Below, piece after piece: positions 1 through 64,000 of a DNA stretch of 64,000 bases. This DNA is from an uncultured Nitrososphaerales archaeon (GTDB lineage Archaea > Thermoproteota > Nitrososphaeria > Nitrososphaerales > Gagatemarchaeaceae): contig OY970160.1 in the NCBI GenBank assembly GCA_963706445.1, forward strand, positions 768,001 to 832,000, in the 5' to 3' direction. Within the stretch, counting starts at the first letter, position 1. Every line of letters starts with the position of its first letter. The notes beneath the pieces were generated by a model, which worked only from the letters and a program-made list of their open reading frames with translations, was not told the DNA's origin and made no database searches. The position numbers were made by a program, and so were the translations under genes.

Positions 1-2
1 CG

Positions 3-227
3 GTCAGGGTCCAGGTCGTCACTCCCCCGGGGGCACTTTCCCGGGAGGGGCAGAAGCAGCTCGTCAAAGAAGTCACTGAGATTGTCGTCAGGGTCTCAGG
101 GGACCAGTCTCTGGGGAGCCGCACGTGGGTGATACTCACCGAGGCGGCCGAAGGTGGCTGGGGCCTCGCTGGGACCGCCTTTGGTCGTCAGGAGTTCGCG
201 GACCTAGCGGCGAACGGTAGACCTTAG
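3..227 (+). CDS. Tautomerase-family protein, 3' part (5' end outside window)
   Basis: Manual translation of frame 3 gives VRVQVVTPPGALSREGQKQLVKEVTEIV...TWVILTEAAEGGWGLAG..., the 4-oxalocrotonate tautomerase beta-alpha-beta pattern ending in WG-x-G. Not in the ORF track. Confidence 0.7.
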   Translation, partial: VRVQVVTPPGALSREGQKQLVKEVTEIVVRVSGDQSLGSRTWVILTEAAEGGWGLAGTAFGRQEFADLAANGRP

Positions 228-1771
228 TCACCAGGATCACCGTCACCACTGTCAGCCAGGGCTTGGCCCAAGGGTTCAGATAGCATGGGACCTGAAGGCA
301 GATTAAGCGTAAACGCCAAAGGCGTAGTGGTGCTACAAGCTCCATTTGAGACACATGCCTGGTAGGGGTACACAACACCTGAGCTGCCAAGATACAAAAG
401 AGGCAAAGGTGATTGGTGAAAGTCTAGCATGTAAAAGAGATTGGGCTGCTCGGCATCCCTCTGAGTCAGGGGCTGGAGATTCCAGTTGTACTCTATCGTC
501 GAAAGGAATGAAGAAAAGTCTTCTTGGGATGTTTGACCTCCAGAGTAACCGTAACTGGGACCATTAACTATCTGGCCCTGCTTCGAGTAAGGTGAGATAG
601 CTATCAGAGGTACCCTCATGCCCATACCGTACTGATCTATCTGTGTAGGGACGACATTATCATAATAGCCTCCGTAGTCATCCCACGTCAGGTAGATGAC
701 TGTCGAACTCCACGCTGGACTCTTTTCTATCGCATTGATTATTGAAGAGGTGTACTGCTCGCCCTGTAACCAGGTTGACTGTTGCGGATGCTCACTGACG
801 TCGGGCGCTGGAATTATCCAAGACACGGAAGGCAAACTGTTTGAGGCTATGGCATTGCTCAGATCATTGTAGTTCTGCAAGCCCTGGCACTCGCCTTGAG
901 TCTGTTGGACCTTGACGAAATCTGCTTCTCCTGACCAGAATCCATCATAGCCACCTCCAAAACCAGTTCCATGAATCTGACTGTTGACATAGGCAGCTGT
1001 CCATGGGACCACCCCATTGCAGTCGAGTGCGTCATTCCAATAGTACTGATAATACCCCCAGGAAATACCGTGTTGTGTTAGCTCCGTGCCAATATCGGCG
1101 AAGGTCAAATTATAGGGCGTCTGACATAGCCCTGAACACTTGTCAGTGATGCCACCTTGGGCTGCGACCGTATAGAGATGGTTGGGAAGGCTGAAACTCA
1201 GAGCACTCGACATGAACAGGTCATTGAGTGTATAGTACTGAGCGTAGTCCCAGTAGTAGGGAATCGCTTTACTATCGTAGTAGGCCATCGGATAAGTTGA
1301 TAGACTCTTTGCCACTGCTAATCCGAATCCATCCATCTTTCCATTGTCGTAAGCTGTATGAGCACATGTCGAAGCATGGCAGATATCAGTTTGCTGAATT
1401 ATAGGTCGAGTATCAGCATTGAACGGAGTCGCACACGGCCCTGAAGGTTGAGGCATGCAGGTGGAAAGGCTCAGGGCATATTGAGATGGGAGACCAGGGA
1501 AAGTTCCAAACATGTTATCGAAAGCATGGTTCTCTTGGATCATGAAGATGATGTGCTTAATGGGGCTAGCTGTAGGGGTTGAAGTGGCTGATGTTGCTGA
1601 AGTGGCTCAAGTGGCTGAAGCTGTGCTTTGCCCTCCAGTAGTGGTTGTCGAGCTCCCAACGGAGTAGATATTAGAATACATAAGGGCAACTCCCAGCACA
1701 ATCACTATTACGAAAACAGCGCCCGCAACAACCCACCAGGTTTTCAATTTGGAATTCCTAGGAGAGCTCAT
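224..1771 (-). pseudogene. Secreted phosphoesterase / phospholipase C-acid phosphatase family protein with an in-frame TGA at 1607-1609
   Basis: Motifs IKHIIFMIQENHAFDNMFG, SLPNH, SEHP, TWDDYGGYYD, GMRVP. The frame extends upstream to an ATG at 1771 (signal anchor plus S/T linker) but has a TGA inside a run of TCA-GCC-ACT repeats. Catalytic part 224-1543 is intact. Confidence 0.75.
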
Positions 1772-1900
1772 ACCCTGTTACGCTTTCGCAGGACTTCCCA
1801 GCCTAACAAGTTCACGTTGTTTCGCAATATGAAGTCGAATATTTGCGTTACTTTGTGGCCCTACGAGGCCTCGAATTCGCCAAAACCAAGCTATGTAGGT

Positions 1901-1940
1901 TGGGGTGCCTACGTGAACTGAGAAAGCCCCGCCAGGAAGC
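1901..1940 (+). repeat. 40-bp dispersed att-like site, copy A
   Basis: TGGGGTGCCTACGTGAACTGAGAAAGCCCCGCCAGGAAGC aligns without gaps to copies at 7574, 10937, 12377, 19449, 20594(-) and 42484. Confidence 0.8.
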
Positions 1941-2291
1941 GAGCATTATGGAGTCACTGGACACTATCAGAAACACACGCCCAATTTTCCTCTTGCCCTA
2001 CGCCCTGTCGTGCTGCGCACCTAAGACAATAGTTCGCGGGCCGTGCTCCATCGGCCTCAGAACTCATCTTATTTGCTCCTCGCGACGGAGTCCCTTCGGA
2101 AGGAGCTATTGGAGGCCCAAGTGATTTCAGTGCGGTCCGGAAAGAAATGAGCGTGTCTTGCCAAATCATGGATAAGTAATTACGATTATTAGCTAGCGCC
2201 GGTGAAATCTGCCTTTTCCCGTCCGAGCGCCCCCAGGATTCACCAATCATCAGCTCGCACCATTACCTCAGTACACCAAAACAACGGCATA

Positions 2292-2519
2292 AAGACAATC
2301 TTGCTGTCACAAATGATCAGAGCCAAGCGAGCGGGGACCTGGTTCGGCCTAGGAAAGGTGCAGAGGAGCCTCTACAGCCTCGCCATGAGGCTGGACGTGA
2401 AGCTGCAGAGCCCCGAGCTCCTGAAGGCTCTCGTATCAGTGCTCAGGAGCCTGAGGGACAGGTTCGTCGTCGGCCACGCTCAGACCATATTCCTGGTGTT
2501 CGGTTTCAGGCGCAGGTAG
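2292..2519 (+). pseudogene. Truncated remnant of an archaeal hypothetical gene
   Basis: Protein-like segment RAKRAGTWFGLGKVQRSLYSLAMRLDVKLQSPELLKALVSVL with coding-like codon usage but no convincing start. Confidence 0.4.
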
Positions 2520-2628
2520 CATCGGGAAGGGGAGCCGAGAATGGCAGTGGATTTCCCGTTGTGAGAGAGATCGAAACCTTCGAAGTCATTAGCTCAAAGA
2601 TGCGATTTCCCCTTCACAACCGACCTGC

Positions 2629-4014
2629 CTAGGTCGACTTGCAACTACACACACCCATGACATGGGCTTTCCATTGTCTCTTTGCGCTGTCTTCGCTTAT
2701 CCTGTTCTCCAGGCTTATTTCTCTGAAGGACTTCCCCTTCGGTTCCTCAGCTGAACCGTTGACGCCCATATGTTCGGCAACAATGACACGATGCATTTGT
2801 TCATCAATGGCTGGGGCCCGTCCACCGTATTTCCTAGCTTCGTCTCTCCTCCGAACCATTGCAATGGCAGTTTTCTTCTCGTCGAAGGAAACTCTGATAC
2901 CTAGCCTTTCGATGATCGAGGTGCCTCTCTTGATGTGCCATGGGGGCAATAGGAACCACCCGATAGCGAATTGTCCTCTTTCTCCAACCATGTTGAACAA
3001 ATGAGACGGGAGCTGCCTCATGAGCTCCGGAGTCTCGTATTTCATCGTCCAGTTAAGATTGTCAGGGATTTCCATCTGGCCCATTGTCTTCATGAAGAGA
3101 AAAGTTGTTAGTTCGCGGACGTCCTTTGAAACACCCACACTCCGTTGAGAATCAGTGATGACGGCATAGCCGCAATGAAAGAGGGTATTGTTGAAGGTGA
3201 TGAAATCTTCCGCCGAGTCTTTGGCGCCTCGAGGTCGCCCGGACTTCATTCTCCCAGCTATCCATTCTTGGGCTTCCCGAATGAGGATCACGTGAGTGCG
3301 GTTCCAACTGTCCCTCTTTGAGAAACACTCCGTCAGTTTTTCGAGAGCTGCGTAGTAAAGTTCCTCATTGGCGAAGAAACTCTTAGTCATGATGAAAATC
3401 CGCCCGTCTGGGGCTGTCTTCGGTTCCAGGTCTTCAATGCTCATCGTGTGATAATTGCAATCGAGAGTGGTTTCTGCCCCGCGAACCAGAATTACGCGGT
3501 CAGAATAGGGGGAATCGAGCCAAGCGAGCGACTCGTTGTCATTGGCAGCATACAGGTCGTAGACCGAAGACCCATTCTGCAAGTATTTGATGGCGATCGT
3601 CTCCCCAAGTCCAGATTTCCCAGATCGGCGGACCCCGATAATCCGAAAAGTTGCGACGTCCTTGAAGTCGGGCAGGTAAGGTGACCCCACGAATGATTTC
3701 AGTATCTGAATGGGAAACTGAATGTCTGGGGTCCAAGGTTTGAATGGAGTCCAAGATTCGACGGGACCTCGCACCGCTTCCGTTATCACACCCTCGGACT
3801 CGCAATTGCTGCACCCTTCGTCTGGCCAGAATCGTCTGTCATGGCGCTTACATACTCTGCTGTACATACGTCGGTAGGGCATTTCGACGCGATGGCGGGC
3901 CTTCGGATCTCTCACACCGACGTTCACAAGTTGCGAAATCGTCTTCTTGTCAGGCACGTATGCGTAGTCCTTCTCTCTTCTCGTCAGTGCCCTTGGGTCG
4001 TTAGGCAAGTCCAT
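2629..4014 (-). CDS. FtsK/HerA-superfamily (packaging/Zot-like) P-loop ATPase with N-terminal Cys/His cluster and C-terminal HTH-like segment
   Basis: Walker A GVRRSGKS, variant Walker B VILIREA, downstream GYAVITDSQ...DVRE sensor/Arg pattern. CKRH...CSNC near the N-terminus; KSFREISLENRISEDSAKRQW near the C-terminus. Confidence 0.65.
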   Translation of the reverse strand: MDLPNDPRALTRREKDYAYVPDKKTISQLVNVGVRDPKARHRVEMPYRRMYSRVCKRHDRRFWPDEGCSNCESEGVITEAVRGPVESWTPFKPWTPDIQFPIQILKSFVGSPYLPDFKDVATFRIIGVRRSGKSGLGETIAIKYLQNGSSVYDLYAANDNESLAWLDSPYSDRVILVRGAETTLDCNYHTMSIEDLEPKTAPDGRIFIMTKSFFANEELYYAALEKLTECFSKRDSWNRTHVILIREAQEWIAGRMKSGRPRGAKDSAEDFITFNNTLFHCGYAVITDSQRSVGVSKDVRELTTFLFMKTMGQMEIPDNLNWTMKYETPELMRQLPSHLFNMVGERGQFAIGWFLLPPWHIKRGTSIIERLGIRVSFDEKKTAIAMVRRRDEARKYGGRAPAIDEQMHRVIVAEHMGVNGSAEEPKGKSFREISLENRISEDSAKRQWKAHVMGVCSCKST

Positions 4015-4323
4015 GCCCCATTATTCGGAGAGGTTACATAAAAACACTATGATTTTCATAAAGTCATCAGCGATTAGCGATAATTTAGCACTTAACGCTA
4101 ATGGAAATCAAATATCTAGTATATTCGGTTCGACAGCAATATGAACGAATGGGGTGTAACTCACATACTAGTAGTACGGGCACCCCTCTATACGCACGAC
4201 GACTGGCGAAACTAGGTCCTTTGCATCACGTTCAGTTTTTCTTGTTGCGGTATCGCGTTCGATCAGAATGGTACGAAGAAGGCTGACAGGAGAGAACACT
4301 ATTCTCCGGGCCTGATTCGCTAT

Positions 4324-4440
4324 TCATTTCTTCTCGTGGCGTCGCATATGTTCAGTCACCATGCTGTCCAACTGCTTCTGGTACATACTGAAGAATGGCC
4401 GACCGCAAACCGGACACGAAGCAGAAAGGACCTTTGGCAT
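4324..4440 (-). CDS. 38-aa C2H2-type zinc-finger mini-protein
   Basis: Manual translation MPKVLSASCPVCGRPFFSMYQKQLDSMVTEHMRRHEKK (CxxC...HxxxH). Below the ORF track cutoff. Confidence 0.65.
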   Translation of the reverse strand: MPKVLSASCPVCGRPFFSMYQKQLDSMVTEHMRRHEKK

Positions 4441-4546
4441 TGGTGGCACCTTTATGGGCAACGATACCCATGACGGTATCCCCTCCTAATAAGCATGTCT
4501 TTGGGTAGTGTTTTTATACCCCCATATGGATATGGGTAGGGATAGC

Positions 4547-4867
4547 ATGTCAGAAAGCGACGAACCTAATTTCACTGTCGTCAGCATCAGTTATGCGGGG
4601 GATGGTGACCGGTACATGCTAGAGTTGTTCGACTCCAAGGTAATCGACGCGGCCAAGAAGGGGAGGAAGAGCAGGCGAGAACTCTGGGACATCCGGGAGC
4701 ACAATCTAGAACGCGAAGGAATGTTCCCGTTCATCCTCTCGACCCAGAGGGTGTTCCTCCCAGTCACTAACGGGGAGTTCATGAGGCTAGCCCCGTTCGT
4801 TGGCATGAGGGTGAGGATCGCCATCTCTGTTGTGGGGTCCCAATCGAGAACCCTGATTGCTGATTAG
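4547..4867 (+). CDS. Hypothetical protein (small beta-rich archaeal type)
   Basis: ATG about 35 nt after TTTTTATA; beta-strand pattern ending PFVGMRVRIAISV. Confidence 0.55.
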   Translation: MSESDEPNFTVVSISYAGDGDRYMLELFDSKVIDAAKKGRKSRRELWDIREHNLEREGMFPFILSTQRVFLPVTNGEFMRLAPFVGMRVRIAISVVGSQSRTLIAD

Positions 4868-5090
4868 CAAACTTAGAGAAACCGTATGTGTGTGCTTACA
4901 TTCGCCCAGAGGAAATTCTTCTCTCCTCCGCCGCTTGATTCCGGGTCTGCGATTTTGGTCAGGTGAAACCATCCCATCAGTCTGGGGCCTGGCCACTCTT
5001 TTGCCAATGAGAGCTCGTCCCTCGTCACATGCACATTGTGCTAAAGGCGTTATCATGAAGGCAGGTCCCCCTCCAAGAAGCAGCCGTCGC

Positions 5091-5118
5091 CGTCCGTAAT
5101 TCTTTAATATTACGGACG
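5091..5118. promoter_or_regulatory. Perfect 10-bp inverted repeat around the TATA box of the TA operon (likely autoregulatory operator)
   Basis: CGTCCGTAAT-tctttaat-ATTACGGACG, ending 14 nt before the antitoxin ATG. Confidence 0.7.
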
Positions 5119-5131
5119 TTATCGCTCACCA

Positions 5132-5365
5132 ATGGAGAAAACCGAGGTGCAGCGGAGATTCACAACCACTATCCCCAAAAAGGTAAGAGAGAAGCTTGGG
5201 TTGAAGGAGGGGACTGGCCTATTCTGGGAAGTTGAGGAGGGTCGGATGGTCGTCTATCCCGCCACCTACTCCTCACTCGACGGCGTCCTGGAGGGGAAGG
5301 TCGAATACACGCGCAGAGTGAAGGAACAAGTCGAGGAAAGATTCCTTGGGCTTGAGAAGGGTTGA
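5132..5365 (+). CDS. vapB: AbrB/MazE/SpoVT-family antitoxin
   Basis: TTTIPKKVREKLGLKEG...WEVEEGRMVV AbrB signature; overlaps the PIN gene. Confidence 0.85.
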   Translation: MEKTEVQRRFTTTIPKKVREKLGLKEGTGLFWEVEEGRMVVYPATYSSLDGVLEGKVEYTRRVKEQVEERFLGLEKG

Positions 5366-5799
5366 GGCCCCTTCCTGAAGCCATCATCCTAGACCTCGCG
5401 GCGATCCTTGCTTTCGTCTTTGAAGACGACGACCTTCACCCCAATGCGAAGAGGATGATGAATGAAATAGAGAGGAAGAAGGCCTCTGTCTATGTCAGCG
5501 AGGCTACACCGTATGAGGCGGAGGCGCTTTTCCTGTCGGGGAGAACAAGCGTGCCGCAGCGGTCATGGACCTCATTCGTTTCAAGGCTCTGGCAGGACCC
5601 GCTGTTCCCAAGGCTCCCGACCACCGCACGCGTGTTTGCCGAGCACCTTCGCTACTATAGAGGAAACGGCGGCAGGCTTACCTACTTCGACTCCTTCCAT
5701 GCGGCGACTTCGAGGGTGTCTGGCATTCCCCTGATCACCCCTGACGGAGAGCTCCTCTCTGAGAAATCCATCGGCACGATTGATCTGGCAGAGATGTAA
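5362..5799 (+). CDS. vapC: PIN-domain (VapC) toxin
   Basis: IILD at the N-terminus, conserved E, LTYFDSFHAA and LITPD PIN motifs. Confidence 0.85.
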   Translation: MRPLPEAIILDLAAILAFVFEDDDLHPNAKRMMNEIERKKASVYVSEATPYEAEALFLSGRTSVPQRSWTSFVSRLWQDPLFPRLPTTARVFAEHLRYYRGNGGRLTYFDSFHAATSRVSGIPLITPDGELLSEKSIGTIDLAEM

Positions 5800-6137
5800 A
5801 GTCATCAACTCGCCGTCAGCAGTTCTATCTTCGTGATTATCCTCTCCAACTTCTCCCCCGGTTCGGCTAGGACGTCAGCATGGCCTTCAGCTTTGCTAGG
5901 TAGTCGCCGATGTCGGCCCTTCTTGCCTCTTCTTCGTCCCACGAATTCCCGATTCCAAAAGCCGACTTTCTAACCCGGTCCCGCTTTTCTCATCATGGTT
6001 TCTTTATGGGTCCGGCTATCGTAGTATCGCCCTGAGGAACGATTGGCTGCCCACGAACCACTCCGTCTGCGTACAGCTGTAGGCTTGCCCAGGTTATATA
6101 GTCAAAAGGCGCACTTTGCGCTCAGAGTTACCGGACC

Positions 6138-6360
6138 ATGGATACGGTTCAGCGACACCGTCCGCAGCGGCTCGTGCCCAGGAATAAGCAAAGAGGGAAG
6201 ACAAGGGTAGCAGGAAACAGGCCTCGGTGAAGCGGAGGTTGCGAGGGTCTGCTTCCATCCGGCCATCGTGGATCTGGTGTGTTCTACATGTGGCACCGAG
6301 TTCAACGATGTGGCACTTGCAGAAGTCCTCGAAGGCTGGGAAATCAGAGTCTCAAGCTGA
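6138..6360 (+). pseudogene. Frameshifted copy of a small Zn-ribbon gene (paralog of 25094)
   Basis: About 280 bp including the TTATATA promoter is near-identical to 25024-25301. An extra C (aggcctcggtga vs aggctcggtgaa) causes an early stop; the corrected frame ends WEIRVSS*. Confidence 0.7.
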
Positions 6361-6667
6361 AATCCGGAATCAGGGCGTGGCGCTCGAAGATTCAGTCCAG
6401 AGCTACCTTGGAGCCGGACCTGCTCAGCGATTTCCTGACCGTGCTTTCCGCATTCGTGCTGTATCGCTCTGTAATGACGCTTTCCCGATGAGCCACATCG
6501 AGAAGGAGATTCGCCCCAGCAAGGCAAGTCAAAGCGCCGTTCCCTAGCCGGCTCATCCTGAGCTGTCTGTGCGGTGGGGCGCCCATACAGACTACCCAAT
6601 CGTGCAAAGTTGAGCTTAGGATAACATGGTACCAAAATTGAAATAACACACTGGCTGATTCAAAGTC

Positions 6668-7504
6668 ATGAACCTGACCCTCGAAAACGTGTCAGACAGG
6701 GTGACGGTCTTCACCGGTCGCCATCCGACGGAAGGAGTTGGTGTTACGTCCACGGTCGTATCATCGGGAAAAGACGCGTTTGTGTTCGACACTCTGATGT
6801 ACCCAGACGACACTCGGAACCTGCTCCTGAGCGTGAAGTCCATGGGGTTGGTCCCGGTGGGCCTGATAAACACACATTGGCACTGGGACCATACAGCGGG
6901 GAACCAGATGTTCTTTGAGACAAGGAGAATAATCTCACACAGTCTCTCTCCTGACTTGATGCGCAAAATGACCTGGGACGATTTCAACAAAGACCTTGAA
7001 GAGGGAGACAAGATCAGGACCGTGTATCCCAACGAGACGATCAAAGACAAGTCGGTCCTGACACTAGGTGATTTGGAAGTCGAGTTTCTCCACACTCCGG
7101 GGCATACACCTGATTCTATCGTCGCACACCTGAAGAATGAACGCGTCATCGTAGCAGGTGACACAGTGATGGAGCTGCCATACCTGTGGTTCGGGGACAG
7201 CCTGACGCTGATCGATTCGCTCCGGAGTCTTAAATCAGCCTCAGCCGGGAAGGTAATAGTTCAAGGGCATGGGGGACTGTGCAGCACGGAGAAGCTCGAC
7301 TCAGACATCCGCTACATTGAGAGTACAAGGAAGATGGTAGCGGAATGCATCAGCTCCGGGAAGACGCCCAAGGAGGTAGCGCAGCTGATTCCGCTTTCGG
7401 AATGTCTTCCGAGTGAGAGGCTTGAGAGGATGCCGGAGGCTTACGGAGAATTTCATTCTGGAAACTTGGAGAAGCTCTGTGGGGAGATTACGCAGTCTGG
7501 TTGA
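6668..7504 (+). CDS. MBL-fold metallo-hydrolase
   Basis: THWHWDHTAGN, HTPGHTPD, AGD and GHG metal-binding motifs. Confidence 0.9.
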   Translation: MNLTLENVSDRVTVFTGRHPTEGVGVTSTVVSSGKDAFVFDTLMYPDDTRNLLLSVKSMGLVPVGLINTHWHWDHTAGNQMFFETRRIISHSLSPDLMRKMTWDDFNKDLEEGDKIRTVYPNETIKDKSVLTLGDLEVEFLHTPGHTPDSIVAHLKNERVIVAGDTVMELPYLWFGDSLTLIDSLRSLKSASAGKVIVQGHGGLCSTEKLDSDIRYIESTRKMVAECISSGKTPKEVAQLIPLSECLPSERLERMPEAYGEFHSGNLEKLCGEITQSG

Positions 7505-7573
7505 CCGTTGTGCGGGGATACCGTTCCACGAGACCTTCTCAGTACGCCGCTGACGCATCATCCACGCGTCCGC

Positions 7574-7613
7574 TGGGGCGCTTACCTAGATTGACAAGTC
7601 CAGGCCAGGGTGC
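7574..7613 (+). repeat. 40-bp att-like site, copy B
   Basis: TGGGGCGCTTACCTAGATTGACAAGTCCAGGCCAGGGTGC. Confidence 0.85.
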
Positions 7614-7665
7614 CTGTCAATATTCGATGGCTCCCTGCATCTTGAACCATGTTCTAGTTCGAAGC

Positions 7666-8157
7666 CTAACGAGACCACGTTATTGAGAAGGTCGAGAAGC
7701 TAATGGCACTGGTTGCTGTCAGACAATAGACATAATCGGTCCCTGAATACAGAGTTACGGGAATACCGCTGCTCAAGGTTATCATCTTGCCCCCTGAAGT
7801 ACATTCGTGAGAAAACTTCGCCATGCCTACGCTGAGGATCCAACCGGACGGCACGCGAAAAACTGGCGTAGCCTGCGGAGAAACGCCACCTCGAGATTGT
7901 TCAGTTGTGAATGCTGAGCCTGTACCGCATCCATAGACGAGAGTTGAGGGCCGCCCCGAGAACGATGGGATGATGCTCTGACGGGGATCTAGTGTTAGAT
8001 GACTGCATCCGCTTCTCAAAGGGGGATTGGAAGAAGGCGGAGGATTTGCAACGGCATGGACAACGAACCTTCCACCGAGCAACAAGATGGCGACGAAGAG
8101 CATCACAAGTCCCGCTGAGCGCAATCGCATCATCTCAGATGTGTCCCTGAAGCCCAA
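7666..8157 (-). CDS. Secreted small beta-protein, paralog of 8207-8698
   Basis: Signal peptide; shares VYxCG, TPxFxVPSGWxL, YCL and FSITWS with its neighbour. Confidence 0.7.
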   Translation of the reverse strand: MGFRDTSEMMRLRSAGLVMLFVAILLLGGRFVVHAVANPPPSSNPPLRSGCSHLTLDPRQSIIPSFSGRPSTLVYGCGTGSAFTTEQSRGGVSPQATPVFRVPSGWILSVGMAKFSHECTSGGKMITLSSGIPVTLYSGTDYVYCLTATSAISFSTFSITWSR

Positions 8158-8206
8158 AGAAAAGCTGGGGCTCCATCGTCGTAGTTTTCAACGACTCGAT
8201 GGGGAC

Positions 8207-8698
8207 TTACTGTGACCAGGTTATGGAGAACGATGTGAAGGTGGATGCACTGAGTGACGAGAGACAGTAGTCGTAGAATGTCCCTCCGGCCAAACTGACT
8301 GGAGTTGCAGTGGTTAGTGAAATTAACCCCGTCTGGCATGGTCCGGAAGAAACTGGTGAAACACCCAGAGCCCAGCCACTTGGGACAGTAAACGTCGGTG
8401 TTACGGATACGGGGTTGTTTCCTGTTGCTGTTTGGAATGCAGCATCGGCGCCGGTGCCTGCCGTGCCACACGCATAGACAATTGATGCACCTGATCCTGC
8501 AATCCCTGGTATGACACTTTCAGAAGGCACGATGACTAGCTGATTATTGGTACAAGGTCCAGCAGTGAGGGAAGCCGTAGCGAATGTTTGACCTGGGAAG
8601 GTCTGAGTAAAGAGAGTTGCAGCATAAGCCACCATAGCACCTGAGATCATTATGCCTGCCGCGAGGAGGATAAGGGATCGTTTAGATCTTATTTTCAT
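8207..8698 (-). CDS. Secreted small beta-protein (possible fibre/pilin-like subunit)
   Basis: MKIRSKRSLILL...VAYAATLFTQT signal peptide; four Cys; paralog of the downstream gene. Confidence 0.7.
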   Translation of the reverse strand: MKIRSKRSLILLAAGIMISGAMVAYAATLFTQTFPGQTFATASLTAGPCTNNQLVIVPSESVIPGIAGSGASIVYACGTAGTGADAAFQTATGNNPVSVTPTFTVPSGWALGVSPVSSGPCQTGLISLTTATPVSLAGGTFYDYCLSSLSASTFTSFSITWSQ

Positions 8699-9085
8699 TT
8701 GATTCACCTCTCTGTTTGGTTTTGTTTCTTCATAGTATAGGCCAACTTGCAAAGACTGGAATCGAAAAATACTTGGTCATTTTTTGGCCTCGGATTCTCC
8801 CTGCTTCCACTCAAATGTCTTAATTCTAGGAGAAATTGATGCCTTGGGCTCATCGCTGGACGAGAGCGCGCATGCAACCTAGTTCCAGTAGCATATTCTC
8901 AAACCATCATTGGATACTCATCGCTTTGCCAAGGCGAAATTTCTTTAGCCTCCTCTAGAGACATTCCGATCTATTTCGCCTTAATCCTTCGCCATTCAAT
9001 CCGGATAAGCACGAAGGGGTTTTGAATACTCCAGCAGGTCTATTAGACGCGCCCCAGTCCAGAGCTGTTCCAAGGAAGCTCTTTC

Positions 9086-10906
9086 ATGGGAGAAAAGGGT
9101 AGCAAAGACTCGTCCTTAGGCCAGCGGGGCACCAACGGTCCCGACGAGGGCAAGCTCTCGCAACCCCTCAAATTCACTTCATCGCGAACAAAGCAACTCT
9201 TCGACTACTTGGTAGAATCATTTGTCGAGGACTACATGCGCAAGAAGTACGCCCAGGAGAGATCCGGATGGCGGAGTCTTGTTGACGCGGCCCGGAAGAT
9301 CGGGCTGCCTACCTCTGCGATGTACGGGAAGGGTGGCGGGCAGAGCCCTTTTGTCAGCGAGCTGATTCGACGAGGTATTGTCGAGCTGCGCGTATTTCCC
9401 GGTGAGCGCGGGCGCGGCGGGGGAATATCGAGGCTCAGAATCGCCTACGAAAAGAAACCCGTCCAGGGCTTGGTTGACAGGCTCGTCTGGGGCGACCTGC
9501 GAGGTGAGGAGCAAGTGCAACACTTGAACAGGCTGAAAGTGGCGGTGCTGCCGTTCACCAATATGAGCCCTGACCCTCGAGACGGATACTTCGCGGACGG
9601 GATGACAGAGGAGCTGATCTCAGCGGTCTCCAAGGTACGAGGGTTGAGCGTGATCTCACGAATCTCTGTCATGCACTACAAGGACCAGTCGATAGGGGCC
9701 CGGGAGATCGGTAGAGAACTGAAGACCGGCACGCTGCTCGAAGGCAGCGTCAGGAAGGCAGGCGATCGGGTCCGGGTCGCTGTCCAAATGATCAACGCCG
9801 AAACCGACGAGCATCTCTGGGCAGAGAACTACGACAGGACACTGGAGGACGTCTTCTCCATTCAAAGTGACATAGCCCAGAACGTAGCATCCATGCTCAA
9901 GGTCACCCTCCTTAATAGCGACCGGGAGAGGCTCGAGAAGGCCCCGACAAAAGACCCGGAAGCCCACGCCCTGTACCTGAAGGGGAGATCCCTTGGGATA
10001 CGTGGAACCGAGGCAGATCTGAAGAAAGCGGCCAAGTTCTATCGGAAGGCTATCCTGAAGGATCCCAAGTATGCCCTCGCGTACGCTTGGCTCTCCGATG
10101 CCACGTCTACATTGGGATTCTACGAGATGACGCCGCCCGTGAAGTCGTTCAAGAGAGCCGAAGAACTTGCCCGACGAGCGCTCGAAATAGACCCATCGCT
10201 CCCCGAAGCTCACATGTCATTGGGTGAAGTCCTTTTCAATCAATGGGATTTCAAAGGCTCAGAGGAAGAATTGAACCGTGCCTTGGAGCTGGACCCAAAC
10301 TCCGCGACGGTCCTGAGCGACAAAGCGAATCTAATGCTCTTCAGGGGGCGTCTCGACGAAGCCGCGACGCTCGCAAGGAGGGCGCTGGAACTTGACCCCC
10401 TATCACCGTCCATCCTCAATAATGCTGCAACAATTCTCCTCTATTCTGGCAAACTGGACGACGCCATAACCCTCTTCAAGAAGGTTCTCGAAATTGATCC
10501 CGAAGCGGCCTCTGCGCTGTGCAACCTCGGCGTGGCGTACGTCCAGAAGGGGATGTTAGACGAAGGCATAGATTCAATTCGTGATGCGATAAGGATGTCA
10601 AAGGGCTCCAGCCCGGGTCAGTGGAGCGACCTGGGACACGCGCTGAGCAAAGCTGGCAGGTTCGCAGAACTCAGGGAGCTTCTGATCGAAACCCTCGAAT
10701 GGCACGCGAAGAACCATCGTGGCGCCATCGCGCTCGTGTCACTCTACGCAAACCTTGGCGACAAGGACAAGGCCTTCGAGTGGCTGGAGAAGGCCATCGA
10801 AGAGCATTCAGGCTATCTCAATGGGATCCTTGCCGACTTCGCCTTCGAGGACCTCCGTTCGGACCCCCGGATGGAAGCAATCATAGCCCGTCTGGGCTTA
10901 AGATGA
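9086..10906 (+). CDS. Putative wHTH + TolB-like + TPR-repeat signalling protein
   Basis: VAVLPFTNMSPDP..YFADGMTEELI module shared with the cyclase at 25752; multiple TPRs (ALELDP); N-terminal helix/wing-like region. Confidence 0.75.
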   Translation: MGEKGSKDSSLGQRGTNGPDEGKLSQPLKFTSSRTKQLFDYLVESFVEDYMRKKYAQERSGWRSLVDAARKIGLPTSAMYGKGGGQSPFVSELIRRGIVELRVFPGERGRGGGISRLRIAYEKKPVQGLVDRLVWGDLRGEEQVQHLNRLKVAVLPFTNMSPDPRDGYFADGMTEELISAVSKVRGLSVISRISVMHYKDQSIGAREIGRELKTGTLLEGSVRKAGDRVRVAVQMINAETDEHLWAENYDRTLEDVFSIQSDIAQNVASMLKVTLLNSDRERLEKAPTKDPEAHALYLKGRSLGIRGTEADLKKAAKFYRKAILKDPKYALAYAWLSDATSTLGFYEMTPPVKSFKRAEELARRALEIDPSLPEAHMSLGEVLFNQWDFKGSEEELNRALELDPNSATVLSDKANLMLFRGRLDEAATLARRALELDPLSPSILNNAATILLYSGKLDDAITLFKKVLEIDPEAASALCNLGVAYVQKGMLDEGIDSIRDAIRMSKGSSPGQWSDLGHALSKAGRFAELRELLIETLEWHAKNHRGAIALVSLYANLGDKDKAFEWLEKAIEEHSGYLNGILADFAFEDLRSDPRMEAIIARLGLR

Positions 10907-10936
10907 AGCGCCGAATCTAGAAGTTAGCCATTATGT

Positions 10937-10976
10937 TGGGGCGCCCACGCGAACTGAGAAAACCCGGTTAGGGTAA
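10937..10976 (+). repeat. 40-bp att-like site, copy C
   Basis: TGGGGCGCCCACGCGAACTGAGAAAACCCGGTTAGGGTAA. Confidence 0.8.
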
Positions 10977-11011
10977 GGGAAATGTCATGATTAAATAGAG
11001 AAAAGGCGAGT

Positions 11012-11356
11012 ATGATGCCAGTGAAGACGACCAGGACCCTGGGAATCGTCTCGGCAGTCGTCGGCCTCGTCCTACTCTTGATTACCTTCGCCCTAGCCTA
11101 CTCCGTCTTCGCCAGCCATCAGGGCGCACTCACATCGACGGACCTTTCCACGAACTTCGCTTCGCTGTTACAGGCTGCGGTGCAGGCCCTCTTTCTGGGA
11201 ATAATGGGTTGGGCCGGCTCACTCCTCATGATCCGGGGAATCGACTTCGAGAAGGTCGAGAGGGGCGTCGGCGTCGTCACCTTCAAAGTGGACAAGGGGG
11301 TAGGGATCATGACCCAGCAGCCTGATCAAGAAGAGAACAAACCGAAGAGCTCTTGA
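11012..11356 (+). CDS. Two-TM membrane protein (first of a three-gene operon)
   Basis: Two hydrophobic helices; TTAAATA about 20 nt upstream. Confidence 0.7.
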   Translation: MMPVKTTRTLGIVSAVVGLVLLLITFALAYSVFASHQGALTSTDLSTNFASLLQAAVQALFLGIMGWAGSLLMIRGIDFEKVERGVGVVTFKVDKGVGIMTQQPDQEENKPKSS

Positions 11357-11838
11357 AGACCGAACAGTCGACCGCAGGGAGGTCTCTGAGGGGCGTATCC
11401 ATAGTCATAACTCTCCTTTCCGTGGTCATCTTCGCCACGATCGCCTATTCGGCCTACGAGGACAGCGTCGGTATCCTTGGGATCTTTGGCCAGGGTTCCA
11501 GCACGCCGGCGATCAGTGCCAAGACTGTCTACCAGGGTTCGACGGCCATGGTATCCATGAACATAACGCTGCATAACAATGGTCTCTATCCCCTCGCCTT
11601 CTCGATATCGTGCGTCCGATCCCCGGGCGCCCTGAACGCCACATGCAACAATCCCGCGACCTCGATAGCCATGAGCCAAACGGCGACCGTGCACTTCCTC
11701 ATGAATGTCACCGGGGTCGCCCCCCAGTCCGGAACGGGCGGGAGGCCCATAGATGTTGACGTGAATGTGACGCTCAATCCATTCGTCTCGCTCAAGGTCA
11801 CCACCGACCTGAGTGGGCTGGTAGGAGTTGTTCCCTAG
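11353..11838 (+). CDS. Membrane-anchored beta-sandwich (LEA/WHy-like) protein
   Basis: N-terminal TM followed by a beta-rich domain with NITLHNNGLYPL. Confidence 0.6.
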   Translation: MKTEQSTAGRSLRGVSIVITLLSVVIFATIAYSAYEDSVGILGIFGQGSSTPAISAKTVYQGSTAMVSMNITLHNNGLYPLAFSISCVRSPGALNATCNNPATSIAMSQTATVHFLMNVTGVAPQSGTGGRPIDVDVNVTLNPFVSLKVTTDLSGLVGVVP

Positions 11839-11841
11839 GCC

Positions 11842-12312
11842 TTGATGGGCGAGTACGTGAGCTGGCGAAGCAGGATTCTTGGAGCCGCCTTTGCCGCAGC
11901 ATTGAACATCTTTGTCTGGGTAGTCGTCCCCTATTTCTTGTACTCTGACCTCCTAAAGCTCGAGCCGACTGCAGTGAGCGCCGCCGGCTCTGGGATCTTC
12001 TCCCTGGACTTCATTTACACCTTCGGAGCGATCATAACGGGTCTCGAAGTGATGGGTGCCCTGACGAACGGGATGGCGGTCTCGGTCCCGCTGATCAGCG
12101 GTGGATACATTGCGTCGGCCTACTTCACCTACGCCTTGGTCAACGGGGGAACTTTCGCCCTCGAAGCGGCAGGTCTGAAATTCGCACTCTCGTTCCAACC
12201 GCTGCTTTTCCTGCTGATGCTCCCATCTCTATTTAGCGCATTCAAGGGGCCGATTTCTTTCTTGCTTGAGCGCACGGAGGCAGGGAGGGGAGCTTCTGAT
12301 CTTGCAGGTTAG
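11842..12312 (+). CDS. Four-TM membrane protein
   Basis: Four hydrophobic segments; coupled to the upstream genes. Confidence 0.7.
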   Translation: MMGEYVSWRSRILGAAFAAALNIFVWVVVPYFLYSDLLKLEPTAVSAAGSGIFSLDFIYTFGAIITGLEVMGALTNGMAVSVPLISGGYIASAYFTYALVNGGTFALEAAGLKFALSFQPLLFLLMLPSLFSAFKGPISFLLERTEAGRGASDLAG

Positions 12313-12376
12313 GCTACTGCAAGAGTCTGGAATTGCCACTTAGGCCTAGGCCTGCTTGACAATGCGCCCGAGGGAT

Positions 12377-12514
12377 TCGGGCTCCTACCTAGAATGTCTA
12401 GGCCCGGCCAGGGCGCACAACAGGGCGGTCTTCTCGGCTCCGACAATGGCTTGTTTCAGCCTAAGATCAACGGAGTAACCATCACGATCAACGGATCTGC
12501 TACCTAAACTGCAA
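12377..12514 (+). repeat. 40-bp att-like site, copy D, plus 98-bp extension shared with copy E
   Basis: TCGGGCTCCTACCTAGAATGTCTAGGCCCGGCCAGGGCGC; 12417-12514 matches 19489-19586 without gaps (about 9 mismatches by eye). Confidence 0.9.
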
Positions 12515-12565
12515 TCACATAGCTCGAATAACCATTTATCAGCCATCAATTTCCCCGAAGATGAC

Positions 12566-12973
12566 GTGGGCTCAACCCTACTCCTTCAGCCCATGATGTA
12601 CTTCGTTCCTTTCCGACTAGCCGCTCCCCAACGGGGATCAGAAGGAGACTCAGGTCAGACACCGATTCCAGCCGTTCTTGATCCTTCGTTCAAACGCATA
12701 ATGGTCTACGTCTTCGTTGCTAGCCGAGGGGGACAAAACAGGGCACGAATCGCGGAGATGCTTCGAGGAGAGCCGTCGAACCTCAACAGGATCTCAGAGG
12801 GCCTCAAGCTCGACTACAAGACGGTCCGTCATCACATCGGGGTTCTAGAGGAGAACGGAGTCATCATCTCGAATGCAAAGGGGGCTTACGGTGCGGTTTA
12901 TTTCCTGACCCCTTATTTTGAAAAATACTTCGAAATCGTCAAGGAAATGTGGGTTCGATTTGGGCATAGTTAG
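12566..12973 (+). CDS. Winged-helix (ArsR-like) transcriptional regulator
   Basis: SRGGQNRARI...NLNRISEGLKLDYKTVRHHIGVLEENGVI...YGAVYF. The true start may be further downstream. Confidence 0.85.
   Translation: MGSTLLLQPMMYFVPFRLAAPQRGSEGDSGQTPIPAVLDPSFKRIMVYVFVASRGGQNRARIAEMLRGEPSNLNRISEGLKLDYKTVRHHIGVLEENGVIISNAKGAYGAVYFLTPYFEKYFEIVKEMWVRFGHS
12945..12968 (+). promoter_or_regulatory. Tandem operator motif 1
   Basis: AATGTGGGTTCGATTTGGGCATA, ending 33 nt before ATG 13001 and followed by a TATA-like TTAGATAT. Confidence 0.7.
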
Positions 12974-13000
12974 ATATAGCTTGAGAGGGTCGAATAGCTG

Positions 13001-13312
13001 ATGGCGTTCGACATCTTCTGGATGAACGTCGCTGCAGGTTTCGCGTTCGTCAACATCGCCTTCGTGGCTTTGTTGATAGGCCTCTACTTCAGGAGCTGGC
13101 AGAAGGTGCGTTCCTCGCTGAGCCTCGCACTGATTCTCTTCGCTGTATTCTTCCTGGTTCAGAATGGGGTAATCGTAGTCTTCTGGTACGTCCTCTACGG
13201 TCTTGGCCCTCCCTTCCAGTCGGTCGTGGTTTCAGCGGCCCCCTACCTTGCTGCAATCAACGCCCTTGAGACGCTTGCGCTCGCGAACCTAGTTAGGATC
13301 ACTTGGAGCTAG
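13001..13312 (+). CDS. Three-TM membrane protein, probable partner of the wHTH regulator
   Basis: Three hydrophobic helices, FFLVQN and NALE motifs; directly follows the regulator. Confidence 0.7.
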   Translation: MAFDIFWMNVAAGFAFVNIAFVALLIGLYFRSWQKVRSSLSLALILFAVFFLVQNGVIVVFWYVLYGLGPPFQSVVVSAAPYLAAINALETLALANLVRITWS

Positions 13313-13363
13313 TCCAAGCCAGGCTGGCCATGCCCCAGCCCGGTTCGGCAGATCCCGTCAACC

Positions 13364-13387
13364 CGATTTGGGTCGGATTTGGGCATA
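13364..13387 (+). promoter_or_regulatory. Tandem operator motif 2
   Basis: CGATTTGGGTCGGATTTGGGCATA, ending 33 nt before ATG 13420. Confidence 0.75.
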
Positions 13388-13419
13388 CCGCTAATTAGTC
13401 TGAACCAAGAATAATACCG

Positions 13420-13599
13420 ATGACCGGATATTCAGCCGACCTGAAGCAAGTATGTGGCTGTGCCTGGGCAGCTACCGGTGCCACTTCGGACGAAGTGACA
13501 AACAAAGTGGCGTCGCATGCGATGCAGGCTCACGGGATGGATGAGGTCCCAGCCGAAGTAGCCCAGAAGCTTCAGGCAGCCATGAGACCGACGATGTAA
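13420..13599 (+). CDS. DUF1059-like small metal-binding protein (59 aa)
   Basis: Manual translation MTGYSADLKQVCGCAWAATGATSDEVTNKVASHAMQAHGMDEVPAEVAQKLQAAMRPTM (C..T..E...HA...HG pattern). Missed by the ORF track. Confidence 0.75.
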   Translation: MTGYSADLKQVCGCAWAATGATSDEVTNKVASHAMQAHGMDEVPAEVAQKLQAAMRPTM

Positions 13600-13781
13600 G
13601 AACTCACTGGAGGCGCAAGCCTCCTCTTTCTTTTTCTGATCAGACGATCTTGCAATCCATCAAAAGGAAGCTTTGTCGAAGGAGAACAAGCCGTAGGTGA
13701 TTTTAGGCGAATTGGAGGGCACCCTTGAAGACAACAGCTGCGCCGAAACAAGAAGGTCGAGGCAGAGGGCGATTCATTTGC

Positions 13782-13805
13782 CGATTTGGGCATAATTCTG
13801 GCATA
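13782..13805 (+). promoter_or_regulatory. Tandem operator motif 3
   Basis: CGATTTGGGCATAATTCTGGCATA, ending 35 nt before ATG 13840. Confidence 0.75.
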
Positions 13806-13839
13806 GCCTTTTCTACTTTTTGCACTCGATGCTCTTCCG

Positions 13840-14163
13840 ATGAATGACATAACAGATGAAAGTCGGCGCAAGTTTCTGAAGGTTGTGGCGCTTGGAGGGG
13901 TAGCTGTCGCTGCAACACCGCTCTTGATGAATGCCAAGATCCTGGGGTTGGGGTCAGCTTCCGTAAGCCCCGCTTTGGGGACAGGAACGGCATACGCACC
14001 TGTTTCAACTAAAACGGGTGGCGCCGGAGGGGACGATTCCACTTTGGTAGTCGTAGTGAAGAACGGCCAGGTCACAGGCTACAGGGGTGCGCAGAAGGTC
14101 GCCATGAATGACCTTGCGCTCGGATCCCAACTTCACACCTCCTTCGAGTCATACCTGGAGTGA
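13840..14163 (+). CDS. Small protein with twin-arginine (Tat) signal peptide
   Basis: SRRKFLK followed by a hydrophobic h-region. Confidence 0.8.
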   Translation: MNDITDESRRKFLKVVALGGVAVAATPLLMNAKILGLGSASVSPALGTGTAYAPVSTKTGGAGGDDSTLVVVVKNGQVTGYRGAQKVAMNDLALGSQLHTSFESYLE

Positions 14164-15627
14164 TTGGAAATGACATCCCACAGAGAGGCGCCGTCGATCT
14201 CTAAGGACCCGGTTGCGGACAATACAGATCTGTATGCGTTCGTCAGTCCCGACAAGCCGAACACAGTGACAATCCTGGCCAACTACATACCGCTTGAAGA
14301 GCCAGCTGGAGGCCCGAATTTCAATTCGTTCGGGGACGACGTACTCTACGAGATCAAGATCGACAATGACGCCGACGCCAAACCAGACATCACCTATCAG
14401 TTCACATTCAGGACTACGGTCGCAAACAAGAACACCTTCCTTTACAACACCGGTCCAATAGCAACGCTCGATTCGCCGAACTGGAACGTCCGTCAGTTCT
14501 ACAAGGTGACCGAAGTCAAGGGAGATGGCATCGCAAAGGTGCTTGGTGACAACCTTCCCTGCCCGCCGGTCAACATAGGTCCCCGGTCAACGCCCAGCTA
14601 TGCGAGCTTGGCCGACGCCGCGATCAAGGCCCTTTCCGACGGATCTTCGGTGTTCGCCGGCGCACGCGCGGACGGGTTCTACGTAGACCTTGGGTCGATC
14701 TTTGACCTGGGGACACTAAGGCCGCTCGAGTCCTACCACCTGATTCCAGTCCCGCCGAACGCTGCGGGGGTGAACGGACTTAAGGGATACAACTGCCACA
14801 GTATCGCTCTTCAGGTGCCCATCTCCAAACTGACGTCGGACGGTTCGGTACCAACCGACCCTAGCAAGCAAGAGGCTGTCCTTGGTTTCTGGGCTACAGC
14901 TAGTCGGCGAGCGGTCAGGGTTCCAGACGGAGCCTCTTCGAGCCAGGCATTCGAAGAAGCGGGGCCCTTCGTTCAGGTGTCCAGACTCGGAAACCCTCTG
15001 ATCAACGAGGTCGTAATTCCGGTCGGTACGAAGGACCAGTGGAACACTGTACAACCCTCGATGGACTCGGCCTTCGCCCCCTACTATCTAGTCCCCGAGC
15101 TCTCCAAGCTTCTGCCGGTACTGTACCCGGGCGTCTTCCCCAATCTGGCCGGCCTCTCAGGCTCAGCCGCCCCCAGAAACGACCTCGCAGCCATTCTTCT
15201 GACGGGTATCCCGAGCGGGATAATCACCGGGTTCCAGAACTTCACTGGTGCGACTCAGGCAGACATGCTCAGGCTGAACGTCGCCATCCCTCCAAACACA
15301 ACCGCGGGGGCCAACCCGCCTTTCAACAGCTCGAGCAGGCAGGGGATCCTTGGCGGAGACCTGGCGGGCTATCCCAACGGCCGACGGGTGTTCGACAACG
15401 TCGTGGCCATAGAGCTCCGAGCCATAGCGGGTCTCACATACCCCCTTGTCATGCCCAGCTACACCCCTGACGCGGCCGCAGGAATTTTGGCCGACACCGA
15501 CACCCCAGATCCAGGTGTCACAAAGTTCTCTGACGCCCAGAACGATGTCACCAACGCGCCATACCTGGGAAGCTTTCCATACCTCGCGACTCCCTACCAG
15601 GGTTACGAGCATGAGCACGACCCCTAG
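14164..15627 (+). CDS. DUF4331-family protein without its own signal peptide
   Basis: Hallmark TSHREAP..DP.ADNTDLYAF, QVSRLGNPLINE, DMLRLN, GYPNGRR..D; His-rich C-terminus YEHEHDP. Confidence 0.85.
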   Translation: MEMTSHREAPSISKDPVADNTDLYAFVSPDKPNTVTILANYIPLEEPAGGPNFNSFGDDVLYEIKIDNDADAKPDITYQFTFRTTVANKNTFLYNTGPIATLDSPNWNVRQFYKVTEVKGDGIAKVLGDNLPCPPVNIGPRSTPSYASLADAAIKALSDGSSVFAGARADGFYVDLGSIFDLGTLRPLESYHLIPVPPNAAGVNGLKGYNCHSIALQVPISKLTSDGSVPTDPSKQEAVLGFWATASRRAVRVPDGASSSQAFEEAGPFVQVSRLGNPLINEVVIPVGTKDQWNTVQPSMDSAFAPYYLVPELSKLLPVLYPGVFPNLAGLSGSAAPRNDLAAILLTGIPSGIITGFQNFTGATQADMLRLNVAIPPNTTAGANPPFNSSSRQGILGGDLAGYPNGRRVFDNVVAIELRAIAGLTYPLVMPSYTPDAAAGILADTDTPDPGVTKFSDAQNDVTNAPYLGSFPYLATPYQGYEHEHDP

Positions 15628-15657
15628 GCCGGTTCCGGACTTCGTAGGTTTCCATCC

Positions 15658-16695
15658 ATGAAGCTGGGACTGCCAATGGGGGACAGGATGGCGGTCCTAG
15701 GAATCTACGCAGCCATCGGGGCAGCCACGGCAGCCAGCCTGATGATAGCAGGGATCGTCGGGCGCTCGTTCGCCTTGATTCTGGGATTGAGCATGACGAC
15801 CTACATCCTCGGAGTCAGGCACGGGCTCGATGCGGACCATATTGCAGCCATAGACAACGTCACCAGGAGGCTGATGAACGGGGGGAAGCGCCCCATGACG
15901 GTGGGGACCTGGTTCTCGCTCGGGCACTCTACCATAGTCTTCGCTCTCACAGCTGGGATCACGATCGGGGCGCGCCAGGTCCTAGCCGCCGAGCCCGAGA
16001 TAGCCGGAATGGGATCTATCCTGGGTACGGGCATATCGGCCGCCTTTCTCTGGCTCATCGGGACAGTCAACCTCCTTTCTGCCATCCAAATCTACCGAAC
16101 GCTGAGGGCTGTACACAGCGGGAAGAATCAGGGCGACTCCGCTGATATTGCCATCCAGGGCGGGGGCTTCTTCAGCAGGAGGATGGGCCGGCTCTTCGAC
16201 CTGGTTCGGAAGCCGTGGCAGATATACCCCATAGGCATCCTGTTTGGGCTCGGGTTCGACACCGCGACCGAGGTCGCGCTAGTCTCGCTCAGTGTGCTCG
16301 CCGCGGTGGGGGGCTCGATCCCGGTCTGGACCGTGCTCATATTGCCAGCTACCTTCAGCTGCGGGATGGTGCTGGTCGATACTACCGACGGTGTGATGAT
16401 GACTTTTGCCTACGAATGGGCGTTTCTCCAACCTATGCGCAAGATATTCTACAATCTGACCTTGACCGTAGGGTCAATCGTCGTAGCCTTCCTGATAGGG
16501 GGGGTCGAGGTGCTCCAGGTCCTCTCACAGGGGCTGGGCCTTAGGGGCTTTTTCTGGACCTGGATGGGGGGAATCGACTTTGAAACCCTGGGGCTGTTCG
16601 TAGTTGCGGCGTTCGGGGCCACATGGGTCGTATCGTTGTCCTTGTACCGGTTCAGGCGCTACGGAAGGACCCTGGCGTTGCCCGCCGGCCCGTGA
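15658..16695 (+). CDS. HoxN/HupN/NixA (NiCoT) nickel/cobalt permease
   Basis: RHGLDADHIAAIDN, FSLGHSTIV and LFGLGFDTATE NiCoT signatures. Confidence 0.92.
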   Translation: MKLGLPMGDRMAVLGIYAAIGAATAASLMIAGIVGRSFALILGLSMTTYILGVRHGLDADHIAAIDNVTRRLMNGGKRPMTVGTWFSLGHSTIVFALTAGITIGARQVLAAEPEIAGMGSILGTGISAAFLWLIGTVNLLSAIQIYRTLRAVHSGKNQGDSADIAIQGGGFFSRRMGRLFDLVRKPWQIYPIGILFGLGFDTATEVALVSLSVLAAVGGSIPVWTVLILPATFSCGMVLVDTTDGVMMTFAYEWAFLQPMRKIFYNLTLTVGSIVVAFLIGGVEVLQVLSQGLGLRGFFWTWMGGIDFETLGLFVVAAFGATWVVSLSLYRFRRYGRTLALPAGP

Positions 16696-16717
16696 AGATC
16701 CGTTTTCGCCGATGGCC

Positions 16718-17140
16718 CTAGCTGTTCGCGTGAAATATTCCTGAGCTTACTTCCTCGGTGACCTTGAGCCCTCCAGGTGGCACATTGAAGGGGCAGATGA
16801 TCCCCCGGCTGTATTTGACCGCTCCCTCGACCTCGATGACTGGGAACTCATCCTCGGTTGCCCGGGCGGCATGGGACCGGACTTCCTGTTCCGTCTGACA
16901 CAGCCTATCCAAGTTCTTGAGCAGGTCCTCCCCTTTTTCCGTGTAAATCCGACGTATCTTGGCCTCTCCCTCAAGCTGTTTTGACACCTCAGAATCGTAC
17001 AGAAAGACCCTGTCTCCCTCTTCGATCAGATCCCAATCGTCGCTCTTCTCCCCTACGTAAAGAACCCTATGATGAACGATGTTGTGCACCGCTTCGCGGC
17101 CCATGGGAATTATTATCCCTGTCACTCCGTTTTTCCCCAT
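16718..17140 (-). CDS. DUF365/PUA-ASCH-like protein
   Basis: GDRVFLYDS...LEGEAKI pattern of PUA-like folds. Confidence 0.55.
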   Translation of the reverse strand: MGKNGVTGIIIPMGREAVHNIVHHRVLYVGEKSDDWDLIEEGDRVFLYDSEVSKQLEGEAKIRRIYTEKGEDLLKNLDRLCQTEQEVRSHAARATEDEFPVIEVEGAVKYSRGIICPFNVPPGGLKVTEEVSSGIFHANS

Positions 17141-17198
17141 TTGTTGCTCGCCATCAATGGACGACTTTTGGCACTTTCGGAAGGGGTCCGTGAGAATT

Positions 17199-17492
17199 CT
17201 AGGAGAATTTCTTTACGCGCTGCACGATTTCGGCCGAAATCTGATCTGAGGTCTTTCCTTCGGTGCTTATCCCAAGCTGCTTCGCTGTATTGCGAAGCGC
17301 GTCAGGGGAACCAACTTCCGCCTCCGGGTGACCTGCCACAGGCGCTGCGGTTTCCTTCCCACCCATCTCGAATTCGTTCTTCGCCCTCCCTAAACTCCTT
17401 GCCAGTTGAGGGATCTTTGTAGGGCCCCACATCAAGACAACCACAGCGATTGCCCCTATGATCAACAGCTGAACCGGGTCTGCGAATACCAT
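17199..17492 (-). CDS. tatA: Twin-arginine translocase TatA/E subunit
   Basis: TM + WGPTKIPQLARSLGRAKNEF; archaeal tail AKQLGISTEGKT. Confidence 0.9.
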   Translation of the reverse strand: MVFADPVQLLIIGAIAVVVLMWGPTKIPQLARSLGRAKNEFEMGGKETAAPVAGHPEAEVGSPDALRNTAKQLGISTEGKTSDQISAEIVQRVKKFS

Positions 17493-17525
17493 TGAAAGAC
17501 GAAGTGCGTACTGCAGATATTAGCT

Positions 17526-17549
17526 TATGCCAGATTTTGGCCCAAATCC
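17526..17549 (-). promoter_or_regulatory. Tandem operator motif 4
   Basis: Reverse complement GGATTTGGGCCAAAATCTGGCATA, ending 34 nt before the tatA ATG. Confidence 0.75.
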
Positions 17550-17571
17550 CGGACGGACTTCCCCGGCTAGG

Positions 17572-17640
17572 TAGGGCGCCTTCAGCTCAACGGACAACGC
17601 CCGGCCAGGGCGCCTCCTTCCAATGTAGGCGCCCCAACGT
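17572..17640. repeat. att-like site copy G (42 bp, + strand) followed by an inverted left half-site
   Basis: TAGGGCGCCTTCAGCTCAACGGACAACGCCCGGCCAGGGCGC at 17572-17613; reverse complement of 17625-17640 is ACGTTGGGGCGCCTAC. Confidence 0.75.
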
Positions 17641-17849
17641 ACTCATAGACTAGGAACATCAGATGAACTAGTGACTTACTTCCATGACCACGGGAAGAAG
17701 CTGGAAGCGACCATTCTCAGGACGGAGAGCGAAGACTTCCCCTGTCGGCTGAAGCACAGAGTCTTGACCATTCTCTGCATTGGCGAAGAAGTCCCTGAAT
17801 GCCGGCCAGTGTTTGTGAATCGCAGAAGAGGCTGGTTCCCTCAATAGTT

Positions 17850-19376
17850 CTATCGCATATCGGGGGGCAGCTCTCCTGCCTCCAAGTCATCCTCTGTTAT
17901 TCCTCGGCACTTGGCATATGCCGCCCTATAGCCACGGAGTAGGTCACGGCTTTCTCCGAGGACGTATTCCAAAGTATCCAATCGATTCGAGTCAATCAGC
18001 GAGCTGTTCTTGTATCGTCCAGTGTTCTTATCGTAGCCCATGGCTTCGTTTGCTGCATCCCAATCCCGTTTTTGCTTGAGGTACACATCTAGGGCTTTCA
18101 GATAGGCTGCTTCCGCTTCGGCGCACGGATCCGGTGCGGCCGGATTCGGAGGCGGGGGTTCGAGGGGGGGAGCAGTCTTTGGAGCCGCCGCCGGAGGGGG
18201 GATAGGCACCGCGGGAGTAGGGGGTGCAGCTGGGGTCGGAATGCCTGGCGGCTCTTCTGGCGGTGCAGTCGCCGCTATCTCAGCCTCCAGCTTCTCCATG
18301 AACGTGTCTTCTTCCAACGGCGGTTGACCAGGAAGATACTCCGGCTCCAACCCTAGGTCATCTCCTGGGGGCTTTCCTGACAGCGGAGGTGGACCAGGAG
18401 GCTTGGGCGGGGGGTTAGCCGCTCCCTCCTTCTCGTCGTCCTCATCCCCTCCAGAGAAATACCAGTACAGGAATATTGCAGCGCCGATACCCACAAACGC
18501 AACCAAGAGCTCCCAGGCCAAGGCACCATTAGTGGTCGTGCCGCTGCTTGCTGTTGAACTACTGGAGCTCGAAGATGGGCTCGTCGTCGTATTACTGCTA
18601 GGAGAAGTGGTCGATACTACAGATGTCGTCGTGTTCGTAGCTTGACTGACCGTGATATTGGCGATGGGAGAAGTGACTGTCATAGGCAGACTGGCGTTGT
18701 CGGTCACCTGGAGCTCGAAATGCCAGATCCCTGCAGTGGAAAGATTGCCTGTTGGAACTGTCGGTGGGGGTGTAGCTGTGCAAGCGAAGGGGTTCCCCAT
18801 GACCACAAAGGCGTTGAGTTCGGGAGCCCACACAAGCCACTGGCATGCGTAGGGTGGTGTCCCTCCGCTGAACGGCGTCGTAGTGGTGAGGGTGACTGAC
18901 TGGCCGGCGTTGACCGTAGGCTGAGAGACGGAGATCACGGGAGCCACGAGGGCGGGGTTGACGATCGCCGTGGCGTTGGCCAAGGCGGTACCCAGAGAGC
19001 CCGCGTTCAACAGCGCGCAGAATGGAACAGTAGCTGGGGTTTGAGATGGCGTCAGCGGGGGGGTTGTGAAATTGTCTGACGGTCCAGACTGGAGTGGTGG
19101 TGTGGGGCACCCCGGCGTCCCGAAGCCGGAGGACCAGGTTATCGTATAGGGGAATCCTGATGGCACTCCGCTTACTTGGGCTCTGAAATGAGCGGACCAC
19201 CCGTAGTCGACCCTTTGATTGGGGACTGTGAGTGTGACACCACCCTGGGCGTGCGCTACCGGGGTGGCGACTGTGAAGACAAGGACCAGCAACGAACTGC
19301 CGAGAAGCAAACTAGAAACAAATGGCCCAAATCGGACGTCCGTTGGCCGCACGTTCACAATGCGACAGGACTGCAT
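17850..19376 (-). CDS. Single-pass surface protein: Ig-like domains, S/T linker, TM, Pro-rich tail (paralog of 35549)
   Basis: Signal peptide AHAQG, VNPALVAP..FSGGT..QWL repeat-like domain, TM, Pro-rich region, DPCA...C helical end. Confidence 0.75.
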   Translation of the reverse strand: MQSCRIVNVRPTDVRFGPFVSSLLLGSSLLVLVFTVATPVAHAQGGVTLTVPNQRVDYGWSAHFRAQVSGVPSGFPYTITWSSGFGTPGCPTPPLQSGPSDNFTTPPLTPSQTPATVPFCALLNAGSLGTALANATAIVNPALVAPVISVSQPTVNAGQSVTLTTTTPFSGGTPPYACQWLVWAPELNAFVVMGNPFACTATPPPTVPTGNLSTAGIWHFELQVTDNASLPMTVTSPIANITVSQATNTTTSVVSTTSPSSNTTTSPSSSSSSSTASSGTTTNGALAWELLVAFVGIGAAIFLYWYFSGGDEDDEKEGAANPPPKPPGPPPLSGKPPGDDLGLEPEYLPGQPPLEEDTFMEKLEAEIAATAPPEEPPGIPTPAAPPTPAVPIPPPAAAPKTAPPLEPPPPNPAAPDPCAEAEAAYLKALDVYLKQKRDWDAANEAMGYDKNTGRYKNSSLIDSNRLDTLEYVLGESRDLLRGYRAAYAKCRGITEDDLEAGELPPDMR

Positions 19377-19448
19377 TCGGTCGATATAGGCATCACCTAC
19401 AAGAACGACCGTGATGAGGGTTATGACGGGATCTTTGTGCGCTCGGTC

Positions 19449-19586
19449 GGGGGCGCCTACCTGAACTGACTATTCCCGGCCAGGGTGCACAACATGGCGG
19501 TCTCCTCGGCTCCGACAATGGCTTGTTTCAGCTTAAGAACAACGGACTAACCATCACGTTCAAGGAATCTGCTACCGAAACTGCAA
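19449..19586 (+). repeat. 40-bp att-like site, copy E, plus 98-bp extension shared with copy D
   Basis: GGGGGCGCCTACCTGAACTGACTATTCCCGGCCAGGGTGC, then sequence matching 12417-12514. Confidence 0.9.
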
Positions 19587-19608
19587 GACGAGGCATTCGC
19601 ACTTCATC

Positions 19609-20523
19609 CTATATTCTACTTGCAATTTCATTGAAAACTGCAGCCAAATCGGTACCCGCCGTTGTAACCGCCGCGATTATGACTACTGCAATAAGTCCCG
19701 CTACGAGGCCATACTCGATTTGTGTTACTAGTGGCGAAACAGTCGCAGACGCACTGTCGAGGAGGAAGTTATCGAAGCCGTTGCCACTCGCTGCATTCCC
19801 GATGAGTATGTTGCTGGAAGTGCTGATGAGGAAGAAGCCAACCCCGTTGTTGCTGTTCGCTCTGTTCCCGATGAGCGTGTTGCTGGACGAATAACCGAGG
19901 ACAAAGCCATCAAAGCTGTTGCTGTTCGCTGTGTTCCCGATGAGCGTGTTGCTGGAAGTGCTCACGAAGAGGAAGCCAGCCACGTTGTTGTCGCTCGCTG
20001 TGTTCCCGATTAGTGTGTTGCTGGAGGAGAGCACGAGGAAGAAGCCAACCTGGCCGTTACCATTCGCTGTGTTCCTGATGAGTACGCTGCTGGGAGAGCT
20101 GACGATGATGAAGCCGCCCCCATTACCATTCGCTGTATTCCCGATGAGTGTGTTGGAAGAGCTGCCGAGGCCAAAGCCGTCATAGAATCCCGTAACATTG
20201 CAGTTCATGACCGTGACTCTTGCTATCCCGGTAATCTCACTGATCCCTATGCTGTCAGCAGCGCCGGAGCCGCCTATGGTCTGCCCAGCGCAGTTGAGGG
20301 TTATACCATTAGCGCCTATGATGAGGCCGTTCCCTGGGCAGGGACCAATGCTGGCGTTCAGTGTAGTGCTGGTCGTAATTGTGGAGCCACACATTGGCGC
20401 CGGCGCAGCGTGGACAGGGACAGGCAAGAAAGCAAGGGTTGAACCAAGAATCATCGCGAGAAGCAAAATCGCATAGCGGGCCTTCCGAGTGCCCTTACCC
20501 ATTAGGGTTGCCGTGGCCTGCAC
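19609..20523 (-). CDS. Secreted right-handed beta-helix (NosD/CASH-like) protein with a C-terminal Flp-pilin-like segment
   Basis: 22-aa repeats SSSNTLIGNTANxNxxxGFxL; ends IEYGLVAGLIAVVIIAAVTTAGTDLAAVFNEIASRI. Confidence 0.75.
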   Translation of the reverse strand: MQATATLMGKGTRKARYAILLLAMILGSTLAFLPVPVHAAPAPMCGSTITTSTTLNASIGPCPGNGLIIGANGITLNCAGQTIGGSGAADSIGISEITGIARVTVMNCNVTGFYDGFGLGSSSNTLIGNTANGNGGGFIIVSSPSSVLIRNTANGNGQVGFFLVLSSSNTLIGNTASDNNVAGFLFVSTSSNTLIGNTANSNSFDGFVLGYSSSNTLIGNRANSNNGVGFFLISTSSNILIGNAASGNGFDNFLLDSASATVSPLVTQIEYGLVAGLIAVVIIAAVTTAGTDLAAVFNEIASRI

Positions 20524-20593
20524 TTGCTATATAAGCGGTTGTGGAGTGTTTGTTGCGATAATTTATTTTTTCGCGGTAATTCGTGAAAAGAGA

Positions 20594-20633
20594 GGTCTTT
20601 GGCCGGGATTTGTCATCCTAGGTAGGCGCCCCC
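20594..20633 (-). repeat. 40-bp att-like site, copy F (inverted)
   Basis: Reverse complement GGGGGCGCCTACCTAGGATGACAAATCCCGGCCAAAGACC. Confidence 0.85.
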
Positions 20634-20933
20634 TCTCGTAGGGCGGGACGGCCTGTCTGGTGTGAAGTGGTGTCTTTGTTCTGGTGGAATGTAGCACCTG
20701 CGGGCGCAGGTGCCTTGCCGACTCAATCCCGGGTGCGCCCTTATCTCCTTCAGGATGTCGTTGGACGGAACCATCTCTGACGTCCACTTTTCGACCACAT
20801 TGTGGTCGAAACTTCGAAATCCCTTCAATCCTAACACAATCCCGCTTCTATCCGATAAGTTGTCTGGCTCTATCCATAGTTTCCGACGCATAGACTGTGC
20901 TTCCGCAATAGCAAGGGTGCCTGTCGTCTAGCC

Positions 20934-22532
20934 ATGGGCGCTCCTTCCTACTCCACACTGGACTACCACGAAGAGACAAAACACTCCGAGCTCAGCGTGA
21001 GACTGTCGGCTCACTACCTTGACTGGGAGAACAAGCCCTCTCCATTCAAGACGTACAGGAACCTGCCCTCGGTCCCACTCCCCCGCGACATCCCCCGTCC
21101 GGGGCAGGGGTCTCAGGCGGCCATCAAAGGGGTCCTTTCAGCTACGGGGAAGGGGCGCGTCGACCTCCGAACTCTTGCAGAGGTACTGTTCTTCTCGGCC
21201 GGCCTGACGAGGAGGGTAGGGATCGGGAACCAAACGTATTACATGCGTGCCGCATCCGCCACGGGCGCCCTCTACCCAATCGAACTGTATGTGGTCAGCG
21301 GGGGTATCGAAGGATTGAGCGCGGGTGTCTATCATTTTGATCCTCTTGGCTTCGCCCTGGTCAAGCTGAGGGACGGCGACTACCGGTCGGAACTTGGTGC
21401 TGCCTGTGGTCGCGACTGCCTTTTCTCGCCCGTCACCATCGCACTGACGTCCTTGGCGTGGAGAAACGCATGGAAGTACCAAGCGAGGTCATACCGCCAC
21501 TGGTTCTGGGACGGGGGGGTCATCGCGGCCAACCTACTGGCGACGTGCTCTTCCGAGGGCCTGGCGACGAAGCTCTCGGTCGGTTTCGTAGACGCGGAGA
21601 TCGATAGGCTGTTGGGCCTACAAAGGGGCGAGGAGGCGAGCGTCGCTCTCGCTTCTGTCGGGATGGGACTCGCAAAGGTGCCTCAGCGAGCGACGAAAGG
21701 AGTCCTGGAGACCTCACCCGAAGCCGAGCCCACATCGAAAGGCGAGGTCGTTTACCCAGCGATATGGAGGGCGAACGAGGTCTCTTCACTGGCGGGCCTC
21801 GCCGAGGTAGAGAGTTGGAGGGAGGGCTCCAGACCTGCTCCCAGAGGCGAGGCCCACGACAGGGCCAAGTTCAGGCTGCGCCCATGGAACGAAGAGGGCC
21901 ATGGCGCCTCTCCTCTCTCGGAAGTGATCCTCCGCCGGGGATCGACCCGAAGGTTCGCCCGCAAGAGCATCTCCTTCGAGGCCCTCTCCACAATCATTGA
22001 CGCTTCGACGTCGGACATCCCCATCGATTTCCTCCCGCTCATCGACTTCTACATGATAGCGAACGATGTACAGGGCCTACCCCAGGGGTCGTACTTCTTC
22101 AACCGCGGCGCCGGTTCGCTGGAGCAGCTGAAGGCGGGCCACCTTAGGAGCATGTCCGCCTATCTCTGTCTGGAGCAACCGCTGTTCGGAGACGCGAGCG
22201 TTGTGTTCTTCCTGATGGCGGACCTCGGCCAGGTCGTCTCCTCTCTCGGCGACAGAGGCTACAGGGCGGCCCAGTTCGAAGCTGGAATAAGGGCGGGCAA
22301 GATCTACCTATCCTCCTATTCCGTTTTAATTGGGGCCTCGGGCTCGACCTTCTTCGACGACGCGGTCACAGAATTCTTCTCCCCGCACGCGAAAGGGAAG
22401 AGCGCGATGATCGCGGTGGGGGTGGGCGTCCCCGCATACAAGGCCCTACCCGGCACAATCCTGCCGCAGTTGCGAGTTGACCCGACCATTCCGCCGCACC
22501 CTGACGGCACTTCACCCCCTGGCCAGATCTAA
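20934..22532 (+). CDS. SagB/ThcOx-family dehydrogenase (tandem nitroreductase domains)
   Basis: YHEETKHS, RAASATGALYPIELY, WKYQARSYR, RRGSTRRF, RGYRAAQFEAG. Confidence 0.88.
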   Translation: MGAPSYSTLDYHEETKHSELSVRLSAHYLDWENKPSPFKTYRNLPSVPLPRDIPRPGQGSQAAIKGVLSATGKGRVDLRTLAEVLFFSAGLTRRVGIGNQTYYMRAASATGALYPIELYVVSGGIEGLSAGVYHFDPLGFALVKLRDGDYRSELGAACGRDCLFSPVTIALTSLAWRNAWKYQARSYRHWFWDGGVIAANLLATCSSEGLATKLSVGFVDAEIDRLLGLQRGEEASVALASVGMGLAKVPQRATKGVLETSPEAEPTSKGEVVYPAIWRANEVSSLAGLAEVESWREGSRPAPRGEAHDRAKFRLRPWNEEGHGASPLSEVILRRGSTRRFARKSISFEALSTIIDASTSDIPIDFLPLIDFYMIANDVQGLPQGSYFFNRGAGSLEQLKAGHLRSMSAYLCLEQPLFGDASVVFFLMADLGQVVSSLGDRGYRAAQFEAGIRAGKIYLSSYSVLIGASGSTFFDDAVTEFFSPHAKGKSAMIAVGVGVPAYKALPGTILPQLRVDPTIPPHPDGTSPPGQI

Positions 22533-23902
22533 TCGGGATCGGGCAAATCCAGGCTTGCGATGGCCATAACATTCCCCATCTGATTATGCGTAAGTGGCGT
22601 TCCCAACCACGGAGAGAGAGGAGCCTGATTGAAATTGAATGCACCAACTGTAATGTTGTTAGAAGCTCCTACTCTCGCATTTAGCGAAGGCAGGTTCCAG
22701 TTGTAGTCTATGAAGGAAAGAACAGACTCAAACGAATACGCCGTGTTGTCAATCCCAGCTCTTGCATAAGGCGAAACCAACAATGCAGACACCCTGAACC
22801 CAAGCTCTTCCAATCCGTTGGTCCCGCCCGGACTGATGTTTGGCAGAGTCGGGGGGACTATCGGGTCATAGAAACCTCCCCAGTCGTCAGTCATGATGAA
22901 GATGGCAGTGCTGCTCCAATCCGGGCCGTTCATTATTGCGTCGACTACTGACTGGACCCACTGCTCCCCAGCTTCGACGCTGTGCGGCGGGTGCTCACTG
23001 TCAAGCTCGTTCGGGATTACCCAGCTCACCGCAGGAAGGTTTCCGCTGCTTGCGTCCGTGATTATGTTCGTTCTTGGAACGAAATCAGACTTTAGTGTCG
23101 TGTACGTATCCGTCTTCTCCAGACTCGGATTCCAGTACGAGATGACGTAGCTGTCGCCACCAACTTCGATGGCCTGAGTTAGACTGTTGTATTTGATGGT
23201 ATTATCGTAGTACTTTACTGATATGCTCTTGCCTGACTGAAGGGCCTCCAGCATCGTTTCGATTTCGGACGCCTGTTCAATCAACTCGGCGGTCGAAGCA
23301 TTATTCGACAGTGTTTTCCCTACATTGGTTATGGCTATGGCAGGAGAGTTGCCCGAGATCGCGGCCCAGTGATTGGGGAGGGAGTAGCTCAGGTATGACG
23401 AGAAGAACTGGTCCATCAGAGTATAATGCTCGGCGAGCCCCCAATAGTAGCCGAGTACGTTGGCGTTGAAGTAGCTCATGACTTCTTGATTATCGTTGGC
23501 CACAAGGAACTGATTCATTGCACCGTTGTTGTACGCAGTGTCTGCCGAGGTTCCACTGTGGGAAAGGGGCCCGGTGTTGTCAGGATTATTCGTTTCATAC
23601 GGGCAGAGGGTCGTCCCGTTTTTGTACTTCTGGCAGGTCGCACTAGCAACCCCACCTTCGACCCCCGGATAGTCACCCCAGTAGTTGAAGAAGGTGTGAT
23701 TCTCCTGGATGATTATGACGACGTGGGTTATGGGCGTTTCAGTCCCAGAAGCTGACGACACCGGCAGGATAGACACGCCAGTTAAAACCATTGAGGCTAT
23801 CACGGCCAGCGCTACGACCTTCGTCAGCGTGGATATCGAAGAAAGCGTGAGGCGTCTCATCTGATCACTCGGGCCTCCGGAGTCCCTTGAGCATCCAGAC
23901 AT
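22529..23902 (-). CDS. Secreted phosphoesterase / phospholipase C-acid phosphatase family protein
   Basis: ITHVVIIIQENHTF, SLPNH, SEHPP, DDWGGFYD, GFRV; signal peptide. Confidence 0.88.
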   Translation of the reverse strand: MSGCSRDSGGPSDQMRRLTLSSISTLTKVVALAVIASMVLTGVSILPVSSASGTETPITHVVIIIQENHTFFNYWGDYPGVEGGVASATCQKYKNGTTLCPYETNNPDNTGPLSHSGTSADTAYNNGAMNQFLVANDNQEVMSYFNANVLGYYWGLAEHYTLMDQFFSSYLSYSLPNHWAAISGNSPAIAITNVGKTLSNNASTAELIEQASEIETMLEALQSGKSISVKYYDNTIKYNSLTQAIEVGGDSYVISYWNPSLEKTDTYTTLKSDFVPRTNIITDASSGNLPAVSWVIPNELDSEHPPHSVEAGEQWVQSVVDAIMNGPDWSSTAIFIMTDDWGGFYDPIVPPTLPNISPGGTNGLEELGFRVSALLVSPYARAGIDNTAYSFESVLSFIDYNWNLPSLNARVGASNNITVGAFNFNQAPLSPWLGTPLTHNQMGNVMAIASLDLPDPD

Positions 23903-24035
23903 ATAACGTCATTACGTGCCATTTAGCGGTTATTGAACATCTCCACGCGGGGGACGTAATTGAAGCACAGGGGAAGTGGTCGCCGCAGACCCACGGCTGG
24001 CACGACCAGATAATTGACGAAACCACAGACTTAGA

Positions 24036-24308
24036 GTGACAGGGTACGCAAAGTCTCCTTCAACATTCACTCCGCCGCTCAATTCAGGCAGTTTTATCGT
24101 GAGCAATACCGGCGTTTTGCCCCTCGCTGACTTCGCCCCGGTAAACTTTGGCAATACGTATACCAACGTAAAGGAGACGTGCATCGTGACAGCGGTTCTG
24201 GCCAACGGCACGACGGAACCCGTGATCTCTCTGGGAGCACTATCGGCTGAGCCTGGTTTCACTCTCGAAGAGAACAAGTCTGCACGACAGGCCATGGGTT
24301 TCGATTGA
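24036..24308 (+). pseudogene. Fragment resembling a G1/A4 glutamic peptidase C-terminal region
   Basis: LPLADFAPVNFGNTYT..ETC segment; no signal peptide or N-terminal half. Confidence 0.35.
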
Positions 24309-24380
24309 TGCATAACTCGCTGCGCCCTTCGAAGGCAGTCAGGTTTGCAGGCCCCGTGTCTGTAGCAGACAAAGTGCTCA

Positions 24381-24896
24381 TCATCTGATCCCCGTGTCGA
24401 TGTTGAAGTTGACGGTGTATGTGCCGGCGACGAAGGTCTCGTGCGCCGGAAAGACGTTGGAGCAGCCCATCCAGTTGCAATCGGGCATTGCGATGGTGAA
24501 GTTTCCAGAAGGCAATGATATACTGTAGGTACCGTTGGAACCAAGGATGGAAGTGTAGGCAATTACGTACTGCGGGCAGGCTCCATTCGGCATACAGTTC
24601 GGATATTTGTCGAATTCCAGCTGGTAGCCAGTGATGTTCACGTTGCATGATTGCCCTGCAGTGCACACGGGAGTCGCCGGCCCCACTGTTACAGTCCCTT
24701 GGACGAGCACGCCGCACTCAGTCTGACAAGTCTGGATGCCGGTGGATTGGGTCGTCGTTGAGGTAGTCAGGGTGCCTGAACCGGATGGGCTAGTCCCCCT
24801 CCGCGAAAGTGAGACGTAGCCTACCGCTCCCACAAGGATGACCACCACGATGGCGAAGGCCGCGGCCGCCGTCATGATTGCTCTTTTTCGGGACAT
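24381..24896 (-). CDS. Membrane-anchored Cys-rich beta-sandwich protein
   Basis: N-terminal TM, T-rich linker, GTVTVGPATPVC...GTYSISLPSGNF...DTGIR. Confidence 0.7.
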   Translation of the reverse strand: MSRKRAIMTAAAAFAIVVVILVGAVGYVSLSRRGTSPSGSGTLTTSTTTQSTGIQTCQTECGVLVQGTVTVGPATPVCTAGQSCNVNITGYQLEFDKYPNCMPNGACPQYVIAYTSILGSNGTYSISLPSGNFTIAMPDCNWMGCSNVFPAHETFVAGTYTVNFNIDTGIR

Positions 24897-25093
24897 TTTC
24901 TACGCCCTTACGGGTGGCCGAAGGCCTATAGTTCTATCTCCTAGAACACGAACCATATGTCCTTGCCAAGCGTCTGGCCCTGGTCGGGTCAGAATCATCT
25001 CGAGTCCCCCTTTCGGGGCTCGACTGCGTCCAGGTAGGGTTTGCCTAGCTTATATAGTGAAAAAGCGCTCTTCCCTTTCAGAGCCACTAGGCA

Positions 25094-25363
25094 ATGGACA
25101 CAATTCAGCGACACCGTCCGCAGCGGCTCGCGCCCAAGCCTAAGCAAGGAGTGAAGACAAGGGCAGCAGGAAACAGGCTCGGTGAAGCGGAGGTTGCGAA
25201 GGTCTGCTTCCATCCGGCCATCGTGGATCTGGTGTGTTCTACATGTGGCACCGAGTTCAACGATGTGGCGCTCTCAGAAGCCCTCAAAGGCTGGGAAACC
25301 AGAATCCCATGCTTACAGCCGGACCATCAGGTCCAGGCGCTCGACCAAAACAGGAATCGCTAG
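25094..25363 (+). CDS. Small Zn-ribbon protein whose 3' end runs into another repeat
   Basis: CFHP...CSTCG; TTATATA promoter at about 25050; after WETRI it reads into the 60-bp repeat shared with 28207-28270. Confidence 0.55.
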   Translation: MDTIQRHRPQRLAPKPKQGVKTRAAGNRLGEAEVAKVCFHPAIVDLVCSTCGTEFNDVALSEALKGWETRIPCLQPDHQVQALDQNRNR

Positions 25364-25364
25364 G
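25302..25364 (+). repeat. About 60-bp intergenic repeat (second copy at 28207-28270)
   Basis: GAATCCCA..ACAG.CGGACCATCAGGTC...CCAAAAC..GAATCGCT.AGG in both places. Confidence 0.75.
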
Positions 25365-25751
25365 TCGTTCTCCTGCGTGGGCGATGAAGAGCCAGAGACT
25401 CGCGTGGATGCAGAGGAGGCACTTGAAGGTCTTGTGGAAAGGCCGTTCAAATCTGTTATTTGATAAATCAAGGCGTTTTATGTGATGACATGCCATCAGA
25501 CGAACTGTGTGAGACATGCGGCAAAGGACTGCACAGGAGCTGCAACAGCCTACCCCACTTTTCGCACCTCAGCCTGTTGCACCCCACCGAATGAGCGCGA
25601 CCGAGACTTACTCCTGTTGCGACAGGAAGGAAGTCTGGACGCAAATCGCTCCGGGCTGGTTGGACTCGGTCATGTCAGATGCGGCGTGAAAAAGTTCGTC
25701 CAGTCATATCCAGATTCGTGGAAGGTGACAGCTGCCAACCGCAGAAGCAGC

Positions 25752-27686
25752 TCAGCTCGGAGGTCCGTAGGGGAGGCCTGCTCTCCTGAAGACCTCCCCC
25801 AAGCGGGGGTCCTTCCTCGCCTTCTCCAGCAGGGGGCTGTATCGCAAGGCCTGAGCCGGCATGGTGTGGTCATCCGCCGACCTGAGCATGTATTCGAAGA
25901 ACTTGTCCATGTCCCCGAGAGCATAGTAGATGTATCCAGCGTAGGACGACTTGCCCCACCCCGCGCCCTTGTCGAGTTTCGCTATCATGTCATTGGCGGT
26001 CTTCATGTCACCAGTGATTGCGGCGAAGTATCCCCTGTTGAGGTAAGTGGACCCCAGGGTCGGGCCTAGCCTCTCAAGTTCTTTCACCACTTTCTCCGCC
26101 TCATCGTGCATACCCTTGCTCACGTAGTAGTCGAAAAGAAGACGGTTGGTGCGGTAGGGCTCGATGTGGATGGCACTCTTCCAGTGCGCTAGGGCCTCAT
26201 CCGCTCTTCCTGTCCAGAAGTACATCAGGCCCAGCATACTGATGGCCCTCGGCGCTAGGGGGTCGAGCTCATACCCCTTCTCAGCTGACCGAATCATCTC
26301 CTGGGTGTCCCCGAGGACGGACGATTCGTCTGCCAGCAAGAGGTGCGCGTCTGCCAGGTTGGGGTTGAGCTCGATGGCCTTCTTGAGCTCGATGATGCAA
26401 TCCCTGTCTTGGTCTGCCGTGAACATTACAAAAGCCAGGCTATAGTGCGCCTCGGCGAGGGCGGGGTCCAACTCCACGGCCTTCAACGCAGCCGCCCGTC
26501 CCTTCTGAATCCCTTCGTCGTAATGGATGTATCCCTCGTTGGCCAGTCGAACGTAACTCTCTGCGACGCTCGCCTGCGCCTTCGCGAACCTCGGGTCCTT
26601 GGCCATGGCCTGCTCGAACAGGTTCAGAGCGCTCCTGAGTGGCGTCTCCTCGGGCTGAAGAATCAACTGCCTGCCTCGCAAGTAGAACATGTAGGCCTCG
26701 GAGTCCATTGTCGCTTTCTTCTCCAGAGCGGTCTTCTCCGACCCTAACAGCTGGATCTTCAGCTCGCCAGCAACCTTCTCCGCCAACTCGCTCTGGACCG
26801 CGAATATATCGTCCAGGTTCCTGTCATAGTTCGAGGCCCAGAGGTGCCCCTCTGTGCTGGCGTTGATCAGCTGGGCAGTCACCCGGATCCTGTTCCCTGC
26901 CTTCCTCACGCTGCCTTCCATTACGGTGCCGACGTTGAGCTCCTTCCCTATCTGCGATACGTTCTTCTCTTTCTTCCTGTAGTTCATCACAGACGTTCGA
27001 GCGATGACCTCCAAACCCTTCACCAGCGATACACTCGTGATCAGCTCTTCGGTAAGACCATCGGCAAAGTATTCGTCGTTGGGGTCGGGGCTCAGGCTGA
27101 CGAAGGGGAGGACTGCAAGGCGCCTTCTGTCAAGCTGCGCCGGCTCGGTCGATGTTTCGCCGCTCCAGGGCATGACAACCTTGTAGACCTCCATAGGCTC
27201 GGCGACATTCTTCAGAGATTTGGAACCGAGGCTCGACAGTTGGAGGTCCAACTTGTTGTGGACGAGGTCGAAGACCCTGTGAGTGAGGCAGACCCCTCCG
27301 TCCTCTGCAAGCGGCTCGATCCTCGACGCGACGTTGACGGCATCCCCGGAGATGTCCCCCTGTGACTCGACCACCTCCCCTACGTGGATCCCAATTCTGA
27401 GGTGGATCCTCTTGTCGGAGGCGAGGGATAGGTTGAACTCCCTGACGGCCCTCTGGATGTCGTAGGCGCATCTCACGGATTCCACTGCGTTGGGGAACTC
27501 AACCAGGAACGCGTCCCCGATGGTTTTCACCTCCCTACCTTCATGGCGTGCAAGGATAGGTCTGATCAACTTTCTCTGCTCATCGACGAGAGCGAGCGAC
27601 AGGGATTCGTCCTTCTGCCCCAGGGCCGTGTACCCGACCATGTCCGTGAACATGATGGCCGCGAGCCTGCTCTGGTCCCCTGGCAA
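25752..27686 (-). CDS. Class III adenylate/guanylate cyclase domain + TolB-like + TPR protein
   Basis: AIMFTDMVGYT, VKTIGDAF, LRIGIHVG, GDAVNVASRIE; AVLPF..SPDP..YFADG; TPRs. Confidence 0.92.
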   Translation of the reverse strand: MPGDQSRLAAIMFTDMVGYTALGQKDESLSLALVDEQRKLIRPILARHEGREVKTIGDAFLVEFPNAVESVRCAYDIQRAVREFNLSLASDKRIHLRIGIHVGEVVESQGDISGDAVNVASRIEPLAEDGGVCLTHRVFDLVHNKLDLQLSSLGSKSLKNVAEPMEVYKVVMPWSGETSTEPAQLDRRRLAVLPFVSLSPDPNDEYFADGLTEELITSVSLVKGLEVIARTSVMNYRKKEKNVSQIGKELNVGTVMEGSVRKAGNRIRVTAQLINASTEGHLWASNYDRNLDDIFAVQSELAEKVAGELKIQLLGSEKTALEKKATMDSEAYMFYLRGRQLILQPEETPLRSALNLFEQAMAKDPRFAKAQASVAESYVRLANEGYIHYDEGIQKGRAAALKAVELDPALAEAHYSLAFVMFTADQDRDCIIELKKAIELNPNLADAHLLLADESSVLGDTQEMIRSAEKGYELDPLAPRAISMLGLMYFWTGRADEALAHWKSAIHIEPYRTNRLLFDYYVSKGMHDEAEKVVKELERLGPTLGSTYLNRGYFAAITGDMKTANDMIAKLDKGAGWGKSSYAGYIYYALGDMDKFFEYMLRSADDHTMPAQALRYSPLLEKARKDPRLGEVFRRAGLPYGPPS

Positions 27687-27890
27687 CTAGGTCTCTCAGG
27701 ATTTCTGTTCTTCCTGCCGTTAAAATGGTTTGGGCACAGCGCTTTCGGAGGCTTCCCCCGAGGGCGCGCTCTCTCGCTTCCGTCGGGGCGGGACTCGCAG
27801 AAGCAGGGCGTTCATAAGGCTGATAGAGGTCGTCTCTAGATTGCCGCTTCAGAAGCGGTATATTCTCCAGCGACTCTTGATCGTGCTGGT

Positions 27891-28178
27891 ATGTTGGAAG
27901 GAGTAGCGAGCAACGTGGAATACAAAGTAATCTATCGCGCATATAGTCACAGAGAACTCGCGGGGAGCAATACAACCGGAAAATTCAGAGAGATTCACGA
28001 AGTAGACGAGTCGAGGGTACTGAGCGAAGCTCAATCCGTAAACGAAGCCAAAGATTGGAGCGAAAATCTGAACGCATTCGCCAAAGAGGGGTTCTCAGTC
28101 AAGAACAGCGGAACTCTGCAAATGTATGAGAACATCGTGTTTTGGGCTCTGCTCGAAAAAACTCTGCACAAGACATAA
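27891..28178 (+). CDS. Hypothetical protein (DUF4177-like pattern)
   Basis: EYKVI...LNAFAKEGF...LLEK. Confidence 0.45.
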   Translation: MLEGVASNVEYKVIYRAYSHRELAGSNTTGKFREIHEVDESRVLSEAQSVNEAKDWSENLNAFAKEGFSVKNSGTLQMYENIVFWALLEKTLHKT

Positions 28179-28334
28179 GCCCACCCGTAGTCTGCGGTGC
28201 TGACCTGAATCCCACGGTGACAGTCGGACCATCAGGTCGGGGCAGCCCGCCAAAACCAGAATCGCTTAGGCCGTTCTCACAAGTAGAACTTTACACCTCA
28301 TCAGGTTACCCTCTGAGGCACGAGAGGCCTCGCC

Positions 28335-28601
28335 ATGGTCGTAGTTCTCAGCCTCATAGTGGCCGAGTGTGCGACCCTGTTCGTGCTATTCGTTCCAGTC
28401 GTCCCCCAGACCGCAACCGAACCTTGCTATCCCATTGGTGGGTCAACGCAATGCCCCCTAGGTGTTCTCGTCTTCAATTACTATGGGTCGATTTCATTCC
28501 ATTACTTCAACGTCGGAATGACATACGGCGCATATGGCGGTCTTCAGATGGTTACTTCGCCGAGCTGGTCTCCTTTGTACTGCTTGCCCATCCATCGTTG
28601 A
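28335..28601 (+). CDS. Small membrane-anchored protein
   Basis: Hydrophobic N-terminus LFVPVV, Cys pair, YGSIS..FNVG; similar layout to 45975. Confidence 0.5.
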   Translation: MVVVLSLIVAECATLFVLFVPVVPQTATEPCYPIGGSTQCPLGVLVFNYYGSISFHYFNVGMTYGAYGGLQMVTSPSWSPLYCLPIHR

Positions 28602-28743
28602 GTGGCTAAAAGGCGCTTCACGCTGCTGACGTTCACTCGGAGGTCCGTCGATCCTAGCCCCTCATCTGCTCTGTTCCTGCGCGCACTCTCGACCTTTCGG
28701 CTTGTTAACAATGGTTTACTAGTAGAGAGCATCTTGGTTCCGC

Positions 28744-30411
28744 ATGGCCTGGTCAAGGGCCGTGAAGTATCTGCTTCCCTTGGCCTGGACATTTGTGCCG
28801 ATGTATTTGATCGAAAGACAAGCCGATGCTTACTTTCTCTCCGACAACCTTGCCGGCTTCTACAGCATATCCGGTTGGAGGCTCGAGCTCTTCATCATCA
28901 TTGCCGTGGTCGGGGCGATAGGCGCTGGTATACTCCTGAAAGAGCTTTGGGGCGCTGTCATTGCCGAAACTGTCGCCCTGGTCGGCTTCTTCGTGGCCGT
29001 CTACGCCTTGTACGATCCCCGGGTGTGCTACGCGACGGGACCAGGCGGTCTTGAACCCCTTCGCTTCGGCTTCTTCCTCGGTTCCATAACCACTTCCGGC
29101 TCGGCCCTGGGCGCCACCATCAGAGGCAAGGCTCTCTCTCGTCTGGGGCACTTCGTAGCGGGTTTCTTCGGCTTCGCCGCGTTCGGGTTCTACCCTGTCA
29201 TCTTCACCTTCGCCGGCACCAAGTTGCTCTCGCCCTTCCATCCCTGGGCTGCTGCGCTACTTCTGGCGTTGGCATCCGTCACGATCTCGGTGATCGTATC
29301 GCTGAGACTTGGGCCTCGACTAGGATTCGCCGCCCCTCTGCTTTCCCTCGCCGCACTTTTCGCAATCTCCGCTGGTATCGCGAGCGCATACTTCGACTCC
29401 ATCGCCTCGGACATCGCTACATTCGCTCTTGTCGTGATTGCATCCGCAGCCATCGGTGCGTACTTCGTCCAAATAGAGAGGCCATTGGCAAAGCGCCACG
29501 GGTCGTGGTTCAGCGGGGCGTTCGCAACGGGCTTGGTCCTAGTCCTATTGTTGATGCTTCTGTTAATCCCGGACGCGGTGAACGGCGTCCTTCCAGCCTC
29601 TGCCGCATCGTCCGGTTCCCTTGTGATGGGTGCCCCGGTCTATTTGGGCGGGTACATGGATGCACCACCAGGGCACGCGTCCGGCGCAGAGGTAACGATC
29701 AGCTTCGCAGGGACCAACGCTTCCTCAATTCAGGCGGACAACTTTCTGTCGGGGGGCATAGGGATTCATGCGGCTGGGTGTTGCGTCGACGGCATCGATT
29801 ACTCCTACCGTTTCGATCTTTACCAGTTCCATGACGGGAGTGAAACGCTGGTCGCGACGGCCTGGCAGGTCTGCGATGACAACGCCGCCTGTGGGGGGCA
29901 CTCGTGGAAGGTGCTGATGTTCTCGGATGCGCAGCCATACCAGCCAACAAGATCAAGTGACAACGTGACACTCAGGATGGAGTGGTTACAGAACCGATCA
30001 GGCGCATCGGTCCTGTGGACTTACTCAGAGCAAGGAGGGCCGTTCGCCAACTTCACTAGCTTCGTCCCTCCCACTTCCGAGAACCATGACTTCAACACGG
30101 GCGTACTCCCTGGCGGGACTCCAACCGCGGCACAGAGCGGGAGCTATTTCTTCCAATTCGGCATCATGAGCAGGTACCCCATCGGCCACAGCGGGTGGAC
30201 AGTTGCCTTGACATGTCCAGCGGTCCTCACCACAGAATGGAGCTGTGTCCCACATGCCAGGACGCTCACGGGAGACCAGTCGTTCTGGAAGGTCTTCTGG
30301 CGCTGGGGCGAAGACTACCCCGATACGATGGTCGTCTCACCTCAACCGGACCGCATGGTCTTCGGATTCTCCTCGGCTTCCCCGGCCAAGAGCTTTGAAA
30401 GCCTCTGGTGA
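28744..30411 (+). CDS. Multi-TM membrane protein with Cys-rich extracellular beta domain
   Basis: About nine TM segments, then a soluble domain with GCCVDG, CDDNAACGG. Confidence 0.75.
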   Translation: MAWSRAVKYLLPLAWTFVPMYLIERQADAYFLSDNLAGFYSISGWRLELFIIIAVVGAIGAGILLKELWGAVIAETVALVGFFVAVYALYDPRVCYATGPGGLEPLRFGFFLGSITTSGSALGATIRGKALSRLGHFVAGFFGFAAFGFYPVIFTFAGTKLLSPFHPWAAALLLALASVTISVIVSLRLGPRLGFAAPLLSLAALFAISAGIASAYFDSIASDIATFALVVIASAAIGAYFVQIERPLAKRHGSWFSGAFATGLVLVLLLMLLLIPDAVNGVLPASAASSGSLVMGAPVYLGGYMDAPPGHASGAEVTISFAGTNASSIQADNFLSGGIGIHAAGCCVDGIDYSYRFDLYQFHDGSETLVATAWQVCDDNAACGGHSWKVLMFSDAQPYQPTRSSDNVTLRMEWLQNRSGASVLWTYSEQGGPFANFTSFVPPTSENHDFNTGVLPGGTPTAAQSGSYFFQFGIMSRYPIGHSGWTVALTCPAVLTTEWSCVPHARTLTGDQSFWKVFWRWGEDYPDTMVVSPQPDRMVFGFSSASPAKSFESLW

Positions 30412-30455
30412 CACGTTCCTCAACCTTGGCTCCAAACCAATCCTAGTAGTGAATG

Positions 30456-30514
30456 CTAGCCGGGATGCGTGCTTAGATATCAAACCCATTTGGCGCTGAA
30501 CCCCGGCCGGGGCA
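30456..30514 (+). repeat. About 58-bp repeat ending in palindrome CCCCGGCCGGGG (second copy at 35255-35311)
   Basis: CTAGC(C)GGGAT...TTTGGC..TGAACCCCGGCCGGGGCA in both places; the end resembles the right half of the 40-bp site. Confidence 0.75.
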
Positions 30515-30529
30515 TCATTGCAGTGGGCG

Positions 30530-30570
30530 TAGGATTCGCTTGATTATCTAAGCGCATCCCACCGGGCCCG
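30530..30570 (+). repeat. About 40-bp repeat (second copy at 37429-37468)
   Basis: TAGGATTCGC....ATC.AAGC.CATC.CACCGGG in both places. Confidence 0.65.
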
Positions 30571-30590
30571 CTACTAATTGGGTCTTTAAC

Positions 30591-31784
30591 TTGGATACCA
30601 TGACAAGACTTAATCAAATAGTTCCAGACTTAAATAAGACAACTGAACCCGACTTGTTAATTGGTTCGAATTACCTTTGCCTACAGGACTTTTTTTTGGG
30701 ATTGATTTTGCTTTTGTCGCTGTGTCCCTCACTGGTTAGAGTCCAAGCCTCATCGTCACCTGGAATCCGCGTCGTCGCGACCGTAAGTGTTGGATCATCC
30801 CCGTTCGAGTCAGCGTTCGACTCGGCTAACAACCGGATGGATGTAATCAACTTTGGGTCGAACACTGTGTCAGCCATAAACCCCAGCAGTCAAGAGGTCA
30901 AAACGGTGGATGTCGGGAACGTTGGAGACATTAGCCCCTATTTCGTCCCCTTCATAGCCTTCAATCCTTCCAATCGGAACATGTATTCAACAAATTCTGG
31001 GTCAGACACATTATCCGTGATTGGCCCTGCAGATAAGGTCGATGCGATTATTACAGTGGGAAACAATCCTGAGTATCTCGCCTACGACCCAGCGAATGGC
31101 GACATGTACGTATCGAACGCCAACGGATATTTGCCAACTCCAGGTTCTGTTTCGGTCGTCGATTCAACAAACTCAATTGTTGCGACCGTTACTGTTGGAA
31201 GTTCCCCGCAAGGGATTGCCTACGATCCCTCCAATGGGTACATTTACGTAGCGAACTTTCTTTCGGACACTGTGTCAACGATTGGTCCCGCTAACACTGT
31301 GATTGCGACGATTGGAGTTGGGAGCTTACCTGCCATAATCGCTTACGATTCGGCCAATGGGGACATGTTTGTGACTAACGTATTCTCAAACACAGTATCA
31401 GTGATTAGTCCGGGGAACGTCGTGGTGGCAACCATCCCAGTTGGAATCAATCCTCTGAATTTGGCTTACAATCCGGCCAATGGTGAGATGTATGTGGCCA
31501 GTTTTGGTTCGAACACAGTTTCAGCAATTGACGCGACTAACACGGTTGTTGCGACCATTCCGGTTGGAAGTAGTCCTAATGGCTTGGCATTCGACCCTGC
31601 AAATGGCGACATGTATGTCCCTAACGGAATATCAAACACAGTGTCTATTATCCTTCCCACGAACACGGTAAGCGTAACAGTGCCGGTAGGGATAATGCCC
31701 TTTAACATTACATACGAACCGGTGAAAGGGGTCATGTACGTCATCGACAGCGACTCAAACACAGTTTCGATAATCTCCTCCTAA
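30591..31784 (+). CDS. YncE/YVTN beta-propeller surface protein
   Basis: Repeats VATIPVG..P..LAYDPANGDMYV.N..SNTVSVI. Confidence 0.88.
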   Translation: MDTMTRLNQIVPDLNKTTEPDLLIGSNYLCLQDFFLGLILLLSLCPSLVRVQASSSPGIRVVATVSVGSSPFESAFDSANNRMDVINFGSNTVSAINPSSQEVKTVDVGNVGDISPYFVPFIAFNPSNRNMYSTNSGSDTLSVIGPADKVDAIITVGNNPEYLAYDPANGDMYVSNANGYLPTPGSVSVVDSTNSIVATVTVGSSPQGIAYDPSNGYIYVANFLSDTVSTIGPANTVIATIGVGSLPAIIAYDSANGDMFVTNVFSNTVSVISPGNVVVATIPVGINPLNLAYNPANGEMYVASFGSNTVSAIDATNTVVATIPVGSSPNGLAFDPANGDMYVPNGISNTVSIILPTNTVSVTVPVGIMPFNITYEPVKGVMYVIDSDSNTVSIISS

Positions 31785-31786
31785 AG

Positions 31787-31848
31787 CCTGGAATCCATTC
31801 TTGAGACCTGCTTGTGTGCAGTCCCACCGGGTCCGAACCCTCGGTCCA
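31787..31848 (+). repeat. About 60-bp repeat family (copies at 35184-35245, 38452-38500, partial at 12327-12360)
   Basis: CCTGGAATCCA.TCTT...CCCA.CGG..CCGAACCCTCGGTCCA; usually just after a stop codon. Confidence 0.75.
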
Positions 31849-32015
31849 ATTTCCCATATCCAAGTCTCGTACGCACCCGAGGCCGGGTCTCGTAGCGACG
31901 GTAGGGTTCTCAATAGTGAGAATCGTGCTCATGCCTATAGGTTTCTAGGACGAATATCAAAACCGCGTTGGGAGGCCAGGAGACGAGAGCGGGTTCAGGT
32001 TCGCAAGGTCAAGCC

Positions 32016-32261
32016 ATGATGGACGAGCCGCCTCGAATAATTGATACTTACGATTCAGATATGAAGAAATACAAAATCACTTTCAGGTCTCCGGGTTCAG
32101 CCATGCCACGCTTCATGCTGCCACTAAGTCTGCTCAAGCAAGAAAAGAAGTCGCAGATTGTCGAAGCGGTGAGCCTTGAAGAAGCTGAAAGAATGGCGGC
32201 TGATGAGAGGTTGAGATACCCCTTGAATTGGTTCGTCAGTGTCGAAGAATTGTCAGAATGA
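32016..32261 (+). CDS. Hypothetical protein
   Basis: KYKITF...IVEAVSLEEAERMA...SVEE, a small alpha/beta pattern. Confidence 0.5.
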   Translation: MMDEPPRIIDTYDSDMKKYKITFRSPGSAMPRFMLPLSLLKQEKKSQIVEAVSLEEAERMAADERLRYPLNWFVSVEELSE

Positions 32262-32559
32262 TTCCCTGATTGCATGTTCGGCAGAAGGCCTTCTGAACCC
32301 GGCTCCGGAATCGTTCGGGGGATTGCAATCTCTTGAGATCAGACGGCTCCCGCGGCCCCAAACACTTGGACAAATAATCGGTACGCTTCAAGCTCCGATA
32401 GTCAACAATCCGTAAGTTTCCATTCACGAGAAAAACCAGATGGATGTTGAGTTGAAGCAAACCGCCTACCCTTGAAAACTGACCCCACGTTTTCCAACCT
32501 TGAGAATCGCCATCTCACCTTATTAGCACATTAGAATCCTCGAATATCCGTGAGTTAGA

Positions 32560-33060
32560 TTGGCTCAAGTAACACAGATGCGGACCGAAGAGAAGGGTGA
32601 GCAGACATCAAGACTGCTCATCATCCTATCGAAGGGGACGATGGACATGGTGTACCCCGCCCTGATGATAGCGACCACCGGGGCGACCATGGGGAAGGAA
32701 GTCCACATGTTCTTCACCTTCTGGGGGCTGAACGCTGTGAACAAGAAGACGGTGGGCTCGATGAAGGTGTCGCCAGTAGGCAACCCAGGCATGCCGATGC
32801 CAAACATTCTGGGTATGATCCCTGGGATGACCGCCATGGCCACCCGAATGATGAACGGGAAGATGGCGAAGGCTAAGGTGCCGTCAATCCCGGACATGTT
32901 CAAGATGGCGAAGGACCTCGGAGTCAAATTCCATGCCTGCTCGACGACGATGGAAGTCATGGGGATTCCGAAGGGCACCCTCATCGACGAAGTCGACGAC
33001 GTGGTCGGCGCGGCCACCATGCTGTCCCTCGGCGAGGGCGGACAGATCATCTTCATCTAG
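32560..33060 (+). CDS. DsrE/DsrF/DrsH-like sulfurtransferase
   Basis: MFFTFWGL, ACSTTM with conserved Cys, VGAATML. Confidence 0.9.
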   Translation: MAQVTQMRTEEKGEQTSRLLIILSKGTMDMVYPALMIATTGATMGKEVHMFFTFWGLNAVNKKTVGSMKVSPVGNPGMPMPNILGMIPGMTAMATRMMNGKMAKAKVPSIPDMFKMAKDLGVKFHACSTTMEVMGIPKGTLIDEVDDVVGAATMLSLGEGGQIIFI

Positions 33061-33318
33061 GTGGTCAAAGTGTCGACAATAGAGCAACACAAAGTGGTTG
33101 ATTCCCGGGGAAGCTTCTGCCCGGGACCCATTACCGACCTCTTCAAGGCCTACAGAAGTTCCCAGCTTGGCGACGTCATCGAACTACTGGCAACTGACCC
33201 CGCTGCAAGGGCAGACGTCACTGCATGGGCACAAAAGAGCGGAAACGAGCTGGTGGACATAATCGACGAGCAGGGCTACATCCGGATCGTAGTCAAGATC
33301 ACCAAGAAAAGGAGTTAG
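33061..33318 (+). CDS. tusA: TusA-family sulfur carrier
   Basis: DSRGSFCPGP, ATDP..DV.AW motifs. Confidence 0.9.
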   Translation: MVKVSTIEQHKVVDSRGSFCPGPITDLFKAYRSSQLGDVIELLATDPAARADVTAWAQKSGNELVDIIDEQGYIRIVVKITKKRS

Positions 33319-33326
33319 AGGCGACC

Positions 33327-34589
33327 ATGCAACGAGTGGTCGTCGTCGGCTCAGGGGACGGAGGGACTTTTACTGCGAACCTCCTCGCTTCAGAGCTGCG
33401 CAACGAAATCCACGGTGGATTGGCGTCGGTCCAGCTGGTCGGTGAGCATCTCAAACATCCATTCCAACCTGGAAACCTGGATATCGCATTCAAGGGAGCT
33501 TCCCCTGACAAGTACGTGAAGGTAGAGACGGAACTGCTCCGAAAGGAGGTAGATTTCATCCATGACCCAGCTGTGAAGATTGACTTCACTGCGAGGTCGG
33601 TAGCCACAGTGAGCGGAAGAACGCTCAACTACGATTATTTGGTCATAGCCACAGGAGCAGTGGCCGACCCCTCCAAGATTCCTGGCCTGGCTGAAGGGGC
33701 CATGAACTTCCATACCGGCGCGAAGGACTCCCAACGCATCTGGGAATCCTTGCAGAGTTTCAAGGAAGGGACTGTAATCGTCGCAATAGCCGGAACTCCC
33801 CACAAGTGTCCTCCGTCCCCTAACGAAGCGGCTTTCATGCTTGACGATTTCTTCCACAAGCGCGGAATCCGAGACAGGGTGAAGATCAAGTTCCTCACGC
33901 CCTACCCCAGGCCATATCCTGCGGAGAAGATCTCCCACGTCGTAGAACCACTGTTCATGGAGAAGGGCATCGAAGTCACTACATTTTTCAACGTCGATTC
34001 TGTCGACCCCTCCAAGCGCAAAATCTACTCCCTCGAAGGGGAAGCCTTCGACTACGACCTGCTGATTGCCGTCCCTCCTCACCATGGGGCCGACGTCATA
34101 ATCAACTCTGGCCTCGGCGACGCGGATGGGTACATCCCCACTGACAAGGGAACGATGAAAGTGAAAGGGCAGGACGGAGTGTATGCCATCGGGGACGCCA
34201 CCGACATCCCGGTTTCAAAGTCGGGGGTGGTGGCCCATCTTCAGTCGGTGGTCGTGGCCCACAACATAGTCTCCGAAATGACCAAGTCGTCAGACATCCT
34301 GGAGTACAATGGCAGGATAAACTGCCCAATGGAGGTCGGCCCACGCCGGGCAATCTTCGTCTCTGCGACGTACACCTCTCCTCCGTCCGACCAGTCGCCT
34401 TCAATGGTCAAGTACTACATGAAAAGGTCCTTCGCCATGATCTACTGGCGCGCCCTCAACGGCAGCCTGGAGAGCATATTCGACATATTCTTCGGCCAGA
34501 CTAGATTCCCAGCCGCCAAGCAGCAGGAAGGGGAGAAACCCCTAATTGTTGTGAAATCTTCCCAGCGGAGCGACAAGGCATATGCATAG
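33327..34589 (+). CDS. sqr: Sulfide:quinone oxidoreductase-like flavoprotein
   Basis: VVVVGSGDGG, YDYLVIATG, KCPPSP, YAIGDATD..SKSG, second Cys in NCP. Confidence 0.8.
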   Translation: MQRVVVVGSGDGGTFTANLLASELRNEIHGGLASVQLVGEHLKHPFQPGNLDIAFKGASPDKYVKVETELLRKEVDFIHDPAVKIDFTARSVATVSGRTLNYDYLVIATGAVADPSKIPGLAEGAMNFHTGAKDSQRIWESLQSFKEGTVIVAIAGTPHKCPPSPNEAAFMLDDFFHKRGIRDRVKIKFLTPYPRPYPAEKISHVVEPLFMEKGIEVTTFFNVDSVDPSKRKIYSLEGEAFDYDLLIAVPPHHGADVIINSGLGDADGYIPTDKGTMKVKGQDGVYAIGDATDIPVSKSGVVAHLQSVVVAHNIVSEMTKSSDILEYNGRINCPMEVGPRRAIFVSATYTSPPSDQSPSMVKYYMKRSFAMIYWRALNGSLESIFDIFFGQTRFPAAKQQEGEKPLIVVKSSQRSDKAYA

Positions 34590-34923
34590 CAGCAAAGTAG
34601 ATGCAGAGGAGGAGCTCTACCGACTGCAGGCCGAGTTCTGCAAGGGCATGGCCCATCCCAAGAGAATCCGCCTCCTCAGGACACTGAAGAACGGCGAGAA
34701 GTCGGTGACAGAACTGACGAGGCTAACTGGGATACCACAGGCTAACTTGTCGCAACATCTGGCCCTCCTCAGACAGTTCGGGCTGCTCCAGACGAGACGG
34801 GACGGGTCCAACGTCTACTACAACATCAGTGACCAGAGGATTGTAGAGGCGTGCGACCTCGTAAGAAGTTGCATCGGAGAGAGGCTGAGGAAGTCACAGA
34901 TGGTCCTCGCGGTAGGGCCCTAG
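34582..34923 (+). CDS. ArsR/SmtB regulator (possible BigR/SqrR-type persulfide sensor)
   Basis: FCKGMAHPKRIRLL...SQHLALLR...RRDG..VYY; Cys in helix 2 and in the last helix. Confidence 0.85.
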   Translation: MHSSKVDAEEELYRLQAEFCKGMAHPKRIRLLRTLKNGEKSVTELTRLTGIPQANLSQHLALLRQFGLLQTRRDGSNVYYNISDQRIVEACDLVRSCIGERLRKSQMVLAVGP

Positions 34924-35390
34924 TCATACCAACCCACTTTCTGTGAGTTTTGCCACGACCCTGCTCCAGAATCCTCCGCCCGTGGTAAGCAGGCCGGCGA
35001 CGGCGCAGAGTACTATGCCCCCTGATGCTACGAGAAGAACCTATTCAGGAGTGCTTCCCGGAGGCCGAATCTCCCTTATCGGGGCGTCCTCCTCAACTGA
35101 GAAGGCCCAGCCGGGCGCCACCTCGCTGCTTCGCTTCGTAAAAGCCCCTACGTAGGCGTAGCCCCTAGCCGGGCTATCATCAACCTGGAATCCACTCTTA
35201 GAACTCGATTGGGGGTGGGCCCCATCGGACCGAACCCTCGGTCCACCGTTTTGTCTAGCGGGATTTGACTTTGGATTCGAACCTATTTGGCAATGAACCC
35301 CGGCCGGGGCACGGTTTTCACGGACAATGTCTTATGGCCGAATGTGTTTGGGAGTCGGGATGCGCCGTGCTCGATTTCAAAACGGGATGA

Positions 35391-35454
35391 ACCTACCAGG
35401 TTGGTCCCCACCTACCAGGTTGGTCCCCACCTACCAGGTTGGTCCCCACCTACC
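35391..35454 (+). repeat. Perfect tandem repeat, 19 bp x 3.4
   Basis: ACCTACCAGGTTGGTCCCC three times plus ACCTACC, no spacers. Confidence 0.95.
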
Positions 35455-35548
35455 TGTAGGGAGACCGGAATCTAGACAGTCCATGACCTCATCATTGTCG
35501 CTCCATTGATTTAACTATAAATCGAGCACAATTCAACGAATCGCGGGA

Positions 35549-37375
35549 GTGCAGCCTACCAAAATCCGTTCAAAGGTTTTGCTGGTTGGGTTGCTGCTCG
35601 GCAGTTCCTTGCTGGTCCTGTCGGCCGTTGGCGTCGCTGCGGTGCGCGCTCAGGGGGATCCAACCTTGACGGTCGCCCAGCAGAATATCGACAGCGGGCA
35701 GGCGGCTACGCTCACGGCCGTTGTAACAGGAGTGCCGTCAGGAGCCACCTACATATTGTCCTGGTCCATGGGTCCAGGGACTCCGATCTGCCCGGCGACG
35801 CCGCCGCCGATCCAGAGCGGAGTGTCGACGACGTTTGTTACTCCGACTCTGACCGCCAGTACGACGTACTGTGTTATGCTGGATGCCGGGACGGGGGGCA
35901 CAGCTGTGACAAACGTCACGGTCACCGTCAACCCCGCCCTGGTGGCCCCTGTGGTTTCTGCATCTCAGCCTATGGTTGCAAGCGGACAGTCCGCGAACCT
36001 GACCACCACCACTGCTTTCAGCGGAGGGACGTCCTTTTTCGCTTACCAGTGGCTCGAGGAGGCCCCCGGGGGAGGCTGGGTTACTCTTGGAAGCCCCTTC
36101 ACATCAACGGCTCCCTCAAGGCCCTCCATGTCGACAGGCGCCCTCGCCGCCTCCGGCATCTGGTACTTCGACCTCACGGTGACGGACTCCTCTCAGACGC
36201 CCGAGAAAGTTACTTCCAACATCGTTTCGGTCACAGTCGCGGGAACGTCCACGTCGTCAAGCTCTAGCACATCAACTGGTCAGAGTTCTACGTCAACGTC
36301 GACGGGTCAGAGTTCCACTTCTTTGTCCACTAGTGCCGCAGCTTCGGGGTTTCCTTGGGGAAGCGTGGCGATAGCCGTGGTTGCAATAGTCGCCGTCGTA
36401 GGCGGCCTTGCATACGGGCTCACACGCCGCAAGGGTGCGCAGCCGAAGGGATCGGACGACACGCCCCCCGGAGGAAACCTAGCCACGGCCCCGGTCGATC
36501 CCTGCGCCGGCCTGAAGAAGGCCCGCCAGGATGCCTCAGACGAGTACTTGGCGCTCTACAAGCAGTACGTCCAGGTCCTTGAAACCCCGCCGATCGACGG
36601 GGCCAAGGCCGACCAAATGTTGCAGGCGGTCGACGCGCTCAGGGCAAAGATAGATGCGCTGGACAAGGCGATCGCAAACTGCCAGGGAGGCCCTGGTGGG
36701 CCACCGCCTCCCCCTCCCCCTCCACCCCCTGCTCCGACGAACGCCGTCCCGCCGGTCGTTCCTCTCCCTCTGACAAGGGCGAAGCCCAAGCCCCCTTGCG
36801 ACGAAGGGGACACGCAGGATGTTGCCAGCTGCGAATGCGAAGTTAACTTGGCCCTTGTCGCTGGCGCGAAGATTGAATATGAGGAAGTCTATCAAATGAG
36901 CAAGGAAGACGTCGACAAGGCCATCAAGGGGCTCGAGACATTCCTTAGCGTAACCGCCGTCGCCACCAAGCTCCAGGGGTTGCTCACTGAACCGGTCGAA
37001 ATTGTAGCGAACATGATCGATCACATCTCCACTGAGACGGCATCGGACTCGGCGGTCGACGGGCTCAAGGAGCTAAACGAGAAGTTGGAGAAGTTCAAGG
37101 ATCAAGGGAAGAAAGCGCTACCAATGGTAGTGACCCTCCCCATAGCGAGGTTCCGTTTTTCTTGCAGGACCACGAAGGAATGCCAGGGCGGGCAATGGGT
37201 GGTGCACCGTACATCAGGGATGACGATGCTGGGGCCAGGGGACCCGAGCTCGATTTCGTTTGAACCCACCGCCACCTCCGCCAGCAACATCAAGGGACAG
37301 ATCGCGACAAGGGCGGCGACCTTCAATTCAGCCGCGAATACCGCGATTAATAACTGCCTGAAGAATTGCGAATAA
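35549..37375 (+). CDS. Single-pass surface protein (paralog of 17850) with a different Cys-rich C-terminal region
   Basis: Shared signal and Ig-like N-terminus, S/T linker, TM, DPCA...C hairpin, poly-Pro, extra Cys-rich domain. Confidence 0.78.
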   Translation: MQPTKIRSKVLLVGLLLGSSLLVLSAVGVAAVRAQGDPTLTVAQQNIDSGQAATLTAVVTGVPSGATYILSWSMGPGTPICPATPPPIQSGVSTTFVTPTLTASTTYCVMLDAGTGGTAVTNVTVTVNPALVAPVVSASQPMVASGQSANLTTTTAFSGGTSFFAYQWLEEAPGGGWVTLGSPFTSTAPSRPSMSTGALAASGIWYFDLTVTDSSQTPEKVTSNIVSVTVAGTSTSSSSSTSTGQSSTSTSTGQSSTSLSTSAAASGFPWGSVAIAVVAIVAVVGGLAYGLTRRKGAQPKGSDDTPPGGNLATAPVDPCAGLKKARQDASDEYLALYKQYVQVLETPPIDGAKADQMLQAVDALRAKIDALDKAIANCQGGPGGPPPPPPPPPPAPTNAVPPVVPLPLTRAKPKPPCDEGDTQDVASCECEVNLALVAGAKIEYEEVYQMSKEDVDKAIKGLETFLSVTAVATKLQGLLTEPVEIVANMIDHISTETASDSAVDGLKELNEKLEKFKDQGKKALPMVVTLPIARFRFSCRTTKECQGGQWVVHRTSGMTMLGPGDPSSISFEPTATSASNIKGQIATRAATFNSAANTAINNCLKNCE

Positions 37376-37525
37376 CAGTGTGGGTTTTAGTTCAGCTGGG
37401 CATGGCCCTACGCTCAGGCGGTTGCGGCTAGGATTCGCATAGAAGATCAAGCACATCTCACCGGGACCCCCCAATTCTCTTTCCTCTCGATTCCTTAATA
37501 ATAGGTGAGGGGTTGATGCAACGGC

Positions 37526-38422
37526 TTGGCGCGCCTCCTGTCGCCGATTTCATCCCTCCTCCCTGACCTGTTCAAGAAACCAAGCCTAATGACCGATCCC
37601 GAATCCCCGTTAATCTACTCCGGCTCGATGCTCCAGTTCTCCGAGGTCCACATGCTACCGGTCCGGAAGAAGGAAATCGCCAGGAAAGGCCGCAGGGGAG
37701 AAGTCCTCTACGCCGCCTTCGGAAGCTATGCTGTGCTTAACAGCCTTATGGTTCTCCCGCCCGAGAACTCGTATCAATTCCTATGGACACCAACCCGTGA
37801 CTGCGTCGTGTGGATAGGGTCGGTCTCCTACAGAGACGCCATCGACGATCTCATCTCAGTCTTCGATTCGACTGGATTCGGTGCAGCGAGGGTTTCACAG
37901 GGCCATATTCAAGCAATCGCCACACTAGGCGACATGGTCGGACTTGTCGGGTCCGGGTCGCTTAGGTCTGAACTTCCGACCTACAAGGTCTCTAGCAAAC
38001 CGCTGACGATATCGGGCGATGTCATCCTGGCAGACGCCCTCCAATTGATGTTCAAAGGAAGGATCAGGCGCCTATTCTTCGATGATGACCCCAGCAGGTT
38101 CGTTTCAGACAGGTCAATACTGGATCTCCTCTTCAGTCCTTTCATGCTCAAGGTGGCGAGAGACTCTCCCGCCAAGTGGCTCGACCTGCGGGTTGGCCAA
38201 ATTCCGAAAAGAGTTGCCACCGACGTTCCCTCAGGCGCCTCTCTGATGGAAGCTGCCTCCTTGCTCAATCCTCAATCCGACGACTGCCTTCTCACGGACA
38301 ATGGTCGGGTCGTGACGCGGTGGGACATCGTCGTCAAATCATGGAAAAAGGACTTGAGGGTCGCCCCAACTCCTCGCTCCCTCGTGTCTATCGTTCCCGA
38401 GCGAAGTGGAGATTTTGACTAG
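37526..38422 (+). CDS. CBS-domain protein
   Basis: LADALQLMFKGRIRRL...VSDRSI, SLMEAA...VVTRWDIV. Confidence 0.7.
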   Translation: MARLLSPISSLLPDLFKKPSLMTDPESPLIYSGSMLQFSEVHMLPVRKKEIARKGRRGEVLYAAFGSYAVLNSLMVLPPENSYQFLWTPTRDCVVWIGSVSYRDAIDDLISVFDSTGFGAARVSQGHIQAIATLGDMVGLVGSGSLRSELPTYKVSSKPLTISGDVILADALQLMFKGRIRRLFFDDDPSRFVSDRSILDLLFSPFMLKVARDSPAKWLDLRVGQIPKRVATDVPSGASLMEAASLLNPQSDDCLLTDNGRVVTRWDIVVKSWKKDLRVAPTPRSLVSIVPERSGDFD

Positions 38423-38605
38423 TATGATAATCTCTCCCAGGGTTTCACTTGCTGGAATTCAATCTTCAGACTAAGTTAAGGGCGGAACCCTCCGGGCCCG
38501 CTTTGTTTTCGCAACTCGCTGTTAGCCCTGCCGAGGCGGTCAATTATCAGATGTGGAAAACGGGTCCACGTCTTTTAAGAGGTTGGTTACCCAGATGCGA
38601 CTGGA

Positions 38606-39268
38606 ATGAAGCCGGTCCGTCAAAAGAAGCGCGTGATCATCGATTCTCGGGGAATCTGGTGCCCACCGACTCCCTTGACAGACCTGTTCAAGGCATGGCG
38701 AAGGGCTAGGCTCGGCGATGTCATTGAGCTGAGGGCGAATGAGCCAAGTATAGAGGCGGATGTCAGGGCTTGGGCGAAGAAAAGCGGGAATAGAGTAATT
38801 GACGTAATCAGGGAGAAGGACTACACCAAGATCGTTGTGCAAATCACGAAGATTGGGAAGGAAGTGGCGGAGATGTCGGCAATCAAGACCAACATGAACG
38901 AACCAGACGAGACGAAGGACGTTCCCAAGGGGAAGCTACAGCTGGTGACCTTAGGAGGTTTCACCTTTGGGCTCCGGACGCTGGAACCTGGATGGAAGTG
39001 GTCCGAGTCGATCAAGCCAACTGTTAGAACCGAGTCGTGTGAAATCCGACACCTCGGTTACGTTGTATCTGGACGCATGGGTTTCGCGATGGACGACGGA
39101 ACCGTACTCGGTGTAGGGCCAGGGGACGCCTTTGACGTACTACCCGGGCACAACGCTTGGACTGTGGGAAGGGAGCCGGTCGTCTTCATCGACATGATCA
39201 CCGCCGCCGAGCAGGCGAAGACCGCTGACGACATTGCGCGCAGGGTAAGAGAATTGCCCGCGACGTAA
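38606..39268 (+). CDS. TusA-like + cupin fusion protein
   Basis: IDSRGIWCPPTP...DVRAWAKKSGN, then EPGWKWSE..KP...C...HLGYVVSG...PGHNAW. Confidence 0.8.
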   Translation: MKPVRQKKRVIIDSRGIWCPPTPLTDLFKAWRRARLGDVIELRANEPSIEADVRAWAKKSGNRVIDVIREKDYTKIVVQITKIGKEVAEMSAIKTNMNEPDETKDVPKGKLQLVTLGGFTFGLRTLEPGWKWSESIKPTVRTESCEIRHLGYVVSGRMGFAMDDGTVLGVGPGDAFDVLPGHNAWTVGREPVVFIDMITAAEQAKTADDIARRVRELPAT

Positions 39269-39385
39269 GCTGACACTTGGATCAGTGGTGCTAAGGCTTC
39301 GCCGAGGCCACGGACAAGGACATCCGTTCTGGGGCGGCGCGGCATAGGCTTATCTTCGCTGGAGACTGGACGTAAGACCTCCCAG

Positions 39386-40054
39386 TTGGTTTCTACAGGA
39401 GTATCCTCTCTTGACAATCTTCTCGGCAGCGACGGCTACCCGGACAGATCCGCGATTCTAGTCGTAGGTCCCCCTGGAATCGGGAAGGAGGCTCTTGGAT
39501 ACTGGTTCGTCCGCTCTGGCCTGATACAGGGAGACTATTGCCTCTACGTCACCCATCGTCCTGTAACGGATGTCCTGAGGGATATGAAGGGAAGTGGCAT
39601 CAGCACCGAGAGGGTCCCCGAATGGATTGCGAGCTCGGGGTCATCCGTCAAGTGCGACCTGAGGGACGCCACCTCGATTTCGTTCAACACAAAGGAGGCA
39701 GTGAAGAGGAATGTTGGAAGGCGGGTCAGGGTAGCCACTGATGTCCTCTCTCCGCTTCTCGTACTCAACCCATTGGAGTCAATGTACAACTATTGGTCCC
39801 AGCTTGTTGCCGAACTGAAGCAGCAGGACTCGGTGCTGTTCGCCCTTGCGGAGGACGGGATGCACCCCCCGAACGTCCTGACTACAATGGAACAGCTGTT
39901 TGACGGTGTGATAGAGATGAGGCTCTACGAGGAAGGACTAGCGATAACCCCGCTCTTCCGCGTCAAGAAGATGCTAGGTCTGCCGCCTCTCCACGGATAC
40001 TTCCGGTTCTCCGTGACGAGCACCGGAATGGAGGTCGTACCACATGTCCATTGA
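39386..40054 (+). CDS. KaiC/RAD55-family ATPase
   Basis: STGVSSLDNLL, GPPGIGK, FDGVIEM, RVKKM. Confidence 0.85.
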   Translation: MVSTGVSSLDNLLGSDGYPDRSAILVVGPPGIGKEALGYWFVRSGLIQGDYCLYVTHRPVTDVLRDMKGSGISTERVPEWIASSGSSVKCDLRDATSISFNTKEAVKRNVGRRVRVATDVLSPLLVLNPLESMYNYWSQLVAELKQQDSVLFALAEDGMHPPNVLTTMEQLFDGVIEMRLYEEGLAITPLFRVKKMLGLPPLHGYFRFSVTSTGMEVVPHVH

Positions 40055-40967
40055 CGTGGTTGGAACGATAAACAATGGGAGCACTGTCCTAATCGTCGGC
40101 ATTCTGGTGTTAGGAATCTACAGGGCCCTGGGGATCCGGAGAGGGTTCGTCGGCGGGACGTACCGGAGCCGGGCAACCTGGTCTGCTCTCCTAATGTTGG
40201 TAATAATCATCTCAATGCTGAGCAACTACGTGCCCGTCTCTGACCCTAACATCCAGTTTATTGTCGGGTTCGTGCCCTTGGTTGCACTTATTTTCGTAAT
40301 CCTTGCTTACGGCGATAGGAGCGTCCTCGTCGCAATCGAGACAGATTTCTTCCACCGGGACACACTCAGCTGGTCGCGAATGCGCTGGGTCCTAGCCATA
40401 TACCTGGTGGCCTCGATCATAGGGACCGTAGCCGGGGGGTTCATCCTTACCCCCGAAGAGCAGTCGTCCTTCCTGGGGACACTTCTCAGCGATTTCTTCT
40501 TTTTTGGTCTCGCCGGGGCCCTAGCCATCTTGACAGCGGCTCTGATAGTCGGGGCACGGAGAAGTGCTGACCGGACGCTCAGAAGGAGCATACTTCTCCT
40601 CGGGCTCGCACTCTCGACTTTGGTGCTATCGATAGTGGCAACCTCTTTCCTCACCTTGGACACTCTTTCATACGTCATCGTGTACCAAGGCACAGGCTTG
40701 GTCGGCATCTACCTAATTTACAGGTCCGTGATGTCGCTCTCCCCGTTGGGCCGTGTCGAGAAGGGGGAGGTCGGGGGTTCCGAGCCTTCAACGCTGCGGA
40801 CAGCAACTCACAGAATGGTTACTACGACCTCACCACAGGCACCGGCACTGCTGGGACCGCCAACGGCTATTCATTCAACGAATGCAGCAGCAACACGGTT
40901 GGTGGTTCGAGTCCGACGGGACTCTGCACGTCTCAGGCCTAGGCCCAGTCCCCACAAATCGATGTAG
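40044..40967 (+). CDS. Seven-TM membrane protein coupled to the KaiC-like ATPase; tail probably aberrant
   Basis: Seven hydrophobic helices; overlaps the ATPase stop; the last about 60 aa overlap a gene remnant in another frame. Confidence 0.7.
   Translation: MSIDVVGTINNGSTVLIVGILVLGIYRALGIRRGFVGGTYRSRATWSALLMLVIIISMLSNYVPVSDPNIQFIVGFVPLVALIFVILAYGDRSVLVAIETDFFHRDTLSWSRMRWVLAIYLVASIIGTVAGGFILTPEEQSSFLGTLLSDFFFFGLAGALAILTAALIVGARRSADRTLRRSILLLGLALSTLVLSIVATSFLTLDTLSYVIVYQGTGLVGIYLIYRSVMSLSPLGRVEKGEVGGSEPSTLRTATHRMVTTTSPQAPALLGPPTAIHSTNAAATRLVVRVRRDSARLRPRPSPHKSM
40784..40942 (+). pseudogene. C-terminal remnant of a beta-helix-type secreted protein
   Basis: Alternate frame AFNAADSNSQNGYYDLTTGTGTAGTANGYSFNECSSNTVGGSSPTGLCTSQA* begins with the N-x-A-x-S-N-x-x-x-G repeat of 19609. 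Confidence 0.5.
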
Positions 40968-41106
40968 GAACCCACGAGGGTCCGTAGCATGTACTTCTGA
41001 TCCAACAAGAATTGGATGGGAAATCAGGTGATCCGAATGGTGGGATTCTCTTCCTGTAGAAGGCCGTGAGAAGCTTAAGAGAAACGAATGGCAAGGCGAG
41101 GCAGGA

Positions 41107-41307
41107 TTGACCCCCAGGGAGACGGCTCGACTCGTCCTGGTCGTCGTTGGCATTCTCTTGACTGGAGGCGGAGTAGTTGGATTATTCCAGAACCCCCAGT
41201 CCAGTGTCCTCTCTTCGGGCTTCGGAATAGTCTTCGCTGGGTTGGTATTGGTCGTAGTTGCTTTCATCATGGGCCCGCCACCAAGGCAGTCGCCCGCTTT
41301 GCATTAG
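41107..41307 (+). CDS. Small two-TM protein
   Basis: Two hydrophobic helices. Confidence 0.55.
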   Translation: MTPRETARLVLVVVGILLTGGGVVGLFQNPQSSVLSSGFGIVFAGLVLVVVAFIMGPPPRQSPALH

Positions 41308-41313
41308 CCAAGG

Positions 41314-41329
41314 AATCTCGGCCAGGGCG
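41314..41329 (+). repeat. Right half of the att-like site
   Basis: AATCTCGGCCAGGGCG just after the stop of 41107-41307. Confidence 0.55.
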
Positions 41330-41478
41330 TCGCCCAATCATTGACCGAGCCCACCAACATCAAAAATGGCCGAGTGGTAGAATACTGTAGAATCCCTTTC
41401 GCAACCTTCTCCTGTCTGATTCTCATGTCTGAGAATGGCTCCCGCGTGTTAAATAGGGCAGCTCGTCAGAATTCCTTC

Positions 41479-42441
41479 TTGTCACAAGGCAGACGCGGTA
41501 TTGCCCGTACAATTTTGATCGTCGTTGTTATCGTCATCATCGCGGTCGCTGGCATAGGTGCTTACTTCGCCTTCGGATCTTCTGGCTCGAGCCCTTCGAG
41601 TTCTTCGAGCCTGACGTCGTCTACGACTTCGACATCTTCAACTTCATCATCTCCGACCACGAGTTCAACCTCTGCCACCAGCTCAACACCCACCACCACT
41701 AGCTCCACGAGCACGACTTCAACAACATCGTCAACAACACAACCAACAACATCATCCTCGAGCTCGTCCACGAGCACCTCGTCGACGTCTTGCCTGCCTA
41801 CTATCCGCTTCACGTCTCAGCCTGCGAGCGTCTTCGTACCACAGCTCAGTGCCTACTCATCCATGGGTGGGAATTTCCAGCTCTCGGTGAACAAGACATC
41901 ATACACCTTCACCTCGAGCTACACAACGGTCTATGCGAGCGCGACGACGTTCAAGGTCAGCATCGTATCATCTGCTTATCCGAGTGCGTTCACGATGTGG
42001 CTTCTTAGGAACGGGACCCTTGTGGGGATAAACTATGCCGGGTACAACTACACGGGCGCAGCGGCAATTCAGTACTACCAGGGATCGCGTCTCTTCACCG
42101 CGTGGGGGACAATGCTTGTGTTCGGGCAGCAGCTTACGACCAACTACATCTATGATACTGCATACTTCCATTCCACCGGGACGTCGCCTGTGACGATCGG
42201 AGCGAACACGTTCACTCTGACCAACTACGCCGCAAACTCGCTTCCTGAGACCGTTCAGTCCTGCGGGGGTGCAAGCGTTACCCTCAGCACAGCAAGCATG
42301 TCCATAGGGACGCCGAACGGAGCGAACTATCCGTTCCCATTCGACGTGGACATTATGGCCTCGACCACAGGGGGCCCATCGGGAGCAGGGACGACGACCT
42401 TCACCATCACCTCCCAGATAACCTCGGTCACAGTGGCCTGA
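41479..42441 (+). CDS. Surface protein with class III (prepilin-like) signal peptide and long S/T linker
   Basis: RRG|IARTILIVVVIVII after TTAAATA; about 65-aa S/T tract; beta-rich domain. Confidence 0.72.
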   Translation: MSQGRRGIARTILIVVVIVIIAVAGIGAYFAFGSSGSSPSSSSSLTSSTTSTSSTSSSPTTSSTSATSSTPTTTSSTSTTSTTSSTTQPTTSSSSSSTSTSSTSCLPTIRFTSQPASVFVPQLSAYSSMGGNFQLSVNKTSYTFTSSYTTVYASATTFKVSIVSSAYPSAFTMWLLRNGTLVGINYAGYNYTGAAAIQYYQGSRLFTAWGTMLVFGQQLTTNYIYDTAYFHSTGTSPVTIGANTFTLTNYAANSLPETVQSCGGASVTLSTASMSIGTPNGANYPFPFDVDIMASTTGGPSGAGTTTFTITSQITSVTVA

Positions 42442-42483
42442 GGGACACCCGACAGTATGTGACGTCTTCAATGATGCCAACGG

Positions 42484-42523
42484 TTGCGCGCCTACACAGG
42501 GTAACGAGACTCGGCCAGGGAGT
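42484..42523 (+). repeat. 40-bp att-like site, copy I (degenerate)
   Basis: TTGCGCGCCTACACAGGGTAACGAGACTCGGCCAGGGAGT, same length and spacing as the consensus. Confidence 0.7.
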
Positions 42524-43048
42524 TTCTTGCCAGCCCAAGTTGGCGGGGCGCTCACTACGCGTTCAGCGTCAAGTGGGTCAGCGCAGGCCCGTACGGATAG
42601 ACCCAGTAAAACAAGGACAACTCCATCTGCACGTCCCGGCTAGCGGCAATCATGCAGGAAAGGCTAGCGAGGACATTTCATCGCATTCAGTCTCGCAAGA
42701 CGCCCGTTGATCTTTGTATGCTTTTTGGGGGCGGACCGACGAATATTAGCGCCAAGTACTTCTCTAGGTTATTACCTGGATGCTAATGGCGGTGTCTCCA
42801 GGGGTCGGCTGGGCAGAACCCACACAGTAGTCGTCCATGACTATTGAGGCAACACTCTTGCCAAGGGTAAGGCATTACGATTAGTTTCTCCAGCACCCCC
42901 GACTCTGCCGTCGCCGAAGTCCGGCCCGATCAGGGCTTTCACAAGTAGCGGAACCATCTCGTCTAGAAGTCACGTCGGGGTTTGCCTGTTCTGACGCTTA
43001 GCACTAAATATACCGCGTTCTGCATCAGACGCCGGGTGGCCTGGCTTC

Positions 43049-45892
43049 ATGCTGACGAGCAGGGGGGCCGTTCTCGTGACCCTGGTCGGAGTACTCTTGG
43101 TGCTGCTCGCTTTCCCGTCCCAACCAGCCCATGCCGCTTCAGCTTTTACAATCAAGGTCAGCGTCGCTGAGCCGGGAGCGCCGTCCTTCACCTACGCAAT
43201 CGCGGGCTGCTCCACCAACCGAACCTCCGGGACGTCGGGGAACACCTACACTGTTTCAATGAGTTCCAATTGCGTTTACACGATCAGCTCCGGGGCTGGC
43301 AACGCTACCCTGCGCGACAGGCTCACTAGCGGGTACGCCACCACGGTCTCTGAGACAAGCTGCACCGGTGCAACTTGTTCGCCCATCATAATAGCGGCGA
43401 ATGTTGAAGAGCTCCTAGGCCTGAGCTCGAACTGCAACGGCCCAGCCGTCTCCCCCGCTTCACCCACCTCGGACTCCTGGTTCAACTACGGCACCGTGCT
43501 GAGCGTCAGCTGCGACGGCGCCTGGGGAAGATCCAATGGGATGGGGGTCAGGGCAACCTCGTGGAACTGGGACGGCGGGGCGGCCAACCTCGTCGCCACC
43601 ACGGGGACCTTCGGGTCTCCCAAGACCATGACCTCCCACCACACCTTCAACGTGAACACCGTGGTCCAATACCAGCTGACCCTGGACCAAGGCGCCACCA
43701 AGGCTCTTGCCTCGGTGACCAGCCCGACAATTACCAGCGACAAGTACTGGTATGACTCTGGTACCCTAGTCACTTACCAGGGTAATGGGGTCTTCGGGAG
43801 GGCCAACGGGTTCGGGAACAGATCGGGGTCTTGGTATCTCGACGCGGGCCAGCCCACCGCTCTCTCCACGGCGACGGCTTTCACTGTCACCGCGACCATG
43901 GCCTCCCCCCACACGATCCACGTTCTGCTCAAGCCGCAGTGGCAAGTGAACCTGGACGCGTCGTCCGCTCCGTTTCTGAAGTCCCTAACAGCCCCCACGG
44001 TCGCCGGCGACAACTATTGGTATGATACCGGGTCGGTCGTGACCCTGGTTCTCGACGGGACCGGGCCAAGGTCCGGCGGTGTGGGCTCAAGGCTGGTGTC
44101 CTACTCCGTGAACGGGGGGCCCAGCGTCGCCGTGAACACCACGGGTACGGTGACGCTGCTGAACGCCGTTTCAATCACAGGGAAAGAACTGGTCACAGGG
44201 ACCTTGGTCACCCAGTACCAATTATCACTTGACGCAGGGGCCGTCTCTTCACTCGCGTCGGTCACCGCTCCCTCGATCCCGGGGGACAACTACTGGTATG
44301 ACTCCGGCACACATGTCACATACGCGGCAAGCGGAGTCTTCAGCCGGGCCAACGGGGCCGGCATGCGGATTTCTTCCTGGTGGCTGGATTCATCGCCACC
44401 GACCACCGTCCTGACAGGGGGGTTCATCACCGCCTCAATATACATGTCCGGGCCGCACTCTATCCACACACTCACCCGTGCGCAATACCAGGTGGCCCTG
44501 GTCGGCAACTACGGCGTCTCGTCCGGCACCAGCGCCACCATAGGCGGGGACAACTATTGGTATGACAGCGGGACCGTGGTCACCATGTCTCTCCAAGGGG
44601 AGTTCGGGAGGGCCGCGGGGACCGGGTGGAGGATGACCTCCTACTCCGTCAACACAGGCCCGCCGATTCCCACGGCCGGTGGCGGAAACTTCACCGTGCT
44701 GAACGCCATGCCCCTGACGTCTCCTCAGACAATTCATGTCCAGGCGGTGAAACAATACCAGGTGAGCTTCGACCAGACCTTGGCGACCTCCCTGAACTAC
44801 ATCACCTCCCCTACGGTCCCGGGCGACAGCTACTGGTACGACTCCGGATCAGCGGTTACGCTCTCGGTACATGGCGTTTGGGGCCGGACCGCCAATCAGG
44901 GCTACAGACTGTCTTCCTATTCGATCGATGGCGCGCCGGCGGTTTCGGTGGGTTCTTCGGGGACCATAGTCATCCTCAACCTCGCCGGGATTACGGGACC
45001 CCAGCTGATCACCTCCTCGGCTGCAACCCAGTACCTTCTGTCGGTGGAAGGGGGTCCGAGGAGCACCTACAGCGTCACTCCTCCCATTGCTGGAGACACG
45101 GGATGGTATGACTCGGGCACCACGCTCTCCGTCTCGACGAACGGGACCTACGACAGCGGCGCAGGTGTCCGACAGAGGATCAGCGGGTGGACCATAGACA
45201 ACGGACCAAGCAACCCGGCGGGCGTCGGCCCCGTCGTGATCACGCCTGCAATCGTCATGGACGCCCCGCACTTGGTTTCATTCCAATCGGTCGTGCAGTA
45301 CCTCGTAACCGTCGTCGTGAAGGACAGCGGAGCCACAAATATTCTGACCCCTGCCAGCCTCACCTTAACTGTCAACGGAGGGGACATGACGACGACCTCA
45401 GGCGCTATTTGGGTGGACGGGGGCTCAAGGGTGGGCGTCATGACGGTCTTCTGGCATCGGCTGGACGTAGCTCCCTCGCAGCCTGCGGAGTACGACATCA
45501 CCTCTCCCTTCACCATCGCGGTTGACGCCCGGGTCTACGATGCGACCATCATGGTCGAAGACACGCTCGGGGTGGCGGTCGGAGGGGCGGACGCCTCCAT
45601 CACGCTGGCGAACGGGACCAACATCCACGCCTCGTCGGCGGGAGATGGTATCATCCTGGTCAAGGAGATCCCCCTCGGGACGTACAGGGCCACGATATCG
45701 TATCTTGGCCTGTCGACGACCCTATCCGGAGACGCGTCGACCGCCGGCTCAGTCGTGGCGCACCTGCCACTGGGCTGGTCCGTGATCCTCTTGTTGGTAG
45801 TAGTCATCGTTCTAGGCGTGGCGGTGTTCCTCTTCGTCCGCAGAAGGGGCCTCCGGCGGCCCCGAGCCGGTGGAAGTTCCTGGGTTCCCTGA
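43049..45892 (+). CDS. Large repeat surface glycoprotein with C-terminal TM anchor
   Basis: Signal peptide, about seven 90-aa repeats marked by QYQ...YWYDSGT, TM plus basic tail. Confidence 0.85.
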   Translation: MLTSRGAVLVTLVGVLLVLLAFPSQPAHAASAFTIKVSVAEPGAPSFTYAIAGCSTNRTSGTSGNTYTVSMSSNCVYTISSGAGNATLRDRLTSGYATTVSETSCTGATCSPIIIAANVEELLGLSSNCNGPAVSPASPTSDSWFNYGTVLSVSCDGAWGRSNGMGVRATSWNWDGGAANLVATTGTFGSPKTMTSHHTFNVNTVVQYQLTLDQGATKALASVTSPTITSDKYWYDSGTLVTYQGNGVFGRANGFGNRSGSWYLDAGQPTALSTATAFTVTATMASPHTIHVLLKPQWQVNLDASSAPFLKSLTAPTVAGDNYWYDTGSVVTLVLDGTGPRSGGVGSRLVSYSVNGGPSVAVNTTGTVTLLNAVSITGKELVTGTLVTQYQLSLDAGAVSSLASVTAPSIPGDNYWYDSGTHVTYAASGVFSRANGAGMRISSWWLDSSPPTTVLTGGFITASIYMSGPHSIHTLTRAQYQVALVGNYGVSSGTSATIGGDNYWYDSGTVVTMSLQGEFGRAAGTGWRMTSYSVNTGPPIPTAGGGNFTVLNAMPLTSPQTIHVQAVKQYQVSFDQTLATSLNYITSPTVPGDSYWYDSGSAVTLSVHGVWGRTANQGYRLSSYSIDGAPAVSVGSSGTIVILNLAGITGPQLITSSAATQYLLSVEGGPRSTYSVTPPIAGDTGWYDSGTTLSVSTNGTYDSGAGVRQRISGWTIDNGPSNPAGVGPVVITPAIVMDAPHLVSFQSVVQYLVTVVVKDSGATNILTPASLTLTVNGGDMTTTSGAIWVDGGSRVGVMTVFWHRLDVAPSQPAEYDITSPFTIAVDARVYDATIMVEDTLGVAVGGADASITLANGTNIHASSAGDGIILVKEIPLGTYRATISYLGLSTTLSGDASTAGSVVAHLPLGWSVILLLVVVIVLGVAVFLFVRRRGLRRPRAGGSSWVP

Positions 45893-45974
45893 ATTCGGCC
45901 TTGGCCTTGAAATCACAATTGACTCATTGGTCGTCTTTGGCCTATTCATTTCTAAGATTTCGTAGCGTCAAGGT

Positions 45975-46184
45975 ATGAGACGAACAACCAAAGTGGCGGT
46001 CGTCGCCGGAGTAGCCGTTGTCGTTGTGCTTTCCTTCTTTCTCGCGCCTGTGTCCTACTGGTTCACACTCCACGGTGGTCCCGCACCGTTCGTGAGTGCT
46101 GTGCCTGTTTATCGTTCCCCCGGATGCGCGACATTAGGCGTGGGGGACGTTTTTTCGCCTCAGTGGTTCGGATTCAGCCTTTGA
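45975..46184 (+). CDS. Small membrane-anchored protein
   Basis: MRR + TM + FFLAPV...YRS.GC..LGVG; possibly shortened by an early TGA. Confidence 0.5.
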   Translation: MRRTTKVAVVAGVAVVVVLSFFLAPVSYWFTLHGGPAPFVSAVPVYRSPGCATLGVGDVFSPQWFGFSL

Positions 46185-46975
46185 TGTACGATTCCTGTTC
46201 CACTGCCTCGCTCCGTGCCAGCTTGACCCCAATCATGCACGAGTCCTCGCGCTAGCCCCTATCGTCTGTTTCTGCTCATGAACCCGAGCTTCTTCTTTGG
46301 TCCCTTGTAGTTCTCGTTCCGAGGGCAGTACGGCCCGCACTTCTCGCTGAACGGGTGATTGTGCCCTTTCTTCTCTTTTCTCTCCTCTTTCTCTTCGAGT
46401 CTCTTGCGGTAGGCAGCCATTTCCCGGGCACTGAGCGAATCCGACTGCTTCTAATAAGCTCTGCCAACAATTCCCCAACAAGGGCCATTCGATGGTTCCG
46501 TCATTGGCCTTCGCCATGAGGGCGGGTCTGATGATTCAACGAACGGAACGACATCTACCCTGAATCCATGTTGCGACTAGGCAAACGGTATCACCTGGTT
46601 CGCCGCGGTGCGTCTCCTGATGCGAGATCTTCCCCCCGGGCTTGGCAGGAAGGCCGACCAGGTTCTGGTCAGCTTCGGAGGTCTAAAGGGGATGGCTGAG
46701 CAGCCGCTCTGGCTCATGACCATCGTCTTGAAGACATTCTTTGCGGAAGACGAAGCCAAGTCTCTGCTTGACTATCTTCGAAGTGGGAGGTCAGCAGTTG
46801 AATATACCTAGTTCCGCCGACTCGTGATGCGGGCCTATTTTGAGTCGCCCGTCGAACGTCCCTGACGATGCTTGACAAAGGACTTCCGCCAGCGACTTGG
46901 GTGCCGATGTTGGGGTAAGCTTTAACTCAACAGCCGAGATCATGGCAGCGCAGCAACAGAGGTTGCGAGACATTT

Positions 46976-49306
46976 GTGACCTCAGCCAAGATGAGGCCGA
47001 AACATAGGAAAGGGTTCTTGGCTCTTCTCCTTCTGATGCCGACTGTCGGGATTTTTCTTTCAAGCCCCTCCCTTCCCCTTGCCTCTAGTGTCGTTTCTTC
47101 CTGCCCCAGTTCCCCGCTCAACCTCAGCCCAGGCGAGACGAATGCCACACTGCCCGGCGAGGGGAGCGACCCCGTGACATCCGGCAACCACGTCTACGTT
47201 GCATGGTCGTCGGCCTCGGGGGGGAACTCCGAGGTCCTGTTTTCGGCGAGCCACGACGAGGGCGAATCCTTCGGCCCACCTTTGCTCCTCAGCAACAATT
47301 CGAGGGCCTCCGGGCCGCGGCTCGCGACCATCGGCGAGAGTGTGTATGCGACCTGGGTTGATACTTCCGTTTCGAACGGGGTCGTGCTTTTCAGAGCATC
47401 CCATGACAACGGCAGTACGTTTGGCCCGGCGATCGACCTGAGTGGAGGATACACAGCCTCTCACGGGCCTCAGATCAGCGAGTCTGGAAACAGCGTATTC
47501 GTCGCGTGGGTCGCCTCGGCGGCGGGAGTCAACACTCAGATAATTCTCCGGGCCAGCCAGGATGGCGGGAGCACCTTCGGGCCCGCCATCAACCTGAGCA
47601 ACGACAACGGCCCAACCCAGGAGGTGGCAATCGCGTCCTCTCTGAGCAACGTCTACGTTACCTGGGAGGACCAGTCGACTGGCCTAGGACAGATTGGCTA
47701 CGACGTCAGCCATGACGCAGGAGTCACTTTCCTGAAAAACGCCCTGGACATTTCGAACGTCCCCTCTCCCCAGCACGCCCGAGAACCACTCTTCGCGGTC
47801 TCCGGGAGCCGACTGTACGTAGTCTGGCGGACGGACAACGACCTCTCCCCCGACAACAGCGACATCTTCCTGCTTGTGAGCATGGACAACAGGACGACAT
47901 TCACCTCCGGCCCTGAGAACCTCAGCAACAATCCTGGGATCTCGCGCATGGACAGCGTCACGGCCTCGCAATCGAGCCTGTATCTGATCTGGCGGGACAA
48001 CCAGAACGGTACCTACGACATATACTACGTGGCAAGCCACGACAACGGCACGACGTTCAGCCATGTCGTCAACCTCGGCGGGGGCACCGGCCTGACGGTG
48101 GTGAACCAGGTCCTGCCCTACGACGACCACCCTAGGCTGGACTCGAACGGAAGCAGCGTGTACGCTACCTGGGATGCGGACATCTCAAACAACTACGAGG
48201 TGTTCTTCCGGGCGAGCCATGACAATGGGACCACCTTCGGACCAGTCCTCGACCTGAGCAACGACCCTGGGAAGTCGGCAAGCCCCGAGGTCGCCGCAGG
48301 CTCCAATTACACCGCTGTCATGTGGGTAAGCGGGACCGGGCAGGCGCTTAGCCCGAACGTCTATGTCGACTCTTGCCCCTCAATGGAACTGCCGTCCGGC
48401 TCCACCCTCACGTCAGTTGGATGCCCGGCGACAGTAGCCGTGAACACGGTGGCCACATGTTCGGCCGCGGTATTCGGTGACAACGGCACAGTCCCCACGG
48501 GCACCATCACCTTCTCTGACAGTGGCTCGGCCGCCTTCAACCCGGGAACCTGTTCGCTCTCATCGGGGACCTGCAAGGTGACCTACACGGCCAATCCCGG
48601 AAGCGAGGGTCTACACACGATTACTGCTTCCTACGGGGGTGACAGCCTCGACTTGGCGAGTCAAGGTTCCTATAAGGTCACTGTAACTCAACGCCCATCT
48701 ACGACCACCGTGAGCTGTTCACCCGGCACCGACCCTGTCAACGCACCCGTTACCTGCACTGCAAAGGCGACCGATTCCGGCACCGGGACGCCGATAACCC
48801 CAACCGGGACCTTCAGCTTCTCTTCTAGCTCTTCGGGCACCTTCGCCAAGAGCAGCTGCGCGCTCGCATCGGGCTCATGTTCCGTAACGTACACGCCAAA
48901 CCCCGGTTCCGAGGGAAAACAAACCATCACTGCCAACTACGGAGGAGACTCGAATCACCAAGGCAGCGCCGCGAGCTCCGCCCTCACGGCCACCAAGAGG
49001 ACCGTGATAGCCGTCCTGTCATGCCCAAGTCCTTACAAACTGCGCTCTCCCATCACATGCACTATGACCCTGACCGACACCAGTCCGGGCACGCCCCTGA
49101 CCCCTTCCGGGGCTGTGACGTTCACAAGTGTGGGCTCAGGCAGGTTCTCCTCTTCGACATGCATTCTCTCAGGGGCTGGGAAGACTGCCAGCTGTTCCAC
49201 CCAGTATACCCCAAGCTCGACAGGCAACCACACTGTCACAGGCACATTCCTGGGCACCGTCAATCAAGGCAGTGCAGCGAAGTCCACCAAGTTCAAAGTG
49301 GCCTAG
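46976..49306 (+). CDS. Secreted BNR/Asp-box (sialidase-like) propeller + Ig-like domains
   Basis: Seven SxDxGxTF(G) Asp-boxes, then three TPTGT.TF...C.VTYT...ITA.Y.GD Ig-like repeats. Confidence 0.85.
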   Translation: MTSAKMRPKHRKGFLALLLLMPTVGIFLSSPSLPLASSVVSSCPSSPLNLSPGETNATLPGEGSDPVTSGNHVYVAWSSASGGNSEVLFSASHDEGESFGPPLLLSNNSRASGPRLATIGESVYATWVDTSVSNGVVLFRASHDNGSTFGPAIDLSGGYTASHGPQISESGNSVFVAWVASAAGVNTQIILRASQDGGSTFGPAINLSNDNGPTQEVAIASSLSNVYVTWEDQSTGLGQIGYDVSHDAGVTFLKNALDISNVPSPQHAREPLFAVSGSRLYVVWRTDNDLSPDNSDIFLLVSMDNRTTFTSGPENLSNNPGISRMDSVTASQSSLYLIWRDNQNGTYDIYYVASHDNGTTFSHVVNLGGGTGLTVVNQVLPYDDHPRLDSNGSSVYATWDADISNNYEVFFRASHDNGTTFGPVLDLSNDPGKSASPEVAAGSNYTAVMWVSGTGQALSPNVYVDSCPSMELPSGSTLTSVGCPATVAVNTVATCSAAVFGDNGTVPTGTITFSDSGSAAFNPGTCSLSSGTCKVTYTANPGSEGLHTITASYGGDSLDLASQGSYKVTVTQRPSTTTVSCSPGTDPVNAPVTCTAKATDSGTGTPITPTGTFSFSSSSSGTFAKSSCALASGSCSVTYTPNPGSEGKQTITANYGGDSNHQGSAASSALTATKRTVIAVLSCPSPYKLRSPITCTMTLTDTSPGTPLTPSGAVTFTSVGSGRFSSSTCILSGAGKTASCSTQYTPSSTGNHTVTGTFLGTVNQGSAAKSTKFKVA

Positions 49307-49782
49307 CCCAGGAAAGGATGGGCAAACCGAAGATCTCCCAGGCAACATCAAACTGCAGGAGCCCATGCTGCCGCCTGTGATGTGCCCACCCTTCGCGTTC
49401 AAGCGAAATGTCACTGAATTACGCTGAATCGTGGTTAGTATGAATCTGAAATCCACAATTGCTTAATCGCCGGCGCTTTCTATATCACGGGAGAAGGATG
49501 AGCAGCGGAGAGAACGAGTTCAGAAGGATTCTGGGTCTGGTTGGTGCAAGACTGGTCCATATCCTAGACTACAGCCTGGACGTCACGGCGCTCATACCCA
49601 TATCCGATTTTAACAACAAGGCCACAAAGTAGCCTACGGCGATCCGACCCGCAGGTCAGGCCTTGGTGACAGAGACTACCTAGCTAGACAGCACTCACAA
49701 GCTGGACTTTGGCATTCGAACAATCAGATCTTAGAGTGTTCAGAAGTCTTAAATTGGGTTGCCACGCGAAAGGGCCTAGAAC

Positions 49783-51066
49783 GTGTCGGCTCCGTATCAC
49801 AAGTCTAACCGAAAGTCATCTGCGGTGATTCTTCTGGTCCTCTTGTTCCTTGTTTCTGCCTTTGTCGTTCCATTCGCCAGGGCCCAAACAGGCGTCGCCA
49901 CAATAACGGTAGCTGGAACACCCCAGACCCTTGCCTACGACCCTGGAAAGGGTGAGGTGTTCGTTGTAGATTCGGGCCCCAGGGGCTCGGTGCTATCCGA
50001 CACCACCAACGCGGTCGTCGCGAACCTTACCCTGCCCGCCGGAAGCGGCGTTCTAGGAGCAGCTTACGATCAAGGAAAGGGCGAGGTCTTCGTTGCCGAT
50101 AGCGGCAACGCCGAAGTCTCAGTGATATCAGACTCCACCAACAAGGTTGTCGCCAATGTGGGGGTTGGAGGTACTCCCGACGGGGTGGCATACGACTATG
50201 CGAAGGGCGAGGTGTTCGTGGCAAACGGCCTCGATGACACGCTGTCCGTAATCTCCGACAGTAACAATACGGTCGTTGCGACGATAACCCTTCCCAGCGG
50301 AAGCTCCCCCGAGGGCCTGGCATACGACCCCGCCAAGGGTGAGGTGTTCGTGGCAGACAATGGCGGTGACAACGTCTCTGTGGTGTCCGACTCCACCAAC
50401 CAGGTCGTCGCAAACGTCGCCACCTATTACTCCCCCACGAGCGTGGTCTACGACCCCGCTAAGGGCGAAATGTTCGTGAACAGTTTTGGCGATGGATTCG
50501 CCGTGATATCCGATTCGAACAACGCGGTCGTCGCCTATGTGCCCTTGCCCGAAGGAGGCAGCGTAGGAGCCGTTGCCTACGACCCTGCCCAAGGCTACGT
50601 AATCGCAGGAAGCTATATGTCAAACACGATCTCGGCGGTATCCGACAGCACTAACAAAATCGTCGCAAACGTTACGGTAGGGAACGCACCCTACGATGTA
50701 GTCTACGACACTGCGAAGGGCGAGGTGTTCGTGGCCAACAGCGGGGATTCATCAATATCCGTGGTCCCTGATGCGGCTCTGTCGTCGACTACTACGACTA
50801 CCTCGGTCACGTCCACTACGTCAAGCTCCACGTCGGCTGCCACGACAGGTTCGACTTCAATCTCTACTTCTAGCGGCGTCACAACGACAGGCTCTGCGAC
50901 GGCGCAGACCTCCGCGACAAGCTCGACAAGTGCGGCAGTGCCAGAGTTTCCATTCCAGTTCCTTGCGGCTGCATTCTTCATTGTTCTCCTGGCAGGATCT
51001 TATCTTCTGGTTCGACGTCGCGCATCATTTGGCGTTCCTAATGCGGATCGGGGCACTTCGAGTTAG
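49783..51066 (+). CDS. YncE beta-propeller with S/T linker and PEF/PEFG-CTERM-like sorting signal
   Basis: AYDPAKGEVFVA...VSVISD.TN.VVA repeats; VPEFP + TM + RRR. Confidence 0.88.
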   Translation: MSAPYHKSNRKSSAVILLVLLFLVSAFVVPFARAQTGVATITVAGTPQTLAYDPGKGEVFVVDSGPRGSVLSDTTNAVVANLTLPAGSGVLGAAYDQGKGEVFVADSGNAEVSVISDSTNKVVANVGVGGTPDGVAYDYAKGEVFVANGLDDTLSVISDSNNTVVATITLPSGSSPEGLAYDPAKGEVFVADNGGDNVSVVSDSTNQVVANVATYYSPTSVVYDPAKGEMFVNSFGDGFAVISDSNNAVVAYVPLPEGGSVGAVAYDPAQGYVIAGSYMSNTISAVSDSTNKIVANVTVGNAPYDVVYDTAKGEVFVANSGDSSISVVPDAALSSTTTTTSVTSTTSSSTSAATTGSTSISTSSGVTTTGSATAQTSATSSTSAAVPEFPFQFLAAAFFIVLLAGSYLLVRRRASFGVPNADRGTSS

Positions 51067-51255
51067 ATAGCGGCTAGTCAAGCCACATCAGCAGGCCTAC
51101 CGAGTTTCATCATGTGAAACGAAGGGGGCACACAATCTGTTCTTGAATGGGATGGGACGGTATATCTGGGACCTTGGCAATCAGCCACTGAGCACGTCCA
51201 AAACCACCAACGGCTAGGTCAAGCTGCCTTCGAAAATCCTTATTGGCACTGCGCC

Positions 51256-51456
51256 TTGTCTGACGTTCTGCAATTGAAGCGGTCGACGTCATTCCAAGTT
51301 CTGATTGTTTGTGCGGTTGCGTTGTCCGTTGCTTTCTCCTTGACTTTTTACGAACCTGCCGCTCTTTTCTTTGCTGGTGCCGTCGCTTTTCTCGCGGTTA
51401 TCTGGTGGTACGTCGCTCATCCGAACTCAAAGCTTAACGAGCAAGTGAGTTACTGA
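51256..51456 (+). CDS. Small two-TM protein
   Basis: Two hydrophobic helices. Confidence 0.5.
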   Translation: MSDVLQLKRSTSFQVLIVCAVALSVAFSLTFYEPAALFFAGAVAFLAVIWWYVAHPNSKLNEQVSY

Positions 51457-51587
51457 GTCCGATCCTATTTCTGGCTCGGCATACAAAGCATGTCGCGCAA
51501 CAAGGCGCAGCAAACACACAGCTCCAGTCACAGAACCGCTTTCAATGGCAGGAAGGCTTAAGATAAAGGCCCTAAAAGATTGGGTCG

Positions 51588-51785
51588 ATGAGCAACACGG
51601 CGGAGCAGCTGGGTCACCTCAAGAATCACGTGAAGTACCCCGCCAGCAGGACTCAGGTCCTCAGTGCGTGCAGCGAGATGTCGGACTGGGCCCCGGAAGA
51701 CAAGGAATGGGTCACGAAAGCACTGCCTGAAGGGACCTACGCAGCGCCTGAAGAAGTTATCTCGGCCCTTCTTCGGACCGTCTAG
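51588..51785 (+). CDS. Small helical protein (DUF2795-like)
   Basis: HLK..VKYPA....+...C...LPEGTY..PEEV..AL. Confidence 0.6.
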   Translation: MSNTAEQLGHLKNHVKYPASRTQVLSACSEMSDWAPEDKEWVTKALPEGTYAAPEEVISALLRTV

Positions 51786-51800
51786 AGCTCGTGCCATATC

Positions 51801-51819
51801 GGCCTCGGGCTCTTTTTTC
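51801..51819 (+). terminator. Probable terminator (short GC element + T-tract)
   Basis: GGCCTCGGGCTCTTTTTTC right after 51785. Confidence 0.4.
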
Positions 51820-51961
51820 TGGTTTAATGACGCGTCATAAGTTTTCAAGAGGTTCGGATCCGGGCGAGCCCACCCTTGCTTTGGTCGAAACGTGTCATTG
51901 TCCTTGAGACCAGTGGCGGCGAGCAAAAGGTATTTCAGAGGAACGTGAGGGGAAAACCTCA

Positions 51962-52336
51962 ATGTCGGAAGAGAAGGAGCAGAGGAAGCCCTTCACGTAC
52001 AACTTCCGGGCACCTGCGAAGAGGGAGGACGAGCTGGGTGGGCCGAGGGGAGGATATGACACCCTCGTATCCATCGAACAGAGCCTACTACTGATGACTG
52101 AGGGGTGCGATATCGTCCCTCGTTCAGAGGGTTACTTCTGCCAGAGGCATCAGAGGAAAGTTACTGGAAGAAGTGAAAGGTGTGATTTCCTCGCAGATCG
52201 ATTCAACCGGGCCAAGGGGGGAACCGAATCGAAGGCCCAACTTCAGGATTACATCAACGACATCCTTGGGATCAAGGACCCGAAGAGCGTCAAACGACTC
52301 ATGGGCCAGCCCCTGGAGCGCTTCGGCTCTGAGTAG
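51962..52336 (+). CDS. Hypothetical protein with C..C.H..C cluster
   Basis: Coding-like composition; GC...FCQRH...RC. Confidence 0.6.
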   Translation: MSEEKEQRKPFTYNFRAPAKREDELGGPRGGYDTLVSIEQSLLLMTEGCDIVPRSEGYFCQRHQRKVTGRSERCDFLADRFNRAKGGTESKAQLQDYINDILGIKDPKSVKRLMGQPLERFGSE

Positions 52337-52454
52337 ACCTTCCGCACCCAAGTGGGCGTGTGCACTCCCTGACCACATCTCTCGTGAACGCGGTGTAGAT
52401 GTACCAGTCAAGCTAGATGGCTGATGGAGCTCGTATTGATGGATTCGGTCTAGT

Positions 52455-52985
52455 CTAGTTCGTCGGTTGAAGTGTTCTGTCGCGCGCAACGCTCCTTGGG
52501 AATTTCGTCTTCCTGAGATAAAGCAGCAGCGAGTGGTAATCCCGCTTGGTCCTCTTGGTTATCATCGATACCGAGAGTTCCGCAGCAAGGGGATCGAGGT
52601 CCTTGAGGACCGAGTCCCGCATTGTCGCCATATCTCTGTCTATCACCCTCATCGAAAACTGGTTGGCCCCCAGAGTCTCGGACGCTTCGACTATCCTGGG
52701 GTCCGTGCGAATCAGTTCGTCCAGCTTCGTGGCGTTGTTGCCCCTGGTGGTGGTCCACCCGACGAGGGCCTGAGCTTGCAGGCCGAGCTTTGACCAATCG
52801 ATCTCAACCGCTTGTCTGAGTACGCCGGAACTTTTCAGGGCCCTGAATCGTTTAGCCACGGTCCTCTGGTCTACGTTAAGCAGCTGAGCCGCCCGCTTGA
52901 AGTTGATCTCTGGTTCTTGAACCGCCACCTCGAGGAGCTTCAGGTCCAGTTCGTCCGGTTCGAATGCAGTTTCAGACCTTGCCAA
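52455..52985 (-). CDS. Lrp/AsnC-family regulator
   Basis: DELDLKLL...AAQLLNVDQRTVAKRFRALKSSGVL...IDWSKLG; start estimated at TTG 52985. Confidence 0.82.
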   Translation of the reverse strand: MARSETAFEPDELDLKLLEVAVQEPEINFKRAAQLLNVDQRTVAKRFRALKSSGVLRQAVEIDWSKLGLQAQALVGWTTTRGNNATKLDELIRTDPRIVEASETLGANQFSMRVIDRDMATMRDSVLKDLDPLAAELSVSMITKRTKRDYHSLLLYLRKTKFPRSVARDRTLQPTN

Positions 52986-53283
52986 GGCATTCGACAGCTT
53001 GAAAGTGCGAGTCTTAAGTTGTTTGATGACATGATTCCACGCCGTGGAAAGGCCTTTGTGAAGATCTTCGAAGCAATACGAAGCAGTCAACAGCTGAGCT
53101 ACAATGTAATCTACCCGTCTTCGGCCGAAATCCTTCTGAGCGGGGCCGCATGGGCGAATGCCCCAAGTACAGAACGAACTGCTATCCAATGTGAGCGCAC
53201 TTCGGTCTGCAAACTGAGAAACGTCAAACGGGCTGTCTCTTGCGAAATTAACCAATTCCCCTCTTAGTCTAGACTAAACTACG

Positions 53284-55317
53284 TTGATGTTTCACACTTA
53301 CTTCCATTCGGAATTATTAAATTCCGGGTGTTCCTCTGCGTTGCGCCTCCGAGACTTGAACAAGAGGGTACTCGTCCTAACGCTCGCATCGCTTTGTCTC
53401 TTGCTGATGAGCAGCGCACCTTCGCAGACCGTTGCAAGCAGTTCCACCGCAAACTCTGGTCAGGCTCAGACTAGCTTCCAATCCTTCACCCAGATCTCTA
53501 CCGGCCAGGCTTCAGCGAACGGCGAACTGAAGAGGGTCGGGACAACCTATGTTCCGTTGGATTCAGCATCCCTTTCGTATGTGGCAGCCAACTCCAACGG
53601 CACGGACACAAGGGTTCCTCCAGATCGCATCAAGCAGCCAAACCTCGGCGGTGCACAGCTAGTGCCTGCTGTCCCGGTTGTCTCGAGCGACGTCATCCTG
53701 AACTCTCCAGGTGGCGCGTCGGCTGCGAAAGGTGTGAATGCGTTGGACAATTACCAGATCAACGGCGTCGACTATGAGCCTCCGGACCAGGGTCTCTGCG
53801 CCGGCAACGGATATGTCATCGACGTTGTCAACACCGTCATGCGGGTTTACACCACCTCATTCGCCAGTTATTCTTCAGATCTTTCACCGAACACCATAGA
53901 TGGGCTAGCCCTCAGCGCGTTCACGAGCGATCCAAGATGCCTGTACGACCAAGCGACCGGCCACTGGTTTGTAACCCAGCTCCTGATCAATTTCACGCCG
54001 CCGGGCCAGGGTTTCGAATACATCGCTGTGAGCACCACAAATGTGCCTTGGGGATCTTGGAACGTCTACGCCCTCAACGTGACTGACTCCTTCCCGAGCT
54101 CGAAGCCCTACCCTGGCCAGACCAACGACCCAGGCTGTCCTTGCTTCGGTGACCAACCTCTGCTGGGAGCGAGCAGGGACGCTCTGGCAGTGTCCACCAA
54201 TGAGTTCTCGATATTCGGGCCAGCATTCAACGGGGCCCAGATGTACCTCATTGACAAGGAGGGTCTCGCCCTGGGATACAACTACGTGTCCTATGTTCAT
54301 TTGAACACCTATGGGGTGCCAACCCCGTCGGGAACGTGCGCTTCGTCTGGTGGTATCTACTGCTGGTCCTCGGTGAACCCCGCGGGCTCCCCAACGCCAA
54401 ATCAGTTCGACAACTCCAACTCTGGAACTGAGTACGCCCTGAGCGTCCTGGACTTCGCCGGAACGGGTGATAATCGCATCGCGACCTGGGCCTTTACGAA
54501 CCTAAAGTCGCTGCATAGCTTCTCCCCTGACGTGTCGTTCTCAGTCTCTGTGGTGGGAGGGCTCGAACAATATCTCAACCCATTGAGTTCCTCTGGAAAC
54601 GGGTTCTTGGCTCCCATGAAGGCCGGACCGATCCCTCTGGGAGCGACCGTCTTCAGCAACCACCCCCACGCCCCGACCTACGGCTGCAAGGGGGAATGCC
54701 CCGAGGGATTGATTCAGAGCAACGGGGACAGCATGTACGACAACGTAGTCTACGCCCAGGGAGCGCTCTGGGGCGCTATCGACACCATAGTCAAGGAGAC
54801 AGGTTCACCCACGGTCTATGCGGGGGCAGCCTATTGGGTCGTGAATGCCTTTGACAGCTCCTACTCAGTGGCGAGCCAAGGATACGTCGCCGCGGAAGGT
54901 GAGAGCATCGTCTTCCCTTCGATCGGGGTCGGGCCTACGGGTGACGGAATCATCGCCTTCTCTCTCACAGGCAACAACTATTATCCTAGCACCGCCTATG
55001 GTTGGATAACCAAATCCTCTGGAGGGCTGGTCGGAAACCAGATGTACGTTGCCGACGCCGGGATGTCTCCCTACGACGCGACAACGGTGTACCAGTGCGT
55101 CTCAGGCACCTGTCCGTCGGGGTCCGGATTCGCATATTGGCCACGGTTCGGAGATTACTCCTGGGCTGTCTGGTCGGACGGCAAGGTATTCTTCTCATCC
55201 GAATACATCCAGTTCAAGAACTGTGGCATACCACAGTACAAGATAGACCCCTCATGCGGAGACACAAGGGGGCCAGATGCAAATTGGGGCACCTCTCTGA
55301 ACTCCATCACGACCTGA
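53284..55317 (+). CDS. Large secreted Cys-containing protein of unknown function
   Basis: Signal peptide; PPDQGLCAG, SDPRCLYD, DQPLLG, RFGDYS motifs. Confidence 0.78.
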   Translation: MMFHTYFHSELLNSGCSSALRLRDLNKRVLVLTLASLCLLLMSSAPSQTVASSSTANSGQAQTSFQSFTQISTGQASANGELKRVGTTYVPLDSASLSYVAANSNGTDTRVPPDRIKQPNLGGAQLVPAVPVVSSDVILNSPGGASAAKGVNALDNYQINGVDYEPPDQGLCAGNGYVIDVVNTVMRVYTTSFASYSSDLSPNTIDGLALSAFTSDPRCLYDQATGHWFVTQLLINFTPPGQGFEYIAVSTTNVPWGSWNVYALNVTDSFPSSKPYPGQTNDPGCPCFGDQPLLGASRDALAVSTNEFSIFGPAFNGAQMYLIDKEGLALGYNYVSYVHLNTYGVPTPSGTCASSGGIYCWSSVNPAGSPTPNQFDNSNSGTEYALSVLDFAGTGDNRIATWAFTNLKSLHSFSPDVSFSVSVVGGLEQYLNPLSSSGNGFLAPMKAGPIPLGATVFSNHPHAPTYGCKGECPEGLIQSNGDSMYDNVVYAQGALWGAIDTIVKETGSPTVYAGAAYWVVNAFDSSYSVASQGYVAAEGESIVFPSIGVGPTGDGIIAFSLTGNNYYPSTAYGWITKSSGGLVGNQMYVADAGMSPYDATTVYQCVSGTCPSGSGFAYWPRFGDYSWAVWSDGKVFFSSEYIQFKNCGIPQYKIDPSCGDTRGPDANWGTSLNSITT

Positions 55318-55347
55318 ATCTAGCTTTCATCCTTCCAGATTGATTGC

Positions 55348-55866
55348 CTAGATGCTCTGAATCATCCATTTCAGCTGCGAGCTCACGTCTTTCACGGTTA
55401 GCGTAGCCTTGCAGTATTGGCATGTCGTGAAGCTGCCCGTGGGTATTGGCAGGGCCGCCCCGCATGTCGGGCATTTCAGCTCGACCAGCTCGAGATTGCC
55501 TTTGTATTCTGGAGGAGCAGTCCCGGTTCGGCGGGCGCTGTCCTCGGCGATGATCTGGTCGGAGAGTTCAGAGACCTTCCCGTCGACCTCTGTTTGGAGC
55601 ACGCTGATTTCTCCGGCCTGGGCCAGCCTCTCCTTCTTCTCAGAACCCTTCCCGACCTTCGAAGCGAAGCTCAGGATGGCACTCCGCTCAATCCGGCTAT
55701 TTTCCCCTCGAAGGATTTCGGTGATTACGAACAAATGCCTCTGGATTGTCGCAAGATTGGTGATCGCCTGCCTAGTGGCCGGTGTCAGGAATTCTTCGTG
55801 AACAGGGTACCCGGTCTTTGCGGCTATCTTCCTCAGGATTTCCTGCCTAGAGGTCTGGCTGAGCAT
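55348..55866 (-). CDS. Helical protein with C-terminal Zn-ribbon
   Basis: CPTCGA...CQYC. Confidence 0.72.
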   Translation of the reverse strand: MLSQTSRQEILRKIAAKTGYPVHEEFLTPATRQAITNLATIQRHLFVITEILRGENSRIERSAILSFASKVGKGSEKKERLAQAGEISVLQTEVDGKVSELSDQIIAEDSARRTGTAPPEYKGNLELVELKCPTCGAALPIPTGSFTTCQYCKATLTVKDVSSQLKWMIQSI

Positions 55867-55872
55867 TTGGAT

Positions 55873-56241
55873 CTACATGAAACGCATCATTTGCTGATAA
55901 AGGGCTTTGATTTCAGGGGCAGAACCGGAGAGGTCCATCCGCGTCTTCCCTTCGATACGTATGATCCCCCGCCTCGTGACCAATCCCTCTTCACTGTACT
56001 TGACCCCTTGGAGTTCGGTGAGCTTCTGGGTGACGACCTCGTCATTCTTGACCAACACACCCCTCCTGGCGTACAGGACGATCCTTCTGTCCGTCAGTAT
56101 TACGTGGTAGGAGCTATCCCCGAAACGCACGAAACCCTTGCTCTGGAACTTGACCTCCTCCCCCGGAACGAGGTAGTCCTCGAGTGGCACAAGGGCCACT
56201 TGCGGACTCCGCTTAAAAATCTGAGGGCCACCCGAGAACAA
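55873..56241 (-). CDS. Bacterial/archaeal PH-domain protein
   Basis: YLVPGEEV...VILTDRRIVLY...G.IRI. Confidence 0.75.
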   Translation of the reverse strand: MFSGGPQIFKRSPQVALVPLEDYLVPGEEVKFQSKGFVRFGDSSYHVILTDRRIVLYARRGVLVKNDEVVTQKLTELQGVKYSEEGLVTRRGIIRIEGKTRMDLSGSAPEIKALYQQMMRFM

Positions 56242-56301
56242 ACTTCCGGTCTTTCAAGAGACAACGGTTAAGACGTGGTGCGCTACCGTCTAAGCCCTGA
56301 A

Positions 56302-56448
56302 ATGGAGAGCCTTCACATCGTCCTGCTCTGGCTTTTTGGAATTGTCATGATAGGTATTGGATGGTACGTTCCTGGTGCCGGCGGCATAGCATGGCTGGGC
56401 GCCGCAACATTGGTCTTCGGAGCCATAGTTGCGCTGCGCCATCACTAA
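56302..56448 (+). CDS. 48-aa two-TM protein
   Basis: Manual translation MESLHIVLLWLFGIVMIGIGWYVPGAGGIAWLGAATLVFGAIVALRHH. Confidence 0.55.
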   Translation: MESLHIVLLWLFGIVMIGIGWYVPGAGGIAWLGAATLVFGAIVALRHH

Positions 56449-56498
56449 TCGCGGGTCCCATGTGAACTACGCCACAATTGATTCGTCGAACCGGCTTT

Positions 56499-56828
56499 CT
56501 ATATTATTCTCAGGAGACGGAGAAAAGCTGTCGCAGTGACTGTCCATGAAACCAACAGGGCTGTAACCAAGACGAGCCTCTCACGTACAATGTTCTCCTT
56601 GATTTCAGCTATTTGGATGCTCCAGGGAACGATGACAGCCTCAAAGGAATCGTTGAGCAGCTCCACCGGGACTGGGCCCGTTTTGCCCATGGGGGTACTT
56701 TCTTGTCCCAGTATCAACTCCTGAACGATTGGTCCTCCTTTCCTCGTCGTGGAATCTACATTGTTCAGGTCGGACTCCTGAAGTTGAGCAATCGGCTGTC
56801 CGACGAGTTCTAGGGTGCTCCTAGCCAT
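56499..56828 (-). CDS. Hypothetical protein with C-terminal TM
   Basis: Start at MARSTLEL; hydrophobic C-terminus. Confidence 0.5.
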   Translation of the reverse strand: MARSTLELVGQPIAQLQESDLNNVDSTTRKGGPIVQELILGQESTPMGKTGPVPVELLNDSFEAVIVPWSIQIAEIKENIVRERLVLVTALLVSWTVTATAFLRLLRII

Positions 56829-56842
56829 TTCTTCCCGTTGTT

Positions 56843-57061
56843 TCAAAGGTCGCTCACCCAATAGATGCGCTGCTCGACGGGGTCCAAGATAGGATCTTTC
56901 CGCCAGAGCTCGCCAGCATATTTGGCGCACCGGCAACCGCTCACACCGCAATCGGCTAGCAGGCGTAGCGGGCCTGCCCTTTCGCCTTTCTGATTAACCC
57001 TGTGAAGCTCCTTGGGGTGCTTGCATCCTTGGCAGGTACTGAGGCTTTCTGTTCGTTGCAT
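56843..57061 (-). CDS. Small Cys/His-rich protein
   Basis: CQGCKH...H...C..SGCRC. Confidence 0.5.
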   Translation of the reverse strand: MQRTESLSTCQGCKHPKELHRVNQKGERAGPLRLLADCGVSGCRCAKYAGELWRKDPILDPVEQRIYWVSDL

Positions 57062-57240
57062 ATTTTATCTTGGTCAATGTATAATTAACGCATTACGGAT
57101 TCTGGATTCAGTTCCGTCTTCTGTCAAGGCAACCGGCGGGGCCAGCAGGATTTATAGGAAACTTGTCAACTGACGCTGGTAAGATGGTGCAGGAGTTTTG
57201 CCCCTTCACGCCATATCATCGCTGGTCCTCACGCAGTGCA

Positions 57241-57384
57241 ATGACTAGCGCCTTCTGCGTGAAGGAAAGGAGGAACAGGGAGATGACTGCAACCAGAACG
57301 GTCACCTTCAAGAACGGCCGCAAGGCAATCCAGGGCAAGTGTTCCCAATGCGGGACCACTCTGTTCAGGATCACAGGCAACTAG
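57241..57384 (+). CDS. DUF5679-like small basic Zn-ribbon protein
   Basis: AFCVKER..REM......FKNGR.A..GKC..CGT.LFRI. Confidence 0.75.
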   Translation: MTSAFCVKERRNREMTATRTVTFKNGRKAIQGKCSQCGTTLFRITGN

Positions 57385-57513
57385 ACTCCAGTCCTCTACC
57401 TCGACGGTGCCCGAACGCCGAGTGTGACCTCCGGACCCAAGATGCATTGTGGATTCAGGTCTATGCTCTACAACGTTTACCTATGAGTTCCGCAAAACCT
57501 GGGAGGACAAAAA

Positions 57514-57708
57514 GTGAAGACTGAAACCGTCAGACAGGTCAACTATGGGCATGCGTGCCAGAACTGCAAGCTCTACTTCGTCACCGCCGACCCTCTTTGC
57601 TTCACCTGCCCCTGGTGTAAGAAAGCCGAGAGCGGGGCGGGATCATTGGACCTCTACGCTTCGATACAAGATCCTAATTCGGAAATTCAGATGGTTGGAA
57701 TGAGGTAA
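57514..57708 (+). CDS. Small Zn-ribbon protein
   Basis: CQNC...CPWC. Confidence 0.55.
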   Translation: MKTETVRQVNYGHACQNCKLYFVTADPLCFTCPWCKKAESGAGSLDLYASIQDPNSEIQMVGMR

Positions 57709-57797
57709 GAGGGGTCGTCCATATGGAAGAAACAACCTCGCAATTGCAGCCAAAACGGAAACAACGCTTTAATCGATTTTGGGGTGCCGGCTAGGAT

Positions 57798-58733
57798 ATG
57801 CCAGAAGCGTCGCGCTGTTGGGTCTGCCACAGATCCCTTGACGAGATTGTGGCATCAGTCGACAGCGAAACGAAGGAGGAGGGCGAGATCAAGAGGCGGA
57901 TCAACCAGGTAGCCTACACGAAGTCGAAGTTCGCAGAGTCTTCGGAGCTTTGGAGGAAGACTACGCCGCGGGACTTCAAGGACATGGACTTCCAGTTTAT
58001 TGCGTCAAACTCAGACCAGTTCGGGTCAATCAAAGTGATCGCCGAGATCCTCGATGCGAAGAAGATCATGATTGACTGGCTCGCCGATGCCTCATCGAGG
58101 CTCAGGAAAGGGGGCGACGCCTATCAGGGGCTGAATGAACTTTCATCCCTGGACCGGTCGGAAGCCGATTCCCTGATGCGGAGCATAGACCAATTCGAGG
58201 CCAAGTGGCACAGGACGGTTGGAAACGACGGGCCGAGGAATGGAAACGCAGTCGGTTTCGACGGTCTCAAGCTCTTCGAAGGACTCGAGTATCTGATATC
58301 CGAAGGGCTCCTTTACTACGACATTAGGGGACAATTGCTATCATATGCGATGACCAAGGCGGGGGAAAGAAAGCCCAAGAACAAACTAAGAATGGTCGAT
58401 GCGAACGGTTACCCCCCCGTTCCTCTCTGCAGCGTGTGCGAGACCCTGATCACAGGGCTCCGCGCGCCAGATCGGGCATTTGGACGCCCTATGGTTTCGT
58501 CTGAGGTCATGGCAAATGCCAAGTCAGCGGAATCTGCTCCACGGTCCGAGGCCGTTCCTGCCCCCGCCATGGTCGCCGCAGAGACACCGCCGGGAGTTTC
58601 ACCAAAGGTCGCAGAAATAATTAACAAACTCGGTCCAGCCACTTCCGAGGCCCCAAAGACCAGGAACCTACATGAGCATAGAGCCACCGAGGACTGGGAC
58701 GAATTGGTGGAGCGACAGTCAAAGGGGAAGTAG
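57798..58733 (+). CDS. Hypothetical protein with split C4 zinc finger (paralog of 58743)
   Basis: CWVC at the N-terminus and CSVC about 200 aa later; shared FK.+DF.F+..N..QF.S+ and GF.GLKL..G motifs. Confidence 0.75.
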   Translation: MPEASRCWVCHRSLDEIVASVDSETKEEGEIKRRINQVAYTKSKFAESSELWRKTTPRDFKDMDFQFIASNSDQFGSIKVIAEILDAKKIMIDWLADASSRLRKGGDAYQGLNELSSLDRSEADSLMRSIDQFEAKWHRTVGNDGPRNGNAVGFDGLKLFEGLEYLISEGLLYYDIRGQLLSYAMTKAGERKPKNKLRMVDANGYPPVPLCSVCETLITGLRAPDRAFGRPMVSSEVMANAKSAESAPRSEAVPAPAMVAAETPPGVSPKVAEIINKLGPATSEAPKTRNLHEHRATEDWDELVERQSKGK

Positions 58734-58742
58734 AGTCCGCAC

Positions 58743-59426
58743 ATGGCACCATTCAGGGCAAGCAGGTGCTGGATTTGTGGGCGTGCGCCGGAAGAGGTGA
58801 GTTCATCCCTTGGACGCCCAGCCCCACACGAAACAGAGCTTGACAGGAAATTCAGCAGGATGTCGGACCTGGCATCGAAGTTCAATCGGGCCTCTGGAGA
58901 ATGGGGGAATCTTGTTCCCGAGCAGTTCAAGTCGCTGGACTTCGATTTCGTGCTAGCAAACCAACCCCAGTTCAAATCCATGAGGTTCATTGTCGAAATA
59001 GAGGACGCAAGGAAGTCCCTCATCATGCCGCTGCAGCTGGCCGTGGGGAGCGCAAGAAGCGGCTCGGAGGTGTCCATCGGAGGGGCGAAGATTCCATCTA
59101 CCGAGGGATTCAGGAGGGAGCTATTGATCAGGGAGGCAGACGCCTTCGAACAAAGGGTGGGGCGCCATATCAATGGGTCCGGCGGGAAGGATCCGCTGTC
59201 CCACGGCTTCAACGGCTTGAAGCTGGGCCAGGGGATTGGGTTCATGAGGGAAATGGGCATGTTTTACTTCGAGGTCCAAGAGAAGCTGCTGGCGGCGGAG
59301 AAGGACGAAGAGATGTCCAGGAAGCCCACCTTCGCCGTGACGGTCGCCCGGGCAAAGGGCCTCCCCGGGGACATTCCGGTCTGCACGGTTTGCCAGAACC
59401 TCGTCACGAGCCTCATCCCCGCATAG
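58743..59426 (+). CDS. Hypothetical protein with split C4 zinc finger
   Basis: CWIC...CTVC; tandem paralog. Confidence 0.75.
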   Translation: MAPFRASRCWICGRAPEEVSSSLGRPAPHETELDRKFSRMSDLASKFNRASGEWGNLVPEQFKSLDFDFVLANQPQFKSMRFIVEIEDARKSLIMPLQLAVGSARSGSEVSIGGAKIPSTEGFRRELLIREADAFEQRVGRHINGSGGKDPLSHGFNGLKLGQGIGFMREMGMFYFEVQEKLLAAEKDEEMSRKPTFAVTVARAKGLPGDIPVCTVCQNLVTSLIPA

Positions 59427-59507
59427 GGGAAAATCAAGACAAAGAAGGGTCGAAGTATTGATTATCGGCCAAAATCCTCTATTATCCTCCCTTGGGACTA
59501 CGACCAT

Positions 59508-59882
59508 ATGACTGCCGCGTCAGATAGGAAGTCGAAGTCTCAGGACTACGAGTATTCTTGGTTCCTTCCGGCCAACGGAGGCAAGGAGCCGACTAGAGCC
59601 GAACAGCAGAGTCAAGATGTCGAAGTCCTATCAGAACCTGGGAGGTCGCAAGGAACGGCACCGCCTGGACAGGCGAGCACCGCTGCCAGATCCTGGAAGG
59701 TCAATCCTGCAAGAGTGAAAGCGGCAGGCATCATCGGTTGGAGCGCCGTGGTTGCCACAGGTGCCGCATTCTTGGTCATAAGAACAGGCACTTTCCCAAT
59801 CATGCAAGGCGCAGCCCTTGGTGGAGTCTGGATGACGGTCACCGCCGCCATATGGTTCGTCCCCAGATACCTTTCGCCCTAG
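59508..59882 (+). CDS. Two-TM membrane protein
   Basis: C-terminal pair of hydrophobic helices. Confidence 0.6.
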   Translation: MTAASDRKSKSQDYEYSWFLPANGGKEPTRAEQQSQDVEVLSEPGRSQGTAPPGQASTAARSWKVNPARVKAAGIIGWSAVVATGAAFLVIRTGTFPIMQGAALGGVWMTVTAAIWFVPRYLSP

Positions 59883-59975
59883 GCCCTCCCTCACCTCTCA
59901 CATAGCGCAATTGGCGTACCCTCACCAAAAGGGATTTACGTCATGCCTGTCGTCTCCTGGTCGGGGTAATTCTCG

Positions 59976-60254
59976 ATGTTGAGCTCAGAGATTCAAGGAA
60001 AGGAAGTCATCGGTTCCATGGGCGACAAGCTGGGCGTGGTCCACGACGTCCAGTTCGACGAAAAAGGATGGAGTGTCATTGCGATCGGCGTGGAGCTCGA
60101 AAAAGAAGTCGCGGAAGAACACAACATGGGGCGCCGGTTCAGGAAGACCGAGGTTCTCATCAACGTAAAGTACATTCAGGCAGTAGGAGACAAGGTAGTC
60201 CTGACTGGTTCGAAGAAGGACCTCCTCCAGCTAATTGGTTCTTCTTCAGGCTGA
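59976..60254 (+). CDS. PRC-barrel domain protein
   Basis: SEIQGKEVI...G.KLG.V.DV.FD...W...I.AVGD.V+L. Confidence 0.85.
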   Translation: MLSSEIQGKEVIGSMGDKLGVVHDVQFDEKGWSVIAIGVELEKEVAEEHNMGRRFRKTEVLINVKYIQAVGDKVVLTGSKKDLLQLIGSSSG

Positions 60255-60281
60255 CAGCCAGATCCAATACTTGGACTTCGA

Positions 60282-60743
60282 CTATTTCCCTAACTTCCCT
60301 TCTACCTTCTCCTTCCATTTCCTGAGCAAGGCCTCCTTCTTGACGTCGTATTGCCTCCTTGTAAGAGTCCCCTTCTTGTACTCCCCCTTCATCTTGGTAA
60401 GCTCCCGTTCGTAGTCTTCCTCTTCCCGCTCGTCGGCCTCCTCTGACTTCGCCGATTCGATGCGGGCTTCATCTGCTTCCGGAGTTGCAGCAGAAACCTG
60501 TTGTGCGGGTTCGGTGAAAAACTCCACGTTAAAGTTGATCTGACGCTGGACAAGGAGCGTTGTGAACTCCGTTAGGTCGGGTATGTCGTAGTCGTATGCT
60601 TCATTCGGCTGACGGATCTTGACTGAAGTGACGTCCCCATCCGTGTGGTCCAGCCCAATCCAGAATGCAGCAGTGATGTATCCCTCGAACTTCTTCGTCT
60701 CTTCTGGAGTCCCTCCAGAATACACTGTTATGATAGGTTTCAC
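60282..60743 (-). CDS. Hypothetical protein with SHOCT-like C-terminus
   Basis: EL.KMK..Y.KG.LT..QY..KK..LL. Confidence 0.65.
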   Translation of the reverse strand: MKPIITVYSGGTPEETKKFEGYITAAFWIGLDHTDGDVTSVKIRQPNEAYDYDIPDLTEFTTLLVQRQINFNVEFFTEPAQQVSAATPEADEARIESAKSEEADEREEEDYERELTKMKGEYKKGTLTRRQYDVKKEALLRKWKEKVEGKLGK

Positions 60744-60864
60744 GCTTGGAAATTCCCCTGTTCGAGCGATGACGGGCGGCGACTATAAGCATTGTAGAGC
60801 ATCTCGCGCCCTAAGACCAGACCTACTGCCGAAGATGCCCTGATTACCGGCGGAATGAAGAAGA

Positions 60865-61041
60865 CTAGATGGGATTGTCGTCCGCCACTGCTCGCTGCTC
60901 CAAAGTCAGCCCGGCTACGAAAGCCAACACGGAAAGGACGACCGGTATTGAAGCGCCTCCGAATAACGCCATCGGAAAGATAAACACCCCGGCTGCAACC
61001 CCCGCCCAAAGACCCAGCTTCTTCACCTTAGCTTCCATCAT
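60865..61041 (-). CDS. Small two-TM protein
   Basis: Two hydrophobic helices. Confidence 0.5.
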   Translation of the reverse strand: MMEAKVKKLGLWAGVAAGVFIFPMALFGGASIPVVLSVLAFVAGLTLEQRAVADDNPI

Positions 61042-61316
61042 CTGCGGCTTCTTAGAACCGTGGATGGGCCATAACGATTTTATCCGATATTTTAGACAAA
61101 TCCGTGAGGCGTTTGTCAAAACGGCAGCCCATCCTCCCCCTCGTCCCGACTTCACTTCATTGACGTGTCTGTCCTAAAATCCCAAGAAAACTTATGTCCC
61201 TTCTCGGGACGCCTTCACACGAATTGTGCATCCTGGATACCAAAGTAACTCCTCTCCATCGGCTTTGCTCTTTCTTACACAAAATCGGTGCTGAAAATAT
61301 GGAAGGTCAATGACCC

Positions 61317-61862
61317 ATGAGCACAGTCCTTGTCAGCCTGCTATGCCACCCAGACCGCGACCCGAAGATCAGCGTGTCGCCCGGTCCAGGTTACGTTGTC
61401 GAAATAAACAGGACCCCAGGGTATGCGAACGCGGTCAGGGAGGCCATCAGTCGCGCCCTCGAGCTCGACGCCGATCTCGTGATCTCAGATACCGATGGCT
61501 ATCACCCGGCGGCCGAGATTGAGCGGCTCGCAGAGCTTCCCGTCGACGCCGACATCGTGAAGCCCTACAGGAACAACATAGGCTTCCAGTCAAACGTATA
61601 CACCTACCTTTGGAGCGGGACCCACATGAAATCAGTCAAAGACGTGACTGGAGGACTTTACAGGATGTCCAACAAATTCCTGAGGTCATTGCCGACCCTA
61701 AGATCAAACGACATGACAATACATATCGAGATATTGAACATCGCGTCCCGCACCGGGGCGACGATCAGACAGTATTCATACGAATCGTCCAGCAATGACA
61801 ACGCTAATTCGAAGCGGACGCGACACTACCAACTGAAGCTGCTCGGGGCACTGACGAGATAG
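61317..61862 (+). CDS. GT2-like glycosyltransferase (short)
   Basis: GYANAVRE, DTDGYH DxD motif, KDVTGGLY. Confidence 0.7.
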   Translation: MSTVLVSLLCHPDRDPKISVSPGPGYVVEINRTPGYANAVREAISRALELDADLVISDTDGYHPAAEIERLAELPVDADIVKPYRNNIGFQSNVYTYLWSGTHMKSVKDVTGGLYRMSNKFLRSLPTLRSNDMTIHIEILNIASRTGATIRQYSYESSSNDNANSKRTRHYQLKLLGALTR

Positions 61863-61875
61863 CTGCCTATTCGTC

Positions 61876-62487
61876 TCAGGGAGACATTCGACCAGACGTT
61901 GCCGGGAGGAAGCCAAGCTCACCTAGCCTGGCGATGATCATCCTTGCCGAAGTCTTGGCGTCTGAAATCTCAGTGTTGGCCAGAATGTCAGGGGACTCGG
62001 GCTCCTCATAGGGGTCCTGGATGCCCGTCATGTTTGTTATCTCCCCCTTCCTCGCCTTCTTGTAGAGCCCCTTGGGGTCCCGCTTCTCGCAGGCTTCGAG
62101 TGATGCCTTCACAAATACTTCCACAAACCTTTCCTTCCCGATGACGTCCCTCGCCTCCGCCCGGGACTTCCTATAGGGCGATATCAATGCAACAATCCCT
62201 ATCACTCCGTTCTTGGCCAGTAGTTTGCCTACGAACGAGACACGCCTGGCGTGCTCCTGTCTGTCTTCCTTCGACAGACCCAGGTCGCGCGATATTCCCT
62301 TTCGGAATTCATCTCCGTCCAGGATTTCCACGTATCTCCCGAACTCTCCTTCAAGCATCTCCTCAAGGATCATGGCCAGGGTAGTCTTACCCGACCCTGG
62401 CAGTCCAGTCATCCAGAGAACGAACCCTTCTGGCTTTCCTATCACGAGGGCCCCCTCCCCAGAGCCGTACTTCCCTGTTACCTCCAC
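61876..62487 (-). CDS. cysC: Adenylyl-sulfate kinase
   Basis: WMTGLPGSGKTT, LDGD..R, ISPY, RDPKGLY, TGIQDPYE.P. Confidence 0.95.
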   Translation of the reverse strand: MEVTGKYGSGEGALVIGKPEGFVLWMTGLPGSGKTTLAMILEEMLEGEFGRYVEILDGDEFRKGISRDLGLSKEDRQEHARRVSFVGKLLAKNGVIGIVALISPYRKSRAEARDVIGKERFVEVFVKASLEACEKRDPKGLYKKARKGEITNMTGIQDPYEEPESPDILANTEISDAKTSARMIIARLGELGFLPATSGRMSP

Positions 62488-62488
62488 C

Positions 62489-63961
62489 CTATGCCCCCTC
62501 CTGTTGAATCGGAAGAGGACTTCCGCATAGACCCTGTCCCAGTTCCCCCTCGTCGATCCCGTACAACCTTAGCAGCGTCGGGGCGATGTCCGCGATCTTC
62601 GCTCCCTTCAACTCCCTTCCACCTAGGTCGGCCTTGGGGTCAGACATAAGAAATATTCCCTTCATAGAATGGACCGAGTCATCGGGCCCGGTGTCGTTCT
62701 CGAAGAGGTAGTTCGAATCGTGCCCGACCGTGCCAGCTGACCTCCAATTGAGGTCGTCGAAGTAGACCATCAGGTCTGGTTTGTCCCCGATGGCTGTTCC
62801 ATAGAGTTGGGTAGGCTCTAGCACGGAGTTCTTCATCACCTTCCCCTTGTCGTCTTTGATTTGAAGAATCCGTCGCTTCAATTCCATCTTCTCTGCTTCG
62901 AAGTCCATTGGCTCGACTACCCCGCTTGGTTCCCGGCCCTTGACGTTGAAGAATATCCTTGCGTAATATCCGCCCCACCCCCAGGCTCTCGTCTTCTCCC
63001 AGTCAACCTGTGCCTTCTCTATGTCTGACCCCTTCATGGGCGGGAACTTGAACTTCAGGTACCCCTGCTCCACCAGCCACTGGTTCACACAGAATGCCCC
63101 CTGCATTCCCTTTGATCCGTGGTCTGAAAGGATGAATGTGAGACAATCCTCGCCAAAGATCTCGATCAACCTGCCAATCCTTTCGTCGACCATCTGGTAG
63201 TACTCCCTGTCTATCTGTTCGTACTGGGTCCCTTTCACATACTTGGGGTGAGTTGGATCGAAGAACTTCCAGAACGCGTGGTGGAGCCGGTCGAAGCCTA
63301 TTTCATGCATCATGAAGAAGTCCCAAGGTCTTGTCTTTGCAAGATGCTCTGCGACATCGAAGCGCCTGCGGGTCATGTCGAAAAGCTGGGTCTTCAGTGT
63401 GTCTCGATTGTCTGTCCTGAAGGTGACGTCGAACACATAGTTCCCGCCACTCGCAGCCAGAACCTCAGTTTTCAGCTCAGGAGGAGATGTGAACTCTCTG
63501 TCCGGGCTCGGAGTGAGAAAGCACGAAACCCCCTCGACGCCGGGGATTGCCCTTGGAGGATACGAAGGAGGGACGCCCAGTACGACGCTCTTCATCCCGT
63601 GAGACCCAAGGATCTCCCAGACCGTCTTCTCCTTCACCGAGGTTGAGTTTACGATGTATCCATCTGAGTAGGCGTTCCCCCTTCTGTGCCTGAACCCATA
63701 GATTCCAAGTCGGCCCGGATTTTTGCCTGTCATCATCACCATCCACGCAGGTATGGTAATAGGGGGGTCACACGTTTCCAGTTCCCCGTGCAGGCCCTTT
63801 TCGTAAAGGCGCCGAATGTTGGGGAGTTTGTCCAGCAGCTTCGAGAACATCATTTCTGGTGGAACGGAATCGAGTCCAATTACGGCAACTTTTCGTTTCA
63901 AGTCAGAGACACCATCGGCGCCGATGAAATACGGGGCATCCTCGAAGAAGTTTTTGACCAT
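62489..63961 (-). CDS. Alkaline-phosphatase-superfamily (nucleotide pyrophosphatase-like) hydrolase
   Basis: VIGLD, PPITIPAW...TGKNPG, DRLHH, SDHG, terminal H...G.F...IADIAPT. Confidence 0.88.
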   Translation of the reverse strand: MVKNFFEDAPYFIGADGVSDLKRKVAVIGLDSVPPEMMFSKLLDKLPNIRRLYEKGLHGELETCDPPITIPAWMVMMTGKNPGRLGIYGFRHRRGNAYSDGYIVNSTSVKEKTVWEILGSHGMKSVVLGVPPSYPPRAIPGVEGVSCFLTPSPDREFTSPPELKTEVLAASGGNYVFDVTFRTDNRDTLKTQLFDMTRRRFDVAEHLAKTRPWDFFMMHEIGFDRLHHAFWKFFDPTHPKYVKGTQYEQIDREYYQMVDERIGRLIEIFGEDCLTFILSDHGSKGMQGAFCVNQWLVEQGYLKFKFPPMKGSDIEKAQVDWEKTRAWGWGGYYARIFFNVKGREPSGVVEPMDFEAEKMELKRRILQIKDDKGKVMKNSVLEPTQLYGTAIGDKPDLMVYFDDLNWRSAGTVGHDSNYLFENDTGPDDSVHSMKGIFLMSDPKADLGGRELKGAKIADIAPTLLRLYGIDEGELGQGLCGSPLPIQQEGA

Positions 63962-64000
63962 GGTATTTCTGTATTTTCGATTCTTTCACAGAGTATTCGG

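Follow-up and report, generated by a model that had tools for sequence, protein, structure and literature searches.

The window, by which we mean the whole 64,000-nucleotide stretch analysed here (GCA_963706445.1, OY970160.1:768001-832000), belongs to the 1,817,757-bp genome of an uncultured Nitrososphaerales archaeon (G000) and carries a series of gene modules separated by copies of one degenerate motif. Sites and modules are listed below in window coordinates, with bit scores of the sites from CM:

1897..1943 (+): site copy A, putatively an element arm followed by a tRNA-Asp core (CM 36.8 bits, E 3e-9; also by nhmmer), between a phosphoesterase gene (-) and a 68-aa gene (+)
1944..7571: module A-B, with a 461-aa protein without Pfam match, a MazE/PIN toxin-antitoxin pair and a metallo-beta-lactamase-fold gene (gene calls, Pfam)
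7572..7618 (+): site copy B (41.1 bits), 68 nt past the Lactamase_B stop
7619..10932: module B-C, with a 163-aa gene (-) and a 606-aa TPR protein (+)
10933..10975 (+): site copy C (33.7 bits), 27 nt past the TPR stop and 36 nt upstream of the following start codon
10976..12374 (+): module C-D, a three-gene operon (114, 161 and 155 aa)
12375..12420 (+): site copy D (39.1 bits)
12421..17571: module D-G, with HTH, DUF8036, DUF1059, Tat-signal protein, DUF4331, NicO permease, a 140-aa gene and TatA (gene calls, Pfam)
17572..17618 (+): site copy G, degenerate (30.5 bits)
17625..17638 (-): inverted left block only, GTAGGCGCCCCAAC, read from the sequence
17850..19427: module G-E, with a 372-508-aa protein (-) without Pfam match and a 93-aa ORF (+)
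19447..19493 (+): site copy E (42.4 bits)
19567..20523 (-): NosD/beta-helix gene (Pfam), boxed by the inverted pair E(+)/F(-)
20591..20635 (-): site copy F, the sole minus-strand copy (36.5 bits)
35078..35123 (+): additional site copy (30.9 bits), 155 nt past an ArsR-type HTH gene (34582-34923)
42482..42527 (+): site copy I, at the right end of the array (28.7 bits), 41 nt past a 366-aa gene

The initial annotation of this DNA had described eight near-full copies of a 40-mer as intergenic and mostly co-oriented. All eight positions were recovered and all 12 copies that we find in the genome indeed lie between genes, 11 of them on one strand, but the 40-mer itself is a consensus and not a near-full copy because a search of the window at up to three mismatches gave no match. 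The list also lacked the copy at 35077 (+); of two half-sites, the inverted one at 17625 matches the left block in reverse complement as described, and the one at 41314 falls below every threshold. The seven copies from 1901 to 20594 are located between genes called independently on metagenome contigs, and those at 35077 and 42484, together with three copies to the left of the window (7,962, 18,005 and 20,211 bases away; L002 10038, L001 11995 and 9789), between ORFs. A profile made from the copies and run by nhmmer on the whole of G000 gave 12 significant matches (E 1e-5 to 1e-10, one at 0.02), all within 747,789-810,527 (~63 kb) and with 11 on the plus and one on the minus strand, and no comparable match elsewhere in the genome, in agreement with the clustering that had been predicted for an island. 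Pairwise identity among these copies is ~60-80%.

The 12 sites of G000 delimit 11 modules of 1.1-14.5 kb, none of which has a recombinase Pfam match. The 606-aa TPR protein of module B-C is a paralogue of the cyclase-TPR family, and the 366-aa gene next to copy I is found again together with its site as a unit in G065. Copy D and 96 nt downstream of it are duplicated at 19451-19586 with 88% identity, and the pair E/F forms an inverted repeat (I2) of 34 nt with 82% complementarity. The three-gene operon of module C-D is present in many members of the genus without flanking sites; an operon of this type is boxed by two sites in G010, though in the opposite relative orientation to G000, which is not what a single conserved cassette predicts.

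The motif and the tRNA-Asp gene

Across 116 distinct copies from 11 genomes, the conserved block spans 43 nt and consists of tGTTGGGGCGCCTAC, a variable stretch of 10 nt and AAGTCCCGGCCAGGGCGCC, with sharp edges and no conserved sequence beyond the 43 nt in the flanks. Its right 20 nt, AAAGTCCCGGCCAGGGCGCC, coincide with the 3' end of a multi-intron tRNA-Asp(GUC) gene. Many copies match this gene end at 100% identity over their last 20-21 nt, which bears out the earlier proposal of an att-type site that derives from one target. ARAGORN reports a tRNA-Asp(GTC) in G000, G067 and G006 once a 13-14-nt insert in the T-loop is removed, and the core shared with the motif is the 3' exon, starting right after this insert. 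The gene (G043 L209 10593-10715(-); G006 L019 10726-10838(-); G000 1,258,881-1,258,992(-), where it accounts for a weak profile match at 1,258,900) is single-copy in 43 of 55 genomes of the genus, and no conserved neighbours that would define B' were found across species. In its intron-containing form, the gene is overlooked by ARAGORN as well as by the Rfam tRNA model. A passage in one review (PMC8371274) cites the proposal that integrating elements bring introns into tRNA genes, and an att core that begins directly 3' of a T-loop intron bears on this idea.

An intact tRNA-Asp gene stands at the array end in G043 and G006 but not in G000, where no tRNA adjoins the array between 611 and 1009 kb. 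The tRNA-Asp site of G000 is unoccupied (an empty attB) with unrelated DNA to its right and lies 450 kb from the array, so that the array was either not built at the present position of this tRNA or has moved since. The G000 copies match the tRNA core at 12-17 of 20 nt, and for this reason the array looks old.

An Rfam search of the window gave no match. RNAalifold predicts no pairs within the motif, and a 9-bp candidate helix shows no covariation, with two double changes, fewer than in shuffled controls; a structured RNA or single-stranded DNA hairpin was rejected on these grounds, and the site is, as had been noted at the outset, unlike attC. A coding relic was rejected as well: reading frames upstream of the motif are unrelated and open for at most ~104 codons, no ORF of at least 100 aa ends within the motif (75 copies), its stop codon is not conserved, and 3-nt periodicity is absent. 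Among viral contigs, 18 pattern matches were found of which a single one, located within a gene of a phage with 70% GC, passes the model, and a loose pattern scan of genome contigs yielded mostly chance matches in high-GC bacteria.

Integrase loci and arrays across the genus

The motif occurs in 21 of the 55 species of this thaumarchaeal genus with 1-32 copies each and, in the relatives of G000, forms many small clusters rather than a single hotspot. Neighbouring copies less than 10 kb apart are co-oriented at a ratio of 48:7 with a median spacing of 2.2 kb (110 distinct copies). Alignment A3 shows that tRNA ends and motif copies share the invariant sequence TCCCGGCCAGGGCGCCT. Next to it on the right, G067:C1 and G043 have a conserved arm and then the start codon of a tyrosine integrase behind the tRNA, and G067:C3 has the same arm and start codon behind a full motif. 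It is this sharing of core, arm and integrase between the tRNA and the motif that marks the latter as a probable junction of the attR/attP type. One metagenome contig likewise shows tRNA, arm and integrase, and on a second one the arm and integrase start come after a run of three to four motif copies in one orientation, so that the integrase adjoins the core in G043, G067:C1, G067:C3 and the metagenome contigs L217 and L219. In the copy G010:C9, the arm is present but the integrase is cut off after 13 nt; altogether, the integrase-side arm lies 3' of the motif in only 2-3 of ~110 genomic copies.

The type locus in G043 reads, on one strand, tRNA-Asp, integrase (PF00589, 34.9 bits at a cut-off of 27.1), motif, cyclase-TPR gene and motif, and close homologues of this cognate integrase (78%) are found in only one other genome among the 55, G067. 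The order in G006 is tRNA-Asp, a gene of 576 aa and motif, with an integrase-less module placed directly at the intact tRNA. A recombinase at the array edge, as envisaged in the initial annotation, is thus seen in G043, G067 and one peat metagenome contig but not in G000. There, neither the cognate integrase nor any integrase within or beside the array was found; the three tyrosine recombinases of the genome each lie beside other tRNAs, and the phyletic distribution of the G000 integrase family does not match that of the motif. No serine recombinase was found in G000, and TnpB is represented by one fragment far from the array.

Among relatives, modules of 0.45-1.25 kb are boxed by sites with one gene each in either orientation, and one gene family occurs between sites in both orientations. 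Differences in module content with breaks at the site, which had been anticipated, are seen here: G063 and G064 share a DoxX cassette between two sites at 94% identity, with unrelated DNA on either side of it, and no alignment between relatives covers a site plus both flanks. Homology ends within 30 nt of a site in 6.7% of cases compared to 1.2% expected, an excess that may shrink after correction for intergenic preference. Breakpoints at half-sites scatter over positions 12-15, 20-28 and 34-37, which led us to reject a single fixed crossover point. G000 has no close relative, and comparison of its island DNA with relatives gives only gene fragments of 65-80% identity. Given the core matches of 12-17 nt and the lack of any module with a relative above ~85% identity, nothing shows recent mobility in this genome.

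Origin of the arrays

We consider it likely that the motif is an attR/attP-type junction of integrative elements with a tyrosine integrase targeting tRNA-Asp(GUC), and that the 63-kb array arose from successive insertions. The right 20 nt would serve as crossover core and the left 24 nt (GTTGGGGCGCCTAC and the variable 10 nt) as element-side arm (P), and each insertion at a resident core would add another copy of P and core in direct orientation. Successive insertions of this kind result in a co-oriented array in which every module is closed by the site. The 63-kb region of G000 may be such an array that became detached from the tRNA, has no integrase and carries decayed copies. Integrase-less modules, we infer, could have entered singly as site-bearing circles with the integrase supplied in trans. 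Of the original suggestion of an accretion hotspot, the att and accretion reading is supported, and integrase-less cassettes may plausibly be mobilised in trans, as the DoxX cassette in different contexts and the arrays that abut integrase elements indirectly suggest; a live single hotspot does not fit the old copies in G000 and the many clusters in relatives.

The modules could instead be stumps of complete integrative elements that lost integrase and arm by deletion and left cargo and attR behind, with no mobilisation in trans. Archaeal elements are known to lose their integrase gene once integrated and also to integrate in tandem at a single locus (PMC8371274, PMC6563490), the truncated integrase start at G010:C9 looks like such a remnant, and G000 itself has a classical tandem pair with an integrase at another tRNA. 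We nevertheless regard this explanation as unlikely, since random deletions would not make ~110 copies stop sharply at the core with an unconserved right side, an integrase of ~1.1 kb plus cargo would not have fitted into the boxed modules of 0.45-0.7 kb, and the integrase-less module of G006 directly adjoins an intact tRNA.

A present role of the motif mainly as protein-binding boundary, regulatory or terminator element under selection, with the tRNA-like half as a historical trait, would fit its two sharp conserved blocks around a variable spacer and its star-like divergence, given that copies are ~74% identical alike for adjacent, same-genome and different-genome pairs (110 copies). It would also fit the preference for gene 3' ends over 5' ends (108 vs 62) and the TATA-like boxes of cyclase-TPR genes that follow 20-30 nt downstream of several copies. 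Yet the orientation relative to neighbouring genes is variable (3'-same 68, 3'-opposite 40, 5'-same 40, 5'-opposite 22), one gene family is boxed both ways, some sites lie between convergent genes, RNA structure is unsupported, and the junction with the integrase arm accounts directly for the motif sequence, so that we give this explanation little credence. Least probable is a miniature mobile element (MITE- or REP-like) of 43 bp entering intergenic DNA: its sharp edges, intergenic location, 1-32 copies per genome and patchy presence in the genus would be expected of one, but terminal inverted repeats or a hairpin are missing, target-site duplications are absent (a flanking 6-mer is shared at 2 of 116 copies compared to ~4 by chance), relatives showed no empty site in which both flanks are conserved, and one half of the motif consists of a tRNA end next to an integrase arm.

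Reading the motif as an integration junction places it near several known systems. That elements integrate in tandem at tRNA genes is well established. CIMEs beside ICESt1/ICESt3 of Streptococcus thermophilus are att-flanked and integrase-less and underlie the accretion-mobilisation model, SCC arrays at rlmH are composite, and the integrase of a neighbouring element probably mobilises modules of both kinds. Both resemble the arrays described here in their att-bounded modules without recombination module in tandem with an integrase-bearing element, whereas our case differs in its archaeal host, the tRNA-Asp target, far more and smaller modules, the lack of a conjugation module and a mobilisation that is as yet proposed. 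Integrons, which have reportedly been detected in archaeal MAGs, share the co-oriented array of small cassettes with one recombination site each and, in some loci, an integrase at the edge. Unlike the folded attC, however, the site considered here would be a double-stranded, sequence-defined 43-mer with a tRNA core; there is no IntI, attI or Pc platform, the integrase of relatives is joined via the tRNA-type core, and the modules have promoters of their own, can comprise several genes and face either way. Tandem tRNA-site integrase elements, known as genomic islands of archaea and bacteria and as integrated elements of Thaumarchaeota (PMC6563490), also have direct repeats carrying the tRNA 3' end, a tyrosine integrase adjoining the tRNA, as at the type loci here, and one core that is reused. 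They differ from our arrays in that the modules described here are tiny (median 2.2 kb, minimum 0.45 kb) and integrase-less, up to 32 sites per genome form many clusters with most arrays away from a tRNA, and a 24-nt element arm is conserved along with the core but the other side is not.

More tentatively, and with somewhat greater doubt than belief, we propose a cassette system of integron-like outcome in group I.1c-like Thaumarchaeota in which a tRNA-Asp integrase element of ~2 kb might insert integrase-less circles of 0.5-10 kb at any resident site. Each circle would carry one 43-bp double-stranded site composed of element arm and tRNA core, and arrays could be built and reshuffled with the tRNA gene no longer needed. 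The accessory genes concerned include those for sensor cyclase-TPR proteins, for surface proteins and for metal transport as well as DNA-repair operons. To the best of our knowledge, no archaeon has been reported to carry arrays of a dozen to thirty tiny, integrase-less and often single-gene modules that all end in the same 43-bp site and are mostly away from a tRNA. Should the modules be inserted in trans, the arrays would represent a second, mechanistically distinct route to integron-like cassette arrays and, if true, would help explain the shuffling of accessory genes in uncultured acid-soil Thaumarchaeota.

Co-oriented arrays of a 43-bp site

A profile built from seven copies of the site and run over the complete genome of the window's archaeon (G000; 1,817,757 bp) recovered 12 copies, 11 on the plus and 1 on the minus strand, all within 747,789-810,527 (the window itself covers genome positions 768,001-832,000), while every further match in the genome had an E value above 1; a sequence-only covariance model recovered the same 12. 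The clustering in one island proposed by the initial annotation is thus borne out, as are all eight of its copies and an inverted left half-site at 17625, although a half-site placed at 41314 is not significant and the 40-mer typed as a near-full copy is absent from the window at up to 3 mismatches. The sequences at the annotated positions are diverged but recognisable copies with pairwise identities of 60-80%, and four had been missed, one at 35077 in the window and three to its left. Their intergenic placement also held, given that the seven copies from 1901 to 20594 sit between genes called independently on metagenome contigs and the remaining G000 copies between ORFs. The GC content of the array is 55.6% vs 58.1% for the genome (7th percentile of same-size windows).

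In 110-116 distinct copies collected from 11 genus genomes, the conserved stretch is limited to 43 nt, comprising tGTTGGGGCGCCTAC, a variable stretch of 10 nt and AAGTCCCGGCCAGGGCGCC, and information content is about zero on either side. Target-site duplications were not found (2 of 116 copies vs about 4 expected by chance). No consensus fold is predicted, the only plausible helix (9 bp) shows no covariation, 3-nt periodicity was not found and no ORF of at least 100 aa ends inside the motif, indicating that it is neither coding nor structured RNA; a reading as the last codons of a gene is not supported. Pairs of neighbouring copies up to 10 kb apart share their orientation at a ratio of 48:7, have a median spacing of 2.2 kb and bound small gene modules. 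The copies lie at gene 3' ends more often than at 5' ends (108 vs 62) and share rather than oppose the orientation of the neighbouring gene (108 vs 62), each a bias and not a rule. Adjacent, same-genome and different-genome pairs all show about 74% identity, so that the copies look, from their sequences, like independent draws from one conserved template and not like local duplications.

The genus comprises Nitrososphaerales / group I.1c-like MAGs from peat and acid subsoil, and 21 of its 55 species carry the motif in 1-32 copies, 32 of them in G065, distributed in the relatives over many small co-oriented clusters and not in one region. Of 16 other genera sampled from the order, 15 gave no match and one a single match (genome G040), and IMG/VR gave no real match. 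Of the gene families that adjoin sites in the sampled loci, the two largest encode adenylate/guanylate cyclase-TPR proteins (31 members) and NHL/Big_3_5 surface proteins (32), with examples at window 9086-10906 and 25752-27686, at 6606-8675 of locus L002 and at many loci in relatives; on contig G010:C2, a site lies between tandem cyclase-TPR paralogues.

Several other repeats were seen. At L003 18818-18893 (G004:C1:206,818-206,893), two head-to-head sites share a palindromic centre, GGCGCC, and the orientation of the surrounding array flips exactly there. A 136-nt duplication in the window (12379-12514 / 19451-19586; 88% identity) comprises the att site and about 96 nt to its right; this right part resembles, by eye, the promoter/5' region before site-adjoining cyclase-TPR genes in relatives, and may be what is left of one. 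About 270 nt past the site copy at 35078, a 19-nt unit (ACCTACCAGGTTGGTCCCC) stands in three perfect tandem copies (window 35391-35454). A repeat of about 290 nt (window 6082-6368 / 25038-25323; 82-91% identity) has one copy upstream of a metallo-beta-lactamase gene and the other 19 kb off.

The motif as an att-type junction of integrases that target tRNA-Asp

The only two motif copies of the related genome G043 lie 1-3 kb from a tyrosine integrase (L209:9448-10545, minus strand; PF00589, 34.9 bits vs a cut-off of 27.1), upstream of which a match to the right conserved half of the motif (block 2) ends a tRNA-like gene starting GCCCTGG. An equivalent gene is present in G006 and in G000 at 1,258,881-1,258,992(-), the latter being a weak match of the original profile scan, and block 2 of many motif copies matches the final 20-21 nt of the gene at 100% identity. 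Neither ARAGORN nor the Rfam tRNA model detects this gene as it stands; with a 13-14-nt T-loop insert removed, ARAGORN calls tRNA-Asp(GTC) in G000, G067 and G006, and the 3' edge of this insert marks the start of the att core. The G000 tRNA-Asp(GUC) gene (L211 8881-8992) also has a 21-nt anticodon-loop intron. It is the only tRNA-Asp gene detected in G000, and 43 of the 55 genus genomes have a single copy. The G043 copy beside the integrase (L209 10593-10715) has a poor anticodon stem, reads as 'SeC (tca)' once the T-loop insert is removed, and may be damaged.

Five loci side by side across the core (alignment A3)
G067:C1 and G043: left, tRNA-Asp body; right, conserved arm of ~53 nt and integrase ATG; attL
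G067:C3: left, full motif; right, the same arm and integrase; attP-like junction
G010:C9: left, full motif; right, arm and 13 nt of integrase, then unrelated DNA; remnant
G000: left, tRNA-Asp body; right, unrelated DNA with a DEAD-box helicase; empty attB

The arm and integrase region of G067:C3 is 88% identical over 1.35 kb, and homology ends within the core. G043 has tRNA-Asp, integrase, motif, cyclase-TPR gene and motif in this order on one strand, and G006 has tRNA-Asp, a 576-aa gene and a motif. Peat metagenome contigs agree in layout, with tRNA, arm and integrase on L219 and, on L217, the arm and integrase start behind three to four motif copies of one orientation. These integrase junctions in relatives and metagenome contigs identify the motif, at the level of sequence, with the P arm and core in the att site of elements that target tRNA-Asp. 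The initial reading of att sites and accretion was largely right, with the core being the tRNA-Asp end and the integrase joined to it in relatives.

Possible module exchange and the recombinase

Boxed stretches of 0.45-1.25 kb that hold one unrelated gene each, in either orientation, speak for mobile modules, as does a DoxX gene boxed by two sites, which G063 and G064 share at 94% identity and which constitutes the sole homology of their loci. An ada-alkA module at a different tRNA hot spot begins exactly at the motif in G016, G014 and G065; G068 and G063 lack it or have something else in its place, and in G063 and G064 it is located elsewhere. Module content thus differs between relatives with breaks at the site, a pattern that the initial annotation had named, for strains, as support. 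Array modules of G010:C2 and G065:C18 likewise have their best relatives scattered across other contigs, and no alignment spans a site with both flanks for these two arrays. The case is weakened by the only modest enrichment of homology ends near sites (6.7% vs 1.2% expected), by the three-gene C-D operon of the window (10976..12374) being boxed in opposite relative orientation in G010, by the failure to find close relatives of the G000 modules, and by the match of just 12-17 of 20 nt between G000 motif copies and their own tRNA core.

The bare DoxX gene recurs in yet other contexts in five further genomes. A 490-bp unit of DoxX-like gene and promoter is the only DNA common to loci of seven genomes (L198 5761-6254, L200 and L201-L205; 79-94% identity), among them G011 with no motif copies and G019 with almost none, so that these archaea may have further means, beyond this site, of shuffling single genes. 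The ada-alkA hot spot has a repeated att unit of about 117 nt (L027 8314-8560, L035, L187, L018, L181), in which a 75-nt spacer separates the tRNA's last 22 nt from a second tRNA-like T-arm/acceptor end (..GGTTCGAATCCCACCGGGCCCGC), with the motif often 10-25 nt beyond it; two integrase-less elements of about 2.6-2.9 kb, one with ada-alkA, come and go there between species.

A recombinase at the array edge, as first envisaged, is present in G043 and G067, where the integrase lies beside motif copies, and on L217, but is not found among the recombinases of G000, whose three tyrosine recombinases each lie beside some other tRNA. The G000 genome has no serine recombinase, and its integrases belong to a family whose occurrence does not follow that of the motif. 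Only G067 has close homologues of the cognate G043 integrase, leaving most motif-bearing genomes without the enzyme; more distant integrases stand behind tRNA-Asp in the motif-negative G012, G054 and G001. Either the arrays are relics, or the enzyme is encoded on episomes that were left out of the MAG bins. At one of the three recombinase loci of G000, a classical tandem pair of integrated elements (genome 1,522,372-1,566,826) starts from a tRNA with an adjoining 386-aa tyrosine integrase, and the last 28 nt of that tRNA recur twice (2-3 mismatches), 35.5 and 44.4 kb downstream.

Proposed mode of entry and known systems

Each module would have entered through site-specific recombination at a resident core. 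We favour arrival of integrase-less, single-site circles that were recombined in trans over entry of full elements that later lost their integrase, for two reasons: about 110 copies have a sharp right edge, and many modules could never have had room for an integrase. The array in the window looks old, is an orphan and is probably inactive.

Integrase-less modules flanked by att sites are known from the CIME / accretion-mobilisation model of streptococcal ICEs and from composite SCC arrays, which offer the closest concept for the modules described here. Integrons arrive at a similar outcome, yet the features that define them (folded attC, IntI with attI and Pc) were looked for and not found, and the missing fold and helix covariation agree with the initial view that the site is unlike attC. 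For archaea, tandem tRNA-gene integration, integration into intron-bearing tRNA genes and post-integration loss of the integrase have been described (PMC6563490; PMC8371274). The arrays of this genus differ from what is known in scale and in how small their modules are, in lying away from the tRNA, and in a site that is conserved on one side only.

What the first reader, a model, noticed from the sequence alone, without database searches (positions are those of the whole stretch)
13420..17492. Putative nickel-dependent exported system: DUF1059 + Tat carrier + signal-less DUF4331 + NiCoT + dedicated TatA
Seen: a function-unknown DUF4331 protein with an N-terminal SH motif and a HEHD tail but no signal peptide sits directly behind a 107-aa twin-arginine protein. 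It is followed by a Ni/Co permease, and a co-regulated TatA and a Cys/His mini-protein are in the same module. Established: Tat exports folded, cofactor-loaded complexes, including hitch-hiking partners, as in hydrogenases. Inference: DUF4331 is a Ni/Co metalloprotein exported piggy-back, or a metal-capture protein feeding the permease. No urease or hydrogenase is nearby to explain the permease.
Basis: partly seen in the sequence, partly recalled or inferred. Interest (0 to 1): 0.72.

Follow-up and report, generated by a model that had tools for sequence, protein, structure and literature searches.

The report
Tat-escorted DUF4331 metal module
A small protein carrying a twin-arginine export signal sits in front of a signal-less DUF4331 protein here and in 85 other archaeal and bacterial loci, which points to an undescribed piggy-back export pair tied to nickel/cobalt-type transporters.

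Summary
The window encodes an ArsR-like regulator, a small membrane protein, DUF1059, a 107-aa Tat-signal protein, a signal-less DUF4331 (true start ATG 14170), a NiCoT permease and a second TatA. Four of the promoters share a tandem operator.

The hitch-hiking idea gains strong comparative support:
- In 85 of 85 loci with upstream DNA, a signal-less DUF4331 (M-[S/T]-S-H-R-E-A-P) is directly preceded by a relative of the Tat-signal protein.
- In 30 of 30 DUF4331 loci with their own signal peptide, that protein is not found.
- The mature N-terminus is X-S-His in both classes, an ATCUN-like Cu/Ni-binding arrangement.
- Extra tatC/tatA copies lie beside the pair in several phyla.

The metal link runs through the whole family:
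- NiCoT lies near the pair in 9 of 86 loci.
- A protein that often has a His-rich N-terminus follows the pair in 68 of 86 loci.
- An RcnA-like transporter follows signal-bearing DUF4331 in 18 of 20 loci.

Best reading: MelC1/MelC2-style Tat export of an extracytoplasmic metal-handling protein. Binding, export and the metal itself are untested. The scan had already noted this stretch in an overlapping window.

The parts
12379..12514 (.). Left copy of a 136-nt direct repeat that brackets the 7-kb cassette
   Evidence: family D3, 88% identical to 19451-19586. DUF4331 was not found in 24 other genomes of the genus.
12566..12973 (+). ArsR/SmtB-like winged-helix regulator, the candidate repressor of the module
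   Evidence: HTH_20, HTH_5, below cut-offs; metalloregulator ArsR/SmtB, below cut-off. Homologues lie upstream of the pair in 8 other archaeal loci.
12945..12968 (+). Tandem operator copy 1, upstream of orf103
13001..13312 (+). 103-aa hydrophobic (membrane) protein, conserved next to the regulator in archaeal loci
   Evidence: homologues in 8 other archaeal loci. The L009 homologue carries PF26119 DUF8036.
13364..13387 (+). Tandem operator copy 2, upstream of DUF1059
13420..13599 (+). DUF1059 mini-protein with 2 Cys and 2 His. It is in the regulon but not in the conserved module.
   Evidence: It was found only in the window among 86 loci. A DUF1059 gene lies 5 kb from the pair in L128.
13783..13805 (+). 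Tandem operator copy 3, upstream of the Tat-signal gene
13840..14163 (+). Tat-signal escort protein: SRRKFLK signal, a low-complexity linker and a conserved C-terminal domain of about 40 aa. It belongs to no Pfam or NCBIfam family.
14170..15627 (+). Signal-less DUF4331. It starts M-T-S-H-R-E-A-P, His4 is invariant, and the tail is G-Y-E-H-E-H-D-P.
15658..16695 (+). NiCoT-type (HoxN/NixA-like) nickel/cobalt permease
   Evidence: The same position is occupied in L007, L008, L032, L057, L070 and L088.
16718..17140 (-). 140-aa protein of unknown function that travels with NicO in the two closest archaeal loci
   Evidence: L007, L008. Only a weak DUF365 hit.
17199..17492 (-). Second TatA paralogue
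17526..17548 (-). Tandem operator copy 4, upstream of TatA (2 mismatches in the first half)
19451..19586 (.). Right copy of the 136-nt direct repeat

Best explanation
The 107-aa protein is a dedicated Tat-signal escort, and DUF4331 is its signal-less cargo. The two are made from adjacent, often translationally coupled genes. They are inferred to assemble in the cytoplasm and cross the membrane as a folded complex through TatC with the module's own TatA, as MelC2 tyrosinase rides on MelC1.

DUF4331 is an extracytoplasmic protein in all other branches of the family. Its mature N-terminus is always X-Ser-His, produced here by removal of the initiator Met and elsewhere by signal peptidase. That is an ATCUN-like arrangement: a free amine plus His at position 3, which can bind Ni(II) or Cu(II).

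Hitch-hiking would let this N-terminus stay free. It would also allow one of two things: loading with metal imported by the neighbouring NiCoT before export, or tethering of the protein to the membrane through the escort. Outside the cell the protein is inferred to handle Ni/Co-type metal together with NicO-family transporters.

Shown here: the gene pair, its complementary distribution with signal peptides, the Tat signals, the extra Tat genes, the transporter links and the shared operator. Inferred: binding of the two proteins, export, metal binding and the identity of the metal.
For: (1) The pair is obligate. A profile of the escort finds it directly upstream, on the same strand, in 85 of 86 loci from at least 7 phyla of Archaea and Bacteria. 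The one miss (L046) has no upstream DNA.
(2) The distribution is complementary. All 30 Actinomycetes loci whose DUF4331 has its own leader show no escort, and neither do 20 further loci with 8-kb flanks.
(3) The escort N-terminus is a Tat signal. RR occurs in 76 of 81. 27 of 48 match TIGR01409. The family profile matches only the Tat signal peptides of NosZ, NapA, AioB, EfeB, PaoA and MelC1 among PDB sequences.
(4) DUF4331 works outside the cell elsewhere. Among representatives of 50%-identity clusters, 87 have leaders and 28 are signal-less. In the 96 representatives where a leader precedes the His motif (looser motif), -1 is Ala/Gly/Ser/Thr and -3 is small in all 96, so cleavage falls just before S-S-H. 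Bacteroidota members carry T9SS sorting tails.
(5) Dedicated Tat genes accompany the pair. tatC lies next to the pair in 14 loci and tatA in about 16. Five of five bacterial genomes with an adjacent tatC have a second tatC elsewhere, whereas three genomes without an adjacent copy have one. The window has a second TatA under the shared operator.
(6) The metal link is broad. NiCoT is within 6 kb in 9 of 86 loci in several arrangements. A cytoplasmic ~100-aa protein, often with a His-rich N-terminus, lies directly downstream in 68 of 86 loci. Signal-bearing DUF4331 is followed by a TPR gene and an RcnA-like NicO-family gene with a His-rich loop in 18 of 20 loci. ArsR-type or ECF sigma regulators lie next to the pair.
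(7) His4 is one of only five invariant residues across 100 diverse members.
(8) There are precedents for small Tat-signal escorts: MelC1/MelC2 (PMC2758597) and the FAD-GDH gamma/alpha subunits (PMC6719666).
Against: No direct evidence exists of contact between the two proteins, of export or of metal binding.

Most signal-bearing DUF4331 proteins have Sec-like leaders; only 9 of 87 contain RR. The domain can therefore fold and mature outside the cell, which weakens the case for cytoplasmic metal loading as the reason for using Tat.

NiCoT accompanies only about 10% of signal-less loci. A few escorts lack RR: three have R-L and one (L006) has K-R.

Only one His is invariant, and the fold, a large beta-sandwich plus a helical region, has no close solved relative that would indicate a metal site. 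Removal of Met1 is assumed from the small second residue and was not shown.

ArsR/SmtB regulators usually switch genes on under metal excess, which fits an importer poorly.

The escort profile was built from 66 of the surveyed loci, so only about 19 detections are independent of it.
Confidence: 0.6

Rival explanations
1. The escort is a permanent membrane anchor or subunit, not a carrier for a pre-loaded metalloprotein. DUF4331 needs a free N-terminus, so it cannot be anchored by its own signal or by a lipid. Monoderm bacteria and archaea therefore export it attached to a Tat-inserted anchor that keeps it at the membrane beside the transporter, and it takes up metal outside the cell (metal capture).
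For: Signal-bearing relatives are mostly Sec-type, so metal can be acquired outside. The signal-less class is found mainly in archaea, Actinomycetota, Chloroflexota and Dormibacterota. One escort (L021) has a lipobox-like L-A-A-C after its Tat signal. Many escorts lack an obvious A-x-A site. NicO-family transporters lie next to both classes.
Against: It does not explain the cytoplasmic protein with a His-rich N-terminus that follows the pair in 68 of 86 loci. It also does not explain why an importer for the cytoplasm is placed in the operon. Cleavage or retention of the signal was not tested.
Confidence: 0.25
2. The signal-less DUF4331 is a cytoplasmic protein. The small Tat protein is an independent exported or membrane partner in the same pathway (for example a sensor or chaperone) that does not carry DUF4331 across the membrane.
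For: No signal is present on DUF4331. The His-rich downstream partner also has no signal. NiCoT imports metal into the cytoplasm.
Against: Every other branch of the family is secreted. The mature N-terminus is kept identical to the secreted forms. The escort is present exactly where the signal peptide is missing: 85 of 85 against 0 of 50. Extra tatA/tatC genes lie next to the pair.
Confidence: 0.1
3. The two reading frames are one gene. The in-frame TGA at 14161-14163 is read through, is selenocysteine, or is a sequencing error or pseudogene lesion, and the product is a Tat-signal DUF4331 precursor.
For: The 107-aa frame and DUF4331 are in the same frame with only TGA plus two codons between them. 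The same holds in L006.
Against: In L008 and L009 the two genes are in different frames, and the stops are TAG, TGA, TAG and TAA. Gaps range from overlaps to 127 nt. All homologues begin at a start codon followed by [S/T]-S-H. A fusion would bury the conserved N-terminus behind about 100 residues with no cleavage site.
Confidence: 0.02
4. The metal is copper, or the role is detoxification or buffering rather than nickel supply. X-X-His sites bind Cu(II) more tightly than Ni(II), and the transporter next to signal-bearing relatives is of the RcnA efflux type.
For: The ATCUN-like N-terminus. The RcnA-like neighbour scores 142 bits to the nickel/cobalt efflux model. ArsR-type and ECF sigma regulators are typical of metal stress responses. 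A cupredoxin gene lies near the pair in L009.
Against: In the window and eight other loci the neighbour is an uptake-type NiCoT. No copper pumps or chaperones recur near the pair.
Confidence: 0.2

Closest known systems
MelC1/MelC2 of Streptomyces (tyrosinase and its Tat-signal helper)
   Same: A bicistronic operon in which the upstream gene encodes a small protein with a Tat signal and the downstream gene a signal-less metalloprotein. The cargo is secreted by hitch-hiking, and the helper also delivers the metal (PMC2758597).
   Different: There is no sequence relation beyond the signal peptide (NF047833 E 0.0038-0.11, far below cut-off). The cargo is DUF4331, not a type-3 copper protein. The escort's folded part is only about 40 aa. 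The pair occurs in archaea and at least 6 bacterial phyla, often with its own tatA/tatC.
Gamma (hitch-hiker) and alpha subunits of FAD-dependent glucose dehydrogenase, Burkholderia cepacia
   Same: A small subunit whose main known role is to carry the Tat signal for a signal-less catalytic subunit and to help it fold. It remains bound after export (PMC6719666).
   Different: The gamma subunit is a five-helix protein of 121 residues, and the cargo is a flavin/iron-sulfur enzyme. The families are unrelated.
[NiFe] hydrogenase small and large subunits (for example HybO/HybC), with hoxN-type permeases in hydrogenase loci
   Same: Nickel is imported, inserted in the cytoplasm with help from His-rich chaperones, and the signal-less nickel subunit leaves with a Tat-signal partner. 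This rests on my own knowledge; Rodrigue et al. 1999 is listed in PMC13673990.
   Different: No hydrogenase genes occur in this genome; the only hit is to positions 1-70 of 508 in the Pfam model. The escort has no iron-sulfur domain, and DUF4331 has no hydrogenase motifs.
Substrate-dedicated Tat translocases (Bacillus subtilis TatAd/TatCd for PhoD; the two TatA paralogues of Campylobacter jejuni)
   Same: Extra tatA/tatC copies are encoded beside, or serve, particular cargo. The Bacillus case is from my own knowledge; the Campylobacter paralogues come from the abstract of PMC4148689.
   Different: Here the dedication is only inferred from adjacency, from copy number and from a shared operator.
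ATCUN sites and the N-terminal nickel site of NikM
   Same: A free N-terminal amine plus a nearby His gives a square-planar Ni(II)/Cu(II) site. NikM uses Met1, His2 and His67 for nickel uptake (PMC3945884).
   Different: In DUF4331 the site is predicted from sequence only. The conserved stretch (S-S-H-R-E-A-P) is longer than an ATCUN motif, so other roles for it are possible.
RcnA/RcnB nickel-cobalt efflux pair of E. coli
   Same: A NicO-family membrane transporter encoded next to an exported accessory protein (my own knowledge). The RcnA-like model matches the neighbour of signal-bearing DUF4331.
   Different: RcnB is a small unrelated protein. The direction of transport by the DUF4331-linked transporters is unknown.

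Membership tests
DUF4331 (PF14224) | Match to the Pfam model above its gathering score over the whole domain | tested here: met
   460.5 bits (cut-off 27), model positions 2-421 of 421
DUF4331 (PF14224) | Conserved S-H-R-E-A-P ... D-x-T-D-x-Y N-terminal block at the mature N-terminus | tested here: met
   H4, P8, D20 and Y22 are invariant in 100 diverse members
Twin-arginine signal peptide (TIGR01409) | S/T-R-R-x-F-L-K motif followed by a hydrophobic stretch, scoring above the model's cut-off | tested here: met
   21.7 bits against a cut-off of 16.7, residues 8-27 (S-R-R-K-F-L-K). 27 of 48 family members also match. The profile matches known Tat signals in PDB sequences.
Tat hitch-hiker pair (functional class, for example MelC1/MelC2) | A signal-less cargo encoded next to a Tat-signal partner | tested here: met
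Tat hitch-hiker pair (functional class, for example MelC1/MelC2) | Physical complex of the partners, and export of the cargo that depends on the partner's signal and on Tat | not testable with these tools
   This needs co-expression, fractionation and RR-to-KK or tatC mutants.
MelC1 apotyrosinase chaperone (NF047833) | Sequence match to the family model above its cut-off | tested here: not met
   best E 0.0038, about 12 bits against a cut-off of 120. The match covers only the signal-peptide region.
NiCoT permease (HoxN/HupN/NixA, TIGR00802; Pfam NicO PF03824) | Match to the family models | tested here: inconclusive
   Pfam NicO 277.4 bits (cut-off 27.7), met. TIGR00802 311.4 bits against a cut-off of 333, and NicT 337.8 against 450, both just below cut-off.
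NiCoT permease (HoxN/HupN/NixA, TIGR00802; Pfam NicO PF03824) | Signature H-x4-D-H in the second transmembrane helix and the G-F-D-T-A-T-E motif (features recalled from the literature) | tested here: met
   translation: R-H-G-L-D-A-D-H-I-A-A-I-D-N and L-G-F-D-T-A-T-E-V are present. Metal specificity was not tested.
TatA/E (PF02416) | Match above the gathering score: one N-terminal transmembrane helix plus an amphipathic helix | tested here: met
   31.2 bits against a cut-off of 21. TIGR01411 gives 33.4 bits against 53.9, below its cut-off.
ATCUN (amino-terminal Cu/Ni-binding) motif | His at position 3 of the mature chain, and residue 2 not Pro | tested here: met
   [S/T]-S-H after Met1 here. 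In the signal-bearing class, position 1 is Ser in 91 of 96 and position 2 is Ser in 96 of 96, followed by His, after the predicted cleavage.
ATCUN (amino-terminal Cu/Ni-binding) motif | Free alpha-amino group (Met1 removed, not acetylated) and measured Ni(II)/Cu(II) binding | not testable with these tools
   Removal is expected because the second residue is Thr or Ser. This needs N-terminal sequencing and metal titration.
ArsR/SmtB metalloregulator | Match to the family models above cut-off, and metal-binding residues | tested here: inconclusive
   HTH_20 22.8 bits (cut-off 27), HTH_5 20.2 (cut-off 22) and NF033788 23.7 (cut-off 55), all below cut-off. It is a winged-helix protein of this general type.

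The most novel reading that the evidence does not exclude
DUF4331 is a large, unrecognised family of extracytoplasmic Ni/Co (or Cu) handling proteins. Its metal site is built on the processed N-terminus (X-Ser-His), and it works with NicO-superfamily transporters in both bacteria and archaea. One branch has exchanged its signal peptide for a new family of Tat-signal escort proteins, often with its own TatA/TatC and a cytoplasmic partner that often has a His-rich N-terminus. In that branch the protein would be assembled or metal-loaded inside the cell and exported folded.
Probability: 0.35. Interest if true: 0.8.

Novelty: new variant of a known kind. Interest (0 to 1): 0.68.

Why it matters
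DUF4331 is a large family: 5456 clusters at 50% identity match at E <= 0.001. No paper in the searched library mentions it.

The survey turns it into a testable system with four elements:
- an obligate escort that replaces the signal peptide;
- a conserved processed N-terminus that looks like a Cu/Ni site;
- dedicated Tat components;
- a family-wide link to nickel/cobalt transporters.

If confirmed, it would add a widespread Tat hitch-hiker pair, including one in archaea, where few are known to me. It would also add a new accessory protein class for NicO-type transporters, which to my knowledge are thought to work alone. Finally, it would explain why a nickel permease exists in a genome without urease or hydrogenase.

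Tried and rejected
- **Complex prediction.** DUF4331 (alignment A1) was folded with the escort's C-terminal 50 residues (A2). The result was no verdict (score 0.06 against a mark of 0.32), so it gives no information either way.
- **First structure prediction.** A 14-sequence alignment gave a poor model (pLDDT 48). A 100-sequence alignment gave pLDDT 91.7.
- **Fold searches.** Foldseek against the PDB found nothing at E <= 0.001. VIA-align wide gave a best Z of 7.4 (Sas6) and Z of about 5 for CBM9/DOMON-like sandwiches, including the ethylbenzene dehydrogenase gamma subunit. That is within the range of a common beta-sandwich arrangement, so no family assignment follows. The Atlas returned only DUF4331 clusters.
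- **Sequence searches against the PDB.** Profiles of DUF4331 and of the third component found no solved relative.
- **Fused forms.** A search for longer escort-DUF4331 fusions found none, which is weak evidence. P0200, which looked fused, is a miscalled frame. P0127 is a direct Tat-signal fusion without the escort domain.
- **Read-through or selenocysteine at the in-frame TGA.** Rejected.
- **Short flanks.** The 1.5-kb flanks of the first canonical loci were too short to see neighbours. Larger regions were fetched instead.
- **Urease and [NiFe] hydrogenase in the genome.** Only a 24-bit partial urease hit and a hit to the first 70 positions of the hydrogenase model were found. I take the second to be a complex I subunit; that was not verified.
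- **An ABC ATPase cluster** seen in 12 loci was judged to be generic similarity.

Full report
**What is in the window.** The plus strand carries, in order:
- an ArsR-like winged-helix gene (12566-12973);
- a 103-aa hydrophobic protein (13001-13312);
- DUF1059 (13420-13599);
- a 107-aa protein with an S-R-R-K-F-L-K twin-arginine signal (13840-14163);
- DUF4331;
- a NicO/NiCoT permease (15658-16695).

The minus strand carries a 140-aa gene of unknown function (16718-17140) and a TatA gene (17199-17492).

DUF4331 starts at ATG 14170, not at TTG 14164, because all 120 nearest homologues begin M/V/L-[S/T]-S-H-R-E-A-P. The TGA that ends the 107-aa gene is in frame with DUF4331, which at first suggests a single interrupted gene. 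In related loci the two genes lie in different frames, use TAG, TAA or TGA, and are separated by anything from a short overlap to 127 nt. They are two genes.

**The pair is conserved.** The 107-aa protein has only one close homologue by direct search, and it too sits in front of a signal-less DUF4331. Contigs carrying four more distant DUF4331 homologues each showed an unannotated 94-101-aa gene immediately upstream. Each has an RR motif, a hydrophobic stretch, a low-complexity linker and a similar C-terminal block of about 40 residues.

I then fetched the 80 best DUF4331 loci from one-genome-per-species contigs. They come from Bathyarchaeia and other Thermoproteota, Thermoplasmata, Chloroflexota, Actinomycetota, Dormibacterota, an Aminicenantes genome and two Pseudomonadota genomes. 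Every DUF4331 whose N-terminus the motif scan located (84 of the 86 loci) starts directly at [S/T]-S-H; L046 is cut at the contig end and L057 escaped the motif search. A profile of the small protein finds it directly upstream on the same strand in 85 of 86 loci. The exception, L046, begins inside the DUF4331 gene. The profile was built from 66 of these loci, so about 19 detections are independent of it.

The N-terminus is a Tat signal by independent models:
- RR is present in 76 of 81.
- TIGR01409 is matched by 27 of 48.
- Among PDB sequences the family profile matches only the signal peptides of classic Tat substrates: NosZ, NapA, AioB, EfeB, PaoA and MelC1.

The small protein belongs to no Pfam or NCBIfam family.

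**The control.** DUF4331 is common in Actinomycetes (66 of 151 genomes). In the 30 best loci there, every DUF4331 has its own leader ending just before S-S-H-R-E-A-P, and none has the small protein. Two of these loci, L100 and L106, come from genomes flagged as unpublished; without them the counts are 28 of 28 and 0 of 28. Twenty further loci with 8-kb flanks, all from published genomes, also lack it.

Among 150 representatives of 50%-identity clusters, 87 have a leader and 28 are signal-less. With a slightly looser motif, a leader precedes the His motif in 96 representatives. In all 96, position -1 is Ala/Gly/Ser/Thr and -3 is small, so signal peptidase would cut exactly before S-S-H. Only 9 of the 87 leaders contain RR, so most are Sec-like. 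Bacteroidota members carry T9SS sorting tails.

Three conclusions follow. The domain works outside the cell in every other branch. The mature N-terminus is the same in both classes. The escort occurs exactly where the signal peptide is missing. This is the strongest argument for piggy-back export.

**Tat genes.**
- tatC lies next to the pair in 14 loci and tatA in about 16, in different arrangements and phyla.
- In five of five bacterial genomes with an adjacent tatC there is a second tatC elsewhere.
- Three genomes without an adjacent copy have a single tatC.
- In two Bathyarchaeia genomes the only tatC is the one beside the pair.
- The window's genome has a tatA-tatC pair about 174 kb away, and the TatA in the module is a second copy.

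**Regulation and mobility.** A tandem element, GATTTGGG-N3-AATTYGGGCATA, lies at a fixed distance upstream of orf103, DUF1059, the escort gene and TatA. It also lies upstream of the escort gene in the metagenomic orthologue L006. The adjacent ArsR-like gene is the obvious candidate regulator; it and orf103 accompany the pair in 8 other archaeal loci.

The whole cassette lies between 136-nt direct repeats (12379-12514 and 19451-19586). DUF4331 was not found in 24 other genomes of the genus. The module was therefore probably acquired horizontally.

**The metal link.**
- NiCoT lies within 6 kb of the pair in 9 of 86 loci: three archaeal, one Chloroflexia, four Thermoleophilia-type and one alphaproteobacterial. 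It is found both downstream and divergent upstream. For a gene present about once per genome this is a large excess, although the loci are not all independent.
- In 68 of 86 loci, all bacterial, a third gene follows DUF4331. It encodes a ~100-aa signal-less protein with a predicted Ig-like sandwich fold and, in many cases, a His-rich N-terminus such as repeated H-D or H-Q.
- Signal-bearing DUF4331 genes are followed by a TPR gene and a 530-aa NicO-family gene. That gene has a long His-rich loop, and its best match is the RcnA nickel/cobalt efflux model, below cut-off. This holds in 18 of 20 loci and in L129.
- ECF sigma/anti-sigma pairs lie next to the pair in 18 loci.
- His4 is one of five invariant residues in 100 diverse members.

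After removal of Met1, which is expected because the next residue is Thr or Ser, the N-terminus is X-Ser-His. This is the arrangement of amino-terminal Cu(II)/Ni(II) sites. A related N-terminal nickel site is known in NikM (PMC3945884). The genome has no convincing urease or [NiFe] hydrogenase, so the permease has no obvious other client among those two enzymes.

**Structure.** With 100 sequences the model is confident (pLDDT 91.7, pTM 0.93). It shows a large beta-sandwich (about residues 18-273) followed by a mainly helical region. No solved structure matches clearly, so the fold gives no functional lead.

**Mechanism.** The best-supported reading has three parts. The small protein is a dedicated Tat-signal escort. 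DUF4331 is its cargo. The complex is exported folded through TatC with the module's TatA.

The reason for this route is open. One option is metal loading in the cytoplasm from NiCoT, with the His-rich protein acting as chaperone in bacteria. The other is tethering of a protein whose N-terminus must remain free. The mostly Sec-type leaders of relatives favour the second option. The cytoplasmic His-rich partner and the importer favour the first.

The closest precedents are MelC1/MelC2 (PMC2758597), the gamma/alpha subunits of FAD glucose dehydrogenase (PMC6719666) and the hydrogenase small/large subunit pair. The escort is not a member of any of those families.

**Verdict.** The mechanism is of a known kind, applied to two undescribed families, three in bacteria, with unusual breadth. 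Binding, export and metal identity remain to be shown.

Noticed in passing
L126:6528-6839, L127:6518-6829 and 66 other loci (not in the window): A third conserved gene lies directly downstream of signal-less DUF4331 in 68 of 86 loci, all bacterial. It encodes a ~100-aa signal-less protein, often with a His-rich N-terminus. Its invariant residues are G18, G22, E36, H50 and R56. It has no Pfam or NCBIfam family and is auto-named 'phospholipase family protein' in the Atlas.
   Followed up: partly
L129:5001-9598 and L133-L152: Signal-peptide DUF4331 genes of Actinomycetes sit in a conserved DUF4331-TPR-NicO-family operon (18 of 20 loci). The transporter has an added N-terminal domain and a long His-rich loop, and its best match is the RcnA efflux model, below cut-off.
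   Followed up: partly
window 12379-12514 and 19451-19586: 136-nt direct repeats (88% identical) bracket a 7.07-kb cassette that holds the whole module plus a 508-aa Ser/Thr/Pro-rich surface protein (17850-19376, minus strand). Earlier notes describe a stack of tRNA-Asp attachment-site scars here.
   Followed up: partly
window 14161-14169; L006:5867-5875: In the window and in its closest relative, the escort's TGA stop is in frame with DUF4331 and separated from its ATG by exactly two codons. The family as a whole does not keep this, so occasional read-through giving a fused form cannot be excluded for these two loci.
   Followed up: partly
L020:2963-4374, L013:3178-4510 (genomes G042, G043): In two Bathyarchaeia genomes the only tatC found in the genome, together with tatA, lies immediately upstream of the ArsR-orf103-escort-DUF4331 cluster.
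   Followed up: partly
L021:5695-5988: One escort has a lipobox-like L-A-A-C right after its Tat signal, which suggests a Tat-exported lipoprotein anchor in that lineage.
   Followed up: no
Atlas clusters: Bacteroidota DUF4331 proteins are about 700 aa and carry fibronectin type III domains and T9SS C-terminal sorting domains, so they are surface-displayed.
   Followed up: no
window 19609-20523 (minus strand): A 304-aa protein is built of 23-residue (69-nt) repeats, probably a beta-helix, just outside the right repeat of the cassette (repeat families D1 and D2).
   Followed up: no
L007:2790-5315 and 9141-10340: The closest archaeal locus with the same escort-DUF4331-NicO-orf140 core is flanked by IS110- and DDE-type transposase genes. 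This fits mobility of the module.
   Followed up: no
P0127 (protein): A 612-aa DUF4331 has a canonical Tat signal (S-R-R-R-F-L) fused directly to it, and its predicted mature N-terminus is S-N-H. The X-X-His rule therefore holds in a Tat-fused form too.
   Followed up: no
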